Shown: positions 1-64,000 of the stretch, piece by piece
Numbering within the stretch: position 1 is the stretch's first letter
How the letters are laid out: each line of letters opens with the position of its first letter
Origin: Bacilli bacterium
GTDB lineage: Bacteria > Bacillota_I > Bacilli_A > RFN20 > CAG-826
Assembly (NCBI GenBank): GCA_050952805.1
Contig: JBMNLM010000001.1
Location: 90,559-154,558 of the forward strand
DNA length: 64,000 nt
Reading direction: 5' to 3'
Translations under genes and position numbers: made by a program
Notes under the pieces: generated by a model
Database searches by the model: none
What the model was told of the DNA's origin: nothing
What the model saw: only the letters and a program-made list of their open reading frames with translations

Positions 1-17
1 ATATTTAGGAGGTAAAA

Positions 18-296
18 ATGCTCTCACAAGTAATGATCATTGGCCGTCTTGGAAAAGTCGTTGATGAAATTTATCGCGAACTTTTCGTTGAAAATTCTCT
101 TTTTGATGATGAAGAAGTCGGAAAAACGAAAGTCGAACGCTATCTTGTTACTTATTGGTCAAGAAATAGTAAAGCACCGTTTTACAAAGTAAAAGAAGAC
201 TACTTAGTCGCAATTAAAGGTCGACTTACGATTGAAGACGATAAAGGAGTAGTCATTGTCGCTGAAGCGATTGATTATTTAGATGATTTAATGTAA
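18..296 (+). CDS. Short single-stranded DNA-binding (SSB/OB-fold)-like protein
   Basis: N-terminal 'QVMIIGRL' and 'LVAIKGRL...IVAEAIDYL' follow the SSB OB-fold pattern; strong SD AGGAGG; no long C-terminal linker. Confidence 0.65.
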   Translation: MLSQVMIIGRLGKVVDEIYRELFVENSLFDDEEVGKTKVERYLVTYWSRNSKAPFYKVKEDYLVAIKGRLTIEDDKGVVIVAEAIDYLDDLM

Positions 297-309
297 GGAA
301 TTTAGCGAA

Positions 310-1083
310 ATGTTTAAGTTTGTCGTTTGGGTCTTAAAATTACTACCGTTCCTATTATGGAATTATTTTCGCTATATCATTCCTTATAGTAGACATCCGG
401 AAAAATATCCCCTTCAAGAAAGATACGACCGCGTTCGTTATATGATTTTAAAATGTTTAAAAACATTTAAGGTTAAAATTCATGTTAATGATTTCCCAAA
501 AAACAGTAAGCGTTACTATTTTGTAGTTAACCACGTTAGTTTACTAGACCCTGTCGTCTTAATTGCTAGTTCAAAAGAACCAATTTTATTTATTGCCAAA
601 AAACAAACGCGAAATATGATGTTTGTTGGTCAAATGTTCCGTGCAATTGATGGTTTATTTCTAGATCGCGGCAACTTACGGCAAGAAATTAAGGTGTATG
701 GAGAAATTAAAAAGTGGCTTAACGAAGATATTAGTAACGTGACGCTTTTCCCAGAAGGAACAAGAAATAAGTCATATAATGCGCCACTTAACGAATTTAA
801 ACCAGGAAGTTTAAAACCGGCTTTTGTTACGGATACTTTAATTCTTCCTGTCGTCGTTTGGGGAACGCAGTTTGTTTTAAATAAACGTTATAACTATAAA
901 CGATATAACGTGTATATTAATTTCCTTGAGGAAGTAGATCCAAAAGAATATAAAGATACAGTTACACTTGCAAAAGACTTAGAAGATACGATGCAAGCAA
1001 AAGTTAACGAAGCTCGTGACTTTCAAAAGAAAATGCTTGGTCATAAACTAACCAAGCGACAAATTAAACATTTAAATTCCTAG
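310..1083 (+). CDS. plsC: 1-acyl-sn-glycerol-3-phosphate acyltransferase
   Basis: NHVSLLD (NHxxxxD) and FPEGTR acyltransferase motifs. Confidence 0.85.
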   Translation: MFKFVVWVLKLLPFLLWNYFRYIIPYSRHPEKYPLQERYDRVRYMILKCLKTFKVKIHVNDFPKNSKRYYFVVNHVSLLDPVVLIASSKEPILFIAKKQTRNMMFVGQMFRAIDGLFLDRGNLRQEIKVYGEIKKWLNEDISNVTLFPEGTRNKSYNAPLNEFKPGSLKPAFVTDTLILPVVVWGTQFVLNKRYNYKRYNVYINFLEEVDPKEYKDTVTLAKDLEDTMQAKVNEARDFQKKMLGHKLTKRQIKHLNS

Positions 1084-2351
1084 TGGCGTAAGCCTTTAGG
1101 GTAAAGATTTTTTAAGGTACCATTAACATTTTTTACATAGCCGAAATTTAGATTTTCGTATTTAACAATGTAGTATCCATTTGCTAAATTATCTCTTTTT
1201 AGCGTTAACCCTTTAAGATACTTTTCTAATTCTTCGTAAGTTAGAGGAAGGCTATTAGTAGAAGGTAAAAAGCGTGCGTAATGGTGATGGGGAACAAGTG
1301 TTTTTCCTTTTAATTCATTTTGCTTTACGCCAAGGCGCAAGATGCGAATATTTTTCGGAAAATATGGATAAGTTAGTCCATACGTTATACCGTTTTGTTC
1401 ATATTCATATAAGGTTGAAAGCTTGTTGTATTTAAAAGCTTTATCCTTTTTTAATTCGCTTTTCTTAAACTCACCCGGCTTTTTTAATTGACAAATAAAG
1501 TGTCCATCACCATCAAAGTAACTTGGAAATAAATGAATCGCTTCTTTTAAGTTTTTGCTGCGATAAAAAGACTTATCACTAGGAAGATTAATGCGTTCAA
1601 CATCAAAACTTTTTTCAAGTGAGAAAATAACTTCCTCGTTTTCTTCATAAGAAAAAGAGCAAGTTGAATAAAGAAGCGTTCCCCCAGGAACTAAAAGCGA
1701 AAACGCTGCATTAATAAGTTCTTTTTGAAATATTGCACAGTTTTGCACCTTTTTTAGCGACCAATCATCAATCATTTTCTCATCTTTTTTAAACATTCCT
1801 GAGCCACTACAAGGGGCATCAAGAATAATTTTTGTAAAGATTGACGGTAGTTTTTTACATAAATTTAGTGCATCTTCATTAGTGACAATTATATTTCCTC
1901 GTCCCATTCGTTCAATATTACTTATTAGAATATTTGCTCTTTTCGTTGACACATCATTAGCGATTATCAACCCCTTATTATTCATCTTTAAACTAGCTTG
2001 AATTGTCTTTCCGCCAGGTGCTGCACATAAATCTAAAACGATGTCATCTTCGCTAAAATCTAGACTCGAACTAACATACATCGCACTTATATCTTGTAAG
2101 TAATAACAACCAGCATCATAAAGAAAATGTTTCGCGGGCGAAATCTCATTTGGATCATAAAAATACCCATTTTTAATAAGTGTGTGTTTTTTTAATCCCT
2201 TAAACGTATTTAAAAGTTTTTCCTCGCTTAATTTTTCTTTGTTTAATAGTAATCCATTGTTTCTAGGAGTAGAAAAACTATCAATTAATTTTTCAATTTC
2301 TTCATCACTTAAATACTTTTGTAAATGCTCGTAAAATTCTTTTTTGTTCAT
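1080..2351 (-). CDS. rsmF: RsmF/RsmB (NOL1/NOP2/Sun) rRNA m5C methyltransferase
   Basis: DLCAAPGGKT, DAPCSGSG, YSTCS motifs; C-terminal LKNLYPKGLR typical of Firmicutes RsmF. Confidence 0.85.
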   Translation of the reverse strand: MNKKEFYEHLQKYLSDEEIEKLIDSFSTPRNNGLLLNKEKLSEEKLLNTFKGLKKHTLIKNGYFYDPNEISPAKHFLYDAGCYYLQDISAMYVSSSLDFSEDDIVLDLCAAPGGKTIQASLKMNNKGLIIANDVSTKRANILISNIERMGRGNIIVTNEDALNLCKKLPSIFTKIILDAPCSGSGMFKKDEKMIDDWSLKKVQNCAIFQKELINAAFSLLVPGGTLLYSTCSFSYEENEEVIFSLEKSFDVERINLPSDKSFYRSKNLKEAIHLFPSYFDGDGHFICQLKKPGEFKKSELKKDKAFKYNKLSTLYEYEQNGITYGLTYPYFPKNIRILRLGVKQNELKGKTLVPHHHYARFLPSTNSLPLTYEELEKYLKGLTLKRDNLANGYYIVKYENLNFGYVKNVNGTLKNLYPKGLRH

Positions 2352-2422
2352 ACTCTTTTATATATAGTATTATTATAATTGAAATACATAAAATTAAGTG
2401 ATTTATTGAGGAGGTAATTTTT

Positions 2423-3730
2423 ATGCGTTTTATCGATATAGTTAGCAAAAAGCGCTATGGAGGAACTTTAACGAAAGAAGAAATTCACTTTTTTATTAGT
2501 GAATACGTAAAGGGTAATATTCCTGATTATCAAGTAAGTGCGCTCCTTATGGCGATTGTCTTTCAAGGTATGAATGTTGAGGAAATTTCCATATTAACTG
2601 AAGAAATGATGCATTCAGGTGACGTTATATCGCTAAAGGATATTAAAGGAATAAAAGTAGACAAACATTCTACTGGCGGCGTAGGCGACAAAACTTCACT
2701 TGTCTTAGGACCGCTAGTTGCTAGTTTTGGTGTACCAGTTGCAAAAATGAGTGGACGAGGCCTAGGCCATACAGGTGGAACACTAGATAAACTCGAATCT
2801 ATCCCTGGTCTATCAATTGACATTCCAAATGATCAATTTATTAAGCAAGTTAATGATGTAGGCTGTGCAATTATTGGTCAAACAGGTAATTTAGTCCCTG
2901 CTGATAAGAAACTTTACGCCCTTCGCGACGTTACGGCGACAGTAGAAAGCATCCCGCTAATTGCTTCTTCAATTATGAGTAAAAAATTAGCTTCAGGAAG
3001 TGACACTATTTTACTAGACGTTAAATTTGGTAGCGGCGCATTCATGAAAAACTTAGAACAAGCGCAAGAACTTGCTCGTCTTATGGTTAAAATTGGTGAT
3101 AATCTTAATCGCGACACAAGAGCTATTTTAACGAATATGGATCAACCGCTAGGACTAGCAGTTGGTAATAGTCTAGAAGTTAAAGAAGCAATTGCGACAC
3201 TTCACGGACACGGGCCAGACGATTTTACGCGTCTTTGTAAATTTGCCGCTTCAATTATGTTAGAACAAGCAAAAGTCGTAAAACATCACGAAGAAGCCCT
3301 ACCTTTAATTGAAGAAAAAATTAAAAACGGTGAAGCATTTAAGAAATTCCGGGAAATGGTTATCGCTCAAGGTGGCGATGTAAGTTATATCGATGATGTT
3401 AGCAAATTTGAAGTTGCCAAAAATATCGTTGAAGTAAAATCAGAAAAGAGTGGTTACGTAAAACATATCGATAGTCTTGCAATTGGTGTCGGTGCAATGA
3501 AACTAGGTGCAGGAAGAGCAACCGTTGATGATGTTATTGATATGTCTGCAGGCATTATTTTAAATAAAAAAGTCGGCCATTTTGTTAATAAAGGCGACAT
3601 TTTAGCGACCATTTATACAAATAAGCCGGAAAAGGAATATAAAGAAGTACTAAAAGAAGTTCACGATGCCTTCGCTTTAACAGATGAAAAAATTGATATT
3701 CCTGCTATTGTCTTTGACTATATTTATTAA
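2423..3730 (+). CDS. pdp: Pyrimidine-nucleoside/thymidine phosphorylase
   Basis: DKHSTGGVGDK, SGRGLGHTGGTLDKLESIPG, SSIMSKK motifs. Confidence 0.95.
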   Translation: MRFIDIVSKKRYGGTLTKEEIHFFISEYVKGNIPDYQVSALLMAIVFQGMNVEEISILTEEMMHSGDVISLKDIKGIKVDKHSTGGVGDKTSLVLGPLVASFGVPVAKMSGRGLGHTGGTLDKLESIPGLSIDIPNDQFIKQVNDVGCAIIGQTGNLVPADKKLYALRDVTATVESIPLIASSIMSKKLASGSDTILLDVKFGSGAFMKNLEQAQELARLMVKIGDNLNRDTRAILTNMDQPLGLAVGNSLEVKEAIATLHGHGPDDFTRLCKFAASIMLEQAKVVKHHEEALPLIEEKIKNGEAFKKFREMVIAQGGDVSYIDDVSKFEVAKNIVEVKSEKSGYVKHIDSLAIGVGAMKLGAGRATVDDVIDMSAGIILNKKVGHFVNKGDILATIYTNKPEKEYKEVLKEVHDAFALTDEKIDIPAIVFDYIY

Positions 3731-3733
3731 TAT

Positions 3734-4999
3734 TTAATCTTTATTTTCTTTTTTTAAACGCGCGACATCTGTCGTGCGTTTTATTTTTGAAAGACGTACG
3801 TAATTAGAATTTAAAGCCTGTTCAAATTTACTATCAAAAGAAGGAATATAAAATTTCTCATCTTTAAGTAACATTGGTAAATATTGTAATTTCTCCCAAA
3901 TATCGGGTCGATTATAAGGATAACTATCTTCCTCGCTTAGATTAACTGGTGTCATAAGTAAGTAATCTAGCGGCGGAAGTGGTGTTTCATTAGCTTTCTC
4001 TATTGCTTTATGAATTGCGTTATTGCTTGCTTTTGATTTTGGTGAGAGCGCTAGTTCGCAAACAGTAAAGCCTAGCGGAATACTTGCCTCAGGGAAACCA
4101 ACTTCACGCGCTGTTTGTATCGCATTATAACAGCGGTTTACGGCGGCAGGATTTGCTAAACCGACATCTTCATAAGCTGTAATAATTAAGCGTCTTGCAA
4201 TTGACTCTAAGTCACCTGCTACAATTAGGCGCGCTAAATAATATAGCGCCGCATCTACATCTGAGCCTCTAATCGATTTTTGAAGCGCGCTAACGCTATC
4301 ATAATGTGCGGACTGGTCTTTATCTAAAATATAATTTGGAACACGCGTTATATTTTTTATTGTGTCTAGTGTAATTTCCGTACTCGTAGTAAGTGCAGCA
4401 ACTTCTAAAATATTGTAAGCAAAACGAAGGTCGCCATTAGCTAGTTTTGCAAGAGCAAGTAGAGCATCATCGCTAATCGTTACGCTATTATTTAGACCAT
4501 TATATGAGGATATTGCTCTTTTTAAGGCAATGATAATTTCTTCATTTGTTAATGCCTTAACTTCAAGAAGATGACACCTAGATCTAATTGCACGATTTAG
4601 TGCTAAATAAGGATTAGCAGTCGTCGCTCCAATCAAAATTATTTCTCCACTTTCAATGTAGGGAAGAAGTAGATCTTGCTTGTCTTTATTTAAACGATGA
4701 ACCTCATCTAGAACGATAACAAAACGTTCATAAAGGTGGCGAGATTCTAATGTTTGGTCAATATCTTTTTTTGTACAAGTTACGGCGTTTAATTTAACAA
4801 CATGTGCTTTTATTGAATTAGCAAAAGCTTCAGCGATTGTTGTCTTGCCACTACCCGGAGGTCCAAAAAGGATGCAAGATACTGCCATGTCATTTTCTAA
4901 ACAAATTCTTAAAAAGCCTTTTTCACCAACGAGGTGTTCTTGGCCAATTATTTCATCAATATTTTTAGGACGCATCCGATAGGCTAGTGGTGTAATCAT
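3734..4999 (-). CDS. rarA: Replication-associated recombination protein A (MgsA/RarA AAA+ ATPase)
   Basis: PLAYRMRP, GPPGSGKTT, DEVHR, GATTANP, SALQKSIRGSD, EDVGLANP. Confidence 0.93.
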   Translation of the reverse strand: MITPLAYRMRPKNIDEIIGQEHLVGEKGFLRICLENDMAVSCILFGPPGSGKTTIAEAFANSIKAHVVKLNAVTCTKKDIDQTLESRHLYERFVIVLDEVHRLNKDKQDLLLPYIESGEIILIGATTANPYLALNRAIRSRCHLLEVKALTNEEIIIALKRAISSYNGLNNSVTISDDALLALAKLANGDLRFAYNILEVAALTTSTEITLDTIKNITRVPNYILDKDQSAHYDSVSALQKSIRGSDVDAALYYLARLIVAGDLESIARRLIITAYEDVGLANPAAVNRCYNAIQTAREVGFPEASIPLGFTVCELALSPKSKASNNAIHKAIEKANETPLPPLDYLLMTPVNLSEEDSYPYNRPDIWEKLQYLPMLLKDEKFYIPSFDSKFEQALNSNYVRLSKIKRTTDVARLKKENKD

Positions 5000-5054
5000 A
5001 CAATAAATATATCATTTTTATGTATATTTATCTATAATGTAAAGGGTAAATAAA

Positions 5055-5510
5055 ATGCGAGTTGTTGTTCAAGTAGTTGAAGATGCAAAAGTAACTATTA
5101 ACCAAAAAGAAGTTGCAAAAATAGATAGAGGTTATCTCCTCTTCGTAGGTTTTACGCATGGTGACAATAAAGAAAAAGCCTGCAAAATGGCCTCCAAAAT
5201 TGCAAAACTACGTTTATTTCCTGATGAGTCAGGGAAAACTAATCTAAATATTTTTAAAGTTAATGGTAGTATTCTTTCAATATCGCAGTTTACGTTATAC
5301 GCAAGTGTTAAGGATGGGAATCGTCCATCTTTCTCAACGAGTATGCCAGGTAGTGAAAGTGAACAACTTTATGACGCATTTAATGAGGCATTAAGAGATT
5401 TAGGCTTAAAAGTAGGGACAGGAGTCTTTGGAGAAAACATGGATATTACGTTTACTAACAAAGGTCCATTTACTTTACTTTTAGATAGCGAGGAACTGTA
5501 TGGCGAGTAA
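5055..5510 (+). CDS. dtd: D-aminoacyl-tRNA deacylase
   Basis: MRVVVQ start, SQFTLYA, GNRPSF, NKGPFT. Confidence 0.92.
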   Translation: MRVVVQVVEDAKVTINQKEVAKIDRGYLLFVGFTHGDNKEKACKMASKIAKLRLFPDESGKTNLNIFKVNGSILSISQFTLYASVKDGNRPSFSTSMPGSESEQLYDAFNEALRDLGLKVGTGVFGENMDITFTNKGPFTLLLDSEELYGE

Positions 5511-6645
5511 AAAGACGCGTGTTATGATTGGTTTAAGTGGCGGCGTCGATAGTGCAGTCGCAGCCTATCTCCTTAAGAAAGAGGGATACGAAGTAATTGG
5601 CGGCTTTATGCGTAATTGGGATGCAATTGCAAACCAAGATATATCTGGAAATCCTACGTTAGATGAACCAATTTGTCCGCAAGAAGTAGACTACGAAGAT
5701 GCTAAAAAAGTCGCTGAAAAACTTGGCATTCCTTTATTTAGAATTGACTTTGTAAAAGAGTACTGGGATGAAGTTTTTAGCTATTTTTTAAGTGAATACG
5801 AAAAAGGTAGAACACCGAATCCAGACGTGTTTTGCAACAAATACATTAAATTTGCACACTTTTTAACGTGGGCAAAAGAACAAAATTGCGATTATATTGC
5901 TACTGGTCACTATGCAAAGTTAGTAGATGAAGATGGTAAGAAAGTTTTACTTAAAGCCTTTGATAAAAACAAAGATCAAACTTACTTTCTCTCGCAACTC
6001 TCTCAAGAACAACTGCAACAAAGTATTTTTCCTCTTGGGGACATTGATAAAACAGAAGTACGCCGTATTGCTCATGAGTTAGACTTAGAAATCGCTGATA
6101 AAAAAGATAGTACTGGTGTATGTTTTATTGGTGAACGGCATTTTAAAGATTTTCTCCACAATTATTTACCAATGCAAAAGGGTGAAATTATTGATATTAA
6201 TTCTAACCAAGTTATCGGAACTCACGATGGCGTTTTCTATTACACAATTGGTCAAAGAAGAGGCTTAGGAATAGGTGGAATTGCAGCAATTCCTGATGCA
6301 AAAGGATGGTATGTTTGTAAAAAAGACATTAAAAACAATCGCCTTTATGTTGCTTGTAACGATAGCGACGAACACCTTTTTAGCGATAGTGCTCGCATCT
6401 CAACTCTAAACTGGAATAACAGAATTCCAAAAGAAAAAGAAATGCTAAATGCTAAGTTTCGTTATCGCCAAAAAAATCACCCAGTAATTATTGAAAAACT
6501 TTCTGAAAACGAATGCATATTAACATTTCCAAAACCTTATAAAGCACTAACTCCTGGACAAGCTTGTGTCTTTTATGATGGCGAAGTATGTCTTGGGGGA
6601 GGGATTATTGAAGAAGTCTTTTATAAGGGGAAGAAAATCAATTAA
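5500..6645 (+). CDS. mnmA: tRNA 2-thiouridylase MnmA
   Basis: SGGVDS PP-loop, GRTPNPDVFCN, ATGHYA, KDQTYFL, YTIGQRRGL, TPGQ. Confidence 0.97.
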   Translation: MASKKTRVMIGLSGGVDSAVAAYLLKKEGYEVIGGFMRNWDAIANQDISGNPTLDEPICPQEVDYEDAKKVAEKLGIPLFRIDFVKEYWDEVFSYFLSEYEKGRTPNPDVFCNKYIKFAHFLTWAKEQNCDYIATGHYAKLVDEDGKKVLLKAFDKNKDQTYFLSQLSQEQLQQSIFPLGDIDKTEVRRIAHELDLEIADKKDSTGVCFIGERHFKDFLHNYLPMQKGEIIDINSNQVIGTHDGVFYYTIGQRRGLGIGGIAAIPDAKGWYVCKKDIKNNRLYVACNDSDEHLFSDSARISTLNWNNRIPKEKEMLNAKFRYRQKNHPVIIEKLSENECILTFPKPYKALTPGQACVFYDGEVCLGGGIIEEVFYKGKKIN

Positions 6646-6683
6646 TTATTCCACTTTTTATTATGTGATATAATAAAATAAAT

Positions 6684-6877
6684 CGAAAAGAAGAAAAAGT
6701 AATCAAAAGTTTTAATAGCGACATCTTGGTAGTGAAAGAAGATGAAAACAACGATTATATGCCACTTCTTAGAGGGACTAATCATCCCCGTGTCTCGCGT
6801 TAAGAGTAATTAAGAGCTATTTTGAATAAGGATGGTACCGCGGAAACTTTCGTTCCTTAGTGTACCTTTTTTATTTT
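6684..6877 (+). ncRNA. T-box riboswitch leader of alaS (Ala specifier GCC)
   Basis: Stem I closed by AAGAAG(6688)/CTTCTT(6765) with AGTA and GTGAAA motifs; GCC at 6761-6763 in the specifier loop; T-box AAGGATGGTACCGCGG (6828-6843) pairs with CGTTCCTT (6851-6858). Confidence 0.88.
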
Positions 6878-6891
6878 CTAGGAGGATAAAG

Positions 6892-9504
6892 ATGAAATAT
6901 TTATCAAGTAACGAAATTAGAAAAATGTGGTTAGATTTTTTTAAATCTAAAGACCACACGCAAATTCCAAGTGCGAGCCTAATCCCAATAAACGATCCAA
7001 CTCTTCTTTGGATTAACTCTGGCGTCGCCGCGCTAAAACAATATTTTGATGGTTCAAAAGTTCCGACGAATAAACGCTTAACGAACGTACAAAAAAGTAT
7101 CCGGACTAATGATATTGAAAATGTTGGCAATACTTCCCGTCACCATACATTTTTTGAAATGTTAGGTAACTTTTCAATTGGTGATTATTTTCGAAAAGAA
7201 GCAATTGAGTACGCTTTTGAAATCTTAACGAGTCCAAAATATTTTGCTCTACCTCTAGATAAGCTCTATTTTACGTATCATCCAAGTGATAAAGAAACGT
7301 ATGAATGTTGGCTTAGTCACGGTGTAAAAGAAGACCACTTAATTCCTTTAGAAGGAAACTTTTGGGAAATTGGTGAAGGACCATGTGGCCCAAACACAGA
7401 AGTCTTTTTTGACCGCGGTGAAAAATATGATTTTGACAAAAAAGGCATTGAACTTTTAAAACAAGACATTGAAAATGATCGCTACTTAGAAATTTGGGGC
7501 ATTGTTTTCTCACAATATAACGCAAAAGATGGCGTCCCAAGGAGTGAATACGAAGAACTACCTTCAAAAAACATTGATACTGGAGCAGGACTAGAAAGAA
7601 TCGCATGTATTTTACAAAACGCTGATTCTAACTTTGAAACCGACTTATTTTCGGGAATAATTAGAAAAACTGAGGAAATAACTGGTAAAAAATATGAAGA
7701 TGATAAAGCCGCTTTTAGAGTTATCGCTGATCACATTCGCGCTACAACGTTTGCTCTAAGTGATGGAGCGCTTTTTGCAAATGATGGAAGAGGCTATGTT
7801 TTAAGAAGACTCGTACGAAGAGCAATGCGCTACGGACGAAAATTAGGTGTAGAAGAACCGTTTTTAAAAGACTTAGTTGATCCAGTAGTCGAAATTTATA
7901 AAGATTTCTATCCAGAAATTGCAACGAACAAAGAAAAAGTTAAAAAACTTATTGAAAACGAAGAAAAACGCTTCTTAAAAACACTAAAAATTGGTGAAGC
8001 TCTCGTTTATAAGATTATTGAAAATTCAGGAATGATAACTTCTGAAGTTGCATTTAAACTTTATGATACATACGGATTCCCGCTTGATATTACAAAAGAA
8101 ATCGCTAAAGAAGAAAACATTGTCTTAGAATTAGATAAATTTGAAGAACTTCTTGAAGAACAAAGAGAAAGGGCAAGAAAAGCTCGTTCAAAAGAAGATT
8201 CAATGCACGTTCAAAGTAGTGACTTACTTGCCTTTACTAAAGAAAGTAAATTTTGCTATGACTCCTTTAGTAAAAAAGCAAAAGTAATTGGTACGTTTGT
8301 TGATGGTAAAAAAGTTGAAGAAATAACAGATGAAGGTGAAATAATCGTTGATGTTACGCCATTTTACGCTGAAGCAGGCGGACAAATTAGCGACGTCGGC
8401 ACTCTATTTAGCGATGATGTACTTGGCGAAATTGATGACGTCAGTAAAGCACCACATGATGAACATCTCCATCATGTAAAACTTCACTACGGAACGCTAA
8501 AAGTTGGTGATGTAGTAACACTAAAAATTGAAGAAACACGCCGTAAATTAATAATGCGTAATCACAGCGCGACGCACCTCCTACAACGGGCACTTCGTGA
8601 TGTTCTTGGCGAGTCAGTTACGCAACAAGGAAGTTTTGTTTCTGATAAATATTTACGTTTTGACTTTAATTATGAAGAAGGCTTAAGCGAAAGCGTTCTA
8701 AATGAAGTTGAAGAAAAAGTTAATGAATATATCGCTCTTGGGCTACCGCAAATTACCGAAATTCTTCCTTTAGAAGAAGCAAAGAAACGCGGAGCAATCG
8801 CGGAATTTAGCGAAAAATACGAAGACATCGTTCGCGTCGTTGGCTTTGGCGATGTCTCGCTTGAATTATGCGGAGGAACGCACGTTAAAAACACAGAAGA
8901 CATTGGATTATTCGTGATTTTAAGCGAACATAGCGTCGCCGCAGGTATTAGAAGAATTGAAGCAACGACTTCGCTTAACGCTTATAAAGAAGTTAAGCAT
9001 CGCGAAAAACTTGCTCATTACTTAAGACTTTTCTTAAAGGCAAAAACGCTTCAAGAAGCTTTACAACTTGCTAAACAATTAAAAGAAACTAACGATGAAC
9101 TTAAAGCAAAACTAGAAGCATTCAATAGAAAAAAGGTGAGCGAATATGCGAAAACTTTAGATGTTGCTTTTAAGGAAATTAACGACATTTCCTTACTCGT
9201 CAAGTTTGTTGAAGGTGGAAATCGTGACTTTTTAGTTAATTTAGCTGATGAACTAAAGGCAAAAGATCCAAGTCGCGTTATTGTTTTAATTGGTGAAGAA
9301 GATGAAAAGTTACCGTTAATTGTAACGCTAGGAAAAGAAGCGATTAAAAAAGGCTATAAAGCTGGCGATATAATGAGAAAAGTTGCAAAGCACCTAGAAG
9401 GAAGTGGCGGCGGTAATCCTTCCTTTGCCCAAGGCCAAGGGAAAAATAGAGATAAGATTAAAACTCTAGAAGATTACGTTATTAAGGAAGTCTTAAATGG
9501 ATAA
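6892..9504 (+). CDS. alaS: Alanine--tRNA ligase
   Basis: HHTFFEMLGNFSIGDYF, GPCGP, IDTGAGLER, NHSATHLL, ELCGGTH, GIRRIEA, GGG; start moved to ATG 6892 behind SD GGAGGA (6881-6886). Confidence 0.97.
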   Translation: MKYLSSNEIRKMWLDFFKSKDHTQIPSASLIPINDPTLLWINSGVAALKQYFDGSKVPTNKRLTNVQKSIRTNDIENVGNTSRHHTFFEMLGNFSIGDYFRKEAIEYAFEILTSPKYFALPLDKLYFTYHPSDKETYECWLSHGVKEDHLIPLEGNFWEIGEGPCGPNTEVFFDRGEKYDFDKKGIELLKQDIENDRYLEIWGIVFSQYNAKDGVPRSEYEELPSKNIDTGAGLERIACILQNADSNFETDLFSGIIRKTEEITGKKYEDDKAAFRVIADHIRATTFALSDGALFANDGRGYVLRRLVRRAMRYGRKLGVEEPFLKDLVDPVVEIYKDFYPEIATNKEKVKKLIENEEKRFLKTLKIGEALVYKIIENSGMITSEVAFKLYDTYGFPLDITKEIAKEENIVLELDKFEELLEEQRERARKARSKEDSMHVQSSDLLAFTKESKFCYDSFSKKAKVIGTFVDGKKVEEITDEGEIIVDVTPFYAEAGGQISDVGTLFSDDVLGEIDDVSKAPHDEHLHHVKLHYGTLKVGDVVTLKIEETRRKLIMRNHSATHLLQRALRDVLGESVTQQGSFVSDKYLRFDFNYEEGLSESVLNEVEEKVNEYIALGLPQITEILPLEEAKKRGAIAEFSEKYEDIVRVVGFGDVSLELCGGTHVKNTEDIGLFVILSEHSVAAGIRRIEATTSLNAYKEVKHREKLAHYLRLFLKAKTLQEALQLAKQLKETNDELKAKLEAFNRKKVSEYAKTLDVAFKEINDISLLVKFVEGGNRDFLVNLADELKAKDPSRVIVLIGEEDEKLPLIVTLGKEAIKKGYKAGDIMRKVAKHLEGSGGGNPSFAQGQGKNRDKIKTLEDYVIKEVLNG

Positions 9505-9934
9505 AATTCTCGCTCTAGATTTAGGAACAACGACAGTTGGTGTCGCCGTTGGGCGACCTAGCGATGAGTTTATTTTTACGCGTCCTGTCATTACCTTTGC
9601 AAAAGGAAATTATCGCTACGCTAGGAAAGAAGTTTTGTCTCTTTGCGAAAAAGAGGGCATAACTACGATTGTTCTAGGTTACCCACTTAACGTTGATGGA
9701 AGAGAAGGCGAAAGAGCTAAAAGCGTTAAACGCTTTAAAAGCGATTTACTAAGTGAATGTCCTAACCTAGAAATAATCTTAGTTGATGAACGCTACTCGA
9801 CGCTAGAAGCTGAAGAACGCCTAAAAAGACTAGGCTATAAACATGCAAAAATTAAAGAGCTAGTTGATAGCGAAGCCGCAAAAATCATTTTAGAAACTTA
9901 TTTTGCAAGATTAAAGGAGAAAGAAAATGACTAA
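9497..9934 (+). CDS. ruvX: YqgF/RuvX family pre-16S rRNA nuclease
   Basis: LALDLG, VLGYP, DERYST, VDSEAA; conserved position after alaS. Confidence 0.92.
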   Translation: MDKILALDLGTTTVGVAVGRPSDEFIFTRPVITFAKGNYRYARKEVLSLCEKEGITTIVLGYPLNVDGREGERAKSVKRFKSDLLSECPNLEIILVDERYSTLEAEERLKRLGYKHAKIKELVDSEAAKIILETYFARLKEKEND

Positions 9935-10187
9935 TAAAGATAGACAAATTACGATAATTGATGAAGATGGAAAAGAATATAATCTAGAAATTCTTTTTAC
10001 ATATGAAAATGAAGAGCGAAAGCAAAAATACGTCTTTTTCTTTGATCCAGAAAACGATGAAGAAGTAATGTATGCTCGCTACTTTGATGATGGGCGTCTT
10101 GAATACATTGAAGACGAAGAAGAACAAAAAGAATGCGAAGAAGTTTTCAACGCATTCGACTTTGATGAATTAACTCTTGAAGATTAA
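9927..10187 (+). CDS. DUF1292 (YrzB-like) acidic protein
   Basis: ITIIDEDG...EILFTYE...IEDEEE...EEVFNAF pattern; usual neighbour of ruvX. Confidence 0.8.
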   Translation: MTNKDRQITIIDEDGKEYNLEILFTYENEERKQKYVFFFDPENDEEVMYARYFDDGRLEYIEDEEEQKECEEVFNAFDFDELTLED

Positions 10188-10762
10188 AGAAAATAAACGA
10201 TAATTCCACAAAATGCTCCTAAAAAGATTAGGGCAATTGGATGGAATGTTTTTTTGTATATTTTTTTGTAAGCAATAAAAACAATTGCCATATTAATAAA
10301 GAGTGTGAAATTGCGTAAATTAAACGGGGAATTAGCATTTTGAAATGGTCCAAAAAGTTGATATAAAAGAAAGACTCCTGAAGCAAAAATAAGCGCGACA
10401 ATAACAGGCTTTACTCCGCGTAACATCGCCTTTACAAAATTTGTTTCAAGAAACTTTTGAAAATATTTTGCAATTAATAAAATGATTATAAAACTAGGTA
10501 AGACGACGGCAATTGTTGCAACAATCGCCCCAGGTACTCCTGCAGTTGTAGCCCCAACAAATGTCGTTATATTAATTGCAAAAGGACCAGGCGTAATTTC
10601 ACTAATTCCAATAAAATCAAGAAGTTCATCTAGACTTATCCAGCCATGCTTTTGAACTTCACTAATAATTAGCGGAATCATCGCATAGCCGCCGCCAATT
10701 GTAAAAAGCCCTACTTTGAAAAAAGTATAAAAAAGAAGGAGAAGTAAACGAAAATAACTCAT
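10184..10762 (-). CDS. Short-chain chromate transporter (CHR family), subunit 2
   Basis: GLFTIGGGYAMIPLI and ITPGP motifs; hydrophobic. Confidence 0.88.
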   Translation of the reverse strand: MSYFRLLLLLFYTFFKVGLFTIGGGYAMIPLIISEVQKHGWISLDELLDFIGISEITPGPFAINITTFVGATTAGVPGAIVATIAVVLPSFIIILLIAKYFQKFLETNFVKAMLRGVKPVIVALIFASGVFLLYQLFGPFQNANSPFNLRNFTLFINMAIVFIAYKKIYKKTFHPIALIFLGAFCGIIVYFL

Positions 10763-11370
10763 TTTTTCCTCCTTTTAAGATAGGGTACTAATTGATATAA
10801 AACAAGCCCCATCGTAAAACCAAAAAGCAAGAAATACACGGAGCTAAAGCGAACATTAAAGATTGTTAATAGAAGTTGTGTTACAAAAATCACGATAAAA
10901 ACAATAATCGCATAAACATCAAACTTTACGAGTTTACTAAGCCGATAAGCCGCATCTAAAATTAATAAACTTACGGCAATTTTTATACCAATAAATGCCG
11001 CGTTTATTATTTTGTACTCTAATAAATCTTTAAAAAAGTAACTAATTAGTAAGATTATTAAAAATGAAGGTAGAACTAAACCAAGAGTTGCAAAGAAGGC
11101 GCCAAGGAAGCCGCCAACGCGATAACCCACATAAGTCGCACTATTAACGCTAATTGGTCCAGGCGTACTTTCGGCAATTACGAAGATATCACCCATCTCT
11201 TTTTCGTTTAGCCACTTATGTTTATTAACAATTTCTTCCTCAATAAGAGGAATCATGGCGTATCCACCACCAAAAGTAAAAAGACCAATTTTTAGAAATG
11301 TTAAAAAAAGATCAAGAATTGTCCGTCCTCTTTTACTTTTTTTCGGTGTTTTTTTACTATCTTCTTTCAC
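10759..11370 (-). CDS. Short-chain chromate transporter (CHR family), subunit 1
   Basis: GLFTFGGGYAMIPLI, ESTPGP; probable start GTG at 11370 because the track extension runs through AT-rich promoter DNA. Confidence 0.85.
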   Translation of the reverse strand: MKEDSKKTPKKSKRGRTILDLFLTFLKIGLFTFGGGYAMIPLIEEEIVNKHKWLNEKEMGDIFVIAESTPGPISVNSATYVGYRVGGFLGAFFATLGLVLPSFLIILLISYFFKDLLEYKIINAAFIGIKIAVSLLILDAAYRLSKLVKFDVYAIIVFIVIFVTQLLLTIFNVRFSSVYFLLFGFTMGLVLYQLVPYLKRRKK

Positions 11371-11583
11371 ATTGATAATTTTAACAAAAATTAATAATTT
11401 TAGGTTAAAACAATAAAAAAAGTAAAAATAAATTTTGCAAAAACCTTGCAAAATAACCTTATATTTTTTAAGTTTTTGATTCGAGAATTATTTCCCTTGT
11501 TATTTATTTTTATGTGTATTATAATCACGAAGGCGCACCCCTTGCGCACACGTATATATGTAAGGTAATACAAATTTATAAAA

Positions 11584-13284
11584 ATGAGCAGCAAAAAAAT
11601 TAAGAAAATCTTAATGTCAATTGCCCTAACAACATTAGGTTTAGGTGTTTTTATTTCTGTTAAAAATATGAAGGCTGCTAGTGTTAAAAGTGCCTCTGAA
11701 GAAAGAAGTACTTTTATTACTAACAAAATTCAAGCTGCTAATGATTCTGGCCAAGCTATTTATAATATTACAGGTAGAAATAGCGTTTCAACTGAAGGAG
11801 AAACTCCTGAAAACTCAACGGCGACATTTGAGAATTCAGAACGCGTATTTAATGGTGATGGAACTAGAATAGGTGGCGGTAATCATCAACTTTTAACGCT
11901 AAATAACTATGAAAGCGTAACAATTACTGGTATTACAGTAACTGCTAAAGATGCTCTACTCTTTAAAAGCCGCGGCAGATTACAATATTCTGTTGATGGT
12001 GGAGATTTCATTGATATTATTCCAAACGGCAGCTTTAGTGACTGGTACGGAAGCAGTTCAAGTTCATATGTTGATATATCACGTTCGATGAATATTGATG
12101 TCACAAACACGATTTCCTTTAGAATTGAAATTACGACGGGAAATTTTCACAACAGTGCTTATAAAGTTTCGTGGCAAAAGCAGATTCCGCCTCTTGAGGC
12201 TTTAGAAATAAACAGAAGTGAATTATCTTTATTTGAAGGTCAAGAGTTTGAATTAAGCGTAACACCAGTACCTTCAAACGCTGATGGAAATGTCACGTGG
12301 TTAAGTAGCGATGATAGTATCGCCTCTGTTAGTAGTAACGGCGTAGTAAAAGCACTTGCCCCTGGAAACGTAGATATTACCGCAACTTCAATTGAAAACG
12401 TGAATATTACGGCGACATGTAGTTTAATTGTTACAGAAGCATTAATATTCCAAAAAGTTCTAAATCGTGATTCTCTTCGTTTTGGAGCAACTTACACTGT
12501 CGGAAGTGCAAATACCGAAGGTATGGTATTTGATGAAAATTATATTAATCAAAATCAAACGATTCAACGCTATGATGCGCAATTTACTGACGATAATCGC
12601 GGAATATACATTGAAGATGTAACACTAAAATTTACGCTTGAACTAGGATCGATTGTCGAAACTTATAGCTTAAAAATCTTTAATGAGGATAAATATATAA
12701 ATATAGAAGGAGGTGGAATAAGTCTCGTTAGTGAGAAAAATAGTTCCGCCTCTTGGGAAATATCTTTTAACGATGGAAATGGAGATGGCGTAACGATTAA
12801 GTCACTAGTTGACGGAATTTATAAACAACTTAAATTTAGCGAAAGCCGGCAATTCTTTGGAGTTTTTGATGCAGATATTTCCATAATGGAACAAGCAATT
12901 GATCTTTATGTCGATGAAGGATCACTAACAAAAGAAAACGAAGTTAATAGCGTCACGCGCGATATTCTTTACGGTAACGGCAATAACGCTAGCGGCGAAT
13001 GCGCTTCGCGCTATGAAGTTATCGATTGGGCCGTTAACAATATGACAAGCGAAGCACAAAATGCGTTCTTTAATAGCACGGACCCCGACACTTTAAGCGC
13101 CCTTGAACACATTAACTACATTAATGAATGGTTAGATTTAAATCGCGAACCTTCGCTATTTAATAATTTAATTAACACTAGTGACCCAACAAATAACGCT
13201 TTATTTATTATTTCCTTACTAGGTCTAGGGACAATCGCCGGTTACTTTGTCGTTATAAAAAGACCTAGAAGAAAACGTAACTAA
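11584..13284 (+). CDS. Surface protein with Ig-like (Big_2) domain, signal peptide and C-terminal membrane anchor
   Basis: Basic plus hydrophobic N-terminus; LSVTPVPSNADGNVTWLSSDDSIASVSSNGVVKALAPGNVDITATS is Big_2-like; C-terminal TM helix followed by KRPRRKRN. Confidence 0.8.
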   Translation: MSSKKIKKILMSIALTTLGLGVFISVKNMKAASVKSASEERSTFITNKIQAANDSGQAIYNITGRNSVSTEGETPENSTATFENSERVFNGDGTRIGGGNHQLLTLNNYESVTITGITVTAKDALLFKSRGRLQYSVDGGDFIDIIPNGSFSDWYGSSSSSYVDISRSMNIDVTNTISFRIEITTGNFHNSAYKVSWQKQIPPLEALEINRSELSLFEGQEFELSVTPVPSNADGNVTWLSSDDSIASVSSNGVVKALAPGNVDITATSIENVNITATCSLIVTEALIFQKVLNRDSLRFGATYTVGSANTEGMVFDENYINQNQTIQRYDAQFTDDNRGIYIEDVTLKFTLELGSIVETYSLKIFNEDKYINIEGGGISLVSEKNSSASWEISFNDGNGDGVTIKSLVDGIYKQLKFSESRQFFGVFDADISIMEQAIDLYVDEGSLTKENEVNSVTRDILYGNGNNASGECASRYEVIDWAVNNMTSEAQNAFFNSTDPDTLSALEHINYINEWLDLNREPSLFNNLINTSDPTNNALFIISLLGLGTIAGYFVVIKRPRRKRN

Positions 13285-13295
13285 TTAAAAATATT

Positions 13296-13323
13296 AACAA
13301 GAAGGCAAAACCTTCTTGTTTTT
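13296..13323 (+). terminator. Intrinsic terminator after Ig-domain gene
   Basis: AACAAGAAGG-CAAAA-CCTTCTTGTT followed by T run. Confidence 0.8.
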
Positions 13324-13391
13324 AATAAATGACTATCTAGCAAATTAAGTAATAAGTTGCTATAATTACATTTGCTAAAAAGGAGTTAATT

Positions 13392-13880
13392 ATGGAAAAA
13401 ACAAAATTTGCCTTAACAGAACAAGGTTATCAATTATATAAAGAAGAACTAGAAAAACTAATTACGGAAGTTCGTCCGCAAGTTTTAGAAGACATCGAAA
13501 CGGCAAGAAGTTTTGGTGACTTAAGCGAAAACGCTGACTACGACGCCGCGCGTAACAAACAAAGTGAAGTAGAATCGCGAATTGCTCAGCTCGAACACAT
13601 CTTAAACAACTGTGTAATCGAAGAACTTGCGACGACCGCTGATATTGTCGCACTTGGAAACTATGTTGAACTTCTTAACGTTAACACAAACGAAAAAGCT
13701 TATTACCGAATCTTAGGTTCCGCGGAAGCTAAGCCGCTAGAAAACATAATTTCAAATAAATCGCCACTAGCGCTAGCAATTTTAGGCAAAAAAGTTGGCG
13801 ATGAAGTCTTAGTAAAAGCACCAAAACCTTACACTGTAGAAATTCTTCATATTTCCACAAAAGAAATTAAACGAAAATAA
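13392..13880 (+). CDS. greA: Transcription elongation factor GreA
   Basis: ARSFGDLSENADYDAAR and ISNKSPLALAILG. Confidence 0.95.
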   Translation: MEKTKFALTEQGYQLYKEELEKLITEVRPQVLEDIETARSFGDLSENADYDAARNKQSEVESRIAQLEHILNNCVIEELATTADIVALGNYVELLNVNTNEKAYYRILGSAEAKPLENIISNKSPLALAILGKKVGDEVLVKAPKPYTVEILHISTKEIKRK

Positions 13881-13899
13881 CGAACTTAAACAATTTAAG

Positions 13900-13929
13900 A
13901 AAAAAGCGTTCCTTGGGAACGTTTTTTTT
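13900..13929 (+). terminator. Intrinsic terminator after greA
   Basis: AAAAAAGCGTTCC-TTG-GGAACGTTTTTTTT. Confidence 0.85.
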
Positions 13930-13961
13930 ATTACGTGTCTATTTATTAGTAGGAGGTATTT

Positions 13962-14492
13962 ATGATTAAAACGATAATTGCAGTCGTCGTCGCTACTGTG
14001 TTTCTTATTATTACTTTGACGGCAATTGATCCTAAAAACAAACGTGTTGATGATACACCTACGTCTCTAGTTGAAAATGAATACAATAACGTTACGGTAA
14101 CGGGCGAAATTAATCGTCCTGGGACGTATGTACTAGAAGAAGGGGCAACGATGGATGTTTTACTAATGGAAGCAGGCGGCCCCACAAATAACGCCGATGC
14201 AAGGGCTTATATTGAGACTACGCCAATAATAGCAGGGATGAGCTACTACATCGCCCCAATTAAAGACGTCGAAGATATATGCGGTATTTTAGAGTACGAC
14301 AAAGTAAATATTAACTACGATACAAAAGAAAAACTCATGCAAGTTAACGGCATTGGCGACGCTGTAGCTTCTAGAATTATCACGTATCGCGAAAACACAT
14401 CACGCTTTACGTATTTAGAAGAAATTATGAAAGTTGATGGTATAAAACAAGCAACATTTGAAAAGATAAAAAATTACATTACCCTTCGATGA
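13962..14492 (+). CDS. comEA: ComEA-like DNA receptor (TM + SLBB + HhH)
   Basis: VTGEINRPGTY (SLBB), KVNINY...VNGIG...VDGIK (HhH); overlaps comEC start. Confidence 0.85.
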   Translation: MIKTIIAVVVATVFLIITLTAIDPKNKRVDDTPTSLVENEYNNVTVTGEINRPGTYVLEEGATMDVLLMEAGGPTNNADARAYIETTPIIAGMSYYIAPIKDVEDICGILEYDKVNINYDTKEKLMQVNGIGDAVASRIITYRENTSRFTYLEEIMKVDGIKQATFEKIKNYITLR

Positions 14493-16507
14493 ACAATATA
14501 TTTTATTTTGTTCTCTTTTCTCTGACTCTTGCGATTATTAAAATTCCGCTTCTTGTTATACCAATAATTTTTGTTCTTATTGTTCTATTTAAAAAAACAC
14601 CCCTAGAAGTAACAAGAAACGGAATTTTTATCATAATTATTGCGCTTTTTATTAGCATATGTGCATATTTTTTGAGTTTTAGTAAAAAGATATACGTAAA
14701 TATTGGTGTCGTTATCGATAAGCGAAATAATTACGTGATTGTTTGGACGCTTTCAAAAAAACTCTATGTACCTTTAAAAAATAATGAATTAAATATTGGT
14801 GATATTATTACTCTAAATGGCTTTTTTGCACCGCATCGATTTCAAACATACGAAGAAGGTTTTAACTTTAAAAGTTATTTATCATCAAAAGGCGTAGAAG
14901 CGACTTATATTCTTGAAAATGTTAAGTATATTATTAAAAACCCGCTAGGATTTCTCCAAGCTCAAAATGTAAATTTAACTCCCTATAGCGAAGATTCAGC
15001 AATTTTACTACGTGCTTTTTTTCTAAATGACAAAGATTATAAGTCAACTTTTTTTAAAACATTCGCTAGTTTAGAAGTAATTTATTTGCTTTCCTTTAGT
15101 GGAATTCACTTTAGTTCATTTATTCGTTTTAATAAGAAAATATTGAATTATTTTTTTTCGTCAAAAACCGTTAATATCATAACAATTTTTATAATCGCTT
15201 TATTTCTTTTGAAGTACCCGAGCCGTTTTACAATTTGGCGGCTGTTTTTAATTAATATTATTGTCCTTGTAAATTCAAAGAAGAAACGATTAACGTACTT
15301 AGAATGCGTTTTATTAAGTGGCTTTATCTTTCTAATTCTTAATCCTTATTTAATTTACCAAATGAGTTTTTATTTAAGTTATTCTCTAATTATTGTCTTA
15401 AATTTATCATACGATCTTTTAAATAGAAGAAAATCAGTAGGGCGATTTTTTCTTTCTAGTTTAATTGTTTATTTATTTCTTTTACCAATTCGGATTACTA
15501 ATAATAGTTATACGTTATCTTTATTTTCTTACGTATATATGATTGTATTTACGCCTCTTTTAAGCGTCTTTTTTATTCTTGGTTTCTTTTCGCTAACTTT
15601 TCTTCCGCTACCGAAAACGCTTAATTTTTTGACAAATATTATAAGAAAAATAAGTGATTTTTTAATGCTTTTTAATTATCGTATTCCAATTGGTAAGTTA
15701 CCGCCTGTTTTTATTCTGCTTTTCTATTTTTTATTTATTTTTCTTCTCTATAGTATCGAAGTTAAACATAAGCCGCTTAAACAAATTGTAAATTTAAGTT
15801 ATTTAGTGATGCTATTGTTGCAACTTTTACCTTTAAATAATCTAATAACAGAAGAAGTTTATTTTATTAATGTTGGTCAAGGTGATGCGACCTTAATTAG
15901 AAAAGGAAATACTTCAGTTTTAATCGATACTGGTGGCTTAAAATATTACGATTTAGCAAATGATACGTTAATTCCTTTTTTTAATCGCAAGAAAATTAAA
16001 AGTTTGGATGCAGTAATTATTACGCACGATGACTACGATCATAGCGGAAGCCTAAGTGAACTAGAAAATAATTTTAAAATAAAACAAATTATTCGTACGC
16101 ACGACTATTTTCCTCTTAAAATTAACTCCTTAGAAATTAATTCTCTTTCAAATCCCCATGATTTTAGTGATGAAAATGAAAAATCGCTCGTTTTATATAC
16201 GCGACTTTGTAATCTAAATTTCCTTTTTATGGGTGACGCAACAAAAAACAATGAGGAATATATTCTAAATAAATACCCAAATTTAAAAGTTGATGTCTTA
16301 AAACTAGGCCATCATGGCTCGAGCACATCTAGTAGCGAAAAATTTCTTCGCTACTATAAGCCGAAAGTTGCGATTATTTCTTGTGGCTATAAAAATAAGT
16401 ATAATCACCCTGCAATTGAAGTCATAAATCGCTTAAATAAGCTAAATATTAAAATAAGAAGAACAGATTTAGATCCGGCGATATACTATAAATCTCTTAT
16501 AATTTAG
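14489..16507 (+). CDS. comEC: ComEC/Rec2 DNA uptake channel with MBL domain
   Basis: SGIH, many TM segments, NVGQGDA, THDDYDHSG, MGDA, GHHGS, NKYNHP. Confidence 0.9.
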   Translation: MNNIFYFVLFSLTLAIIKIPLLVIPIIFVLIVLFKKTPLEVTRNGIFIIIIALFISICAYFLSFSKKIYVNIGVVIDKRNNYVIVWTLSKKLYVPLKNNELNIGDIITLNGFFAPHRFQTYEEGFNFKSYLSSKGVEATYILENVKYIIKNPLGFLQAQNVNLTPYSEDSAILLRAFFLNDKDYKSTFFKTFASLEVIYLLSFSGIHFSSFIRFNKKILNYFFSSKTVNIITIFIIALFLLKYPSRFTIWRLFLINIIVLVNSKKKRLTYLECVLLSGFIFLILNPYLIYQMSFYLSYSLIIVLNLSYDLLNRRKSVGRFFLSSLIVYLFLLPIRITNNSYTLSLFSYVYMIVFTPLLSVFFILGFFSLTFLPLPKTLNFLTNIIRKISDFLMLFNYRIPIGKLPPVFILLFYFLFIFLLYSIEVKHKPLKQIVNLSYLVMLLLQLLPLNNLITEEVYFINVGQGDATLIRKGNTSVLIDTGGLKYYDLANDTLIPFFNRKKIKSLDAVIITHDDYDHSGSLSELENNFKIKQIIRTHDYFPLKINSLEINSLSNPHDFSDENEKSLVLYTRLCNLNFLFMGDATKNNEEYILNKYPNLKVDVLKLGHHGSSTSSSEKFLRYYKPKVAIISCGYKNKYNHPAIEVINRLNKLNIKIRRTDLDPAIYYKSLII

Positions 16508-16521
16508 TTTATAATATCAAC

Positions 16522-17472
16522 ATGAATTATTTATTAGCAGGCGATGATATTTTAATTTTAAAAAAGCGCCTAAGTAAAATCGTAAGCGAAGAACTCCCGG
16601 AAGTTAATTCTTTTAATTATATTGAACTTGATGCTAGAAAAACTTCTTTAGGAGATATAGTTCAAACGGCAAGCTTACTCCCACTTGGTGGAAGTAAAAA
16701 AGTCGTTGTTGTCGATTTTGCTTCCTTTTTTACGCAAAGCGAACCTAGTGAAAAAGACGAAGATTATGCGCAGTTACTTAACTTTTTAGAAAGTGATAAT
16801 CCCGATAGCACGCTTGTTTTTATCGTAAGAAGTCAAAATATAAATGAAAAATTAAAAGCCTATAAAATTATAGAAGAAAAAGGAAAAGTCTTTTTATCAA
16901 AAGAAATTAGTGATAATGATTGGCGCACTTTCGTTAAACTTTATTTTAAAAAGTTTAATAGCAAAATTAGCGAAGATGCTGTTAGCGAACTAATTAAAAG
17001 AACGGGAAAAGAGAGTCTCCTTTTTACGAGCGAAGCTGATAAATTAATGCTTTATACGAATAATATTACGCTAGAAGATGTCTTAAATTTAGTAACTGAT
17101 CCAATGGAAGAAAAGCAATATATGCTTACAAATGCCCTTGTGAAAAATGATAAACCAGAGGCGATTAGAATATTTCGTGATTTTATGACTCAAAATGTCT
17201 CGCCGGTAACGCTAGTCGCGATGCTCGCGAATCAATTTCGTTTATATTCAAAAGTATTTCTTTTAGATGATAAAAATTACAGTCAAAACGAAATTGCTAA
17301 AACGCTAAAAGTTCACTGGTATCCAGTAAAACTTGCACTTGATATGCGAAGACAATTAACACTAGAAGAAGTTTTAGATACATTAGATCAGTTATACGAT
17401 ATTGATTTTAAAATAAAAAGCGGCCAAATTGATGGCGCTTTTGCATTAGAAATGTTTATTATAAATTATTAA
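16522..17472 (+). CDS. holA: DNA polymerase III subunit delta
   Basis: Size, conserved comEC-holA-rpsT order, HWYPVKLA and D.KIKSG C-terminus. Confidence 0.88.
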   Translation: MNYLLAGDDILILKKRLSKIVSEELPEVNSFNYIELDARKTSLGDIVQTASLLPLGGSKKVVVVDFASFFTQSEPSEKDEDYAQLLNFLESDNPDSTLVFIVRSQNINEKLKAYKIIEEKGKVFLSKEISDNDWRTFVKLYFKKFNSKISEDAVSELIKRTGKESLLFTSEADKLMLYTNNITLEDVLNLVTDPMEEKQYMLTNALVKNDKPEAIRIFRDFMTQNVSPVTLVAMLANQFRLYSKVFLLDDKNYSQNEIAKTLKVHWYPVKLALDMRRQLTLEEVLDTLDQLYDIDFKIKSGQIDGAFALEMFIINY

Positions 17473-17488
17473 AAAAGCGTTTAGAACG

Positions 17489-17752
17489 CTAGTTTAATTC
17501 GTTTAACGATAAAGTTAGATTACTTTTAAGTCGTGCTGCTTTATTCTTGTGAATAATATTTTTTGTAACGGCGCGATCGATAAGTGAAATTGCGACTAAG
17601 TAATTCTTTTCTGCTAATTCTTTATCTTTAGCTTCAATTGCTAAACGAGTCTTTTTAATTGCAGTACGAACACTTGACTTAAATTGCGCATTACGATTAC
17701 GAGCTTTTTCATTTGTTTTTACACGTTTGATTTGTGATTTAATGTTTGGCAT
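17489..17752 (-). CDS. rpsT: 30S ribosomal protein S20
   Basis: MPNIKSQIKR...IHKNKAARLKS. Confidence 0.97.
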   Translation of the reverse strand: MPNIKSQIKRVKTNEKARNRNAQFKSSVRTAIKKTRLAIEAKDKELAEKNYLVAISLIDRAVTKNIIHKNKAARLKSNLTLSLNELN

Positions 17753-17845
17753 ATACTAAACTCCTTCTACAATTTTTCGTCCTTTATAATTTTAGCAAAA
17801 CATAATATGTCTTGCAACAAAATAACATTTAAGAAAATTTAGTTT

Positions 17846-17867
17846 TTAGTACATTTTAAGTAATAGC
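17846..17867 (+). repeat. Two-unit 11-bp phased TTAGT repeat upstream of fmt
   Basis: TTAGTACATTT-TAAGTAATAGC; closely resembles the array at 23129. Confidence 0.45.
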
Positions 17868-17918
17868 CATATTTAGAAATAAGCGATTTTTTAGTATAAT
17901 ACTAACGAGGTTAAAAAT

Positions 17919-18860
17919 ATGGAACTTAGTAAGAAAATCCGCATCGCTTATTTAGGCACTCCGGAGATGAGTGCAAAGCTTCTTGAAGGCTTAATTGAAA
18001 ACGGTTTTAATATTGTCGCTGTTGTAGCACAAATTGATAAACCCGTTGGAAGAAAACGGATTTTAATGCCGGTTCCAACAAAAGCTGTAGCACAAAAACA
18101 TAATATTCCTGTCTATCAACCTAGGAAGATACGTGAAGATTATTCGTTTTTAGAAGAAGTTAAACCTGATTTAATTCTTTGCTTTGCTTATGGGCAAATA
18201 ATTCCTGATGAAGTCATTAATTATCCAAAATATGGCTGTCTTAATTTTCATGGTTCATTACTTCCAAAGTATCGCGGAGCTTCGCCAATCCAATATGCAC
18301 TTATGAATAACGATGAAGTAACTGGCGTTACTTTAATGGAAATGGTTAAAGAAATGGATGCAGGAAAGATGTATGCAAAAGAAGTAATTAAAATCGAAAA
18401 AGATGATAATTATTTAACATTAAGTGAGAAAATGATCTCCGCAAGTTTAAAGTTAGCACTTAATAATCTTGAAGCATATGTAAAAGGGGAACTAAAAGGT
18501 GAGGAACAAAATGAAGAAGAAGTAACTTTTGCTCCACCTATTAAACCTAAAGAAGAATATATAAGCGTGAAAGATGATATAAACATTATTGTTGGCAAAG
18601 TTCGTGCTTTTGCACCTCACGTTGGGGCTAAGATTTATCTAGATGATGATCTTATTAAAATCTTAAAAGCTGAGGTTTATTCGACTGATGTTGTTGCGCC
18701 ACTTGGTACAGTTATTAAGGCAGATAAAGAGGCGTTATTAGTGCAAGTAGAAGGAGGAATTTTGAATATTATTTCCCTTCAAAAAGCCGGGAAACTTCCA
18801 TTAACGCATTTTGAATTCTTAAATGGCTACCAAAACGTAAAAGAAAGCAAATTTAAGTAA
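17919..18860 (+). CDS. fmt: Methionyl-tRNA formyltransferase
   Basis: GTPE, DKPVGR, AYGQI, NFHGSLLPKYRGASPIQ, MDAG. Confidence 0.95.
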   Translation: MELSKKIRIAYLGTPEMSAKLLEGLIENGFNIVAVVAQIDKPVGRKRILMPVPTKAVAQKHNIPVYQPRKIREDYSFLEEVKPDLILCFAYGQIIPDEVINYPKYGCLNFHGSLLPKYRGASPIQYALMNNDEVTGVTLMEMVKEMDAGKMYAKEVIKIEKDDNYLTLSEKMISASLKLALNNLEAYVKGELKGEEQNEEEVTFAPPIKPKEEYISVKDDINIIVGKVRAFAPHVGAKIYLDDDLIKILKAEVYSTDVVAPLGTVIKADKEALLVQVEGGILNIISLQKAGKLPLTHFEFLNGYQNVKESKFK

Positions 18861-18913
18861 TAAGTTATTGCTTAGTATTAAATTAGTTTAGAATTAGTAG
18901 TAAATTAGTAAAT
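18861..18913 (+). repeat. Five-unit 11-bp phased TTAGT direct-repeat array
   Basis: TAAGTTATTGC TTAGTATTAAA TTAGTTTAGAA TTAGTAGTAAA TTAGTAAAT at 18861, 18872, 18883, 18894, 18905. Confidence 0.85.
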
Positions 18914-21316
18914 ATGAAACACAAGAGTTTAAGTTTAAGCGTACATGAATTAGTCGATTTCCTTCTTCGAACAGGAAGTATTGACGACCGTGTTTTTAAT
19001 GTTAGTTCAATGACGCGAGGAATAGCTCTTCATACTCATTATCAAAGCAAACAACATGAAAATTATGTAAGTGAATTTCTTTGTGAAGAGACTTTTTATA
19101 TTGATGATTGGGCGGTCACGTTAAGGGGTTTTGCCGATGGCGTGGATTTAACCGCAGAACCACCATTAGTTGAAGAAATAAAATCTACAAACGAAGATAT
19201 AGACCATTTTCATGAAAATTATGAAGAATGGCATTTAGGCCAAGCAAAGTGTTACGCTCTTATGATCGCCCATAAGTATAATTTCGATACTATGCGGATA
19301 AATCTTGTCTATATTCAACAAGAAACAAACGAAAAAAGAGTCCACACCTACGAATATTCACTTCTAGAATTAGAAGAAGATATTGAAAATTATCTAGAAA
19401 AATACTTAAACTTTTACCTTTATGTTTATAACCATAAACTTTTGCGAAATGAAAGTTCAAAAAACATCAAATTTCCCTTTTCTTATCTTCGCAAGGGGCA
19501 AAAAATGATGATTGAGGAAGTAAGTAAAATCGTTGATGAAGGGGGAATTGCCTTAATTGAAGCGCCTACGGGAATTGGAAAAAACAATGGCGGCACTTTA
19601 CCCCGTTACAACATCATTTCATCAAGAGAAAATTGAGAAAATTTTCTATTTTACCGCGAAAGGAAGCACGCAAAATGCCGCATATAATGCTGCAAAAATT
19701 TTAGCGGACAACAATCTAGAAATTAAAACGATTTTAGTTACTGCTAAAGAAAAAATCTGTCCTAAACGACTCAATTATTTGTAATCCCGATGGCTGCCCA
19801 TTTACAAAAAATTACTATAGTAAACTAAAAGATGTGCTTCTTGACATGTTTGTTAATGAAGAATTTTATTCGCGCGATACTATTTTGAAATACGCATTGA
19901 AATACCAAATTTGCCCATTTGAATTACAACTAGATTTATCACTTTATACGGATATTATCATTGCTGACTATAATTATTTATTCGATCCTACCGCGTATTT
20001 ACGAAGATTTTTTGATGATGGATCAATGCAATATTTTACTCTAATTGACGAAGCTCATAATCTAGTAAATCGCGTTCGTGATAGTTATAGCATTACGCTT
20101 AATTTTTATCGTTTTGTTTAAAGTCAAAAAGGAACTTAGAAAGGTAAAAAGTCCCAAATTTAAACGGAGAATTACCGATATTATTAATGAAGCAAAAAAC
20201 ATTAATACATTAATGGAAAATGGCGAAACTGATGTAGATGTTTTATGTCAAAAACTAGACTATAAACTAGAAAAATTCGCTGACCTCGCCTCTGAATTTA
20301 TGATTTTAAATCCTAAATTCAAAAGCGAGCATTTAAAAGAACTTTATTTTGATGTCCTAACTTACTTAAAACTTTCGGAAATTAATGAAGATTATATGAT
20401 AAAAGTTGTGCGACCTTCGCTAAACGGCGAACTACCAATTATTCGAATTTTATGTTTAGATCCGCAAAAATTTATTTATCAAGGATTGTTAAAATCTTAT
20501 GGTTCTGTTTTATTTAGTGCGACTCTAGGACCACGCGAATTTTATGACCGTATGTTAGGGATAAAAGAAGGAGATGCCTCACTAACAATACCAACAGGTT
20601 TTGATAAAAATAATTTAAGTATTTTAGTTGCAACCGATGTTGCGACAACTTATAAAAAACGCGATGAAACTTATGGCGAAGTCGTTGATTATATTTTGGC
20701 GGCAATACGCGCTGATGTTGGAAATTATCTTGTTTTTTGCCCAAGTTATGCATACTTAGAGAAAGTTAGCGAATACCTAGAAACGCTAGATGACTTTATT
20801 TTAATTAAGCAAGAAAAAGATATGAGCGAAGAAGCTCGTCATCGTTTTTTAAGTGAATTTAAAGAAGATCCTAAAGTTACTGTCGTTGGACTTACGGTAA
20901 TGGGCGGAATATTCGCAGAAGGTATAGACCTACCTAACGACCGCTTAAGAGGAGTAGTAATTATTGGCGTCGGATTCCCACGAATTGATGAAGATTTAAA
21001 ATTAATTTCTACGTATTATGAAGAAAAATTTAATAAAAGAACAGCATTTTTTTATACATATGTTTACCCAGGAATTAATCGAATCCTTCAAGCAATGGGT
21101 CGCGTAATTAGAAATGAAAATGATTACGGCTTTGTTTTATTAATCGATAAACGCTACTTAGAAAGGCCATATATTAACTCAATTCGAAGTTATAACGGAA
21201 ATCTTATTTTCGTTGATAATCCCGCCCATGTAAGTAATGAACTTAACAATTTATACGAACGTATTGCGAAAAAAGCGAAAAAATGTGATAATTTGACAAG
21301 TAAGGAAGATAAATAG
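18914..21316 (+). pseudogene. PD-(D/E)XK nuclease-DinG/Rad3 Fe-S helicase fusion, interrupted by three +1 frameshifts (pseudogene or sequencing error)
   Basis: GFADG/EEIKST/QAKCYA nuclease motifs; APTGIGKT, Fe-S Cys, ADYNYLFDP, DEAHN, SATL, EGID, QAMGRVIR spread over four successive ORFs, each offset by +1. Confidence 0.85.
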
Positions 21317-23122
21317 ATGAATCAAAAATATATTCGTAACTTCTCAATTATCGCTCATATCGATCACGGTAAATCGACACTTGCCGACCGCCTTATTGAA
21401 CTTACTGGCGGCGTTAGTAAACGTGAGATGAAGTCGCAACTCCTTGATACTCTTGAACTTGAAAGAGAAAGAGGAATCACGATTAAATTAAATACGGTTA
21501 CTCTAAATTACAAGGCAAGTGACGGACATACATATATTTTAAATTTAATCGACACACCGGGACACGTAGACTTTACGTATGAAGTAAGTCGCTCTTTAGC
21601 AGCATGCGAAGGGGCTCTTTTACTCGTCGATGCTTCGCAAGGCGTAGAAGCACAAACGCTAGCGAATACGTATCTAGCAGTCGATAACGATTTATTTATT
21701 ATTCCTTTAATTAATAAGGTGGACCTTCCTAATGCTCACGTTGACCACGTTAAAAAAGAAATAACCGATAAAATTGGCTTAGATGGCGAAAAAGCTTTAG
21801 AAATTTCTGCGAAAACTGGACAAAATATTGATAAAGTTTTAGAAGCAATTGTAAGCGAAATCCCACATCCTACTGGAAACAAAAATGCGCCTTTAAAAGC
21901 GCTCATTTTTGATAGTTACTATGACCCATATCGCGGCGTTATTATAATGATAAGAATAAAAGATGGTGAAGTTAAAGTTGGCGATGAAATTTTACTCATG
22001 TCTTCTAATAAAAAGTATCTAGTAACGGAAGTTGGGATTAGAACGCCAGTAGAAGTTAAAAAAGATAAGTTAGAAGCTGGCGAAGTCGGATATTTAGCCG
22101 CACAAATTAAAGATATTCGTGAAGTTCACACTGGGGAAACAGTAACGTTAGCGAATAATCGTGCAAGTGAACCACTTCCTGGTTATCGAAAAATTAACCC
22201 AATGGTCTTTTGTGGTCTCTATCCTAGTGAAAGCGAAAAGTATCAAGACTTAAAAGAAGCACTTGAAAAGTTAAGATTAAACGACGCAAGTCTCCAATTT
22301 GAACCAGAAACAAGTCAAGCGCTTGGCTTTGGTTTTCGCTGCGGATTCCTTGGGCTTCTCCATATGGATGTCGTTCAAGAACGATTAGAAAGAGAATATA
22401 ACATCGACTTAATTCTTACCGCACCCAGCGTTATTTATCATGTCTATTTAACAAATGGCGAAAAATTAATCATCGATAATCCTGCAAAATTACCAAAAAG
22501 TGTGCTTATTGATCGTATTGAAGAGCCATTTGTTAAAGCAAAAATTATGACGCCGGAAGAATACGTCGGTCCTTTAATGGAACTTTGCCAAAAAAGAAGA
22601 GGAATTTACGTTAATTTAGAACATTTTGACGATACGAGAATGGTTTTAACTTACGAACTTCCCCTTGCAGAAATCGTCTACAATTTCTTTGATAAATTGA
22701 AAAGTTATAGTAAAGGTTATGCAACTTTTGACTATGAATTTAGCTCATATCATGCTTCTAAATTAGTAAAAATGGATATTTTAATTAATGGCAACGTTGT
22801 TGATGCACTTTCTACAATTGTTTATCGCGAAGACGCTTATAATCGCGGTGTAAACATTTGTCGAAAACTAAAAACAATAATTCCTCGCCAACAATTTGAA
22901 GTACCAATTCAAGCGGCGATTAACAATAAAATTATCGCTAGAACCGACGTAAAAAGCTTAAGAAAAGACGTTTTAAGTAAGTGTTATGGCGGAGATATAA
23001 GCAGAAAACGCAAGCTTTTAGAAAAACAAAAAGCCGGGAAAAAACGCATGAAAATGGTTGGAAGTGTTGAAATTCCTCAAGATGCGTTTATGGCAGTCTT
23101 ATCAATTGATGATGAGATTTAA
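21317..23122 (+). CDS. lepA: Elongation factor 4 (LepA)
   Basis: [43 protein letters not shown]. Confidence 0.98.
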
Positions 23123-23128
23123 TTTAGA

Positions 23129-23161
23129 TTAGTACATATTTAGTAATTAAATAGTTTTTGC
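23129..23161 (+). repeat. Three-unit 11-bp phased TTAGT array between lepA and the Fic-like gene
   Basis: TTAGTACATAT TTAGTAATTAA ATAGTTTTTGC at 23129, 23140, 23151. Confidence 0.7.
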
Positions 23162-23234
23162 CTACATTATTTAGAAAATAATGTTAAAATAACATTGCAA
23201 ATTATTTGAATAAAGGAGATAAGAGAGGTGACAT

Positions 23235-24722
23235 ATGAAAAATATTAACCGCGGTGAGCGTTTTAGTAATGAAAAATATGCAACCCGTAATCAAGTAACC
23301 CGAGAACTAGGGACAACGTTAATTAGTGAAATTTGGAAAGAGATTTTAGAATATCGTGCCCAATTTCAAACACAATTAACGCTAAGAACTGTAGAAAAAC
23401 GTCGTCTTAACGTCGTTTTAACACCAAAAATTAGTGATAAAATTTCCTCAATTGAAAGAGGATTAACGCGTCTTATGAGCGAATTTAACGCTTTTGTTAT
23501 GGATAACGAAAAAATGACGCAACTAAAAGTAAAACAAACGGAAAAAATTATTTCAAATATTGCAAGACGTTATAAAATTGACGTCGACGAAAGTTTTTAT
23601 GCTCACCTCGTAAGCGGAAATGTAAGTGCTGTAAGCACGCAAGAACTCGTGCTCGTAAACTACTTTAATGCCCTAACTTACGTTTTAGAAAATAATAATG
23701 TCGCTCTTGATACTCGCTATATCGAAGAATTAAGTGCAATCTTTAACGGAAGAAACGAAGATTCTTATCGAAAAACCGAAGTCGGAGTCTCAAAAGCTAT
23801 CATTGATCCGATTCAATTTTATGCACCTGTAAATCAAATTCACGACATGATTGATGATTTACTCGCCTTTATTCAATCAAGTAACGCGCCAATGTTTGTA
23901 AAATTTGTCGCTGTTTACTATTATTTTGACTACATTAAACCTTTTGAATATTACAGTGAAGAAATTGCCGTCCTTTTTGCAAAAGCTCACTTACAAACTT
24001 ATGACTTAGAAAATATTGCTGCGTTTTTAAATATTGAAACAGTATTAGATAGAAATAACACGGCAATAAACGAAGTTATTGCAGAAGTTAAAAAAACTGC
24101 TGACCTAACGTATTTAATCGATTATATGGCCGATTTATTTACAAAAATAATTGATGAAATAAACGATGCTATGTTTGAAATTAAGCGTAAACCAATTTTA
24201 GAAGAACGCTATAACATAACGCGTGAACAAGAACAAATCGCGCCTGAAGTTAACGAAGAAGTTAAAGAAACACCGCTTTCTCCCTTTGCTAGTACGAGTA
24301 CACCTCTAAAAGAGGAAACAGAACAATTTGTTCCCTTTAAGAAAACAGAAGACGTCAATCCAACGTATGCAGTTAGCGAACAAAAAGAACAATTTAGTAG
24401 TGAAGTTCAACAAAAAATTGAAACAAAACTCGAAATTGCCTTTGATACGCTTCCTGTTGGATTAACCGAACTTGACGCCCAAAAAATCGAACGCCATTTA
24501 ATGGAAATGGATCCAAGTTTATCGCGTGCGGAAGCTTATTTCTACGCTCGCCACTGTACGATGGGGAAATACTATACAATTAAACAATTTAAAGATGAAA
24601 TTGGCTGTGCCTATGAAACCGCAAGAACTTCAATGGAACACTTAGCAAAAAGTGGCTATTACCGTAAAGAACAGTTCAAAAACAAATTCATTTACACACC
24701 AGTTAGACTTCGTGATAAGTAG
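23235..24722 (+). CDS. Fic/Fido-like protein with degenerate catalytic motif and C-terminal winged-helix-like domain
   Basis: YRKTEV..., YYYFDYIKPFEYYSEEIA in place of HxxFxxIHPFxDGNGRxxR; C-terminal YTIKQFKDEIGCAYETARTSMEHLAKSGYYRKEQ is HTH plus wing. Confidence 0.7.
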   Translation: MKNINRGERFSNEKYATRNQVTRELGTTLISEIWKEILEYRAQFQTQLTLRTVEKRRLNVVLTPKISDKISSIERGLTRLMSEFNAFVMDNEKMTQLKVKQTEKIISNIARRYKIDVDESFYAHLVSGNVSAVSTQELVLVNYFNALTYVLENNNVALDTRYIEELSAIFNGRNEDSYRKTEVGVSKAIIDPIQFYAPVNQIHDMIDDLLAFIQSSNAPMFVKFVAVYYYFDYIKPFEYYSEEIAVLFAKAHLQTYDLENIAAFLNIETVLDRNNTAINEVIAEVKKTADLTYLIDYMADLFTKIIDEINDAMFEIKRKPILEERYNITREQEQIAPEVNEEVKETPLSPFASTSTPLKEETEQFVPFKKTEDVNPTYAVSEQKEQFSSEVQQKIETKLEIAFDTLPVGLTELDAQKIERHLMEMDPSLSRAEAYFYARHCTMGKYYTIKQFKDEIGCAYETARTSMEHLAKSGYYRKEQFKNKFIYTPVRLRDK

Positions 24723-24736
24723 AAAGCAGGGAACAT

Positions 24737-24976
24737 ATGAATCCATTTTTAATATTATTTTTAATTTTACTCTTCTTTGGTGCAATCGCCCTAGTCGTTT
24801 TCTTATTAAGAAAATACGTCCCAGGAATTAAAGAAAAAGAAGGCGAAATTGATGAACAAAGAGCAGTTCAAGAAGAACTTGATCGCGTTTTAGAGCCAAT
24901 TGAAGAAGAACACATAAAAAAAGAAGTCGAAAATTTTAAAGACGAAATAAACACACCAAAAGACAATGATAAATAG
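24737..24976 (+). CDS. Small single-TM protein with acidic/charged tail, unknown function
   Basis: N-terminal hydrophobic helix, then EKEGEIDEQRAVQEELDRVL; overlaps hemW start. Confidence 0.7.
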   Translation: MNPFLILFLILLFFGAIALVVFLLRKYVPGIKEKEGEIDEQRAVQEELDRVLEPIEEEHIKKEVENFKDEINTPKDNDK

Positions 24977-26048
24977 TCTCTACGTTCACATTCCATTTTG
25001 TAATTCAATTTGTTATTATTGCGATTTTACAAAAGTAATTTACAAAAAAGAATGGGTTAGTGAGTACTTAGAAGCGCTTAAAGAAGATCTTAAGCGCTTT
25101 TCAATTACTAATTTAAAAACAATTTACGTAGGAGGAGGAACTCCAACGAGTTTATCGCTAGATGAACTTGAAATTCTTTTAAAAACGCTAGAACCATATT
25201 CTAAAGATGTAAAAGAATATACGTTTGAAGCAAATGTTGAGAGTCTTACAAAAGAAAAGCTTCTATTACTTAGAAAATATAACGTCAATCGCTTAAGTAT
25301 TGGCGTTCAAACGTTTAATGATAAGCTCCTTAAATTTATCGGACGAAAACATACGAGCGAAGACGTAATTAAGACAATAAATCTTGCAAAGAATCTAAGC
25401 TTTAATAACATTAGTATTGACTTAATTTATGGCTTGCCCTTTCAAACGTTAGAAGATGTAAAAAGCGATGTTACACGCGCTTTATCGCTTCCAATCACGC
25501 ACATTTCTACGTATTCACTTCTTATTAATCCTAGTACTATAGCAAGTGCAAGAGGATGGAAAAATCAAGATAGCGATAACGAAGCGCAAATGTTTAATTT
25601 AATTCGTGAACAGTTAGAAGACGCAGGATTTTTTCAATACGAAGTAAGTAATTTTGCTAAAAAAGGCTTTAAGTCGCTTCATAATCTAACGTATTGGCAT
25701 AATGAGGAATATTACGCTGTGGGGTACGGGGCAAGTGGCTACGTAAATAAAGTAAGATATACAAATAACGGTAGTTTTAAAAGCTACTTAAATAAGGAAT
25801 TTATTAGAGAAAGCGAAGAAATAACCCCTGAGCTATTTAAAGAAGAATATCTAATGCTTCATCTGCGCCTAAAAGAAGGGTTTTCTCTTGACGATTATTT
25901 TAAGAAAACTGGTGAAAAGTTTAATCTCGAACACCCGAAAATTAAGCATTTTCTAAAAACTAATCTCTTAATTTATGAAAATAATCGTCTTTATTGCTCG
26001 CCTGAGGGCCTACTTAAGTTAGATTATATTCTTAGTTACATTATTTAG
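24966..26048 (+). CDS. hemW: Radical SAM heme chaperone HemW (HemN-like)
   Basis: LYVHIPFCNSICYYCDF, GGGTPT, RLSIGVQ, YEVSNFA, HNLTYW; lepA-hemW-hrcA synteny. Confidence 0.92.
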   Translation: MINSLYVHIPFCNSICYYCDFTKVIYKKEWVSEYLEALKEDLKRFSITNLKTIYVGGGTPTSLSLDELEILLKTLEPYSKDVKEYTFEANVESLTKEKLLLLRKYNVNRLSIGVQTFNDKLLKFIGRKHTSEDVIKTINLAKNLSFNNISIDLIYGLPFQTLEDVKSDVTRALSLPITHISTYSLLINPSTIASARGWKNQDSDNEAQMFNLIREQLEDAGFFQYEVSNFAKKGFKSLHNLTYWHNEEYYAVGYGASGYVNKVRYTNNGSFKSYLNKEFIRESEEITPELFKEEYLMLHLRLKEGFSLDDYFKKTGEKFNLEHPKIKHFLKTNLLIYENNRLYCSPEGLLKLDYILSYII

Positions 26049-26223
26049 TATTCCTTTTATATATACGCGCGCAATAAAGAAAAAACACGGCTAATTTAAG
26101 AGCCGGTTTTTTATAATGCAGCTAAAAAAAGAGTAATAATATAAAAAAATTATCATTATTTAAAAGTCTTTTATGCGCATACGAAGCAATGTTTTTAAGA
26201 AAAACACACAAAAAATGCACTTT

Positions 26224-26250
26224 TTAGCACTTAATAGTTGACACTGCTAA
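26224..26250 (+). promoter_or_regulatory. CIRCE operator 1 (HrcA site) overlapping the -35
   Basis: TTAGCACTT-N9-CACTGCTAA versus consensus TTAGCACTC-N9-GAGTGCTAA. Confidence 0.85.
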
Positions 26251-26265
26251 CGAGTAGTGTATAAT
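26238..26265 (+). promoter_or_regulatory. SigA promoter of hrcA-grpE-dnaK-dnaJ
   Basis: TTGACA (26238)-16 nt-TATAAT (26260). Confidence 0.8.
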
Positions 26266-26269
26266 AGAC

Positions 26270-26296
26270 TTGGCACTTAAAGAGATTAAGTGCTAA
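26270..26296 (+). promoter_or_regulatory. CIRCE operator 2
   Basis: TTGGCACTT-N9-AAGTGCTAA directly before the hrcA SD. Confidence 0.88.
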
Positions 26297-26309
26297 AAAG
26301 GAGGAAACA

Positions 26310-27323
26310 ATGGAATTACGTCGCCGAGAATTAATTTTAAAATATACAGTTGAGTTATTTATAAAGACGGCGGTTCCTGTCGGTTCAAATACATTACTTG
26401 AAAATTACCATCTTCCTTATAGTAGCGCAACGATACGCGCGGAAATGAACGCGCTTGAAGAAAGTGGTTACTTAGAAAAACCGCACGTTTCAAGTGGACG
26501 TGTCCCTTCTAGCAAGGGTTATCGCTACTATATTGATCACCTTCGCGGGAATAAAGTTGATGAAAACATGAAAATGCAAATTCAATCAATTATTGATGAA
26601 CAAACGCGAACAGTAGATGAAGTAATTAAAGCGACTTGCGAAATTCTTGCGAATATGACGAATTTAGCAAGTGTTGTCTTAGGTCCAAGTAGTGCAAAAG
26701 AAACTTTAAAATCGATTGAAATTATTCCTTTATCCTCACGAACAGCGACCGCAGTGTTTATTACGAATCAAGGGTATGTTGAACACAAAACATTCCTTCT
26801 TCCTAGTGACACGTCGATTCAACAACTTGATAAAGTTGCCCAAATCTTTAATGAACGTCTCCAAGGAACTAGGATTTGTGATGTTATTCCCAAAATGGAA
26901 AGTCTAAAACCACTTCTTAGTGATTACGTAATTGAAACACAAGTAATTTATGACGCATTTTCGGAAGCATTTATTAAATATGCAAAAGATCGGCTTAGTT
27001 TATACGGCAAGGAAAGCTTACTAGAACAACCAGAATTCGTAAATGATGCGGAAAAACTTCGAAAATTAATTGCAATTCTTGATGATCCAGAACAAATTAA
27101 GCAACTCGCCGCGCACGAAGGCGACTTTGCGATAAATATTGCCGAAGATGATGAAGAACTAAGTGTCATTACGTTAAAATTTAACATTCCTGGTCGCGAA
27201 GGTGGGCAAATCGCCCTCGTTGGTCCAAAGCGGATGGACTATGGGCTTGTGATTAATGCACTTGAATACGTTACGGACGCTTTGGAAAAATATTTTGAAG
27301 AAAGAGAGGAGTTAAATGAGTAA
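26310..27323 (+). CDS. hrcA: Heat-inducible transcription repressor HrcA
   Basis: PVGS, SSATIRAEM, KPHVSSGRVPS, GYRYY, GPKRMDY. Confidence 0.96.
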   Translation: MELRRRELILKYTVELFIKTAVPVGSNTLLENYHLPYSSATIRAEMNALEESGYLEKPHVSSGRVPSSKGYRYYIDHLRGNKVDENMKMQIQSIIDEQTRTVDEVIKATCEILANMTNLASVVLGPSSAKETLKSIEIIPLSSRTATAVFITNQGYVEHKTFLLPSDTSIQQLDKVAQIFNERLQGTRICDVIPKMESLKPLLSDYVIETQVIYDAFSEAFIKYAKDRLSLYGKESLLEQPEFVNDAEKLRKLIAILDDPEQIKQLAAHEGDFAINIAEDDEELSVITLKFNIPGREGGQIALVGPKRMDYGLVINALEYVTDALEKYFEEREELNE

Positions 27324-27963
27324 GGACACAAATAAAGAAGTTAAAGTTGACTTAAATTCGATTAGAAACGAAAACGAAGGAAGCGAAGAAAAAAGTATTA
27401 AAGTAACAAAAAAAGAAAAAAAGAGCGAAAAAAAGCTCGAAGAGTTACAAAAAAAATACGACGAACTTGAAAATAAGTATTATCACGCGCTTGCGGATAT
27501 GGATAATACGCGTAAACAAAATGAAAAAGACCGTCAGCAATTTATTAAGTATCGCTCGATGGGATTTATTGAAAACCTCCTTCCAATCTTAGATGGATTT
27601 TCTAGGGCCTTAAGTATCCCTCAAGAAGATCCAAAGATTAAAAATTATCTTCAAGGCTTTAACTACATTTATCGACAAATGTTAGAAGTACTTGAAAATG
27701 AAGGAGTTAAAAAAGTTACTCCAAAAATCGGTCATGTGTTTGATGCAAAAACGATGCATGCTATTGATGTTGAATATCGTGAAGATATGAAAGAAAATCA
27801 CGTAACTTCCGTGTATGCTGATGGCTATTTGCTTCATGATCGCATCGTTCGTCCGGCAATGGTCGTAGTCTCTACGAAAGATAAAGAAAAGACACTAACG
27901 GACGAAGAAAAAGAAAATATTCAAAAAGAAAAGGAAAATAGTGACGAAAAGTCATTACGATAA
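27316..27963 (+). CDS. grpE: Nucleotide exchange factor GrpE
   Basis: ADMDNTRK, LLPILD, GYLLHDRIVRPAMVVV. Confidence 0.93.
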   Translation: MSKDTNKEVKVDLNSIRNENEGSEEKSIKVTKKEKKSEKKLEELQKKYDELENKYYHALADMDNTRKQNEKDRQQFIKYRSMGFIENLLPILDGFSRALSIPQEDPKIKNYLQGFNYIYRQMLEVLENEGVKKVTPKIGHVFDAKTMHAIDVEYREDMKENHVTSVYADGYLLHDRIVRPAMVVVSTKDKEKTLTDEEKENIQKEKENSDEKSLR

Positions 27964-27982
27964 AAAGTAAAAAAGGAGATGA

Positions 27983-29827
<1,845 letters not shown>

Positions 29828-29847
29828 CTTTAATAAATTATTATTAG

Positions 29848-29869
29848 AGGGCGGATTCTTCCGCCCTTT
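29848..29869 (+). terminator. GC-rich hairpin between dnaK and dnaJ (partial terminator or stabiliser)
   Basis: AGGGCGGA-TTCT-TCCGCCCT followed by a short T run. Confidence 0.6.
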
Positions 29870-29887
29870 AAAGGAAAGGAAATAAGG

Positions 29888-31006
29888 ATGGCGACTAAAC
29901 GTGATTATTATGATGTTCTTGGTGTAACAAAAAATAGCGATAGTCAAGAAATTAAGTCAGCATATCGAAAACTTGCTAAGCAATATCACCCTGATATTAA
30001 TAAGAGTCCTGATGCGGAAGAAAAATTTAAAGAAGTTCAGGAAGCTTATGATGTTTTAAGTGATCCCCAAAAGAAGGCATTATATGATCAATTTGGTCAT
30101 GCTGCTTTTGATCAAACTGCCGGAAGTGGCCCGTTTGGTGGCGGTCCTGGTGGTTTCCAAGATGTCGATTTAGGTGATATTTTCTCTAGTTTCTTTGGTG
30201 GGGCTGGTGGACGCGCACACGCTCCAACCGGGCCACTAAAAGGAAACGATGTTATAGCTCGGATTCGCATTGATTTTATGGATGCGATTAACGGAAAACG
30301 GATTAAATTCCCTCATACATACGACCAAATGTGTTCGCATTGTAACGGAACAGGCGCGGATTCTCCTAGCGATATTCATACGTGTGGAATGTGTCATGGG
30401 AGTGGTTATGTAAATTCGACAAAGCAAACGATCTTTGGCACGATGCAAACGCAGACTGCTTGTCCGACGTGTGGAGGAACTGGTCAAACGATTAGCAAGC
30501 AATGTGGAAAATGTGGCGGAAATGGCTATAACCGCGTAAAAGTTGATTTAGATGTAAAAATTCCTGAAGGAATTAACTCTGGTCAACAAATTCGTATAAG
30601 TGGAAAAGGAGAACGCGGGTATAATGGCGGTCCTAATGGCGACTTATATCTAGAAGTTCTTGTTAAACCACATCCTAACTTTGTTAGAAACGGTAACGAC
30701 ATTACGCTAAAAGTTCCTATTGACTTCGTTGATGCTGCACTTGGCGTAACAATAGAAGTTCCTACAGTTTACGGAAATGTTGATGTAAAAGTTCCCGCGG
30801 GAACGCAACCTTCAACGAAACTACGACTAAAAGGTCGCGGTGTTAAGGGCTTAAAAGGCTCAGTTGGTGATCAATATCTTGAATTTGATATTCAAACACC
30901 GACGAATTTAACAAAAGAACAAAAAGAACTTCTTGAACAATATAAAAATATCGAACCGAAAAATCGAAAAGTCTTTAAAAAATTTAAGGATAAATTTAAA
31001 AAATAA
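29888..31006 (+). CDS. dnaJ: Chaperone DnaJ
   Basis: J domain with HPD, G/F region, four CxxCxGxG repeats. Confidence 0.98.
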   Translation: MATKRDYYDVLGVTKNSDSQEIKSAYRKLAKQYHPDINKSPDAEEKFKEVQEAYDVLSDPQKKALYDQFGHAAFDQTAGSGPFGGGPGGFQDVDLGDIFSSFFGGAGGRAHAPTGPLKGNDVIARIRIDFMDAINGKRIKFPHTYDQMCSHCNGTGADSPSDIHTCGMCHGSGYVNSTKQTIFGTMQTQTACPTCGGTGQTISKQCGKCGGNGYNRVKVDLDVKIPEGINSGQQIRISGKGERGYNGGPNGDLYLEVLVKPHPNFVRNGNDITLKVPIDFVDAALGVTIEVPTVYGNVDVKVPAGTQPSTKLRLKGRGVKGLKGSVGDQYLEFDIQTPTNLTKEQKELLEQYKNIEPKNRKVFKKFKDKFKK

Positions 31007-31013
31007 GATGAAG

Positions 31014-31045
31014 AAGCGCCTAACATTAAGTTAGGCGTTTTTTTT
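31014..31045 (+). terminator. Intrinsic terminator after dnaJ
   Basis: AAGCGCCTAAC-ATTAA-GTTAGGCGTTTTTTTT. Confidence 0.85.
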
Positions 31046-31120
31046 ATGCAAATTTACTACTTTTCCATATAAAAACATAAGTTTTTATTGTTATAATGTT
31101 TAGTGTTAAAGGAGGGATTA

Positions 31121-31561
31121 ATGGCAAAATGTCGTAATTGTGGGGCAAGAGTCTATCAAAACGCTTCAATATGCCCCGTTTGTGGAACAGATAACCCGGT
31201 GAAAACGAAAAAAGTTCGCACCGTTGATATAACTTTAACACTAGATCCGGTTAATCCTGATTATCATGAATATAAACGAAAAAGTAAGTTAGTATGTGGC
31301 CTTTTGTTTTGCTTTGTCGGCTTTTCGGGCGCTGGATACTTTTATATTAATGACGTTTCTAAAGGACTTTCTTGGCTAATTGGTCATCTAATTTTTATAG
31401 GGGCTGGGATTGGCTTTGGCTATTTACTTGGAAATACGCAAGGTATCGTAACTGCTGCAATAATTCTTGCGTGTATTGTTTTTATTCTTAATCTTGTTTT
31501 TGGATTTATTTATATTTTCCGCTCAGACGTAAAAGATGGTAACGGAGAATTTCTTGAATAA
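31121..31561 (+). CDS. Zinc-ribbon + TM2-like membrane protein
   Basis: CRNCG...CPVCG; KSKLVCGLL...GFSGAGYFY is TM2-like; KDGNG tail; ATG 31121 behind AAGGAGG. Confidence 0.7.
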   Translation: MAKCRNCGARVYQNASICPVCGTDNPVKTKKVRTVDITLTLDPVNPDYHEYKRKSKLVCGLLFCFVGFSGAGYFYINDVSKGLSWLIGHLIFIGAGIGFGYLLGNTQGIVTAAIILACIVFILNLVFGFIYIFRSDVKDGNGEFLE

Positions 31562-31563
31562 TA

Positions 31564-32280
31564 ATGTCGCGTTTCTTTGTAAAACAAGTAAATAACGAAA
31601 TAATTTTTAGTAATGATGATTTATTTCACCTAAAAAACGTTTTACGTTTAAAAGTTGGCGATAAAATTGAATTAGTCGTTGAAAATGGTGAAACCGGTGT
31701 TTATATGATTAAAAATTTAAACCCAGTTCACGTTACTTTTCTTAGTAGTTTAGAAAATGACGGCGAAAATAGCGTTTTTATTCGCCTTTATTATTGTTTA
31801 AGCAAAGGAAATAAAGTCGATCTTGTTATTCAAAAAGCTACGGAACTTGGTGTAGATGAAATTGTTCTTGTCGATAGTCGCTTTACAGTTAAAAAGCTAA
31901 ATGAGAAAACGTTAGATACAAAACTTGAACGATTTAATAAAATAGCGCTAGAAGCTAGCAAACAATCAAAAAGAACAAAAGTACCACGTGTTATCGGTCC
32001 TTTTAAACTAGATGAAGATTTATTTAGTAAAGATACGAGCGAGACAAAAATTATTGCCTACGAAAATGAGCCGCAAGAAAAAGATATTGTGAGTGTGCTA
32101 AAATTAGATAAAAGTAACACTTACTCGCTTTTAGTAGGTCCAGAAGGTGGCTTTAGTTTAGAAGAAGTAGAAATTGCTAAAGATGCCGGTTTTATGAGCG
32201 TAAGTTTAGGAAAAAGGATCTTAAGAAGTGAAACGGCGGCTATTCATATAGTTGGCCTAGTAAGTGCACTAAGGAGGTAG
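31564..32280 (+). CDS. rsmE: 16S rRNA m3U1498 methyltransferase RsmE
   Basis: HLKNVLR, QKATELGV, VGPEGGFS, LGKRILRSETA. Confidence 0.95.
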   Translation: MSRFFVKQVNNEIIFSNDDLFHLKNVLRLKVGDKIELVVENGETGVYMIKNLNPVHVTFLSSLENDGENSVFIRLYYCLSKGNKVDLVIQKATELGVDEIVLVDSRFTVKKLNEKTLDTKLERFNKIALEASKQSKRTKVPRVIGPFKLDEDLFSKDTSETKIIAYENEPQEKDIVSVLKLDKSNTYSLLVGPEGGFSLEEVEIAKDAGFMSVSLGKRILRSETAAIHIVGLVSALRR

Positions 32281-32283
32281 AAT

Positions 32284-33015
32284 ATGCGATTATTTCCTTT
32301 ATTAGAAAGCAATCGGAACACTGATTTTATTAATAAAAGTAACGAATATGCTTTTTTTCAAGAAAACAAAAAGATTCTTTTAGTGTGTAATGAATTCGAA
32401 AGATTTTATAATGCGACTGATGACTTTGAAATTATTCAAGCTAATATCTTAATTCGAAGTTTACAAAACAAATTTACGATTGAAGAAGCGGTAAAAAATG
32501 CTGGTGAAAACGTTCGCGATGTTGTTAAAATTACGCTTTCTAAACTTCCCTATGTAACAGTCCAAAATCGCAAAGTTTACGTTCCAATTTATCTAAGAAC
32601 GAACAATGAAATATACTCAAAAACACCTGAAAAACTACTAGAATACCCCTATTCAGACTTAATTAGTGAAATTAGCGATTCACTTATCGATTCTTTTGAA
32701 GAATACAATTTTGACTTATTTGAGTCGAGTTTTTCCTCACTTGTCTACCTTGATAAGGATGAGGATACAAGAGCATATCTCCATATGGACTTCCTTACAA
32801 TTTATATTGTTAACGATCAAGGAAGATGCGACTTAAAAATACCTTTATTTGATAAATATATTAAACGTCCTGTTACAAATCACTTAATTGAACGCGTTTT
32901 ACCACTCGTTAAAGCATATTATGATAGTGATAAAGAGACATTTATTAAAATTTTAAAAGAAGAACATTTTATTAGCGACAAGCTATTTAAAACATATTCC
33001 AAACGACGAAAATGA
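32284..33015 (+). CDS. Hypothetical protein
   Basis: 243-aa ORF with SD AGGAGG, overlapping mtaB (ATGA); no motif recognised. Confidence 0.7.
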   Translation: MRLFPLLESNRNTDFINKSNEYAFFQENKKILLVCNEFERFYNATDDFEIIQANILIRSLQNKFTIEEAVKNAGENVRDVVKITLSKLPYVTVQNRKVYVPIYLRTNNEIYSKTPEKLLEYPYSDLISEISDSLIDSFEEYNFDLFESSFSSLVYLDKDEDTRAYLHMDFLTIYIVNDQGRCDLKIPLFDKYIKRPVTNHLIERVLPLVKAYYDSDKETFIKILKEEHFISDKLFKTYSKRRK

Positions 33016-34283
33016 GAAAAACAACGTTTAAAACCACGTTTTTAGGCTGTAAAGTCAATGCTTATGAAGTTGACGCAATCCGTCAACAATTTTTTAATGA
33101 GGGCTTTGTTGAGGCGCAGGATGGTGAAAATGTTGATATTGCTCTTATTAATACGTGTAGCGTAACTAGTGAAAGCGACCGAAAATCGCGTCAACAAATT
33201 CGAAAATTAATTAAAAATTATCCTAACGCAATAATTATCGTTATGGGTTGTTATAGCCAATATAGCGGCGATTTATATAAGAAAATCCCAGAAATTGATA
33301 TTCTTGTTGGCACGAGTAACCGTAATAAAATCATTGATTATATACGGATTTTTAAAGAAACCGGTGAGAAAATTATCGCTGTTGAGGAGAATCCTAGAGA
33401 TTTTACCTATGAAGACTTAAAAGTAAGCCCAAAAACTAGACATGCACGTGCTTATTTAAAAATTCAAGATGGCTGCGATAATTTTTGTACATATTGTATT
33501 ATTCCTTATACTAGGGGAAGAAGTCGCTCAAGACCGCTTGCAAGTGTAGTAAATGAGGCAGAATATCTAGTAAATAACGGTTATAAAGAAATAATCCTAA
33601 CCGGCATTGATACAGGTGGATACGGTAGAGATATTGGTACATCATTAAACGAACTAATAAAAGCAATAATCCACGTATGTCCTTCTCTTTATCGCCTTAG
33701 AATTTCCTCGCTTGAAATAAATCAAGTAAGTGATGAGCTTTTATTTACGATTAAAAATAATCCGCAAATTGCTCGTCACCTTCACATTCCCCTTCAAGCT
33801 GGAAGCGATGAAATTCTAAAAAAGATGAACAGGCACTACCTAACTTCAGATTTTTATAAACGAATAGAAGAAATACGCGAAATTCTTCCAAGTATCGCAC
33901 TAACTACTGATGTAATTGTAGGTTTTCCCGGAGAAACTGAGGAATTATTTCAAAAAAGTTATGATTTTATTAAAAAATGTAACTTTATGATGCTTCACGT
34001 TTTCCCATATAGCAAACGGCCAAAAACGCCGGCCGCGCGCTTAAAAGACCAAATTACAAAAGAAGAAAAACAAAAACGTGTGCAAAAATTAATCGAACTC
34101 TCTAACGCTAATTATAAGGAATACGCGCGCGGGTATAATAATAAAGAAGTTGAAGTCTTAATTGAAGGCTATAACAAAGATCAAGATACTTACTTTGGCC
34201 ACACTTCTAATTACTTACTCGTAAACGTAAAAAGCAAGGAAGATATTACCCATAAAATTGTTAAATATAAGGGTAAAATTTAA
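33012..34283 (+). CDS. mtaB: tRNA ms2t6A methylthiotransferase MtaB
   Basis: LGCKVNAYE, NTCSVT, QDGCDNFCTYC, DVIVGFPGET, HVFPYSKRPKT; follows rsmE. Confidence 0.92.
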   Translation: MRKTTFKTTFLGCKVNAYEVDAIRQQFFNEGFVEAQDGENVDIALINTCSVTSESDRKSRQQIRKLIKNYPNAIIIVMGCYSQYSGDLYKKIPEIDILVGTSNRNKIIDYIRIFKETGEKIIAVEENPRDFTYEDLKVSPKTRHARAYLKIQDGCDNFCTYCIIPYTRGRSRSRPLASVVNEAEYLVNNGYKEIILTGIDTGGYGRDIGTSLNELIKAIIHVCPSLYRLRISSLEINQVSDELLFTIKNNPQIARHLHIPLQAGSDEILKKMNRHYLTSDFYKRIEEIREILPSIALTTDVIVGFPGETEELFQKSYDFIKKCNFMMLHVFPYSKRPKTPAARLKDQITKEEKQKRVQKLIELSNANYKEYARGYNNKEVEVLIEGYNKDQDTYFGHTSNYLLVNVKSKEDITHKIVKYKGKI

Positions 34284-34353
34284 ACAGTGTCAAAAAAATA
34301 CACCGCTTATAATGTATGTTTATCGCCTTTTTTAATAAAATGTCGTAATTTTA

Positions 34354-34382
34354 TTGACAATCACTAATTTCTCCTTTATACT
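34354..34382 (+). promoter_or_regulatory. SigA promoter of rpmF
   Basis: TTGACA-17 nt-TATACT. Confidence 0.75.
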
Positions 34383-34418
34383 ACACAAGGTTATTAAGAA
34401 TATTAAGGAGGAATGCAA

Positions 34419-34730
34419 ATGGCAGTTCCAAAAAGAAGAACGTCTAAATCTCGCAAAAGATCACGTCGTACACACTTTAAATTAGATGTTACGGGTCTTA
34501 CGACTTGTACAAACTGTGGTGCTCTTATTAAATCTCACCAAGTTTGTCCAAAATGCGGTTTTTATAAAGGGAAAGACGTAATTAACGTTACGGAAGAAAA
34601 AGAAAAACCAAAAGCTGATAAGAAAAAAGCAAAGAAATCAGCGAAAAAGGCCGCTCGACCAGAAAACGAAGCCGCTCCAAAGAGCGCTCCAAAACAAAAA
34701 GTAGTTAGTAAACAAAAAACTGGCGAATAA
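34419..34730 (+). CDS. rpmF: 50S ribosomal protein L32 with C-terminal Lys/Ala-rich extension
   Basis: [19 protein letters not shown]...CTNCG...[12 protein letters not shown]; start ATG 34419 is 7 nt after AGGAGG. Confidence 0.95.
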
Positions 34731-34734
34731 TAAG

Positions 34735-34759
34735 AAAGTTGGAAATATCCAACTTTTTT
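34735..34759 (+). terminator. Intrinsic terminator after rpmF
   Basis: AAAGTTGGA-AATA-TCCAACTTTTTT. Confidence 0.8.
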
Positions 34760-34773
34760 ATTAAAATATCATT

Positions 34774-35031
34774 GTGAGTAAACGTAAAATTAACAACAAA
34801 AACAAAGAAATGCACAAGCAAGTTTACGAAGGGCATGTTGATCCTAGTGATTATCCAAACATTTTTTATGTGATTCTCACGCTCCTTTTCTTCCCGCTTG
34901 GCATTATTTTTATTTTTACGACGGCAAAAGATAAACCTTTTTCAAGAAAATGGTACACAATTGCAATTGCCGTCGGCTTTTTTATGTATTTACTCATCGT
35001 TGCATTTATTTTTCTTAATAAAAGTGCATAA
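34774..35031 (+). CDS. Small two-TM membrane protein, unknown function
   Basis: Two hydrophobic segments (LLFFPLGIIFI; IAIAVGFFMYLLIV); GTG start 6 nt after TAAAAT. Confidence 0.6.
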   Translation: MSKRKINNKNKEMHKQVYEGHVDPSDYPNIFYVILTLLFFPLGIIFIFTTAKDKPFSRKWYTIAIAVGFFMYLLIVAFIFLNKSA

Positions 35032-35066
35032 TAAATGTAAGTTAAGTGTAATTTTAGGAGGAGATT

Positions 35067-35702
35067 ATGAATTACAACAAATTAATTGATCACACGCTTC
35101 TTAAACCAGATGCGACAAGAGAACAAATCACAAAACTTTGTAAAGAAGCGATTGAGTACGACTTTAAAAGTGTTTGTGTAAACCCTTGTAACGTTCCCCT
35201 TGCAGCGTATTTACTCGCTGATACGGACGTTTTAGTTTGCACAGTCGTTGGATTCCCACTTGGGGCAAATTCAACAGAATCAAAAATTATTGAAACAGAA
35301 ATTGCTCTAGAAGACGGGGCCGATGAAATCGATATGGTCATTAATATCGCACGTCTAAAAGAAAAAGATGATCTCTACGTTTTTGAAGAAATTCGTCAAA
35401 TCAAAAATGCTTGCTACGAATATACGCTAAAAGTCATCATCGAAACGTGTCTTTTAACGAAAGAAGAAATTAAAAGAGCATGCGAAATTGCCGTTAAAGC
35501 TGGTGCAGACTTTGTAAAAACGAGTACAGGATTCTCTACGGGCGGAGCAACAGTTGAAGACGTTAAGCTAATGCGCGAAACGGTCGGAGAATACGTTGGC
35601 GTTAAGGCAAGTGGAGGAATTCGTACGCACGAAGATCTCGTCGCGATGGTCGAAGCCGGTGCAAATCGCATTGGTGCAAGTGCTGGACCAAAAATTCTCT
35701 AA
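35067..35702 (+). CDS. deoC: Deoxyribose-phosphate aldolase
   Basis: [37 protein letters not shown]. Confidence 0.97.
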
Positions 35703-35743
35703 AATAAACTCATTTTATTAGCATTTATTTCTTTAAAAAGTCG

Positions 35744-35772
35744 TTGCAAAACTTTCTATAGTTTTATATAAT
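35744..35772 (+). promoter_or_regulatory. SigA promoter of rpsU
   Basis: TTGCAA-17 nt-TATAAT. Confidence 0.7.
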
Positions 35773-35814
35773 GTTTTTCGGTTAGCAAACTGCAAAGGGA
35801 AGGAGTTGATAACT

Positions 35815-36003
35815 ATGCCAAAAACGATAGTTCGTGAAAACGAATCGCTTGATGAAGCTCTTCGTCGCTTTAAACGTCAAGTTAACAAAGCCGGAACTTT
35901 AGCAGAAGCAAAAAAACGCCGATATTACGTTAAACCAGGTCTTGCGCGAAAACTTAAACAAGAACAAGCGCGCCGAAAAATGCGGAAATCACGTTCCCGC
36001 TAA
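35815..36003 (+). CDS. rpsU: 30S ribosomal protein S21
   Basis: [16 protein letters not shown]...YYVKP; ATG 35815 behind AGGAG. Confidence 0.95.
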
Positions 36004-36016
36004 ATAACGTAAAACT

Positions 36017-36054
36017 AAAAAAACTCCTTAGATAAAAGTATCGGGAGTTTTTTT
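36017..36054 (+). terminator. Intrinsic terminator after rpsU
   Basis: AAAAAAACTCC...GGAGTTTTTTT. Confidence 0.75.
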
Positions 36055-36100
36055 ATACTAAAATCATTTTTTCTTGCCTATTTATACATAGGAGTAGTAA

Positions 36101-37279
36101 ATGAAATATTTTATTAATCAAAGAAATGAATATACGTGCGGGGAAGCTTGCACAAAAATGATTTTAAGTATTTTTCAAAATGATGAAAATTTTTTGTATT
36201 TAAATTTTACTAATGTAACGCTTGATAATTTTAAAGATATTATTTTGAAAGGAAGAGAATATGGCGTAAATGGCGAGGGCTTTAGCGTTACTCATAAAAA
36301 AGCCTTTCGAAAAGTTAAGGGATGGCTAATTCTTCAACTTAAAATCGCTAGTAAGGAACACTTTGTCGTTGCTAAAAAAGTTAGTCCAAGATCATATTTA
36401 GTTTTAGATCCTGCAAAAGATGAATATTACCTAAGTGAGAAGAAGTTATGGACCTTTTTTACAGGTAAGTTTATTAAATTTACTCGCGTTAAAAAAGTTA
36501 AAGCTCCAAAAATAAACGCTTTTAAGCCGAAGAAAAAATATTACATTTTTAGTGTTATCTTGAATTTATTAATGTTAACTTCTCTAGCTTTTGGTCTTTA
36601 CTACTCTTCAAATAGCGAGCTTTTTTGGCTTTCGATTACGTTTTTTGTTTTAACAATCGTCTTTCACCTTCTAGAAAAGATTAATAATTTATTAATGCTA
36701 AAAAAATATGATGACTACGTTATTAGCCCAAAAGTTTCTTCACTTAACAATAAAATAAGCCATAAAATTAACGAAATATATCGCCTTAAAACGCCAATTG
36801 TTTCTTACCCTTTTATCGTTGTAAATAAACTATTAATAACACTTACTATCGCGATAATTTTTATAATTAACGATTGGGTTAATGCCCCGATTTTACTTTT
36901 AATTGCCCTTCTTTACTACCTTGAATTTTATCGTAATAAACAAATTAACGCCGCGTCATTAGACATTGATTTGCTCGTCGATAAAATAGAAAAAGCTAAT
37001 CAAAACGCAGAACCGTTCCATATGTATGTCGATAAAATTAACAAATTAAGTAGAAACTTAGCGATTCAAAAAATCGGTTTTCGTTATTTTATCTATTTAA
37101 TAACTATTGGTTTAACGTTAATTTTAATGTATATAAATGCTACTTATACTCTAAATTATTTCCTTTTTCACTTTTTTGGTTATCTCTATTTTGGTTCAAT
37201 TGTTTGTGAACTTTTTAGTATTGATGGCTTAAAAGCAAAACGAAATAATTCTTTAAATAAGTACTTATTATTGAAGTAG
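36101..37279 (+). CDS. C39 cysteine peptidase domain fused to a multi-TM region (no ABC ATPase domain)
   Basis: QRNEYTCGEACTKMIL (catalytic Cys), HFVV (His), VLDPA (Asp), then about 6 TM segments; ends without Walker motifs. Confidence 0.75.
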   Translation: MKYFINQRNEYTCGEACTKMILSIFQNDENFLYLNFTNVTLDNFKDIILKGREYGVNGEGFSVTHKKAFRKVKGWLILQLKIASKEHFVVAKKVSPRSYLVLDPAKDEYYLSEKKLWTFFTGKFIKFTRVKKVKAPKINAFKPKKKYYIFSVILNLLMLTSLAFGLYYSSNSELFWLSITFFVLTIVFHLLEKINNLLMLKKYDDYVISPKVSSLNNKISHKINEIYRLKTPIVSYPFIVVNKLLITLTIAIIFIINDWVNAPILLLIALLYYLEFYRNKQINAASLDIDLLVDKIEKANQNAEPFHMYVDKINKLSRNLAIQKIGFRYFIYLITIGLTLILMYINATYTLNYFLFHFFGYLYFGSIVCELFSIDGLKAKRNNSLNKYLLLK

Positions 37280-37350
37280 TTTATTTCTAAAAAACTTCAG
37301 TTAGAAATTTTATTTCCCTATGTAATATTATGTTAAAATAATATTACCGT

Positions 37351-37803
37351 ATGCGAATTGATTTTATTAATAACTTAACTAGCGAATATGATAAATATCG
37401 TAAGACATTTTATTATTATGCTAGAAAAACGGTGAAACTCTTAGAAATTGATGATAATTTTCTTTTAGAGATTCAGCTCGTAGACAACGAAGATATTCAA
37501 AAAATCAATCGTGAATACCGGAATATTGATAAACCAACGGATGTAATCTCTTTTGCGTTTAACGATGAAGTAGAAGGCGAAGTAAAAATAATTTCAAGTG
37601 AACCTTATTTACTTGGAATGATTATTATTTCTGTGCCTAAAGCAATAGAGCAAGCAAAACTTTACGGACATTCGCTAGATCGAGAAATGAATTTCTTATT
37701 CGTTCACGGTTTATTACATCTATTTGGTTATGATCACTTAGAAAAAGAAGACGAAGTGCAAATGATTGCACTACAAAATAAGATTATTGGAAAGAGGAAA
37801 TAA
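37351..37803 (+). CDS. ybeY: rRNA maturation RNase YbeY
   Basis: YRNIDKPTDVISF and HGLLHLFGYDH. Confidence 0.95.
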   Translation: MRIDFINNLTSEYDKYRKTFYYYARKTVKLLEIDDNFLLEIQLVDNEDIQKINREYRNIDKPTDVISFAFNDEVEGEVKIISSEPYLLGMIIISVPKAIEQAKLYGHSLDREMNFLFVHGLLHLFGYDHLEKEDEVQMIALQNKIIGKRK

Positions 37804-37805
37804 AA

Positions 37806-38204
37806 ATGACCGACAAAAATTTAGTTTTAGAAGCAAAAAAAGCAATGGCTAACTCGTATTCGCCGTATTCAAATTTTCCAGTAGGTGCTGCGCTTGTTAC
37901 AAAAGATGGCCAAGTATTTCACGGGGCAAATATTGAAAATGCAGCTTATGGATTATCGATGTGTGGTGAAAGAAATGCGATTTTTAATGCTTATAATCAC
38001 GGTATTAAAAAAGATGACATTGTCGCAATCGCCGTTATTGGTAATACGGAAATGCCAATTAGTCCTTGCGGATCTTGCCGCCAAGTAATGAGCGAACTTT
38101 TAACGCCTGATTGCAAAGTTATTCTAGCAAACACAAAAGGTGACACGAAAGTTCTTGAAAATCGCGATTTACTCCCATACGCCTTTACTGATAGTGACTT
38201 ATAA
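37806..38204 (+). CDS. cdd: Cytidine deaminase
   Basis: YSPYSNFPVGAA, NIENAAY, CGERNA, SPCGSCRQ. Confidence 0.95.
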   Translation: MTDKNLVLEAKKAMANSYSPYSNFPVGAALVTKDGQVFHGANIENAAYGLSMCGERNAIFNAYNHGIKKDDIVAIAVIGNTEMPISPCGSCRQVMSELLTPDCKVILANTKGDTKVLENRDLLPYAFTDSDL

Positions 38205-39085
38205 TGAAGCGAGGATATGTTGCTCTTGTTGGAGCGCCTAACGTTGGTAAATCAACGATACTAAATGGCATAATTGGTAAAAATATTGCTAGTGTTACCG
38301 CTAAACCGCAAACGACAACGATGAATTTAAGCGGAATTTACACTAAAGATGATGTGCAAATTGTTTTTTTAGATACGCCAGGGCTTCATGAAACAACAAG
38401 AGCCTTTAATAAAACAATGAACCAAGAAGCAACGCAAGCTCTAAGACAAGCTGACGTTGTCGTTTTTATTGTTGATGGAAGTCGACCATTTTTAAAAGAT
38501 AATGAATTTATTATTAATAGAATTCCTCTTGATAAGCCTTTAATTACCGTAATTAACAAAATTGATTTAATTTCGCCAATTGAAGCAAAAAATATAAAGG
38601 AACAATGTAAAGAAACTTTTCCAAATAGTAAATTAATTGAAACTAGCGCGATTCGTGGGTTTAATCTTAATGAAATTGTCGAAGAAATTATTCCTCATTT
38701 AAGTGAAGGTATGAGCCTATATGAAGAAAATATTTTTACGACTGCGACAAAAGAGTTTTTAATTAGTGAAACGATACGTGCAAAAGCGATGATGCTTACA
38801 AAACAAGAAATTCCTCATAGTATAGCTGTAGTTGTTGATGAACTTATTGAAAATGAAGAAAAGATGATTGCTTACTGCAGGATTATTTGCGAACGAAAGA
38901 GCCAACGAGGAATTTTAATTGGTAGTGGCGGAAAAATGATAAAAAGAATTCGCCTCCAAAGTGAATATGAGCTTAAAAACATGTTTGGTAAGCCTTGTGA
39001 GTTAGATCTTTTCGTCGCCGTTATTGAAAATTGGCGCGATGATCCTAAGAAAATTAAACGAATCCAAAAACAACGAAGGGGTTAG
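38204..39085 (+). CDS. era: GTPase Era
   Basis: GAPNVGKST, QTT, DTPG, NKID, KH-domain IGSGGKMIK. Confidence 0.95.
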   Translation: MKRGYVALVGAPNVGKSTILNGIIGKNIASVTAKPQTTTMNLSGIYTKDDVQIVFLDTPGLHETTRAFNKTMNQEATQALRQADVVVFIVDGSRPFLKDNEFIINRIPLDKPLITVINKIDLISPIEAKNIKEQCKETFPNSKLIETSAIRGFNLNEIVEEIIPHLSEGMSLYEENIFTTATKEFLISETIRAKAMMLTKQEIPHSIAVVVDELIENEEKMIAYCRIICERKSQRGILIGSGGKMIKRIRLQSEYELKNMFGKPCELDLFVAVIENWRDDPKKIKRIQKQRRG

Positions 39086-39087
39086 TC

Positions 39088-39804
39088 TTGGAAGCAATTA
39101 TCATTCGGATAACTCCTTATAAGGAAGATGATGCAATAATAAACGCTCTTACGAGCGATGGTTTTTTAACTTTTCAAGCAAAAGGAATTAAAAAACCAAA
39201 AGCAAAACTTGCTTCAGTTTTAGTTGTTGGAAATATTGTTGATGTTGAATTAATTAGCATTAAAGCTGGTTATTTAGTCGTTGGCGCGAAAAGTTTAGTC
39301 GACTTAGCGCCGATATTTTCTAATTTTACATACTTAACGAGTCTAAATTTTCTTGGAGAAATTAGTAAAAATACGTTAGTAAGAAAAGAGGAAGTTATTC
39401 ATATATACCCTTATTTAAAGGAAGCAATTATAAATTTAACTAAAAATGATGATCCTTTAGTGATAAATACACTATTTTTAATTAGGTTAATGAGCGTTAT
39501 TGGTTATGAATTTAAGTTTTCATCGTGTAATACATGTGGAAGCACTAAAGATTTAATGTTTTTTGATTATTTTTCTGGGGGAATAACGTGTAAAAACTGC
39601 AAAAGTCGAAATAGTTTACGCTTACAAAGCGAAACGATTCAATTTATTAACGAAAACTTAAAGTCTTATAAAAGTAGTGAGCTAAATGATGATATCAAGG
39701 CAGATATAAAAGCATTATTTGTTCGACTCTTATATTTTCTTATTGATAATATCGATTTAAAACTACAATCACTACCATTTTTACAACTTTGTTTTGATTT
39801 TTAA
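39088..39804 (+). CDS. recO: DNA repair protein RecO
   Basis: YKEDDAII...AKGIKKPKAK, CNTCG and CKNC zinc finger; era-recO synteny. Confidence 0.88.
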   Translation: MEAIIIRITPYKEDDAIINALTSDGFLTFQAKGIKKPKAKLASVLVVGNIVDVELISIKAGYLVVGAKSLVDLAPIFSNFTYLTSLNFLGEISKNTLVRKEEVIHIYPYLKEAIINLTKNDDPLVINTLFLIRLMSVIGYEFKFSSCNTCGSTKDLMFFDYFSGGITCKNCKSRNSLRLQSETIQFINENLKSYKSSELNDDIKADIKALFVRLLYFLIDNIDLKLQSLPFLQLCFDF

Positions 39805-39886
39805 AATAAGTACACTTATAATAGGTTGACAAGTGTCAAAGAACTTTAATAGAATTAAAAGGATCTTTTTTTGTAAGGAGGAATAG

Positions 39887-41260
39887 ATGGAAAACAAACA
39901 TCAATTCGATAAAATTGTTAATCACTTAATAACTTATGGCTTTGTATATCAAGGCTCAGAAATATATGGAGGTTTGTCAAATACTTGGGATTATGGACCT
40001 CTTGGTGTTGAAGTAAAGACAAATATCCGCAATATGTGGTGGAAGAAGTTTATTCAAGAATCGCCTTACAACGTTGGTGTTGATGCAGCGATTTTAATGA
40101 ATCCAACGGTTTGGAAAGCTACTGGCCACCTTTCTACATTTAATGATCCACTTATTGACTGTAAAGTTTGTAAAACGCGCCATCGTGCTGATAATTTAAT
40201 TGAAGATCAGTTTAAAGATGTAAACGTTTCAAGTATGGACATTAATGAAATACAAGAATTTATGCGGACAAATCGCGTAAAATGTCCTAATTGCGGATCA
40301 AGTGATTTTACCGATATTCGTCAGTTTAATTTAATGTTTAAAACGCATATTGGCGTAACAGAAGACAATCAAAACGTCGTTTATCTTCGTCCTGAAACCG
40401 CGCAAGGAATCTTTACAAACTTTAAAAATGTTTTAAGAACTAGTCGTAAAAAAATTCCTTTTGGTATCGGTAATGTTGGTAAAGCATTTAGAAACGAGAT
40501 AACTCCTGGAAACTTTATTTTTAGAACTAGAGAGTTTACACAAATGGAATTAGAGTTTTTCTGCGCTCCTGGAACGGATGAAGAATGGTTTAAATACTGG
40601 AAAGATGAATGTATCAGTTTTGTGAAAAATCTCGGAGTTAAGGAAGAAAAACTTCGCTTTAGAGATCACGATGCTAAAGAATTATCATTTTATTCAAAGG
40701 CAACTACAGATATTGAATATTTATTTCCCTTTGGTTGGGGTGAAATTTGGGGTATTGCAAACCGCACAGATTATGACTTAAAGAAACATATGGAATATAG
40801 TGGTGAAAATTTTGAATATTTAGATCCAATTACGAGAGAAACATATGTTCCTTATTGTGTTGAACCATCTGTTGGCTTAGATCGCTTATTATTAATGGTT
40901 TTATCCGATAGTTATGATGAAGAAGAACTTGAAAAAGACTCGCGTGTAATCATGCATTTACACCCTGCCGTTGCTCCTTATAAAGCTGCGGTATTACCAC
41001 TTACTAAAAAACTAGCTGATAAAGCAAAAGAAGTATTTGCTGATTTATCAAAAGATTACATGATAATTTATGATGAAACGGGTAGCATCGGCAAGCGCTA
41101 TCGTCGCAATGATGCTATCGGAACTCCTTATTGTATTACGATAGATTTTGACACTTTGGAGGATGAAAGTGTTACAATTCGCGAACGTGACTCGATGGAA
41201 CAAGTTCGCGTAAAGATTTCTGAATTATCGGCGTATTTAAAAGATAAAGTAAGTTTTTAG
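39887..41260 (+). CDS. glyQS: Glycine--tRNA ligase (homodimeric type)
   Basis: [49 protein letters not shown]. Confidence 0.96.
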
Positions 41261-41289
41261 TAGTTTTCTAGTCTAAAACTAGTCTATTT
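41246..41289 (+). repeat. 11-bp phased (T/C)TAGT array at the glyQS end, before dnaG
   Basis: AAAGTAAGTTT TTAGTAGTTTT CTAGTCTAAAA CTAGTCTATTT at 41246, 41257, 41268, 41279. Confidence 0.7.
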
Positions 41290-41304
41290 AGAAAAGGAGA
41301 TTGG

Positions 41305-43116
41305 ATGAGTATTAACGAAGCAACAAACAAATTATTATCTTCTATTGACATTGTCGATATAATTTCGCGCTACATTCCTGTAACGAAAAAAGGCCGAAAT
41401 TATTTAGCGCTCTGTCCGTTTCACGATGACAATAATCCTTCACTTACAATTAGCCCAGAAAAGCAAATTTTTAAGTGTTTTGTTTGTGGAGCTGGTGGCA
41501 ACGCTATTAGTTTTGTCGCAGACTATGAGAAGATTTCATATTTTGAAGCTGCGAAAAGAGTTGCTAAGTTAGTTAATTTTAAAGATCCTTTATTAATTAG
41601 TGACCAATCGAAAACGGCTGATTCTAAACTTACACCTTTATATAAGGCATTAGATGATTTAAAAAACTTTTATCTTTTTGGTCTTGCTACTGAAGAAGGG
41701 CAAGAGGCAGTTAAGTATCTAGACAATCGCAATATCGACGATGCTATGCGGAAAAGATATGATGTTGGTTATGCTCCTATTAATGGGCATGCAACAATTA
41801 ATTTCCTTATTAAAAAAGGTCATAGTATTAAAACACTAAATGAAATTGGTATCGTCGGCGGAACGCTAGATAATCCTTTTGATGTAAATAAAGGTCGTAT
41901 TATGTTCCCAATTCATAATATGGATGGAGAAGTTGTCGGCTTTAGCGGACGAGCTTTTAGAAAAAGCGATGAAGAAGTAAGTAAATATATAAATTCAAAA
42001 GAATCGCCAGTTTTTCATAAAACTAGCATTCTTTATAATTATCATCGTGCAAAATATAGCGCGCGTAACGAAAAACGCGTCTATGTTTTAGAAGGATTTA
42101 TGGATGTTTTTGCACTTAATCGCATTGGAATAAATTCTGTTGTAGCTCTTATGGGCACAGCGTTTACAAAAGAACATGTCGCGATGCTTAGACTCTTAAA
42201 ATCAGAAATTATTCTTTGTTTAGATGGCGATGATGCTGGCCAACTTGCAACACTAAAAATCATTAAAATGCTAGATCAAGCAAAAATTCCTTATTTAATT
42301 GTTAACAATAACAATGATTTACGTGATCCTGATGATATTTTGCAAGAAGAAGGTGAAGAAGGATTAAGAAAATATTTAAATAATACAGTCGATAAGATGG
42401 AATTTACGCTAAATTATTATAGAAGAGCAAATCCCTTAAAAACAATTGATGATAAGAAGGTTTTTGTAAAAACATTAATTCCAGTAATTAGTGAACTTAA
42501 TGAACCACTTGACATTGATGCTTATCTTACAAAATTGTCTAATTTAACTGGATTTACGAGACCTTTCCTAGAAAAAGAATTAGAAAATTATAATAAAACT
42601 AATAAGCGAAGAGATGAAAATAGAATTTATACGGAAAGATCGCAAACAATCTTAAATCGTAAACGTACTTTATCGCGCTTACAACTAGCGCAACGGGCAA
42701 TCATTCAACAAATGATCTTGTTTCCAGAAGCTGTAGAATACACAAAGAAAAATAAAATTTTCTTAACTGATAATTTTTATCGCTTTTTATCGAATTATTT
42801 AGTAAATAACGAGATTGATGATCCAAAAAAAACATATTCAGCGCTCGTCAATCATATAAATATTGTTACAACCGATGAAAAGAAACGGCAAGAACGTTTA
42901 GAACAGCTTGATGAATTAATCGAGCTTCAAGAAGTAAAAAAGTTTTCTCCAGGAATCATTGATGATGCGTATAAAACCATCATAGATGAAGGTAAAATTG
43001 AACGTATCAAGAAAGAAAACAGGGAGAAACTTGCTCAAACTGATGATGCAGTTGAACGAGCACAAATATATCAAGAACATTTAGAACAACTAAAAAAAGT
43101 TAAAGAAGGAGGGTAG
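41305..43116 (+). CDS. dnaG: DNA primase
   Basis: CPFHDD...CFVCG zinc domain, RIMFPI, KYINS, EGFMDV, DGDDAG. Confidence 0.96.
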
Positions 43117-43124
43117 ATATATTT

Positions 43125-44477
43125 ATGGAAGAGAAAAAAGTAAATAACCCAAAACCGGCGAAAGCAACGGAAACAAAAAAGGCTCCAAAGAAAGAATCGC
43201 CAAAAAAAGCAGAAAAAGAAGTTAAATTTGATAGTATCGATATCGAAGAAATCGAAGAAGATAAAATCTCACTTAAAAAAATTAAAGATCGCTTAGTCGC
43301 TAAAGGCAAGCGCGATGGCTTTCTCGAACAAGGAACAATTTTTGATGCATTTTCGAAGTTTAATTTTTCTGATGATGAATTCGAAGAATTAATCATGTTT
43401 TTCGAAGACAAGAAAATTAAGATTATAAACGATGAATTCGATGATATGGATGAAGATGATGACGTCGATGATGCTGAAACTGATGAAGATTTAAAAAAGA
43501 AACTCGACGAAGCTGAGAGCGAAGATGATGAAATCTATGATGATCTTTTCGACTCAGAAGATGAAGAAGATGAGGAAGAGGAAGAAAATGTCGCTGAAAA
43601 AGTTAAACAAGCACCAATTAGTGACATTAAAGTTCACGATTCCGTTAAACTTTATCTTCGCGAAATCGGGAAATATGACTTATTAAAACCTGACGAAGAA
43701 GTCGAACTTGCTAGACGCTATACAGAACATGGCGACTTAGATGCAAAAGATGCTCTTATTAATCACAACTTACGCTTAGTCGTAAATATTGCAAAACGCT
43801 ATAGTCATGCAAATATGCATTTCCTTGATTTAATTCAAGAAGGAAATAAAGGTCTAATTAAGGCCGTTGAAAAGTTTGATTATACGAAAGGATTTAAGTT
43901 TTCAACGTATGCGACTTGGTGGATTAGACAATCAATTACGCGCGCTATTGCTGACCAAGCTCGTACGATTCGTATTCCTGTTCACATGGTTGAAACGATT
44001 AACAAAATTAGCAGGACGCAACGAAGACTTACGCAAGAATTAGGTCGCGAAGCTACACCGGAAGAAATTAGTGCCGAGTTAAATGAAAAAGGTGACTTAC
44101 CACCAGCGAGAATTCGCGAAATTCAACAACTTGCGATGGAACCAGTTAGCTTAGAAACACCAATTGGTGAAGAAAACGACTCACATTTAGGAGACTTCGT
44201 AGAAGACAAAGAAGTCGAAAGTCCAACTGAATTTACAAGAACATCGATGTTAAATGATGAACTTTATTTAGTTATGCAAGATTTAACACCAAAAGAGGAA
44301 CGTGTCCTTCGTCTTCGTTATGGTCTTGATGACGATCGTCCACGAACTCTAGAAGAAGTTGGCCGTGAATTTGATGTAACGCGCGAAAGAATTCGTCAAA
44401 TTGAAGCTAAAGCTTTAAGAAAATTAAAATCACCTAATCGCGCTAGAAGACTTTCTGATTACCATAGCAACGAATAA
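43125..44477 (+). CDS. rpoD: Primary sigma factor SigA/RpoD
   Basis: [36 protein letters not shown]...[10 protein letters not shown]; Lys-rich N-terminus and acidic insert. Confidence 0.97.
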
Positions 44478-44479
44478 CA

Positions 44480-45136
44480 ATGCTTTCTAAGAGATTATTA
44501 ATTATTAGTCGATATATTAACGACGATGATATTGTCGCCGATATTGGCACTGATAGTGGCCAATTACCTTTTTACCTTGCAAAAAACGGCCATAAGTACG
44601 TATATGCTAGTGATAATAAAAAAGGCCCTTATGATAATCTTGTTAAGAAAATTAGTGAAAATAATTTAGAAAATATAATTGAAACAAAGCTAGAAGATGG
44701 TCTAAATAATCTTCCTAGTAACGTAAATACTGTTGTAATTGCAGGGATGGGCGGAGAGTTAATAAGATCAATTTTAATTGAAGGAAGAGAATATTTATTT
44801 ACAATTAAAAAACTTATTTTAGCCCCAAACTGTCAAGAACCGACAGTTAGAAGAACATTAATGGAACTAGGTTTTGGCATTATTGAAGAGGAAGTTATTA
44901 AAGATGGCCGCCATTATTATGAAATAATCGTCGCGATTCCAAAAATTTCCCCACTTACTCCTGCTGAAATTGAGTTTGGGCCAATTAACTTACAAAAGAA
45001 ATCTTCGATATTTAAGGAAAAGTGGGCAAAAGCCTATTTAGCTAATGCTAGGCTCCTCCAAAAAGATGATCTTCCCCCGTATCGAAGAATTGAAATAATG
45101 CAAATACAAGAAAGGATTAAAGAAATTAATGGCTGA
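44480..45136 (+). CDS. trmK: tRNA m1A22 methyltransferase TrmK
   Basis: LSKRL, ADIGTD, IAGMGG, YYEII; position after rpoD. Confidence 0.88.
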   Translation: MLSKRLLIISRYINDDDIVADIGTDSGQLPFYLAKNGHKYVYASDNKKGPYDNLVKKISENNLENIIETKLEDGLNNLPSNVNTVVIAGMGGELIRSILIEGREYLFTIKKLILAPNCQEPTVRRTLMELGFGIIEEEVIKDGRHYYEIIVAIPKISPLTPAEIEFGPINLQKKSSIFKEKWAKAYLANARLLQKDDLPPYRRIEIMQIQERIKEING

Positions 45137-45899
45137 TACACGTAAATTACTTAATTATCTTGGACGTCTTTACCCAAAACGTCTTGCAAAACTTCATGGT
45201 GATTATGTCGGACATATGGCTGGAAAATTACCAAAAGAAGTAAATAAAATTGTTTTATGTCTTGATTTAGATAAATTAATTATCGATGAAATTTTAAGTG
45301 ATAAACCTGACTTAGTAATTACTCATCACCCTCTAGTATATGGGACAAGATACCGCGTTTTTAAGCATGATGAAGAAAAACGTGATTTTGTTCTCTACCT
45401 TGATGAAATAAATTTACCTGTTTATTCTTATCATACTAACTTTGATAGCGGGACTCGCGGGATGAATGAGGCGCTTGCTAAGCGGTTAAATTTAAAAAAT
45501 ATCAGAACATTAGAAAATAATATTATGGCTCGAGGTGGCGACCTAGAAGAGCCAATGCACATAGAGGAGTTTGCTAAATTTGCAAAAGAAGCTCTTAATG
45601 TCCCTTACGGTCTTCTAATTAACGAAGGAAAAGAAATGATTTCTTCAGTTGCAATTATAGGCGGCGGTGGAAGTCGCAGTTGGCGGGATGCAAAAGAGGA
45701 AGGTTATGACCTCTATATTAGTGGTGATGCCCCACATTACGTCCGTCGTGACGTTATTAATGGTAAATATAATTACTTAGATTTACCGCATGAAATCGAG
45801 AATATTTTTATGGACCAAATGGAAAAAGTCCTTCTAGACTTTGATCCAACTCTAAAAATTAAAAAAATTACGCATGAGATTCCTCCTCGCGTAATTTAA
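45129..45899 (+). CDS. Nif3-like dinuclear metal protein
   Basis: ITHHPL, SYHTNFD, YISGD, HEIE. Confidence 0.88.
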   Translation: MADTRKLLNYLGRLYPKRLAKLHGDYVGHMAGKLPKEVNKIVLCLDLDKLIIDEILSDKPDLVITHHPLVYGTRYRVFKHDEEKRDFVLYLDEINLPVYSYHTNFDSGTRGMNEALAKRLNLKNIRTLENNIMARGGDLEEPMHIEEFAKFAKEALNVPYGLLINEGKEMISSVAIIGGGGSRSWRDAKEEGYDLYISGDAPHYVRRDVINGKYNYLDLPHEIENIFMDQMEKVLLDFDPTLKIKKITHEIPPRVI

Positions 45900-45902
45900 G
45901 TG

Positions 45903-46772
45903 TTATTTATCTTTTAAAAAATCAATTACATCTTGAACGAGATCAAAAGGCGTTGATGCACCGCTACTAATAGCGACGTGGTCGACGCCTTTTAAATCAT
46001 TTTCATTTATTTCATCAACATTTGCGATAAGAAGAACTTTTGCATTCGGATGTGTTTCTTTTGCGACTTCAACAAGCTTTCCAGTGTTGCTCGACTTTTT
46101 GCTGCCAACAATATAGATTAACTCAACATCTTGAGGAATGTTTTGCACAGCTTTTTGGCGCATTCTCGTTGCATTACATATTTCATCAGCAATATTTGCA
46201 TTTGGGATATGTTTTATAATTTTCTCATGATATGCGGATAATTCTAAAATAGATAATGTAGTTTGATTAATAACTAGTGGCTCAGGATCATCTATTTTCT
46301 TAAAGTCGAGAGTGCCACTAATTGGATATAAGAAGACATTTTTACCTAAAGAAATAGCGGCGTTAACTTCAGGATGGCCAGCTTTGCCAATATAAATAAC
46401 TTGATGATTTGTGTCGAGAGCTTTTTTAATTCTTTTCATGTTGGCTTCGACCATTGGACACGTTGCATCGTGGACAATAAGTCCTCTTTTTTCAATGATT
46501 TCCTTGTATTCAAGAGGATAGCCGTGCGCTGTTATTATTAAATGTGTATCTTTGTCAACTTGCTCTAAAAACTCAATAATATCTGCCTTAAGTCCTTTTT
46601 TAGTATATATTTGGTGTTTTTCTAGTCGTTTAATAACTTCTTCATTATGAACAAGCATTCCTAAAATAACGATTTTAGCATCCTTATTGTTTTCTCTAAC
46701 ATTAAGAGCTAAGTCAATCGCTCTTTTAACACCAATACAGTATCCTTGAGGTCTAGCAATATATAGTTTCAT
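45903..46772 (-). CDS. ispH: 4-hydroxy-3-methylbut-2-enyl diphosphate reductase
   Basis: GYCIGV, VHN, AHG, DATCP, HPEV, QTT, ICNAT, SSN, GASTP. Confidence 0.95.
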   Translation of the reverse strand: MKLYIARPQGYCIGVKRAIDLALNVRENNKDAKIVILGMLVHNEEVIKRLEKHQIYTKKGLKADIIEFLEQVDKDTHLIITAHGYPLEYKEIIEKRGLIVHDATCPMVEANMKRIKKALDTNHQVIYIGKAGHPEVNAAISLGKNVFLYPISGTLDFKKIDDPEPLVINQTTLSILELSAYHEKIIKHIPNANIADEICNATRMRQKAVQNIPQDVELIYIVGSKKSSNTGKLVEVAKETHPNAKVLLIANVDEINENDLKGVDHVAISSGASTPFDLVQDVIDFLKDK

Positions 46773-46835
46773 AAATAACTCGAGTATATTTTATCACATT
46801 GTATCTTAATTATTGTATAATTAACGGGAGGTTTT

Positions 46836-48191
46836 ATGGCATTTTTTAAACAGTTTAATCTAGATGACAAATTATTACTTGCCTTAGAGAAAAATGGCTA
46901 TGTCAAACTTAGTCCAGTTCAAGAAAAAGTAATACCACTTGCCTTAAAAGGCGAGTCGCTTTTGGCAAGATCAGAAACTGGGTCAGGTAAGACTCATGCT
47001 TTCCTTGTGCCAATTTTAAGTCGATTAGATGTGGAGAAAAATGAAATTCAAGCAATAATTATTGCACCAACTCGTGAGCTGGCTCGGCAAATATATGATT
47101 TTGCGATGGAAATAAATAATGATTATGAAAATGCAAAAATTCTTTTGCTTACAGCTTCTAGAGACAAAGAAAGAACAAGCCAAAAACTTGCTCAAAACCC
47201 TCATTTAATCATTACGACTCCCGGACAATTACTTGAATTAGGAATCGAAAATAGTGTAACGACTTTAAGAACCGTTAAAACATTAGTCCTTGATGAAGCT
47301 GATATGTTAATGGACCAAGGCTTTTATCCGCTTATTAACGAGATTTTACTACATTTAGATAACCCGCAAATCATGATTTTCTCGGCGACTATTCCTAAAG
47401 CTTTAAATAAAATTCTTGAACAATATGTTGGAAAATCTCACGTAATTGAAATATCGCGACCCTATCAAACTAGCGAAGGAGTCTCACATCACTTAATCGA
47501 TGTTCGTCATCAAAACAGAAATGAAATCGTTGAACAATTTATTAAATGGCGTAACCCTTACTTATTATTAATTTTTGCTTCAACGACAAAAACCGTTGAC
47601 GCTCTTTATAAGTTTTTAAGTAACCGCGGCTATAATGTCGGCATTATACACGGTGATTTGCAAAAACGAGAACGGAAACAAATGATAAGAAGAATAAGAA
47701 ATAATGAGTTTCAAATTATCGTTGCAAGCGATATCGCAGCTCGCGGAATCGATATTCCTGACATTAGCGATGTTTTACAATACGATTTTCCAAATGATTT
47801 AACATTTTATTTTCATCGCGCCGGAAGAACGGCCCGTTTTGATAAAGTTGGCGATTCTTTCGCATTTTATGATGCTGATTCTGAACATATCGCCGTAAAA
47901 CTAGAAGAATTAGGCGTTAATTTTGATTATTTTGTTTATAAAGGGGGAACTTTTAAGGAAGTTGATCAAAGACCTAAAAAACAAAAGCCAAAATCAAAAA
48001 GCGCACAAGAACTTGATCATAAAATTAGAATGACACGAAGTAAATATAAAAATGCCAAGGTAAAACCTGGCTATAAAAAGAAAATTGAGCAAGAAGTTGA
48101 CAAAGTAAAACGGCAACATAAGCGACAAATTATTAAAGAAGACATAAAAAGACAAAAACAAGAACGATATCGAAAGGAAAAGAAAAAATGA
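46836..48191 (+). CDS. cshB: DEAD-box RNA helicase (CshB-like)
   Basis: [40 protein letters not shown] tail. Confidence 0.88.
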
Positions 48192-49072
48192 GTGATAAAT
48201 TAATTATTGGCTCCCACGTTTCAATGAGTGGGCCTAGTTATTATGAAGGTAGTGTAAAAGAGGCACTATCATATGGGGCAAATGCGTTTATGATTTATAC
48301 CGGTGCTCCGCAAAATAGCCTAAGAAAAGCAACAAGTGAGTTAAAAATTGAAGAAGGCCGCAAATTAATCGAAGAAAACAATATTGATCCTAATAATATT
48401 GTCGTTCACGCGCCTTATATTATAAATTTAGGAAATAGTGTTAAACAAAGAACATATGACCTAGCAGTTAGTTTTTTAAAAGATGAATTAGTTAGAGTTT
48501 CTGATTTTAAAATCAAAACGCTCATCCTTCACCCTGGATCACACGTTGGCGAAGGTGTTGAAGTTGGGATGAAACAAATTATTGAAGGTCTAAATGAAGT
48601 GTTTAAAGAAGATAAAACTGATGTAAAAATTGCCCTAGAAACAATGGCAGGAAAAGGAAGCGAAGCTGGGTTTACGTTTGAACAAATCCGCTATATCATC
48701 GACAATGTTAAAGAAAATCATCGTCTTGGCGTGTGTCTAGACACGTGTCATATTAATGATGCGGGATATGATGTTCATGACGTTGAAGGCGTACTTGATG
48801 AATTTGATCGCGTTATTGGTCTAGATCGCTTACTCGTCCTTCACGTAAATGATTCAAAAAACGTAAGAGGTGCTAGAAAAGATCGCCATGAAAATATAGG
48901 TTATGGGACAATTGGTTTTGAAACATTGAATAAATATGTCAATAATCCCCGTTTAGAAAACATTCCAAAAATCTTAGAAACACCATATTTTGAAGGTAAA
49001 CCACCTTACAAAGAAGAAATTGCGATGTTCCGGGCACAAAAATTCACGCCTGATTGGCGTGAAAGCTTATAA
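48188..49072 (+). CDS. nfo: Endonuclease IV
   Basis: HAPYIIN, HPGSH, ETMAGKG, DTCH, HVNDS, DRHENIG, ILETP. Confidence 0.96.
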
Positions 49073-49086
49073 AAAAAGAGAAATTG

Positions 49087-50136
49087 CTAGAAATCAGCAA
49101 TTTCTTTTTTTAATAAGTCGATTATTTCTTTTTCGCTTGCTTGTTTTATTACCTTCCCGTTTTTAAACATGACCCAGACATTTTTGCCACCGGCAACGCC
49201 TAGATCAGCATGTCTAGCTTCGCCTGGACCATTAACAACACAGCCCATAATCGCGACCGTAAGCGGTTTATTTATATATTCTAAGTAAGATAAAATTTCT
49301 GTAGCGACTTTTTCAACATCGACTTCTGTACGTCCACAAGTGGGGCAACTAATTAGCGTAGGATAGTTTTTATATAGTCCTAAATCGTGAAGAAGTCGTT
49401 TCGCGGTAATAATTTCTTCTTGCGGTGAAGAAGTAAGAGAAATGCGAATTGTATCGCCAATTCCTTCTAAAAGTAAGGGGCTAAGGCCTGCAACACTACG
49501 AACGACGCCAATTTCTTTTACGCCAGCTTCAGTAATCCCAAGATGTAGCGGATAAGGGAATTTTTTACTAGCTAAGCGATATGCCTTAATTGTTTCTAGA
49601 ACATTACTACCTTTTAAAGAAATAACAATATCGAAAAAGTCGAGCTCTTCAAGAATTTTTACGTGTTTTTCGGCACTTTTTACTAAATCTCTATACGTTG
49701 GTGCTTTGTCACCTTTATTTATCGCTTTATCAAGGGAACCAGAATTTACACCAACGCGAATCGCTACATTATGTTCTTTACAAGCATCAACGACTTGTTT
49801 AATTTTATCTTTTGAGCCTATATTCCCTGGATTTATACGGATTTTATCAACACCGTTTTCAATTGCTAAAAGTGCAAAGCGATAGTCAAAATGAATGTCA
49901 GCGACGATAGGAATACTAGTGTTTTCCTTAATTATTTTTATTGCTTTAGCATCCTCTTCATCAAGCACGGAAACTCGCATTAAACTAGCGCCTAACGCCG
50001 CACAATCATTAATTTGATCGATAACTTCATCGACTTTTGAAGTTTTTATATTGCACATACTTTGGATGAGAACTTTATTTTCTCCACCAATTGTAATATT
50101 TCCAATGTTAATTTTTCGCGTTTCTGTTCGTTTCAT
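49087..50136 (-). CDS. ispG: HMBPP synthase (flavodoxin)
   Basis: ADIHFD, RINPGN, GVNSGS, HLGITEAG, GDTIRISL, SCPTCGR, MGCVVNGPGE. Confidence 0.96.
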   Translation of the reverse strand: MKRTETRKINIGNITIGGENKVLIQSMCNIKTSKVDEVIDQINDCAALGASLMRVSVLDEEDAKAIKIIKENTSIPIVADIHFDYRFALLAIENGVDKIRINPGNIGSKDKIKQVVDACKEHNVAIRVGVNSGSLDKAINKGDKAPTYRDLVKSAEKHVKILEELDFFDIVISLKGSNVLETIKAYRLASKKFPYPLHLGITEAGVKEIGVVRSVAGLSPLLLEGIGDTIRISLTSSPQEEIITAKRLLHDLGLYKNYPTLISCPTCGRTEVDVEKVATEILSYLEYINKPLTVAIMGCVVNGPGEARHADLGVAGGKNVWVMFKNGKVIKQASEKEIIDLLKKEIADF

Positions 50137-50252
50137 TTTCCCTCTTATTCAAATTAATTATATCATTTAAAACGCTATTACATCTTTTTAAGATGTTTAT
50201 TGTAGAAAACGCTAGGAATGTATGGTAAAATACTCACGTTATCGGAGGAACC

Positions 50253-50402
50253 ATGAGAAATACTATTATTTTAAAATGCACTGTATGCAATGAAGAAAAC
50301 TATATTACTAGCAAAAATAAAAAGAACCATCCTGACCGATTAGAATTAAAAAAATATTGTTCACGGTGTAGAAAAAGTACAGTACATAAGGAAAAAAGAT
50401 AA
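50253..50402 (+). CDS. rpmG: 50S ribosomal protein L33 (Zn-binding type), not in ORF track
   Basis: Manual translation [49 protein letters not shown]; SD GGAGG. Confidence 0.96.
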
Positions 50403-50422
50403 AGCCATTGGCTTTATTTTTT
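50399..50422 (+). terminator. Probable terminator after rpmG
   Basis: ATAAAGCC-ATT-GGCTTTAT followed by T run. Confidence 0.6.
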
Positions 50423-50431
50423 ATACATGTT

Positions 50432-51070
50432 ATGAGAGTTATTACGAAAACTTATCCTATATCTGACTTTTCTTCGAATTTATATATTCTTGTTTTTGAT
50501 GATGGTAGTGCGCTTATTATTGATCCCGGCATCGATAAGAAGAAATATCTTGACGAAATTTTTGCTAATTATGCAAAAGTTCACGCTGTTTTACTAACGC
50601 ACGGCCATTTTGATCATATAAGAGGTGCTAAACCAATTAGTGACCACTATAATTGCCCAATTTATGTTAGTAGTCACGACCGGAGATTTCTAGAAGAACC
50701 CGAGTTTTTTGCCCCTTACTTATTTGGACTAAAGCCGCAAGAGGAAAGAATTTCAGAATTTATCGATATTTCTTTACTAGATTCTATAAATATTAACGGC
50801 CTAGATATAACGATTATAAGCACGCCTTTTCATACTTTAGGCTCGACGTGTTTTTATATTGAAAAAGAAAAACTTCTCTTTAGCGGCGACACATTATTTA
50901 AAGATTCAATAGGCCGAACCGACCTAATTACTAGTGATCCAAATCTTGTTTCAACTAGCTTAAAAAAGCTCCTTGTTTTACCTAACGACACGCTAATTTA
51001 TCCCGGTCACGGCCCTTCTACGAGCTTAGAAGAAGAAAAAGAAAATAATCCCTATCTAATCTCACTTTAA
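50432..51070 (+). CDS. MBL-fold metallo-hydrolase (glyoxalase II-like, YqgX-type)
   Basis: IIDPG, THGHFDH, TPFHT, FSGDTLF, GRTDL, PGHG. Confidence 0.88.
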   Translation: MRVITKTYPISDFSSNLYILVFDDGSALIIDPGIDKKKYLDEIFANYAKVHAVLLTHGHFDHIRGAKPISDHYNCPIYVSSHDRRFLEEPEFFAPYLFGLKPQEERISEFIDISLLDSININGLDITIISTPFHTLGSTCFYIEKEKLLFSGDTLFKDSIGRTDLITSDPNLVSTSLKKLLVLPNDTLIYPGHGPSTSLEEEKENNPYLISL

Positions 51071-51197
51071 ACTACACTTTTAAACGCTAATTATAAAAAG
51101 TTTAATTTATAAATTAAAAAATCTCTTATCGTAAGTGTTTTTTCTTGAGAAAACACCTAGTTATGTGTTATAATTTTGCTTGAAAAAGGAGGATAAA

Positions 51198-51755
51198 ATG
51201 ATTAACGTTACAGAACTACGTCCCGGAAATTATTTTATAGAAGATGGCAATCTTTATAACGTCCTTGATATTTTACTTAATAAAACAGCGATGCGAAAAA
51301 TGATTGCGCGTTTAAAAGTAAAAAACGTAAGAACTGGGGCAATTATGGAATTAACTTTTAATTCTGGCTATCAAATTGAGAGAATTTCAATTGACAAACG
51401 CAATATGACGTATATTTACGATAGTGGTGATGCACTCGTTTTTATGAACAATCAAACGTTTGAACAAATTGAAGTACCAAAATCTTTATTAGAATGGGAA
51501 TTACAATTTTTAGTTGAAAACAGCGAAGTAGAAATTGCTACATATGATGGAGAAATTTTAGGAATTACTCTCCCTGCAAAAGTTGCACTTAAAATCACAG
51601 AATGTGATCCTGGCGTAAGAGGAAATACTGTTCAAAATGCAACAAAAGATGCTGTTACAGAAACGGGATTAAGAATTAGAGTCCCCTTATTTATAGAGGA
51701 AGGAGAAACTGTCTTAGTTCGTACGGATAACGGGAACTATGATGGTAGAGCATAA
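51198..51755 (+). CDS. efp: Elongation factor P
   Basis: PGVRGNT, ETGLRIRVPLFI, Y..RA end; loop reads KTAMRK; ATG 51198 behind AGGAGG. Confidence 0.93.
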   Translation: MINVTELRPGNYFIEDGNLYNVLDILLNKTAMRKMIARLKVKNVRTGAIMELTFNSGYQIERISIDKRNMTYIYDSGDALVFMNNQTFEQIEVPKSLLEWELQFLVENSEVEIATYDGEILGITLPAKVALKITECDPGVRGNTVQNATKDAVTETGLRIRVPLFIEEGETVLVRTDNGNYDGRA

Positions 51756-51756
51756 T

Positions 51757-51981
51757 ATGATTGTTACATTAATGGGAGTCGGTGGAATTGTTGGGATCGG
51801 AATTGGCGCACTCTTTGCCGGACTTATTATTGGTTTTTTCGTTTCACGAAAAGTATTCCAAGTCCAACTAAAGAAAAATCCACCTATTACAGAAAAACAA
51901 GTACGAGCAATGCTAGCGGCTACAGGTAGAAAACCTAGTGAAGCACAAGTGCGTGCCGTCATGCGTTCACTTGGACAATAG
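51757..51981 (+). CDS. yneF: YneF family protein
   Basis: TM helix then LKKNPPITEKQVRAM...GRKPSEAQV. Confidence 0.9.
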   Translation: MIVTLMGVGGIVGIGIGALFAGLIIGFFVSRKVFQVQLKKNPPITEKQVRAMLAATGRKPSEAQVRAVMRSLGQ

Positions 51982-51996
51982 TAGAAGAAAAAACCT

Positions 51997-52027
51997 AAAA
52001 AAAGATAGCACGCAGCTATCTTTTTTT
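51997..52027. terminator. Bidirectional intrinsic terminator after yneF
   Basis: AAAAAAAGATAGC-ACGCA-GCTATCTTTTTTT. Confidence 0.85.
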
Positions 52028-52119
52028 ATTACAAGAAAAAAGCAGCAAAAGAACAAGTAAAAATACAAATTTAATTGAACTGTCAATCAAAAGAGCACAT
52101 TATATGGGCTCATAAAAAT

Positions 52120-52141
52120 AAAAAATCGCTAATAAGCGATT
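52120..52141 (-). terminator. Probable terminator after plsY
   Basis: Minus strand AATCGCT-TATT-AGCGATTTTTT. Confidence 0.6.
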
Positions 52142-52179
52142 ACTTGTAAACGACTAAGAAACTACTAAAATATAACTAA
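52136..52179 (-). repeat. 11-bp phased TTAGT array after plsY (minus strand)
   Basis: Minus strand TTAGTTATATT TTAGTAGTTTC TTAGTCGTTTA CAAGTAATCGC (plus-strand ACTAA at 52175, 52164, 52153; ACTTG at 52142). Confidence 0.8.
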
Positions 52180-52182
52180 TTA

Positions 52183-52851
52183 CTAGATCCAAGTAATTTT
52201 TCTTTCGGTTTTATTCATGATTCTTTTTATGTTGCTACTATGGAGAATAATTAGAATTATTCCAATGATTGTAACGGCTAGTGGATACCAGAAACTACTA
52301 TAGACGAGCGGATAAAATGTTATACCTGTGCCAGGAATAAGAGTGAGCCAACTAGTAATTATCGCAGTAATCGTTCCAACAATACTAGATAGGGAAACCA
52401 TTTTTTTAGCTAAAAGCGTAATTCCAAAGGAAATAAATGTGATTAATAATACAGCCCAATTCGTAGCAAGGAGGAATCCTGCTAAGACACTAACGGCTTT
52501 TCCCCCTTTAAAATCGTAGAAAATTGGAAAGCAATGACCAAGTGCCAGAAATAAACATCCCGAATAAACCGCGTAATCGGCGACTACATAGTCTTGAAGC
52601 GATGTAAAGCGGAAAAGTACGACTAAAATCCAATGATATATCGCCATTTTTAAAATATCGATAATAATTACAATTGCTCCGGCCTTCCCACCAAGGACAC
52701 GACCAGCATTTGTACCTCCAGCGTTACCAGATCCGTGGTCTCTAACATCAACGTTAAAAAAAACTTTTCCAATTATAATTGAAGTTGATAGTGATCCAAG
52801 AAGGTAACCAACAACATTAACGAGAAGATATATTACAATTGCAATTAACAT
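52183..52851 (-). CDS. plsY: Glycerol-3-phosphate acyltransferase PlsY
   Basis: YLLGS, GSGNAGGTN, GHCFP, FKGGKAV, HSSNIKR; divergent from parE. Confidence 0.95.
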   Translation of the reverse strand: MLIAIVIYLLVNVVGYLLGSLSTSIIIGKVFFNVDVRDHGSGNAGGTNAGRVLGGKAGAIVIIIDILKMAIYHWILVVLFRFTSLQDYVVADYAVYSGCLFLALGHCFPIFYDFKGGKAVSVLAGFLLATNWAVLLITFISFGITLLAKKMVSLSSIVGTITAIITSWLTLIPGTGITFYPLVYSSFWYPLAVTIIGIILIILHSSNIKRIMNKTERKITWI

Positions 52852-53076
52852 TTTTAGCCATTTATTTCCTATTTTTAATTATAACAACTTCACTTATTTT
52901 TCCTAGGCAAAATAGAGAATTTTTGGCATATTTTAGAAAAAAATAAAATAAAAAAAAGAGAAATAATATTATATATACTTGTATATTTATAATAAAAGTA
53001 TATGAATTAGAAATATCTTTGTTATAATAAAATACGAAATTATGATAATTAATTATACGATGAGGAATAATTTGTA

Positions 53077-55047
53077 ATGGAAAATAATAAAAGAGAAATT
53101 GCCTATACCGCCGATTCAATTGACGTTCTTGAAGGTCTTGAAGGCGTAAGAAAACGACCCGCGATGTACATAGGTTCAACTAACACTGTTGGCCTACATC
53201 ATTTAATTTGGGAAGTCGTAGACAATGCTGTTGACGAAGCGATGAGTGGATACGGCGATAAAATTTCGATTACAATTCATAAAGATGGATCCGTTAGTGT
53301 TCAAGACGAAGGAAGAGGAATTCCAACTGGTATTAATAAAAAAACTGGTGTACCTGCAGTACATCTAATTTTCTCTCGTCTTCACACTGGCGGAAAATTT
53401 AGCGAAAGTGCTTATAAAACGAGCGCAGGTCTTCACGGAGTTGGTGTAACTGTAACGAACGCTCTAAGTGAATGGCTCGATGTTACGATTTGGCGCGATG
53501 GTAAAATTCATCATATTCGCTATGAAAATGGCGGCCAACTTGTCGTTCCTTTAGAAGTAATCGGCAATACTAATCGCCACGGGACTTTAGTTACCTTTAA
53601 ACCTGATAAAACGATATTTAAAACTGTTGATTTTAAGTGGGATACAATTACATCCCATATTCAAGAAAGTGCCTTTTTACTTAAAAAAGTTCGATTTTAT
53701 GTAAAGGATGAGCGAACTGGTCTAGAAGAAACGTATTATTACGAAAACGGTCTTCTAGAATATATGGAAATCATAAATCGTAATAAAAAACCCTTAGGTT
53801 CAATTATTTATTTTGAAGAATCTTATGAAGGTACGAACGCTAATAAGCTTGATTTTCCAATTGAAATGGAAATCGCGATGCAGTGGTGCGTTGAAGATTA
53901 TGGCGAAACTGTTTTATCCTATGTAAATAACGTAAGAACAAAAGACGGCGGGACTCATGAAACTGGTTTTCGAACAGGTCTAACACGCTGCGTAAATGAT
54001 TTTGCGATTGAAAATAATTTATTAAGAGGAAAAACGAAACTTGAAGGAAGCGATATCCGTGAAGGTTTAACGGCGATTATTTCGCTTCGAATTCCTGAAG
54101 GTCCGCTGGAATTTGAAGGACAAACGAAGGGAAAACTTGGAACTCCTGAAGCCTTAAGTGCAGTAAATAACTTTATTTACAATAAATTTATGTATTATTT
54201 GCATGAAAATCGTGAATTTGCCGTTAATCTTGTAAAAAAATGTCAAGATGCGCAAACGGCAAGACTTGCAGCCCGCAAAGCAAAAGAAACTTTGCGAAAA
54301 ACAAAAAAACCGCGAAATGAGATCATATTAAGCGGGAAATTAACACCTGCTCAAAGTAAAGATTTTAAGAAAAATGAACTCTTTATCGTTGAAGGGGATA
54401 GTGCAGGAGGCACAGCTCGAACTGGTCGCGATCGCGAGTTTCAAGCAATTTTACCACTTCGCGGAAAACCACTAAATACAGATACAAGTACTGTTGAAAA
54501 GGTCCTAAAAAACGAGGAATTTGCGACACTAATTAATACAATTGGCGCTGGCTTTGGCAAAGATTTTGATATTGATGAATGTCATTATGGAAAAATTATT
54601 ATTATGACTGACGCTGATACCGATGGTGCGCACATTCAAACCTTACTTTTAACATTTTTCTATCATTATATGAAACCTTTATTAAAAGCAGGAATGGTCT
54701 ATCTTGCCGCTCCGCCGCTATATCGTGTTTATAAAAATGTTAAAGGAAAACTAATTTATGCCTATGCATGGGACGATAAAACGCTAGAAGAAGCAAAAGA
54801 AAAAATTGGTCCTGGATACAAAATTAATCGTTATAAAGGCTTAGGAGAAATGAATGCTGAGCAGCTTTGGGAAACGACGATGAATCCTCGAACGAGAAAT
54901 TTAATTAGAATAAACATTGAAGATCCTCTACTCGTTGAAATGCGTGTCCACGTTCTTATGGGAAAAGATTCTTCGGTAAGAAGAAAGTGGATTGAAGAAA
55001 ACGTTGATTTTAATGCATATGACGAATTCATTGAGGAGGTTAAATAA
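53077..55047 (+). CDS. parE: DNA topoisomerase IV subunit B
   Basis: VRKRPAMYIGS, GLHGVG, EGDSAGG, DADTDGAHI, RYKGLGEMN; plsY-parE-parC synteny. Confidence 0.9.
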   Translation: MENNKREIAYTADSIDVLEGLEGVRKRPAMYIGSTNTVGLHHLIWEVVDNAVDEAMSGYGDKISITIHKDGSVSVQDEGRGIPTGINKKTGVPAVHLIFSRLHTGGKFSESAYKTSAGLHGVGVTVTNALSEWLDVTIWRDGKIHHIRYENGGQLVVPLEVIGNTNRHGTLVTFKPDKTIFKTVDFKWDTITSHIQESAFLLKKVRFYVKDERTGLEETYYYENGLLEYMEIINRNKKPLGSIIYFEESYEGTNANKLDFPIEMEIAMQWCVEDYGETVLSYVNNVRTKDGGTHETGFRTGLTRCVNDFAIENNLLRGKTKLEGSDIREGLTAIISLRIPEGPLEFEGQTKGKLGTPEALSAVNNFIYNKFMYYLHENREFAVNLVKKCQDAQTARLAARKAKETLRKTKKPRNEIILSGKLTPAQSKDFKKNELFIVEGDSAGGTARTGRDREFQAILPLRGKPLNTDTSTVEKVLKNEEFATLINTIGAGFGKDFDIDECHYGKIIIMTDADTDGAHIQTLLLTFFYHYMKPLLKAGMVYLAAPPLYRVYKNVKGKLIYAYAWDDKTLEEAKEKIGPGYKINRYKGLGEMNAEQLWETTMNPRTRNLIRINIEDPLLVEMRVHVLMGKDSSVRRKWIEENVDFNAYDEFIEEVK

Positions 55048-55049
55048 AA

Positions 55050-57662
55050 ATGGCAAAAAAGACGAAAAAACAAAAAAAGTCCGAAAATACCGAACCATTT
55101 GTTGAAAATATTATTGACTTCCCAATGGAAGAAATCATGGGTGAACGGTTTGGGATTTACGCTAAAGAAGTTATTCAAAACCGGGCAATTCCTGATGCTC
55201 GCGATGGCTTAAAACCTGTTCAAAGACGGATTATTTTCTCAATGTACCAAGAAGGTAATCTTTCGAATCGTCCAACAAAGAAATGTGCTCATACAGTCGG
55301 TACTGTTATGGGTAAATATCACCCTCATGGTGATAGCTCAATTTATGAAGCTCTTGCAAGAATGTCGCAAGATTGGAACTTAAGATATCCTTTAATTGAC
55401 TTTCAAGGAAATAACGGTTCAATCGATGGCGATAGTCCGGCATCTTATAGATATACTGAATCGCGCCTTAGCGAACTAGCAGAAACACTCACATTTGAAA
55501 TTGAAAAAAATACTGTCGATCAACAGCTTACTTTTGATGATGATAGTTTTGAACCTGTCGTTTTACCTGCACGCCTTCCTAATCTATTATTAAACGGTTC
55601 GCAAGGTATCGCGGTCGCAGTTGCAACAGAAATTCCTCCTCATAACATGGGAGAAGTTATTGATGCAATCATTTATAGAATTAAGCATAAAAACGCGACA
55701 GTTAGCGACTTACGTAAGTTTATTAAAGGCCCCGATTTCCCAACTGGAGGCATCGTTTATAAAAGCGAAGGCCTTGATGAAATTTATGAAACAGGCCGCG
55801 GAAGAATTGAAATTGAAGCAAAAACGGAAATCGTACAAGCAGGAAAAATTCAACAAATTATCATTTCTGAAATTCCCTATAAAGAAAATAAATCAAATAT
55901 TCTTCGCGAAATTGGCGAAATTATCGAAAAGAAAGAAGTCGATGGTCTTCTTGATGTTCGCGATGAAAGTGACCGAAGTGGCATAAGAATTGCTATCGAT
56001 ATTCGCAAAGACGCAAATGCAGAAATTATTTTAGAATATTTACTAAATAAGACGAAGTTACGCGTAAGTTATAGTGCTAATATCGTCGCAATTGCAAATA
56101 ATCGTCCGCAAACGCTAGATTTACTTAAACTTGTTGATACGTATATTGATCATCAAGTCGAAGTTATAACGCGCGGCACAACTTTTGACTTAGAAAAAAA
56201 TAAAGCACGTCTTCATATCGTTGATGGCTTAATTAAAGCAATTAGTGTCGTTGATGAAGTCGTTGCTTTAATTAGAAGTTCAAGTAATAAACAAAATGCA
56301 AAAGAAAACTTAATTGCAAAATTTGCTTTTACAAGTGAACAAGCTGAAGCAATTTTAGCATTGCAACTATATCGCTTAACAAACACAGATATAACGCTTT
56401 TAGAAAAAGAAAAAGAAGCAACGGAATTAGAAATTAAACGCTTAAGCGAAATTTTAGAAAATCGTTCGGCGTTAAATGACTTATTAATAGCTGACTTAAA
56501 AGCATACAATAAGAAATTCGGTGATGAAAGACGGACAAAAATTACAGAAAACGGTGAAGTTATTGAAATCGATAAACGTGATTTAATCGCCGATGAAGAT
56601 GTAATGGTCGTTATCACTCGCGACGGTTATATTAAACGAAGTTCACTAAAATCTTATAAAGCAAGTGGCGATAACGCGCTTCCTGGTATAAAAAGTGGCG
56701 ATATTCTTATAATGGGCGATGAAGCTAATACAAAAGATGTCTTGCTCGTCTTTACTAATAAAGGAAATTATTGCTATATCCCGGTTTATGATATTCACGA
56801 AGGAAAATGGAAAGATGAAGGCAAACATATAAATTATCTTTGCAGTATCTCGCCAGATGAAAAACTAATTAAAGCCTTTGTCATCAAAGAATTCCGTGAA
56901 GATCTCTATTTTGTCTTAGTAACGAAAAAAGGCAAAATCAAACGTTCGCAAATTAGTGAATTTGTCGCGCTTCGTTATTCACGTCCACTAATTTGTATTC
57001 GTCTAAGTAAAGGCGATGCACTAAGTGACGTTGTTGCAACGAGCGGAAATAGTGATCTTCTTGTTGTAACTAGAAACGGGCATGCAACTTTTTATAACGA
57101 AAATGAATTAACAGTTTTAAGTTTAAGTGCCGCGGGTGTAAAAGCTATTTCGCGACTTAAAAATGATGAAATTATTGGCCTCGTTTCGCTTCATCCTCAA
57201 GAGAGGGTACACCTAGGTATAATTACCGATAATGGACACGTAAGACTCGTAGATACGGCTAGTTTTGAAAACACAGCGCGACTAGGCAAAATTCAACATG
57301 TTATGCGCGTATTTAAGAGCGACATTCATAAAATTGTTGGTCTATTACCACTAGAAAAACGCTTAGTCGATAGCCTTATAATTTACTGTCTTACAAATAG
57401 CAACGACATCGTTGCCCTACCTGTAAGCGAGCTAAAATTAATGCAAGTTGATAAGTATGCAAAACAAAATATTAAAGAGTTACAAACTGGCGAAACATTT
57501 ACTGGTGTTTACTCGTTTTTAGTCCGCTCAATTAGTGAAAAAACAAAGGCTTACGAACCGCCACAAATTAAAGAAGTCGAGGAATTAAAAGAAAGTAAAC
57601 CAGAAAAACATGATGAAGTTGGTTACGAACAAATGTCAATTTTTGATATCCTAGACGACTAA
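55050..57662 (+). CDS. parC: DNA topoisomerase IV subunit A
   Basis: RAIPDARDGLKPVQRR, HPHGDSSIY, YRYTE; no GyrA-box seen. Confidence 0.9.
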   Translation: MAKKTKKQKKSENTEPFVENIIDFPMEEIMGERFGIYAKEVIQNRAIPDARDGLKPVQRRIIFSMYQEGNLSNRPTKKCAHTVGTVMGKYHPHGDSSIYEALARMSQDWNLRYPLIDFQGNNGSIDGDSPASYRYTESRLSELAETLTFEIEKNTVDQQLTFDDDSFEPVVLPARLPNLLLNGSQGIAVAVATEIPPHNMGEVIDAIIYRIKHKNATVSDLRKFIKGPDFPTGGIVYKSEGLDEIYETGRGRIEIEAKTEIVQAGKIQQIIISEIPYKENKSNILREIGEIIEKKEVDGLLDVRDESDRSGIRIAIDIRKDANAEIILEYLLNKTKLRVSYSANIVAIANNRPQTLDLLKLVDTYIDHQVEVITRGTTFDLEKNKARLHIVDGLIKAISVVDEVVALIRSSSNKQNAKENLIAKFAFTSEQAEAILALQLYRLTNTDITLLEKEKEATELEIKRLSEILENRSALNDLLIADLKAYNKKFGDERRTKITENGEVIEIDKRDLIADEDVMVVITRDGYIKRSSLKSYKASGDNALPGIKSGDILIMGDEANTKDVLLVFTNKGNYCYIPVYDIHEGKWKDEGKHINYLCSISPDEKLIKAFVIKEFREDLYFVLVTKKGKIKRSQISEFVALRYSRPLICIRLSKGDALSDVVATSGNSDLLVVTRNGHATFYNENELTVLSLSAAGVKAISRLKNDEIIGLVSLHPQERVHLGIITDNGHVRLVDTASFENTARLGKIQHVMRVFKSDIHKIVGLLPLEKRLVDSLIIYCLTNSNDIVALPVSELKLMQVDKYAKQNIKELQTGETFTGVYSFLVRSISEKTKAYEPPQIKEVEELKESKPEKHDEVGYEQMSIFDILDD

Positions 57663-57734
57663 AAACGCCAAGATAAAAGCACTTTATGTTTTAATTTAAC
57701 CTCATTTATTATAAAATATAAATGAGGTTTTATT

Positions 57735-58259
57735 ATGGGCGCTTACACTCCAACGTATTATGCTAAATCAATTTATGAAGTTCCAAGCGATTTTTATAAA
57801 CAAAACGGCATAAAAAATTTGTTTATCGATTTAGATAATACGCTCGATTCATTTCGCACTCTTGAGCCAACAGAAAATGCGATTAATCTCATTAATGAAT
57901 TAAAAAAACACGATTATACGATTATTATTATTTCTAACAATACCGAAAAACGTGTTAAACATTATGCGACAATCTTAGGCGTAAATTATATGTATTCAAC
58001 GCGTAAGCCATTTGCATTTAAGTTTAAAAAAATGATGGAAGAAAATAACTTAGATCCAAATGAAACAATTTTAATCGGCGATCAGCTCGTTACGGATGTA
58101 AGGGCGAGTAAGCGAGCAAAAATACGCTCATTACTTACAGAAAAACTCGTTAAAGAAGATCAATGGACAACGCACATTAATCGCCTTTTTGATCGACCAA
58201 TTAGAAGACATTTAAAAAGAAAAAATAAATTAGATAGTTGGAGGAATCACTATGAGTAA
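57735..58259 (+). CDS. yqeG: YqeG HAD IIIA phosphatase
   Basis: DLDNTL, SNN, KP, IGDQLVTD. Confidence 0.9.
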   Translation: MGAYTPTYYAKSIYEVPSDFYKQNGIKNLFIDLDNTLDSFRTLEPTENAINLINELKKHDYTIIIISNNTEKRVKHYATILGVNYMYSTRKPFAFKFKKMMEENNLDPNETILIGDQLVTDVRASKRAKIRSLLTEKLVKEDQWTTHINRLFDRPIRRHLKRKNKLDSWRNHYE

Positions 58260-59382
58260 ATCACTAAAGAAGGCAAAACGCTGCTATGGATGTGGGGCTG
58301 TTTTGCAAACTGAAGACCCAGAATTAGAAGGATACGTATCAAAAGACGTCTCGCTAGAAAATGATGTCGTTCTTTGTAATAATTGCTATAGTTTACGAAA
58401 TTATAACGAAGAAACGCACTTAAAACCGATAATTTCCCAAGAGTTTTTCAAAATTATTGACAATGCTAAAAAGACAAATTCTCTTTTTGTCTACATCGTT
58501 GACCTCTTTAATTTTGAATCGAGTTTTATAAGTGAAATTAACGAAGCTCTAAAAGGTTCAACTGTATTACTCGTTGCTAATAAACGTGATTTACTTCCAA
58601 GTAGTGTAAAAGATGAAAAACTTTTCGAATATGTTAAAAAGCGTACGGAAGAAGCTGGTCTAATAGTAAGTGAAATTATGCTTGCTAGTTCAACAACTAA
58701 TTACAATATTGATTTGTTTTTAGAAAGAATGGCTGAACTTCGAAATAATCGTAATGTTTACGTTATTGGATCAGTAAGTAGCGGAAAAAGTTCGTTTATC
58801 AACACTGTTTTACGTGTTTATAAAAACGAAACATCGCATTACATTTCAACGAGTATTTACCCAAATACGACGCTTAAAGTCGTTGAAATTCCAATTGACG
58901 AAACGACCTCACTTTATGAAACACCTGGGCTTGCTATTAACAATAGCGTTTTAGGCCTATTTGAAAAGGAAGTAATTCGAACAATTGTCCCAAGAAAAGA
59001 AATTAAACCGCGAGTTTATTATCAAATCCCCGCAAATTATAGTCTATTAATTGGCGGTCTAGCACGCATTGATTTTCTTAGCGGTTCAAGAACAACATTT
59101 AAACTCTATCTTGCTCCTGGAATTAAAGTCGTCCGAATTCCTACACCAAGAGCAAGTAAAACTTTTGAAAACTTAATTAAAAATGAAAAAACCGTCCCAA
59201 TTTCTAAAAAAATTAAAGGAATTCAAGATTTAGATGCGTTTGATATTAGTTTTTCTGGAAATGATAATGTTGATATTTCAATAGCAGGTTTAGGTTGGAT
59301 TAGTTTTAAAGAAAAGAATCAAGAAATTCGTGTCTTTGCTCCCCAAGGCGTAGCAGTCACGACTAACCAAGCGAAAATTTAG
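58252..59382 (+). CDS. yqeH: Ribosome biogenesis GTPase YqeH
   Basis: CYGCG...CNNC zinc finger, NKRD, GKSSFIN, TT, ETPG, GGLARID, IAGLGW. Confidence 0.88.
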   Translation: MSKSLKKAKRCYGCGAVLQTEDPELEGYVSKDVSLENDVVLCNNCYSLRNYNEETHLKPIISQEFFKIIDNAKKTNSLFVYIVDLFNFESSFISEINEALKGSTVLLVANKRDLLPSSVKDEKLFEYVKKRTEEAGLIVSEIMLASSTTNYNIDLFLERMAELRNNRNVYVIGSVSSGKSSFINTVLRVYKNETSHYISTSIYPNTTLKVVEIPIDETTSLYETPGLAINNSVLGLFEKEVIRTIVPRKEIKPRVYYQIPANYSLLIGGLARIDFLSGSRTTFKLYLAPGIKVVRIPTPRASKTFENLIKNEKTVPISKKIKGIQDLDAFDISFSGNDNVDISIAGLGWISFKEKNQEIRVFAPQGVAVTTNQAKI

Positions 59383-59390
59383 GTGATGAT

Positions 59391-59684
59391 ATGTTAACAA
59401 ATAAGCAAAAGAAGTATTTAAAAGGCGAAGCGCATCACATAAGCGCTCAATATCAAATTGGCAAAAATTTAATTGGCCCAACGCAAATTGACTTGTTCGA
59501 TAAAGCATTAACTGCAAGAGAACTAATTAAAATTAGTGTCCAAAAAAGCGCAGTTAATGATATGGAACAAATTATTGAACACTTAACGAGCGTTTTAAAT
59601 GCTGAATTAATCGATTTACGCGGTCATATAATTACTTTATACCGGCAAAATAAACTAAATCCGAGGTATACTCTCCCAAAATGA
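59391..59684 (+). CDS. yhbY: YhbY (CRM domain) RNA-binding protein
   Basis: MLTNKQKKYLK, QIGK, RELIKI. Confidence 0.9.
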   Translation: MLTNKQKKYLKGEAHHISAQYQIGKNLIGPTQIDLFDKALTARELIKISVQKSAVNDMEQIIEHLTSVLNAELIDLRGHIITLYRQNKLNPRYTLPK

Positions 59685-60766
59685 AACGAATAATTTTTGG
59701 TGGTTCCTTTGATCCAATTCATTTTGGGCATTTAAAGATGGCAGAGCGGGCCAAAGACTTTGTTAACGCTGATATTGTTGAATTTGTCATTGCCCCGACC
59801 TCAAGATGGAAGAAGTATTATGCTGCAAGTAATCATCGTTTAGAAATGACAAATTTAATGGTTACTAACCTTACGTGGGCACGTGTTTCCGCGCTTGAAA
59901 TCGAAAGAAACGCAGAAGTTAATTATACTTTTGATACGCTTATTGAATACAAGGAAAAGTATCCTGCTGATGAGCTATTCCTTTTAATTGGCGGCGATCA
60001 AGCCGTTTTATTTCCAAAATGGCATAAAGCTAAAGAAATTTCTAAACTAGCAAAAATTCTTGTTTATGAACGCCTCCCAGAATACGTAATCGATAAGAAT
60101 ATAATTAATGAATATAATATGACGATTATAAACGGTGAAAGTCTACCTTATTCATCAACTTCGATTCGCAATTTAGAAAATTTAGGGACTAAAGAAGAAG
60201 TAATTGACTATATTACGAGTAATGACCTATATTTTATGGAGAAAATCGATAAATACATTAGTAATAAGCGAAGAAGTCACTCTTTAGAAGTTGCAAAACT
60301 TGCAAGAACAATAGCAAAAGCTAATAATCTAGATGAAGAAAAGGCGTTTATATGCGGCTTATTACACGATATTGGTAAAGAAGTAAAAGAAGATAAAGCA
60401 AAAGCGATAATGAACGAACATTATACGCAATATGCACATTTATATCGCTGGCTTCATCACCAGTTCATTGGTGAATATATCGCTAAAAACGACTTTAACA
60501 TCAGTGATCCTTCAATGTTAAGGGCAATTGAGTTTCATGCGACCGGTATTGATAATATGGATTGGTTAGGTATGGTTATTTACTCATCAGATAAAATTGA
60601 GCCAACAAGAGGATTTGATTCATCATCACTAATTAATGCCTGCCTTAAAGATTATCATGAAGGATTTATTGAAGTGCTAGAAGCAAACCGCGAATTTTTA
60701 TTAAGTAAGAATTACGATGTCCATAATGAACTGACAACAGCGTGTATGGATTTCTATTTAAAATAA
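59681..60766 (+). CDS. nadD: NadD nicotinate-nucleotide adenylyltransferase fused to YqeK HD-domain Ap4A hydrolase
   Basis: FGGSFDPIHFGH, IGGD, SSTSIR, then RRSHS, LLHDIGK, HATG, DKIEP. Confidence 0.9.
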   Translation: MKRIIFGGSFDPIHFGHLKMAERAKDFVNADIVEFVIAPTSRWKKYYAASNHRLEMTNLMVTNLTWARVSALEIERNAEVNYTFDTLIEYKEKYPADELFLLIGGDQAVLFPKWHKAKEISKLAKILVYERLPEYVIDKNIINEYNMTIINGESLPYSSTSIRNLENLGTKEEVIDYITSNDLYFMEKIDKYISNKRRSHSLEVAKLARTIAKANNLDEEKAFICGLLHDIGKEVKEDKAKAIMNEHYTQYAHLYRWLHHQFIGEYIAKNDFNISDPSMLRAIEFHATGIDNMDWLGMVIYSSDKIEPTRGFDSSSLINACLKDYHEGFIEVLEANREFLLSKNYDVHNELTTACMDFYLK

Positions 60767-60792
60767 GAAAAATAAAATTTTAGGAAATTTAG

Positions 60793-60825
60793 AAAATGCT
60801 TGATGAATAACTCAAGCATTTTTTT
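60793..60825 (+). terminator. Intrinsic terminator after nadD-yqeK
   Basis: AAAATGCTTGA-TGAATAAC-TCAAGCATTTTTTT. Confidence 0.8.
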
Positions 60826-60904
60826 AAAAATTCGCCCTGATTTATAAATTGATGATGAATTAGTAAAGTTATTAACAAAAGAAGATAATTTTCGATTATA
60901 GTTA

Positions 60905-60932
60905 AGTTGTAATAATACATATTATGTTAACT
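60905..60932 (+). other. dif: dif site (XerC/D chromosome dimer resolution)
   Basis: AGTTGTAATAA-TACATA-TTATGTTAACT; right arm matches the Firmicutes XerD arm TTATGTWAACT; 11-6-11 layout; lies at the gene-orientation switch near parEC. Confidence 0.85.
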
Positions 60933-61002
60933 AAGATATAAAATAGTACGATTTTATGGGCATGACGAAAACGAGTAATGAAATATTACCCTTTTTACCG
61001 TT

Positions 61003-61056
61003 CTATGCAGTGTGGTAAAACAGTGGGTTATCCACAGTTTTCCACAACTTGCATAG
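61003..61056. promoter_or_regulatory. Imperfect inverted repeat carrying tandem DnaA boxes
   Basis: TTATCCACA (61028-61036) and TTTTCCACA (61038-61046) inside the CTATGCA...TGCATAG hairpin. Confidence 0.7.
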
Positions 61057-61084
61057 TACTAATTAACTACTAATTAACTACTTT
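61047..61084 (-). repeat. 11-bp phased TTAGT array beside the DnaA boxes
   Basis: Minus strand AAAGTAGTTAA TTAGTAGTTAA TTAGTACTATG CAAGT; plus strand TACTAATTAAC x2. Confidence 0.8.
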
Positions 61085-61102
61085 AGAAGCTTCTTCTTAG
61101 AG

Positions 61103-61687
61103 TTAATAAATAGTACGTTCGGAAATTAATCGAATGAAACCATCAGTGATTAATTTCATTTGTTCATCAGTTAAAACTGCGACCGGGACACGATTTGGTC
61201 GTTCGTTTTCTGGGATATTGATAAGGTTAATAATTGGTTTTGCATAAATTCTAACCTTGTCGATAACCCGAATCTGACTGATGAGTGCAATACTTTCGTA
61301 GTTTTGGTAACGCCATTCTAGTAAACCGATGTTAATACGCCATAGACTGTAGTCGGTATCGTTTTCGGTAACACTAACAAGCGGGCAAACTAACACAGTT
61401 TGGCTGTGTTCGTTGGAGTCATGCAAAATGACACCATAGTGACGGCCTTTTAGCTCGTTACCAACGCTTCCTCCGTAGTCAATTTCGTAAACATCGCCTC
61501 TACGTAGATCGTAGAGTAATGTCGTTTCTTGCAAATACTTTTCATATCGTATTGCATTGCTTAGCCAATTTCCGATCTCTTCCAATGTGTCACTAGGAAG
61601 GACATCTTTTTTCAACACATAGTTGTCTTGTTGAATCCTCGCTAAGCGTTTTTTTCTGGGGTTCTTTTTATCATATTGATTTGCCAT
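61103..61687 (-). CDS. PemK/MazF-family endoribonuclease-like protein with N-terminal extension
   Basis: RRGDVYEIDYGGSVGNELKGRHYGVIL...VLVCPLVS...SQIRVIDKVRI; start ATG 61687 behind GAAAGGAGG. Confidence 0.8.
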   Translation of the reverse strand: MANQYDKKNPRKKRLARIQQDNYVLKKDVLPSDTLEEIGNWLSNAIRYEKYLQETTLLYDLRRGDVYEIDYGGSVGNELKGRHYGVILHDSNEHSQTVLVCPLVSVTENDTDYSLWRINIGLLEWRYQNYESIALISQIRVIDKVRIYAKPIINLINIPENERPNRVPVAVLTDEQMKLITDGFIRLISERTIY

Positions 61688-61785
61688 GATAAAAGACCTC
61701 CTTTCTAATTCATATTTATAAATAGGCAAGAAAAAAGGAAAATAGTCTCAAATTGTTAAAATTTATAAAAAAATCTCATATCAAC

Positions 61786-62541
61786 TTAGTTTTTAAGGAG
61801 TCTTTTTACAAAATATAAAATAAGTTCAATAATTCCAATTAAAATTATCGCAATTAGCGTTAGTGCCCACATATCAGTATAAATTACATCTTCTTGGGCG
61901 ATTCTTAGGGCAAAACCTAGTCCATATACGTTTCTTGATCCAGATATTATCTCGCTCATGATCGTTACTTTCATTCCTAGTCCAAGGCTTTGGATGATGC
62001 CTAGGTTTATACTTGAACTAGCAAGCGGCAATTTAACGCGAAATAAACTCGATAAGCCGCGATTTCCGTCAATTTTAAGGGCATTAATTATATTTTCATC
62101 GATATTAACTAGTCCGTTTACAGTAGCTTCATAAATTAAAGGAAACATTAAGATAAAGCTAACAATTACAGGTGCATAAGCAATTTTTGTTAGAGAAATT
62201 AAAATTAAGATAAGACTAGCAGTCGGTATCGTGCGCAACGTAACTATTAAGGGATTTAAAAACGCGTAAAAGCCCTTAAAAGTGCCACCTAGAATCCCAA
62301 GTATTAATCCACATAAAATCGCAAAAGCAAGGGAAATAAGCAAGCGTAATAATGTGTAACCTATATGAAGATACGTATTTCCTTCTCCAAGTAATGAAAA
62401 AAGGCGACCAAAGGTCGCTTTTGGGCTAGGAAGGATTGGGCTATTAATTGTAAGCGCTAATATTAGCCAAATAAGAAATAAAGCGAGTACGCCAGCAATC
62501 GTTAGGAGTGTCTTTTTGTTCTTTTTAAAGAAATTAGCCAT
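61786..62541 (-). CDS. ABC transporter permease (NitT/TauT-like)
   Basis: ILPSP, TLLRL, NPLIVTLRTIP, EAA-like loop, SEII...GLG. Confidence 0.85.
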   Translation of the reverse strand: MANFFKKNKKTLLTIAGVLALFLIWLILALTINSPILPSPKATFGRLFSLLGEGNTYLHIGYTLLRLLISLAFAILCGLILGILGGTFKGFYAFLNPLIVTLRTIPTASLILILISLTKIAYAPVIVSFILMFPLIYEATVNGLVNIDENIINALKIDGNRGLSSLFRVKLPLASSSINLGIIQSLGLGMKVTIMSEIISGSRNVYGLGFALRIAQEDVIYTDMWALTLIAIILIGIIELILYFVKRLLKN

Positions 62542-62555
62542 AAATACTTAAATAA

Positions 62556-63503
62556 TTAAAGGTAATTAGGAGCAAAAACGCCTTCATCGAAAGCTTGAAG
62601 TCCCATATATTCGTTAAAAGCGTTAATATTTACGCCTCCTAGCGTAAAACCGAGGCGATTTTCATTATTTCCTTGCGTTAAGGAAATAATTTTTGAATTT
62701 GCACCAAATCGTGCTTTTTGTTTATTTAAATCGCCATATTCATTTAAAAAGCTTATTACTACTTCCGAGTTATTAATAAGATTATTTACATTTTCATCAA
62801 AATTAGCGAAAAATTCATTATATAAATTTGATTTAGCTATAAAATTATCACTTACAAAAATTCCCGCTTGCGGATACCCATCAAACCCCGTTTTACTCTC
62901 CCATTCGTCTTGAAGCGAGATTATACGTGTTAATTTATCTTTTGAAGGATAATCTTCTTGTTCGTTTAAAATCGTAGATAATAAAGGTTCTGCAAGCATT
63001 ACATAATCAACAGCTTCATTATTATATTTTCCTTGTTTTAAAACTGAACCAGCGTCAGTTACGCTATTTACGTAAAATAAATTCGTAATTTCTGGGTATA
63101 TATTCGTTAAGATTTGATTTGTAATCGCTGTTGGACTTCCAAAAGAAATAACGGTGTCACTATCTTTAGGTACATCTGTTTCAGCTTTATTTATCCCAAC
63201 AAGATATAAATTACCTTTGGTAACGATTCTCGCTAATTTAAATTTAGCATTATTTTCCGTGATTTGAGCAATTCCGCGCTTATGATCCATGATTATTACA
63301 TCGTATTCTGATGTTAAAAATTTTGCCTGAATTATACTAACGTTACTATTCGTTTCGAAGTTTTCTTCATTCGCAAACGAGTATAAACTAAGCGATGGTG
63401 CGCCTGCTGGCGACAATATTTTTATGGAAGATAAATTAGGTGTTTTTTTACAACCTAATAGTAATAAAGGAGTGATTATAAGTGTGATAATTCGCTTTTT
63501 CAC
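62556..63503 (-). CDS. ABC substrate-binding lipoprotein (NitT/TauT-like)
   Basis: Lipobox LLLGC; PAGAPSL, LAEP, GYPQAGIFV; adjacent to permease. Confidence 0.8.
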   Translation of the reverse strand: MKKRIITLIITPLLLLGCKKTPNLSSIKILSPAGAPSLSLYSFANEENFETNSNVSIIQAKFLTSEYDVIIMDHKRGIAQITENNAKFKLARIVTKGNLYLVGINKAETDVPKDSDTVISFGSPTAITNQILTNIYPEITNLFYVNSVTDAGSVLKQGKYNNEAVDYVMLAEPLLSTILNEQEDYPSKDKLTRIISLQDEWESKTGFDGYPQAGIFVSDNFIAKSNLYNEFFANFDENVNNLINNSEVVISFLNEYGDLNKQKARFGANSKIISLTQGNNENRLGFTLGGVNINAFNEYMGLQAFDEGVFAPNYL

Positions 63504-63510
63504 TAATAAG

Positions 63511-64000
63511 CTAGTCCTCTAAAATTTCGTTAATTGTGCTACCAATTAGATGACTTGGTTTACTAAGATTAAAGTTCTTTAAGATTGTTGCACCAATATC
63601 TGCAAATGATTCGCGATTTTCTAAAACTCGCCCATTTTTAAGTGCTTTACTATATGCAATAAAAGGAACCATTTCACGTGTATGATCAGTACCGTGCCAC
63701 GTCGGATCGTTGCCATGATCTGCCGTAACGATAATTAAATCATCTTCGCTACTTACTTCTAAGAGTTCTCCTAGTTGCTTATCAAAAGTTTCCATCGCTT
63801 CAGCATAACCCTTAGGATTACGGCGATGGCCATATTCACTATCGAATTCAACAAGATTTACATAAATTAAACCGTTATAATCAGCATTTTTCACTTCTTC
63901 GATTGTCTTATTCATTCCGTCAACATTAGAAACGGTTTTTTGTGTTTTCGTAACGCCGCTATTGTTAAAGATATCGGCAATTTTACCAATACAACTAACC
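63511..64000 (-). CDS. deoB: Phosphopentomutase (3' part; start outside window)
   Basis: IGKIADIF, NLVEFDSEYGHRRN, TADHGNDPT, TDHTREMVP. Confidence 0.93.
   Translation of the reverse strand, partial: VSCIGKIADIFNNSGVTKTQKTVSNVDGMNKTIEEVKNADYNGLIYVNLVEFDSEYGHRRNPKGYAEAMETFDKQLGELLEVSSEDDLIIVTADHGNDPTWHGTDHTREMVPFIAYSKALKNGRVLENRESFADIGATILKNFNLSKPSHLIGSTINEILED

Follow-up and report, generated by a model that had tools for sequence, protein, structure and literature searches.

The question raised by this locus is which purpose is served by a short DNA word, TTAGT, that recurs with an 11-bp period in the intergenic spacers of a small bacterial chromosome. The window, i.e., the whole stretch of DNA that was analysed, comprises 64,000 nt (GCA_050952805.1, contig JBMNLM010000001.1, forward-strand positions 90,559-154,558), and the host genome (G000; contig C1) has a size of 979,641 bp and is 93% complete. 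Five long arrays had been placed in the window by the original prediction, and all of them were found at these positions except for the array said to start at 41246, which starts 11 nt later (Table 1). Within the latter array the first unit contains the glyS stop codon TAG and a ribosome-binding site follows directly after the last unit; the same position between glyS and dnaG is also occupied in G004, G007, G014, and G017. Two more arrays on the - strand are located just beyond the window, at C1:159343-159380 and at approximately C1:167665-167708.

Table 1. Repeat arrays and neighbouring elements, in coordinates of the window.
Feature	Position	Strand	Description
Two-unit copy	17846-17861	+	TTAGT, TAAGT; upstream of fmt
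Five-unit array	18861-18915	+	TAAGT, then four exact TTAGT; occupies the whole spacer from the fmt stop codon to the next ORF
Three-unit array	23129-23161	+	TTAGT, TTAGT, ATAGT; after the lepA stop codon, ahead of the pseudo-Fic/wHTH gene
Pseudo-Fic/wHTH gene (P0001)	23235-24722	+	495 aa; predicted Fic-like fold with degenerate catalytic motif, acidic disordered linker and C-terminal winged helix
Three-unit array	41257-41289	+	TTAGT, CTAGT, CTAGT; occupies the whole glyS/dnaG spacer
Intrinsic-terminator-like hairpin, then T run	52124-52141	-	directly after the plsY array
Array	52136-52179	-	three exact units and one degenerate; between the plsY stop codon and the intrinsic terminator
dif-like Xer site	60905-60932	+	two 11-bp arms around a 6-bp centre; located where the GC skew switches and flanked by convergent genes
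Three clustered DnaA-box-like 9-mers	61011-61046		between the array and dif; similar boxes in relatives
dif-adjacent array	61052-61084	-	AAAGT, TTAGT, TTAGT (two exact, one degenerate); downstream of a PemK/MazF-like gene

The arrays are a real family of phased direct repeats with a TTAGTA core, and selection has maintained them throughout an order of bacteria with small genomes. Exact TAGT chains of at least three units occur seven times at period 11 in the whole of G000 and zero to one time at each other period from 6 to 16, and a rule that allows at most one mismatch per unit and demands at least two perfect units returns five arrays at period 11 compared to 0, 1, 2, and 0 at periods 10, 12, 13, and 14. 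Pooled over 16 genomes (2,454,814 bases), 66 arrays are found at period 11 vs. 4, 0, 3, and 2 at periods 9, 10, 12, and 13, so that the exact period claimed originally is borne out. Counted as TTAGT chains of three or more units, the totals at period 11 are five in G000 and 16 in G017. The comparison with shuffled intergenic DNA, which the original prediction had named as a check, gave a mean of 0.06 arrays and a maximum of one when the intergenic DNA of G000 (80,865 bases) was shuffled 200 times with dinucleotides preserved, vs. five observed; over two genomes the shuffles gave means of 0.06 and 0.04 vs. five and 11 observed arrays. The two-unit copy at 17846, which had been counted to the family, is indistinguishable from chance, as the whole genome has 10 TTAGT pairs at period 11 vs. 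2-15 at other periods. Selection acts on the array core only: over 227 units the core positions show frequencies of T.90, T.94, A.97, G.98, T.99, and A.71, the positions outside TTAGTA are AT-rich and nothing more, and in orthologous spacers the phase is kept while the spacer letters are not. Such a phased period-11 family supports the proposed likeness to direct repeats bound by winged-helix proteins.

The arrays are centred on dif and the replication terminus. The cumulative GC skew of G000 peaks at C1 150-152 kb, corresponding to approximately 60-61 kb in the window, where the dif-like site is found, and the terminus thus lies inside the window as anticipated. In G000 and G017, two near-complete genomes, 16/21 arrays are located no more than 70 kb from dif; the share of the intergenic DNA in this zone is only 11.4 and 10.3%, respectively. 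Clustering at the skew switch is also seen in G033, G018, and G014 and, on dif-bearing contigs, in 11 further genomes, so that clustering in a terminus domain, as for sites of the MatP/matS type, extends to 14 more genomes. Moreover, arrays of G000 or G017 without a counterpart in the other genome of the pair are likewise near dif. The tie to the terminus region suggested originally therefore stands, and an even spread around the chromosome, which had been named as speaking against it, is not seen.

Next to dif the arrangement is particularly constant. Of eight dif-adjacent arrays scored in seven relatives, seven lie at 88-121 bp from dif; G026 has a second dif-adjacent array on the opposite (XerC-arm) side, and in families f7 and f3 arrays are present on both sides of dif within 100-330 bp, the ORFs adjoining the XerC side in f7 having no homologue in G000. 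One of the three 9-mers between array and dif in the window is an exact match to the DnaA-box consensus. The distances from the dif-adjacent array to dif and to the DnaA-box-like motif are constant while the upstream gene varies: most of f1 has a PemK-like gene there, G017 an unrelated ORF of 180 aa, and f3 and f7 still other genes.

Which protein might read these arrays? They are most likely, judged from genome comparisons, the binding sites of the order-specific protein encoded downstream of lepA, here called P0001. An array of at least two units is located just upstream of the P0001 gene in 19/19 genomes examined from five families, and the lepA-P0001 spacer carries a 2-4-unit array in 12/12 full-length loci and in 7/7 loci of f3, f4, f5, and f7. 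A rule for sigma-70-like promoters applied to 18 lepA-P0001 loci returned a promoter in 13; in 11 of these the distance from the last core to the promoter start is 6-19 bp, and the remaining two give -2 and 45 bp; a scan for a consensus promoter in the gap between array and gene in G000 found none. The array at 23129-23161 represents the most broadly conserved array class and is presumably the autoregulatory operator of the P0001 gene. The gene is present in all 23 array-rich relatives, and the eight relatives without it have 0-1 matches. In a sample of 201 genomes of the order, in which at least three matches counted as array-rich, 87/88 array-rich genomes contain the gene, and the exception, G051, contains an unrelated 22-bp repeat. 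In G031 (f8), which served as negative control, there is a weak, probably unrelated protein match, there are no arrays, and a good dif lacks an adjoining TTAGT array. The pairing of arrays with P0001 rests on adjacency and co-occurrence, among genomes that are kin. Many gene-bearing genomes, i.e., genus g42 (f1), genus g58 (f3), and family f5, have few or no three-unit arrays, and families f4 and f5 have the operator at the P0001 gene only; spread into the terminus region is therefore not obligatory for the role of P0001.

According to its AF2 model (pLDDT 81.3), P0001 is predicted to consist of a Fic fold and a C-terminal winged helix-turn-helix (wHTH). Foldseek with this model yielded 26 PDB chains at E ≤ 0.001, every listed chain being of the Fic family, with SoFic (3ZCN/3EQX, E 3e-7) on top followed by 4RGL, 8CIL (CbFic2), and 7CB8, and the matches include Fic proteins bearing a C-terminal wHTH. 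Pfam Fic matches the P0001 family below the cut-off (E 0.003-0.036). The catalytic motif HxFx(D/E)GNGRxxR is missing and the aligned stretch, Y(I/V)(K/R/N)P(F/Y)xxxxxE(I/T/L), contains no His, GNG, or Arg; by this alignment the Fic fold is predicted to be catalytically dead. Among 11 homologues from five families, AYETARTSMD of the recognition helix shows at most one substitution, with YETARTSM invariant, and in the genomes of these 11 homologues the TTAGT core of the array preceding the gene is likewise conserved. The P0001 family is limited to this order, is unannotated, and comprises at least 501 sequence clusters. A Fic-wHTH protein had been proposed originally as a test protein for DNA binding, and adjacency, co-occurrence, and helix conservation now make it the best candidate binder; the OmpR/PhoB-type regulator proposed beside it finds no counterpart, as Trans_reg_C (PF00486) has no match at E ≤ 0.01 in the 93%-complete G000.

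The explanation that we favour, with a confidence slightly better than even, is that P0001, a wHTH protein, regulates its own gene and that a domain of approximately 100 kb around dif is marked by its sites, the arrays being its double-stranded DNA sites and not a polar fork trap. Several copies of P0001 would sit head to tail on an array, one per 11-bp unit, with the recognition helix reading TTAGTA and the five AT-rich bases acting as spacer. The protein would control its own gene via the array just upstream of its promoter, and in f1, f3, and f7 further arrays of three to five units may have entered intergenic spacers at intervals of 4-10 kb over approximately +/-40-60 kb around dif, with a constant module composed of an array, a DnaA-box-like motif, approximately 100 bp, and dif. 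The array set would thereby mark the replication-terminus domain for P0001, as parS and matS mark theirs. From these comparisons we infer the binding of P0001 to the arrays, its cooperativity, and a purpose that concerns the chromosome domain and not individual promoters. The arrays lie inside operons that need read-through, e.g., at dxs, which has no room for its own promoter, and binding can therefore not be a tight block. The orientation of the arrays speaks against the terminus-mark reading: over 16 genomes 44/54 intergenic arrays are sense to the upstream gene, a bias unexpected for an orientation-blind landmark.

The same protein and sites might instead exert ordinary gene control, P0001 acting as activator, roadblock, or insulator between cistrons and the clustering at dif merely reflecting the conserved gene block located there. 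We consider this unlikely, albeit less so than the other alternatives. The array at the promoter of P0001 itself is in a usual activator or repressor position, most arrays directly follow a stop codon and precede the next ribosome-binding site or promoter, in line with the sense bias, and f4 and f5 retain only the operator at the gene for P0001. Furthermore, the terminus region is syntenic between genera, so that the effect of position cannot be separated from that of gene neighbourhood in the conserved junction classes. However, the flanking genes (fmt, lepA, glyS/dnaG, plsY, parC, xseB/dxs, aspS/transketolase, and relA/hisS) have no common theme, the arrays private to G000 or G017 are near dif as well, the dif-adjacent array holds its distances whichever gene lies upstream, and the plsY array precedes a terminator and not a gene start.

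A more elaborate version of the terminus reading, which we regard as improbable, sees in P0001 a dead AMPylase recruited as organiser of the terminus: the wHTH would coat the dif-proximal arrays while the silent Fic domain would grip a former substrate, tethering dif to the septum or to topoisomerase IV. Candidate Fic partners in cell division or decatenation would be FtsZ and ParE/GyrB, the latter being targets of FicT toxins. FtsZ is reported to be modified by the Fic domain of the Yersinia protein CccR (PMC9755527), and parE-parC is flanked by two arrays next to dif. If true, the organiser would correspond in function to the MatP 'Ter linkage' and would have arisen independently in an order of uncultured small-genome Bacilli.

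In the window the arrays point as noted originally, + to the left and - from 52 kb onwards, but the proposed flip at the terminus fails over the 16 genomes, in which 35/54 arrays point toward dif; the upstream gene predicts orientation better (44/54) than the terminus does. On one arm the plsY 3' array at -8.7 kb from dif points outward and is conserved in 11 genomes, and on the other the array between aspS and the transketolase gene at approximately +12 kb points outward in G010, G015, G020, and G024; the array of G014 at this junction is known from one scan only. The lepA and aspS junctions carry arrays of opposite orientation in different genera.

Array starts close to a stop codon on the sense strand had led to the second original proposal, an RNA element, in which UUAGUA in 3' UTRs and intercistronic spacers is read by an RNA-binding protein or nuclease, or the repeats supply stop codons in three frames. 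The sense arrays (44/54) are in the majority, arrays start at a median of approximately 5 nt after the stop codon even in gaps of 150-450 nt, the plsY array lies between stop codon and terminator, and metatranscriptome contigs cover it, although contigs are weak proof. The proposal is weakened by the 10/54 antisense arrays, among them an aspS/transketolase class recurring in four genera, and by the orientation flips at one and the same junction. In G030 a dif-flanking array is located beyond a 22-bp palindrome that, by eye, is a possible terminator; a general RNA signal would not be limited to one tenth of the chromosome, and an invariant TTAGTA would be superfluous in a trap made of stop codons. 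Only a slim chance is therefore left to an RNA element.

We give a similarly small chance to guide or accessory sites of the dif machinery, i.e., FtsK translocase orienting sequences or accessory sequences of Xer recombination. The arrays are concentrated at dif with a majority oriented toward it, the fixed array-to-dif module is on the XerD-arm side, and G000 encodes one FtsK with gamma domain and a Xer-type recombinase whose gene is 4 kb from dif. FtsK and Xer are universal, though, while arrays occur only where the pseudo-Fic/wHTH gene does; FtsK gamma reads single short words, unlike tandem 11-bp units, and arrays 40-60 kb from dif are impossible as Xer accessory sequences. A strand-skewed word orienting FtsK is distributed genome-wide on both arms and points to dif; the arrays are found only near dif, and some conserved ones point outward from it.

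Weakest is the polar replication fork trap of the original prediction, in which terminator-bound arrays admit forks to the terminus region and block their exit: the approximately 8-12 sites around the terminus with their majority toward dif, the inverted arrays closely flanking dif in f7 and f3, and the inherent polarity of a direct-repeat array are what it would expect, but opposed groups of polar sites are not found, forks halted by strong polar barriers at the conserved outward-pointing arrays of both arms would never replicate the dif region, in G004 one polarity rule would make the - array at -8.76 kb and the + array at -3.27 kb stop both forks 5.5 kb apart, orientation flips between genera, the GC skew switches at dif and not between + and - arrays, the arrays lie in operons transcribed through them, and RTP (PF02334) and Tus (PF05472) have no match at E ≤ 1 in the 93%-complete G000, which makes a trap very improbable indeed.

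To our knowledge, terminus-recognising proteins are known only in enterobacteria (MatP and Tus), Bacillus (RTP and XerD sites), and Caulobacter (ZapT). Here, comparative genomics suggests a testable pair, an 11-bp phased site with a 6-bp core and an order-specific 495-aa protein of an unannotated family, whose sites outline a domain of approximately 100 kb around dif in reduced genomes of approximately 1 Mb from anaerobic digesters. If the favoured reading is true, the wHTH tail of Fic proteins, which is widespread and unexplained, would gain a cellular role, and P0001 would exemplify a pseudo-enzyme recruited to DNA; if the pair exerts plain gene control, it would still be new as a regulator with its operator, and its sites would be unusual in architecture.

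Among known systems, MatP/matS of the enterobacterial Ter macrodomain and ParB/parS of the origin domain each combine one protein with sites in one domain and a gene inside or near it. The approximately 8-30 arrays in one replication-defined domain, with the gene of the candidate binder inside or near, resemble this organisation; unlike those sites, the arrays are found in intergenic spacers only and show a sense bias. They are phased direct repeats and not single palindromes such as the 13-bp matS, and MatP (PF06303) has no match in the 93%-complete G000. With Tus-Ter and RTP-Ter, RTP being a winged-helix protein, the arrays share a similar site number, the location near the terminus, and a site beside the gene of the candidate binder, but they do not follow the orientation rule of a trap. 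OmpR/PhoB operators are likewise direct repeats read by winged helices, with 10-11 bp per unit, a 5-6-bp core, a 5-6-bp spacer, and two to five units; the array period is exactly 11, and P0001 differs from these regulators in having no receiver domain. The closest proteins are CccR, SoFic, and CbFic2, with which P0001 shares the predicted two-domain fold. CccR of Yersinia pseudotuberculosis (Fic plus C-terminal HTH, fold as 3EQX) is reported to bind its own promoter directly and thereby repress it (PMC9755527), and Coxiella CbFic2 is reported to bind DNA via its C-terminal HTH (PMC10628234); the candidate site of P0001 would, as in CccR, lie in its own promoter region. The known Fic-HTH regulators are reported to act as dimers on inverted repeats, for CccR a 10-bp inverted repeat with a 26-bp spacer, rather than on head-to-tail 11-bp repeats (PMC9755527), which counts against P0001 as the array binder. 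P0001 further departs from the CccR class by its similarity to Pfam Fic under the cut-off and its degenerate catalytic motif, and by the 5-30 extra arrays per genome that are centred on dif.

The long arrays of TTAGT-core units listed in the original prediction were all found in the window sequence, and the repeat is specific to a period of 11 bp in the assembly of this bacterium (G000; 979,641 bp, 34.5% G+C, three contigs). With exact matching, seven TAGT chains of at least three units occur at this period vs at most one at any other period between 6 and 16, and both chains of at least four units have period 11. Under a looser rule, which allows each unit at most one mismatch to TTAGT and demands at least two perfect units, five arrays were obtained at period 11 vs 0, 1, 2 and 0 at periods 10, 12, 13 and 14. 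The array family also withstood dinucleotide-preserving shuffling of the intergenic DNA, which averaged 0.06 arrays and never exceeded 1 in 200 shuffles, vs the five observed. The two-unit copy at 17846, which had been counted as a further member, is indistinguishable from chance, since pairs are not enriched at period 11. The main contig of G017 (879,070 bp, 25.6% G+C), the main comparison genome from a different genus, was scanned whole and gave 16 period-11 arrays, with none at periods 10, 12, 13 and 14; its intergenic DNA yielded a mean of 0.04 arrays after dinucleotide-preserving shuffling vs 11 observed. Pooled over 16 genomes (2,454,814 bases), 66 arrays have period 11 vs 4, 0, 3 and 2 at periods 9, 10, 12 and 13. 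Among 227 units the core frequencies are T.90, T.94, A.97, G.98, T.99 and A.71, the five remaining positions being only AT-rich; this indicates selection on core and phase and thus argues against recent slippage. Period controls, shuffles and spacer divergence rule out a chance, compositional or slippage origin of the arrays.

Two arrays that lie 16.6 kb apart on opposite sides of dif, at 52147-52179 and C1:159348-159380 (C1 is the contig that carries the window, at 90559-154558), are identical at 30 of 33 bases, far above other array pairs, which points to recent copying or conversion. In 11 studies, DNA nearly identical to the window was recovered from anaerobic digester, bioreactor, biogas fermenter, sludge, wastewater and landfill metagenomes, some of which may represent the source sample; no indels at arrays between strains are listed for the metagenome and RNA contigs of four public runs aligned to the window.

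The arrays are conserved among related genomes of the same order, which are kin and mostly fragmented MAGs, and they cluster around the replication terminus. The TTAGT-N6 x3 pattern (at most one mismatch) has matches in 23 of the 24 other genomes of the family of G000; the reversed control pattern has 0-1 matches in most genomes and reaches 4 in G008 and 5 in G015. The cumulative GC skew of C1 is lowest near 620 kb and highest at 150-152 kb, corresponding to about 60-61 kb of the window; the distances of the seven good G000 arrays from dif are -42, -38, -20, -8.8, +0.15, +7.9 and +16 kb. In G017, 12 of the 16 arrays lie at 142-248 kb, with the skew maximum at 182-184 kb and dif at 184.4 kb. 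Clustering around the skew switch was likewise found in G033 (another family), G018 and G014, for which pieces of contigs were scanned, and on the dif-bearing contigs of 11 further genomes. Of all 21 arrays of G000 and G017, 16 lie within 70 kb of dif, where just 11.4% and 10.3% of the intergenic DNA is located. The terminus region is syntenic between both genomes, several arrays occupy orthologous junctions (see table), and the arrays unmatched between the two genomes fall in the terminus zone as well. Genes were called as longest ORFs, which makes each distance to a start codon a minimum.

Features of the terminus region of G000 and orthologous junctions that carry arrays
Feature	Position	Remark
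Array	C1:159343-159380	beyond the window
Array	~C1:167665-167708	beyond the window
dif-like site	window 60905-60932	at the GC-skew maximum, between convergent genes
P0001 gene, 495 aa	window 23235-24722 (+)	immediately follows the lepA array
lepA 3' end		orthologous junction with array
glyS-dnaG		orthologous junction with array
plsY 3' end		orthologous junction with array
parC-yqeG		orthologous junction with array
xseB-dxs		orthologous junction with array
aspS-transketolase		orthologous junction with array
Last gene before dif		orthologous junction with array
PemK/MazF-like gene	window 61103-61729 (-)	~180-208 aa, no visible antitoxin gene
DnaA-box-like 9-mers	window 61011-61046	three, one exact consensus, partly inverted, ~85 bp from dif
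parE and parC (topoisomerase IV)	window 53077-57662 (+)	3-8 kb from dif; names assigned from length and gene order
Xer-type tyrosine recombinase gene	L001:745-1632 (-) = C1:155303-156190	on L001, directly right of the window; 4 kb from dif, adjoining a 399-aa gene

The dif pattern alone is non-specific in controls, and it was accepted only beside a skew switch, a PemK-like gene or the array module; in array-less genomes its matches fell mostly within coding sequence and were unusable, that of G031 alone looking real. The module at dif consists of an array, 4-27 bp, a DnaA-box-like 9-mer and then dif, XerD arm first, at +88 to +121 bp, and it is constant whatever gene precedes the dif-adjacent array. 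Five of the eight dif-adjacent arrays scored have an 8/9 DnaA box, compared with a background of ~0.3 per kb when both strands are counted. Arrays are found on both sides of dif, within 100-330 bp, in families f7 and f3, and in f7 the XerC side is occupied by ORFs without a G000 homologue. The unmatched arrays, the constant module and this two-sided flanking favour the view that position rather than gene may determine where arrays lie.

DnaA-like boxes comparable to those of the window were seen between array and dif in G017, G018, G014, G008, G033 and G036. The pair of recombinase and 399-aa gene stands beside dif in families f7 and f3 too, and in several genera parE-parC is bracketed by the outward-pointing plsY array and the parC 3' array.

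An autoregulated pseudo-Fic/wHTH protein, P0001, most likely has the arrays as its cognate DNA sites, and we infer this binding from the adjacency, joint occurrence and joint conservation of gene and arrays. Of the 41 relatives compared, the 23 with at least three array matches all have the P0001 gene, and the eight without the gene have 0-1 array matches each. Order-wide the gene is present in 180 of 201 genomes, and, by our own count from two tables, in 87 of the 88 with at least three array matches. The sole exception, G051, lacks the gene and has a different 22-bp repeat alternating TTAGT and TTTGT. Class-wide sampling recovered the gene in 26 of 28 genomes of the order and, as a C-terminal fragment match only, in 1 of 222 genomes outside it. 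A search of 5.8 billion proteins assigned at least 501 clusters to the family, the few named ones being 'hypothetical protein' from Bacilli or Erysipelotrichaceae MAGs. Two to four TTAGT units separate lepA from the P0001 gene at 12/12 full-length loci and at 7/7 loci of families f3, f4, f5 and f7. With a looser promoter rule of our own, a sigma-70-like promoter follows the array in 13 of 18 P0001 loci, and its -35 hexamer begins 6-19 bp past the last core in 11 of these 13 (exactly 7 bp in six) and at -2 and 45 bp in G009 and G016, respectively; a stricter consensus scan returned no promoter between array and gene in G000. The C-terminal domain is the best-conserved part of the protein, with AYETARTSMD identical or one residue off in 11 homologues from five families and YETARTSM invariant.

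The 22-bp-period repeat of G051 (family f8) occurs at no fewer than three loci (C1:24460-24508, C16:13198-13246 and C16:35302-35372 of that genome).

Other candidate binders were rejected. Known terminus and operator proteins drop out, as family searches for RTP, Tus, MatP and OmpR-type domains gave no match in G000. The PemK/MazF-like gene is distributed differently from the arrays, being not found in the array-bearing G017, G033, G030 and G036 and present beside dif in G031, a genome without arrays. The remaining genes of the terminus block belong to housekeeping Pfam families or have no signs of DNA binding. Across 16 genomes of the order, among them G031 of an array-less family, the PemK/MazF-like gene is located on the XerD-arm side of dif at a distance of 150-250 bp. 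Following the fmt array, three ORFs at 18914-21316 (+) of the window encode PD-(D/E)XK (240 aa), DEAD_2 (95 aa) and helicase-C (412 aa) pieces; at this position G017 has a single 784-aa ORF, the reciprocal best match of the 412-aa piece, and what remains in G000 is probably a DinG-like helicase-nuclease gene that has been broken or frameshifted.

On the proposed mechanism, one P0001 protomer would occupy each 11-bp unit, and in three families the sites would have been multiplied in the spacers of a ~100-kb domain centred on dif. A purpose in the terminus domain is proposed because the distribution is dif-centred, the dif module is constant and the flanking genes have no functional theme. The main rival is an ordinary regulon at operon junctions, and the terminus-domain reading is opposed by the sense bias of the arrays, by the synteny confound and by P0001-bearing genomes with few arrays (genera g42 and g58, family f5). 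Among the 54 intergenic arrays located no more than 70 kb from dif, drawn from kin genomes so that counts are non-independent, 44 are sense and 10 antisense to the upstream gene, vs 35 that point at dif, and the polarity switch at the terminus claimed originally is not borne out. The alternative that arrays act as RNA elements keeps the support of the sense majority and is strained by the antisense minority and by orientation flips. Many arrays occupy the entire spacer from stop codon to next ribosome-binding site, with no promoter room at xseB-dxs, so that transcription must run through them; the RNA-library contigs X18 (51745-52846) and X19 (50257-52828), whose ends, strand and level are unreadable, span the plsY array.

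At the plsY 3' end the order is stop codon, array and intrinsic terminator, the array faces away from dif, and it does so at -8.5 to -12.5 kb in 11 genomes. On the other arm, G010, G015, G020 and G024 have an aspS-transketolase array that faces away from dif, at +9.5 to +12.6 kb, and the pattern search alone places one at this junction in G014 (+12.4 kb). In G018 the array at this junction has the opposite orientation, the lepA 3' array is inverted in G017, and G004 combines a - array at -8.76 kb with a + array at -3.27 kb. Given these outward-facing arrays, flips and the G004 layout, any single polarity rule would stall both forks before they meet, and a strong version of the polar fork trap put forward originally is thus untenable. 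A function as FtsK guide is strained by the same data.

The preferred reading, cognate sites of P0001, can be set beside known Fic proteins. The AlphaFold model of P0001 (60 sequences) has a pLDDT of 81.3 and a disordered acidic linker at 336-381, and Foldseek retrieved Fic proteins with a C-terminal wHTH, namely SoFic (3ZCN/3EQX, E 3e-7) followed by 4RGL, 8CIL and 7CB8. Pfam matches of the homologues are sub-threshold, with E 0.003-0.036 for Fic in three of four and E 0.0014 for a BlaI-type winged helix. Within the listings examined, a literature search on TTAGT/TTAGTA repeats, terminus, dif and Fic with winged helix returned no description of the arrays or the protein family. The Fic catalytic motif is printed as HxFx(D/E)GNGRxxR in PMC9755527, and the P0001 family has K/R/N-P-F/Y-x5-E-I/T/L in its place. 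According to the same paper, the Fic-HTH protein CccR represses its own promoter and binds DNA (PMC9755527), and a second Fic-HTH protein, CbFic2, is described as regulated by DNA binding through its HTH (PMC10628234).
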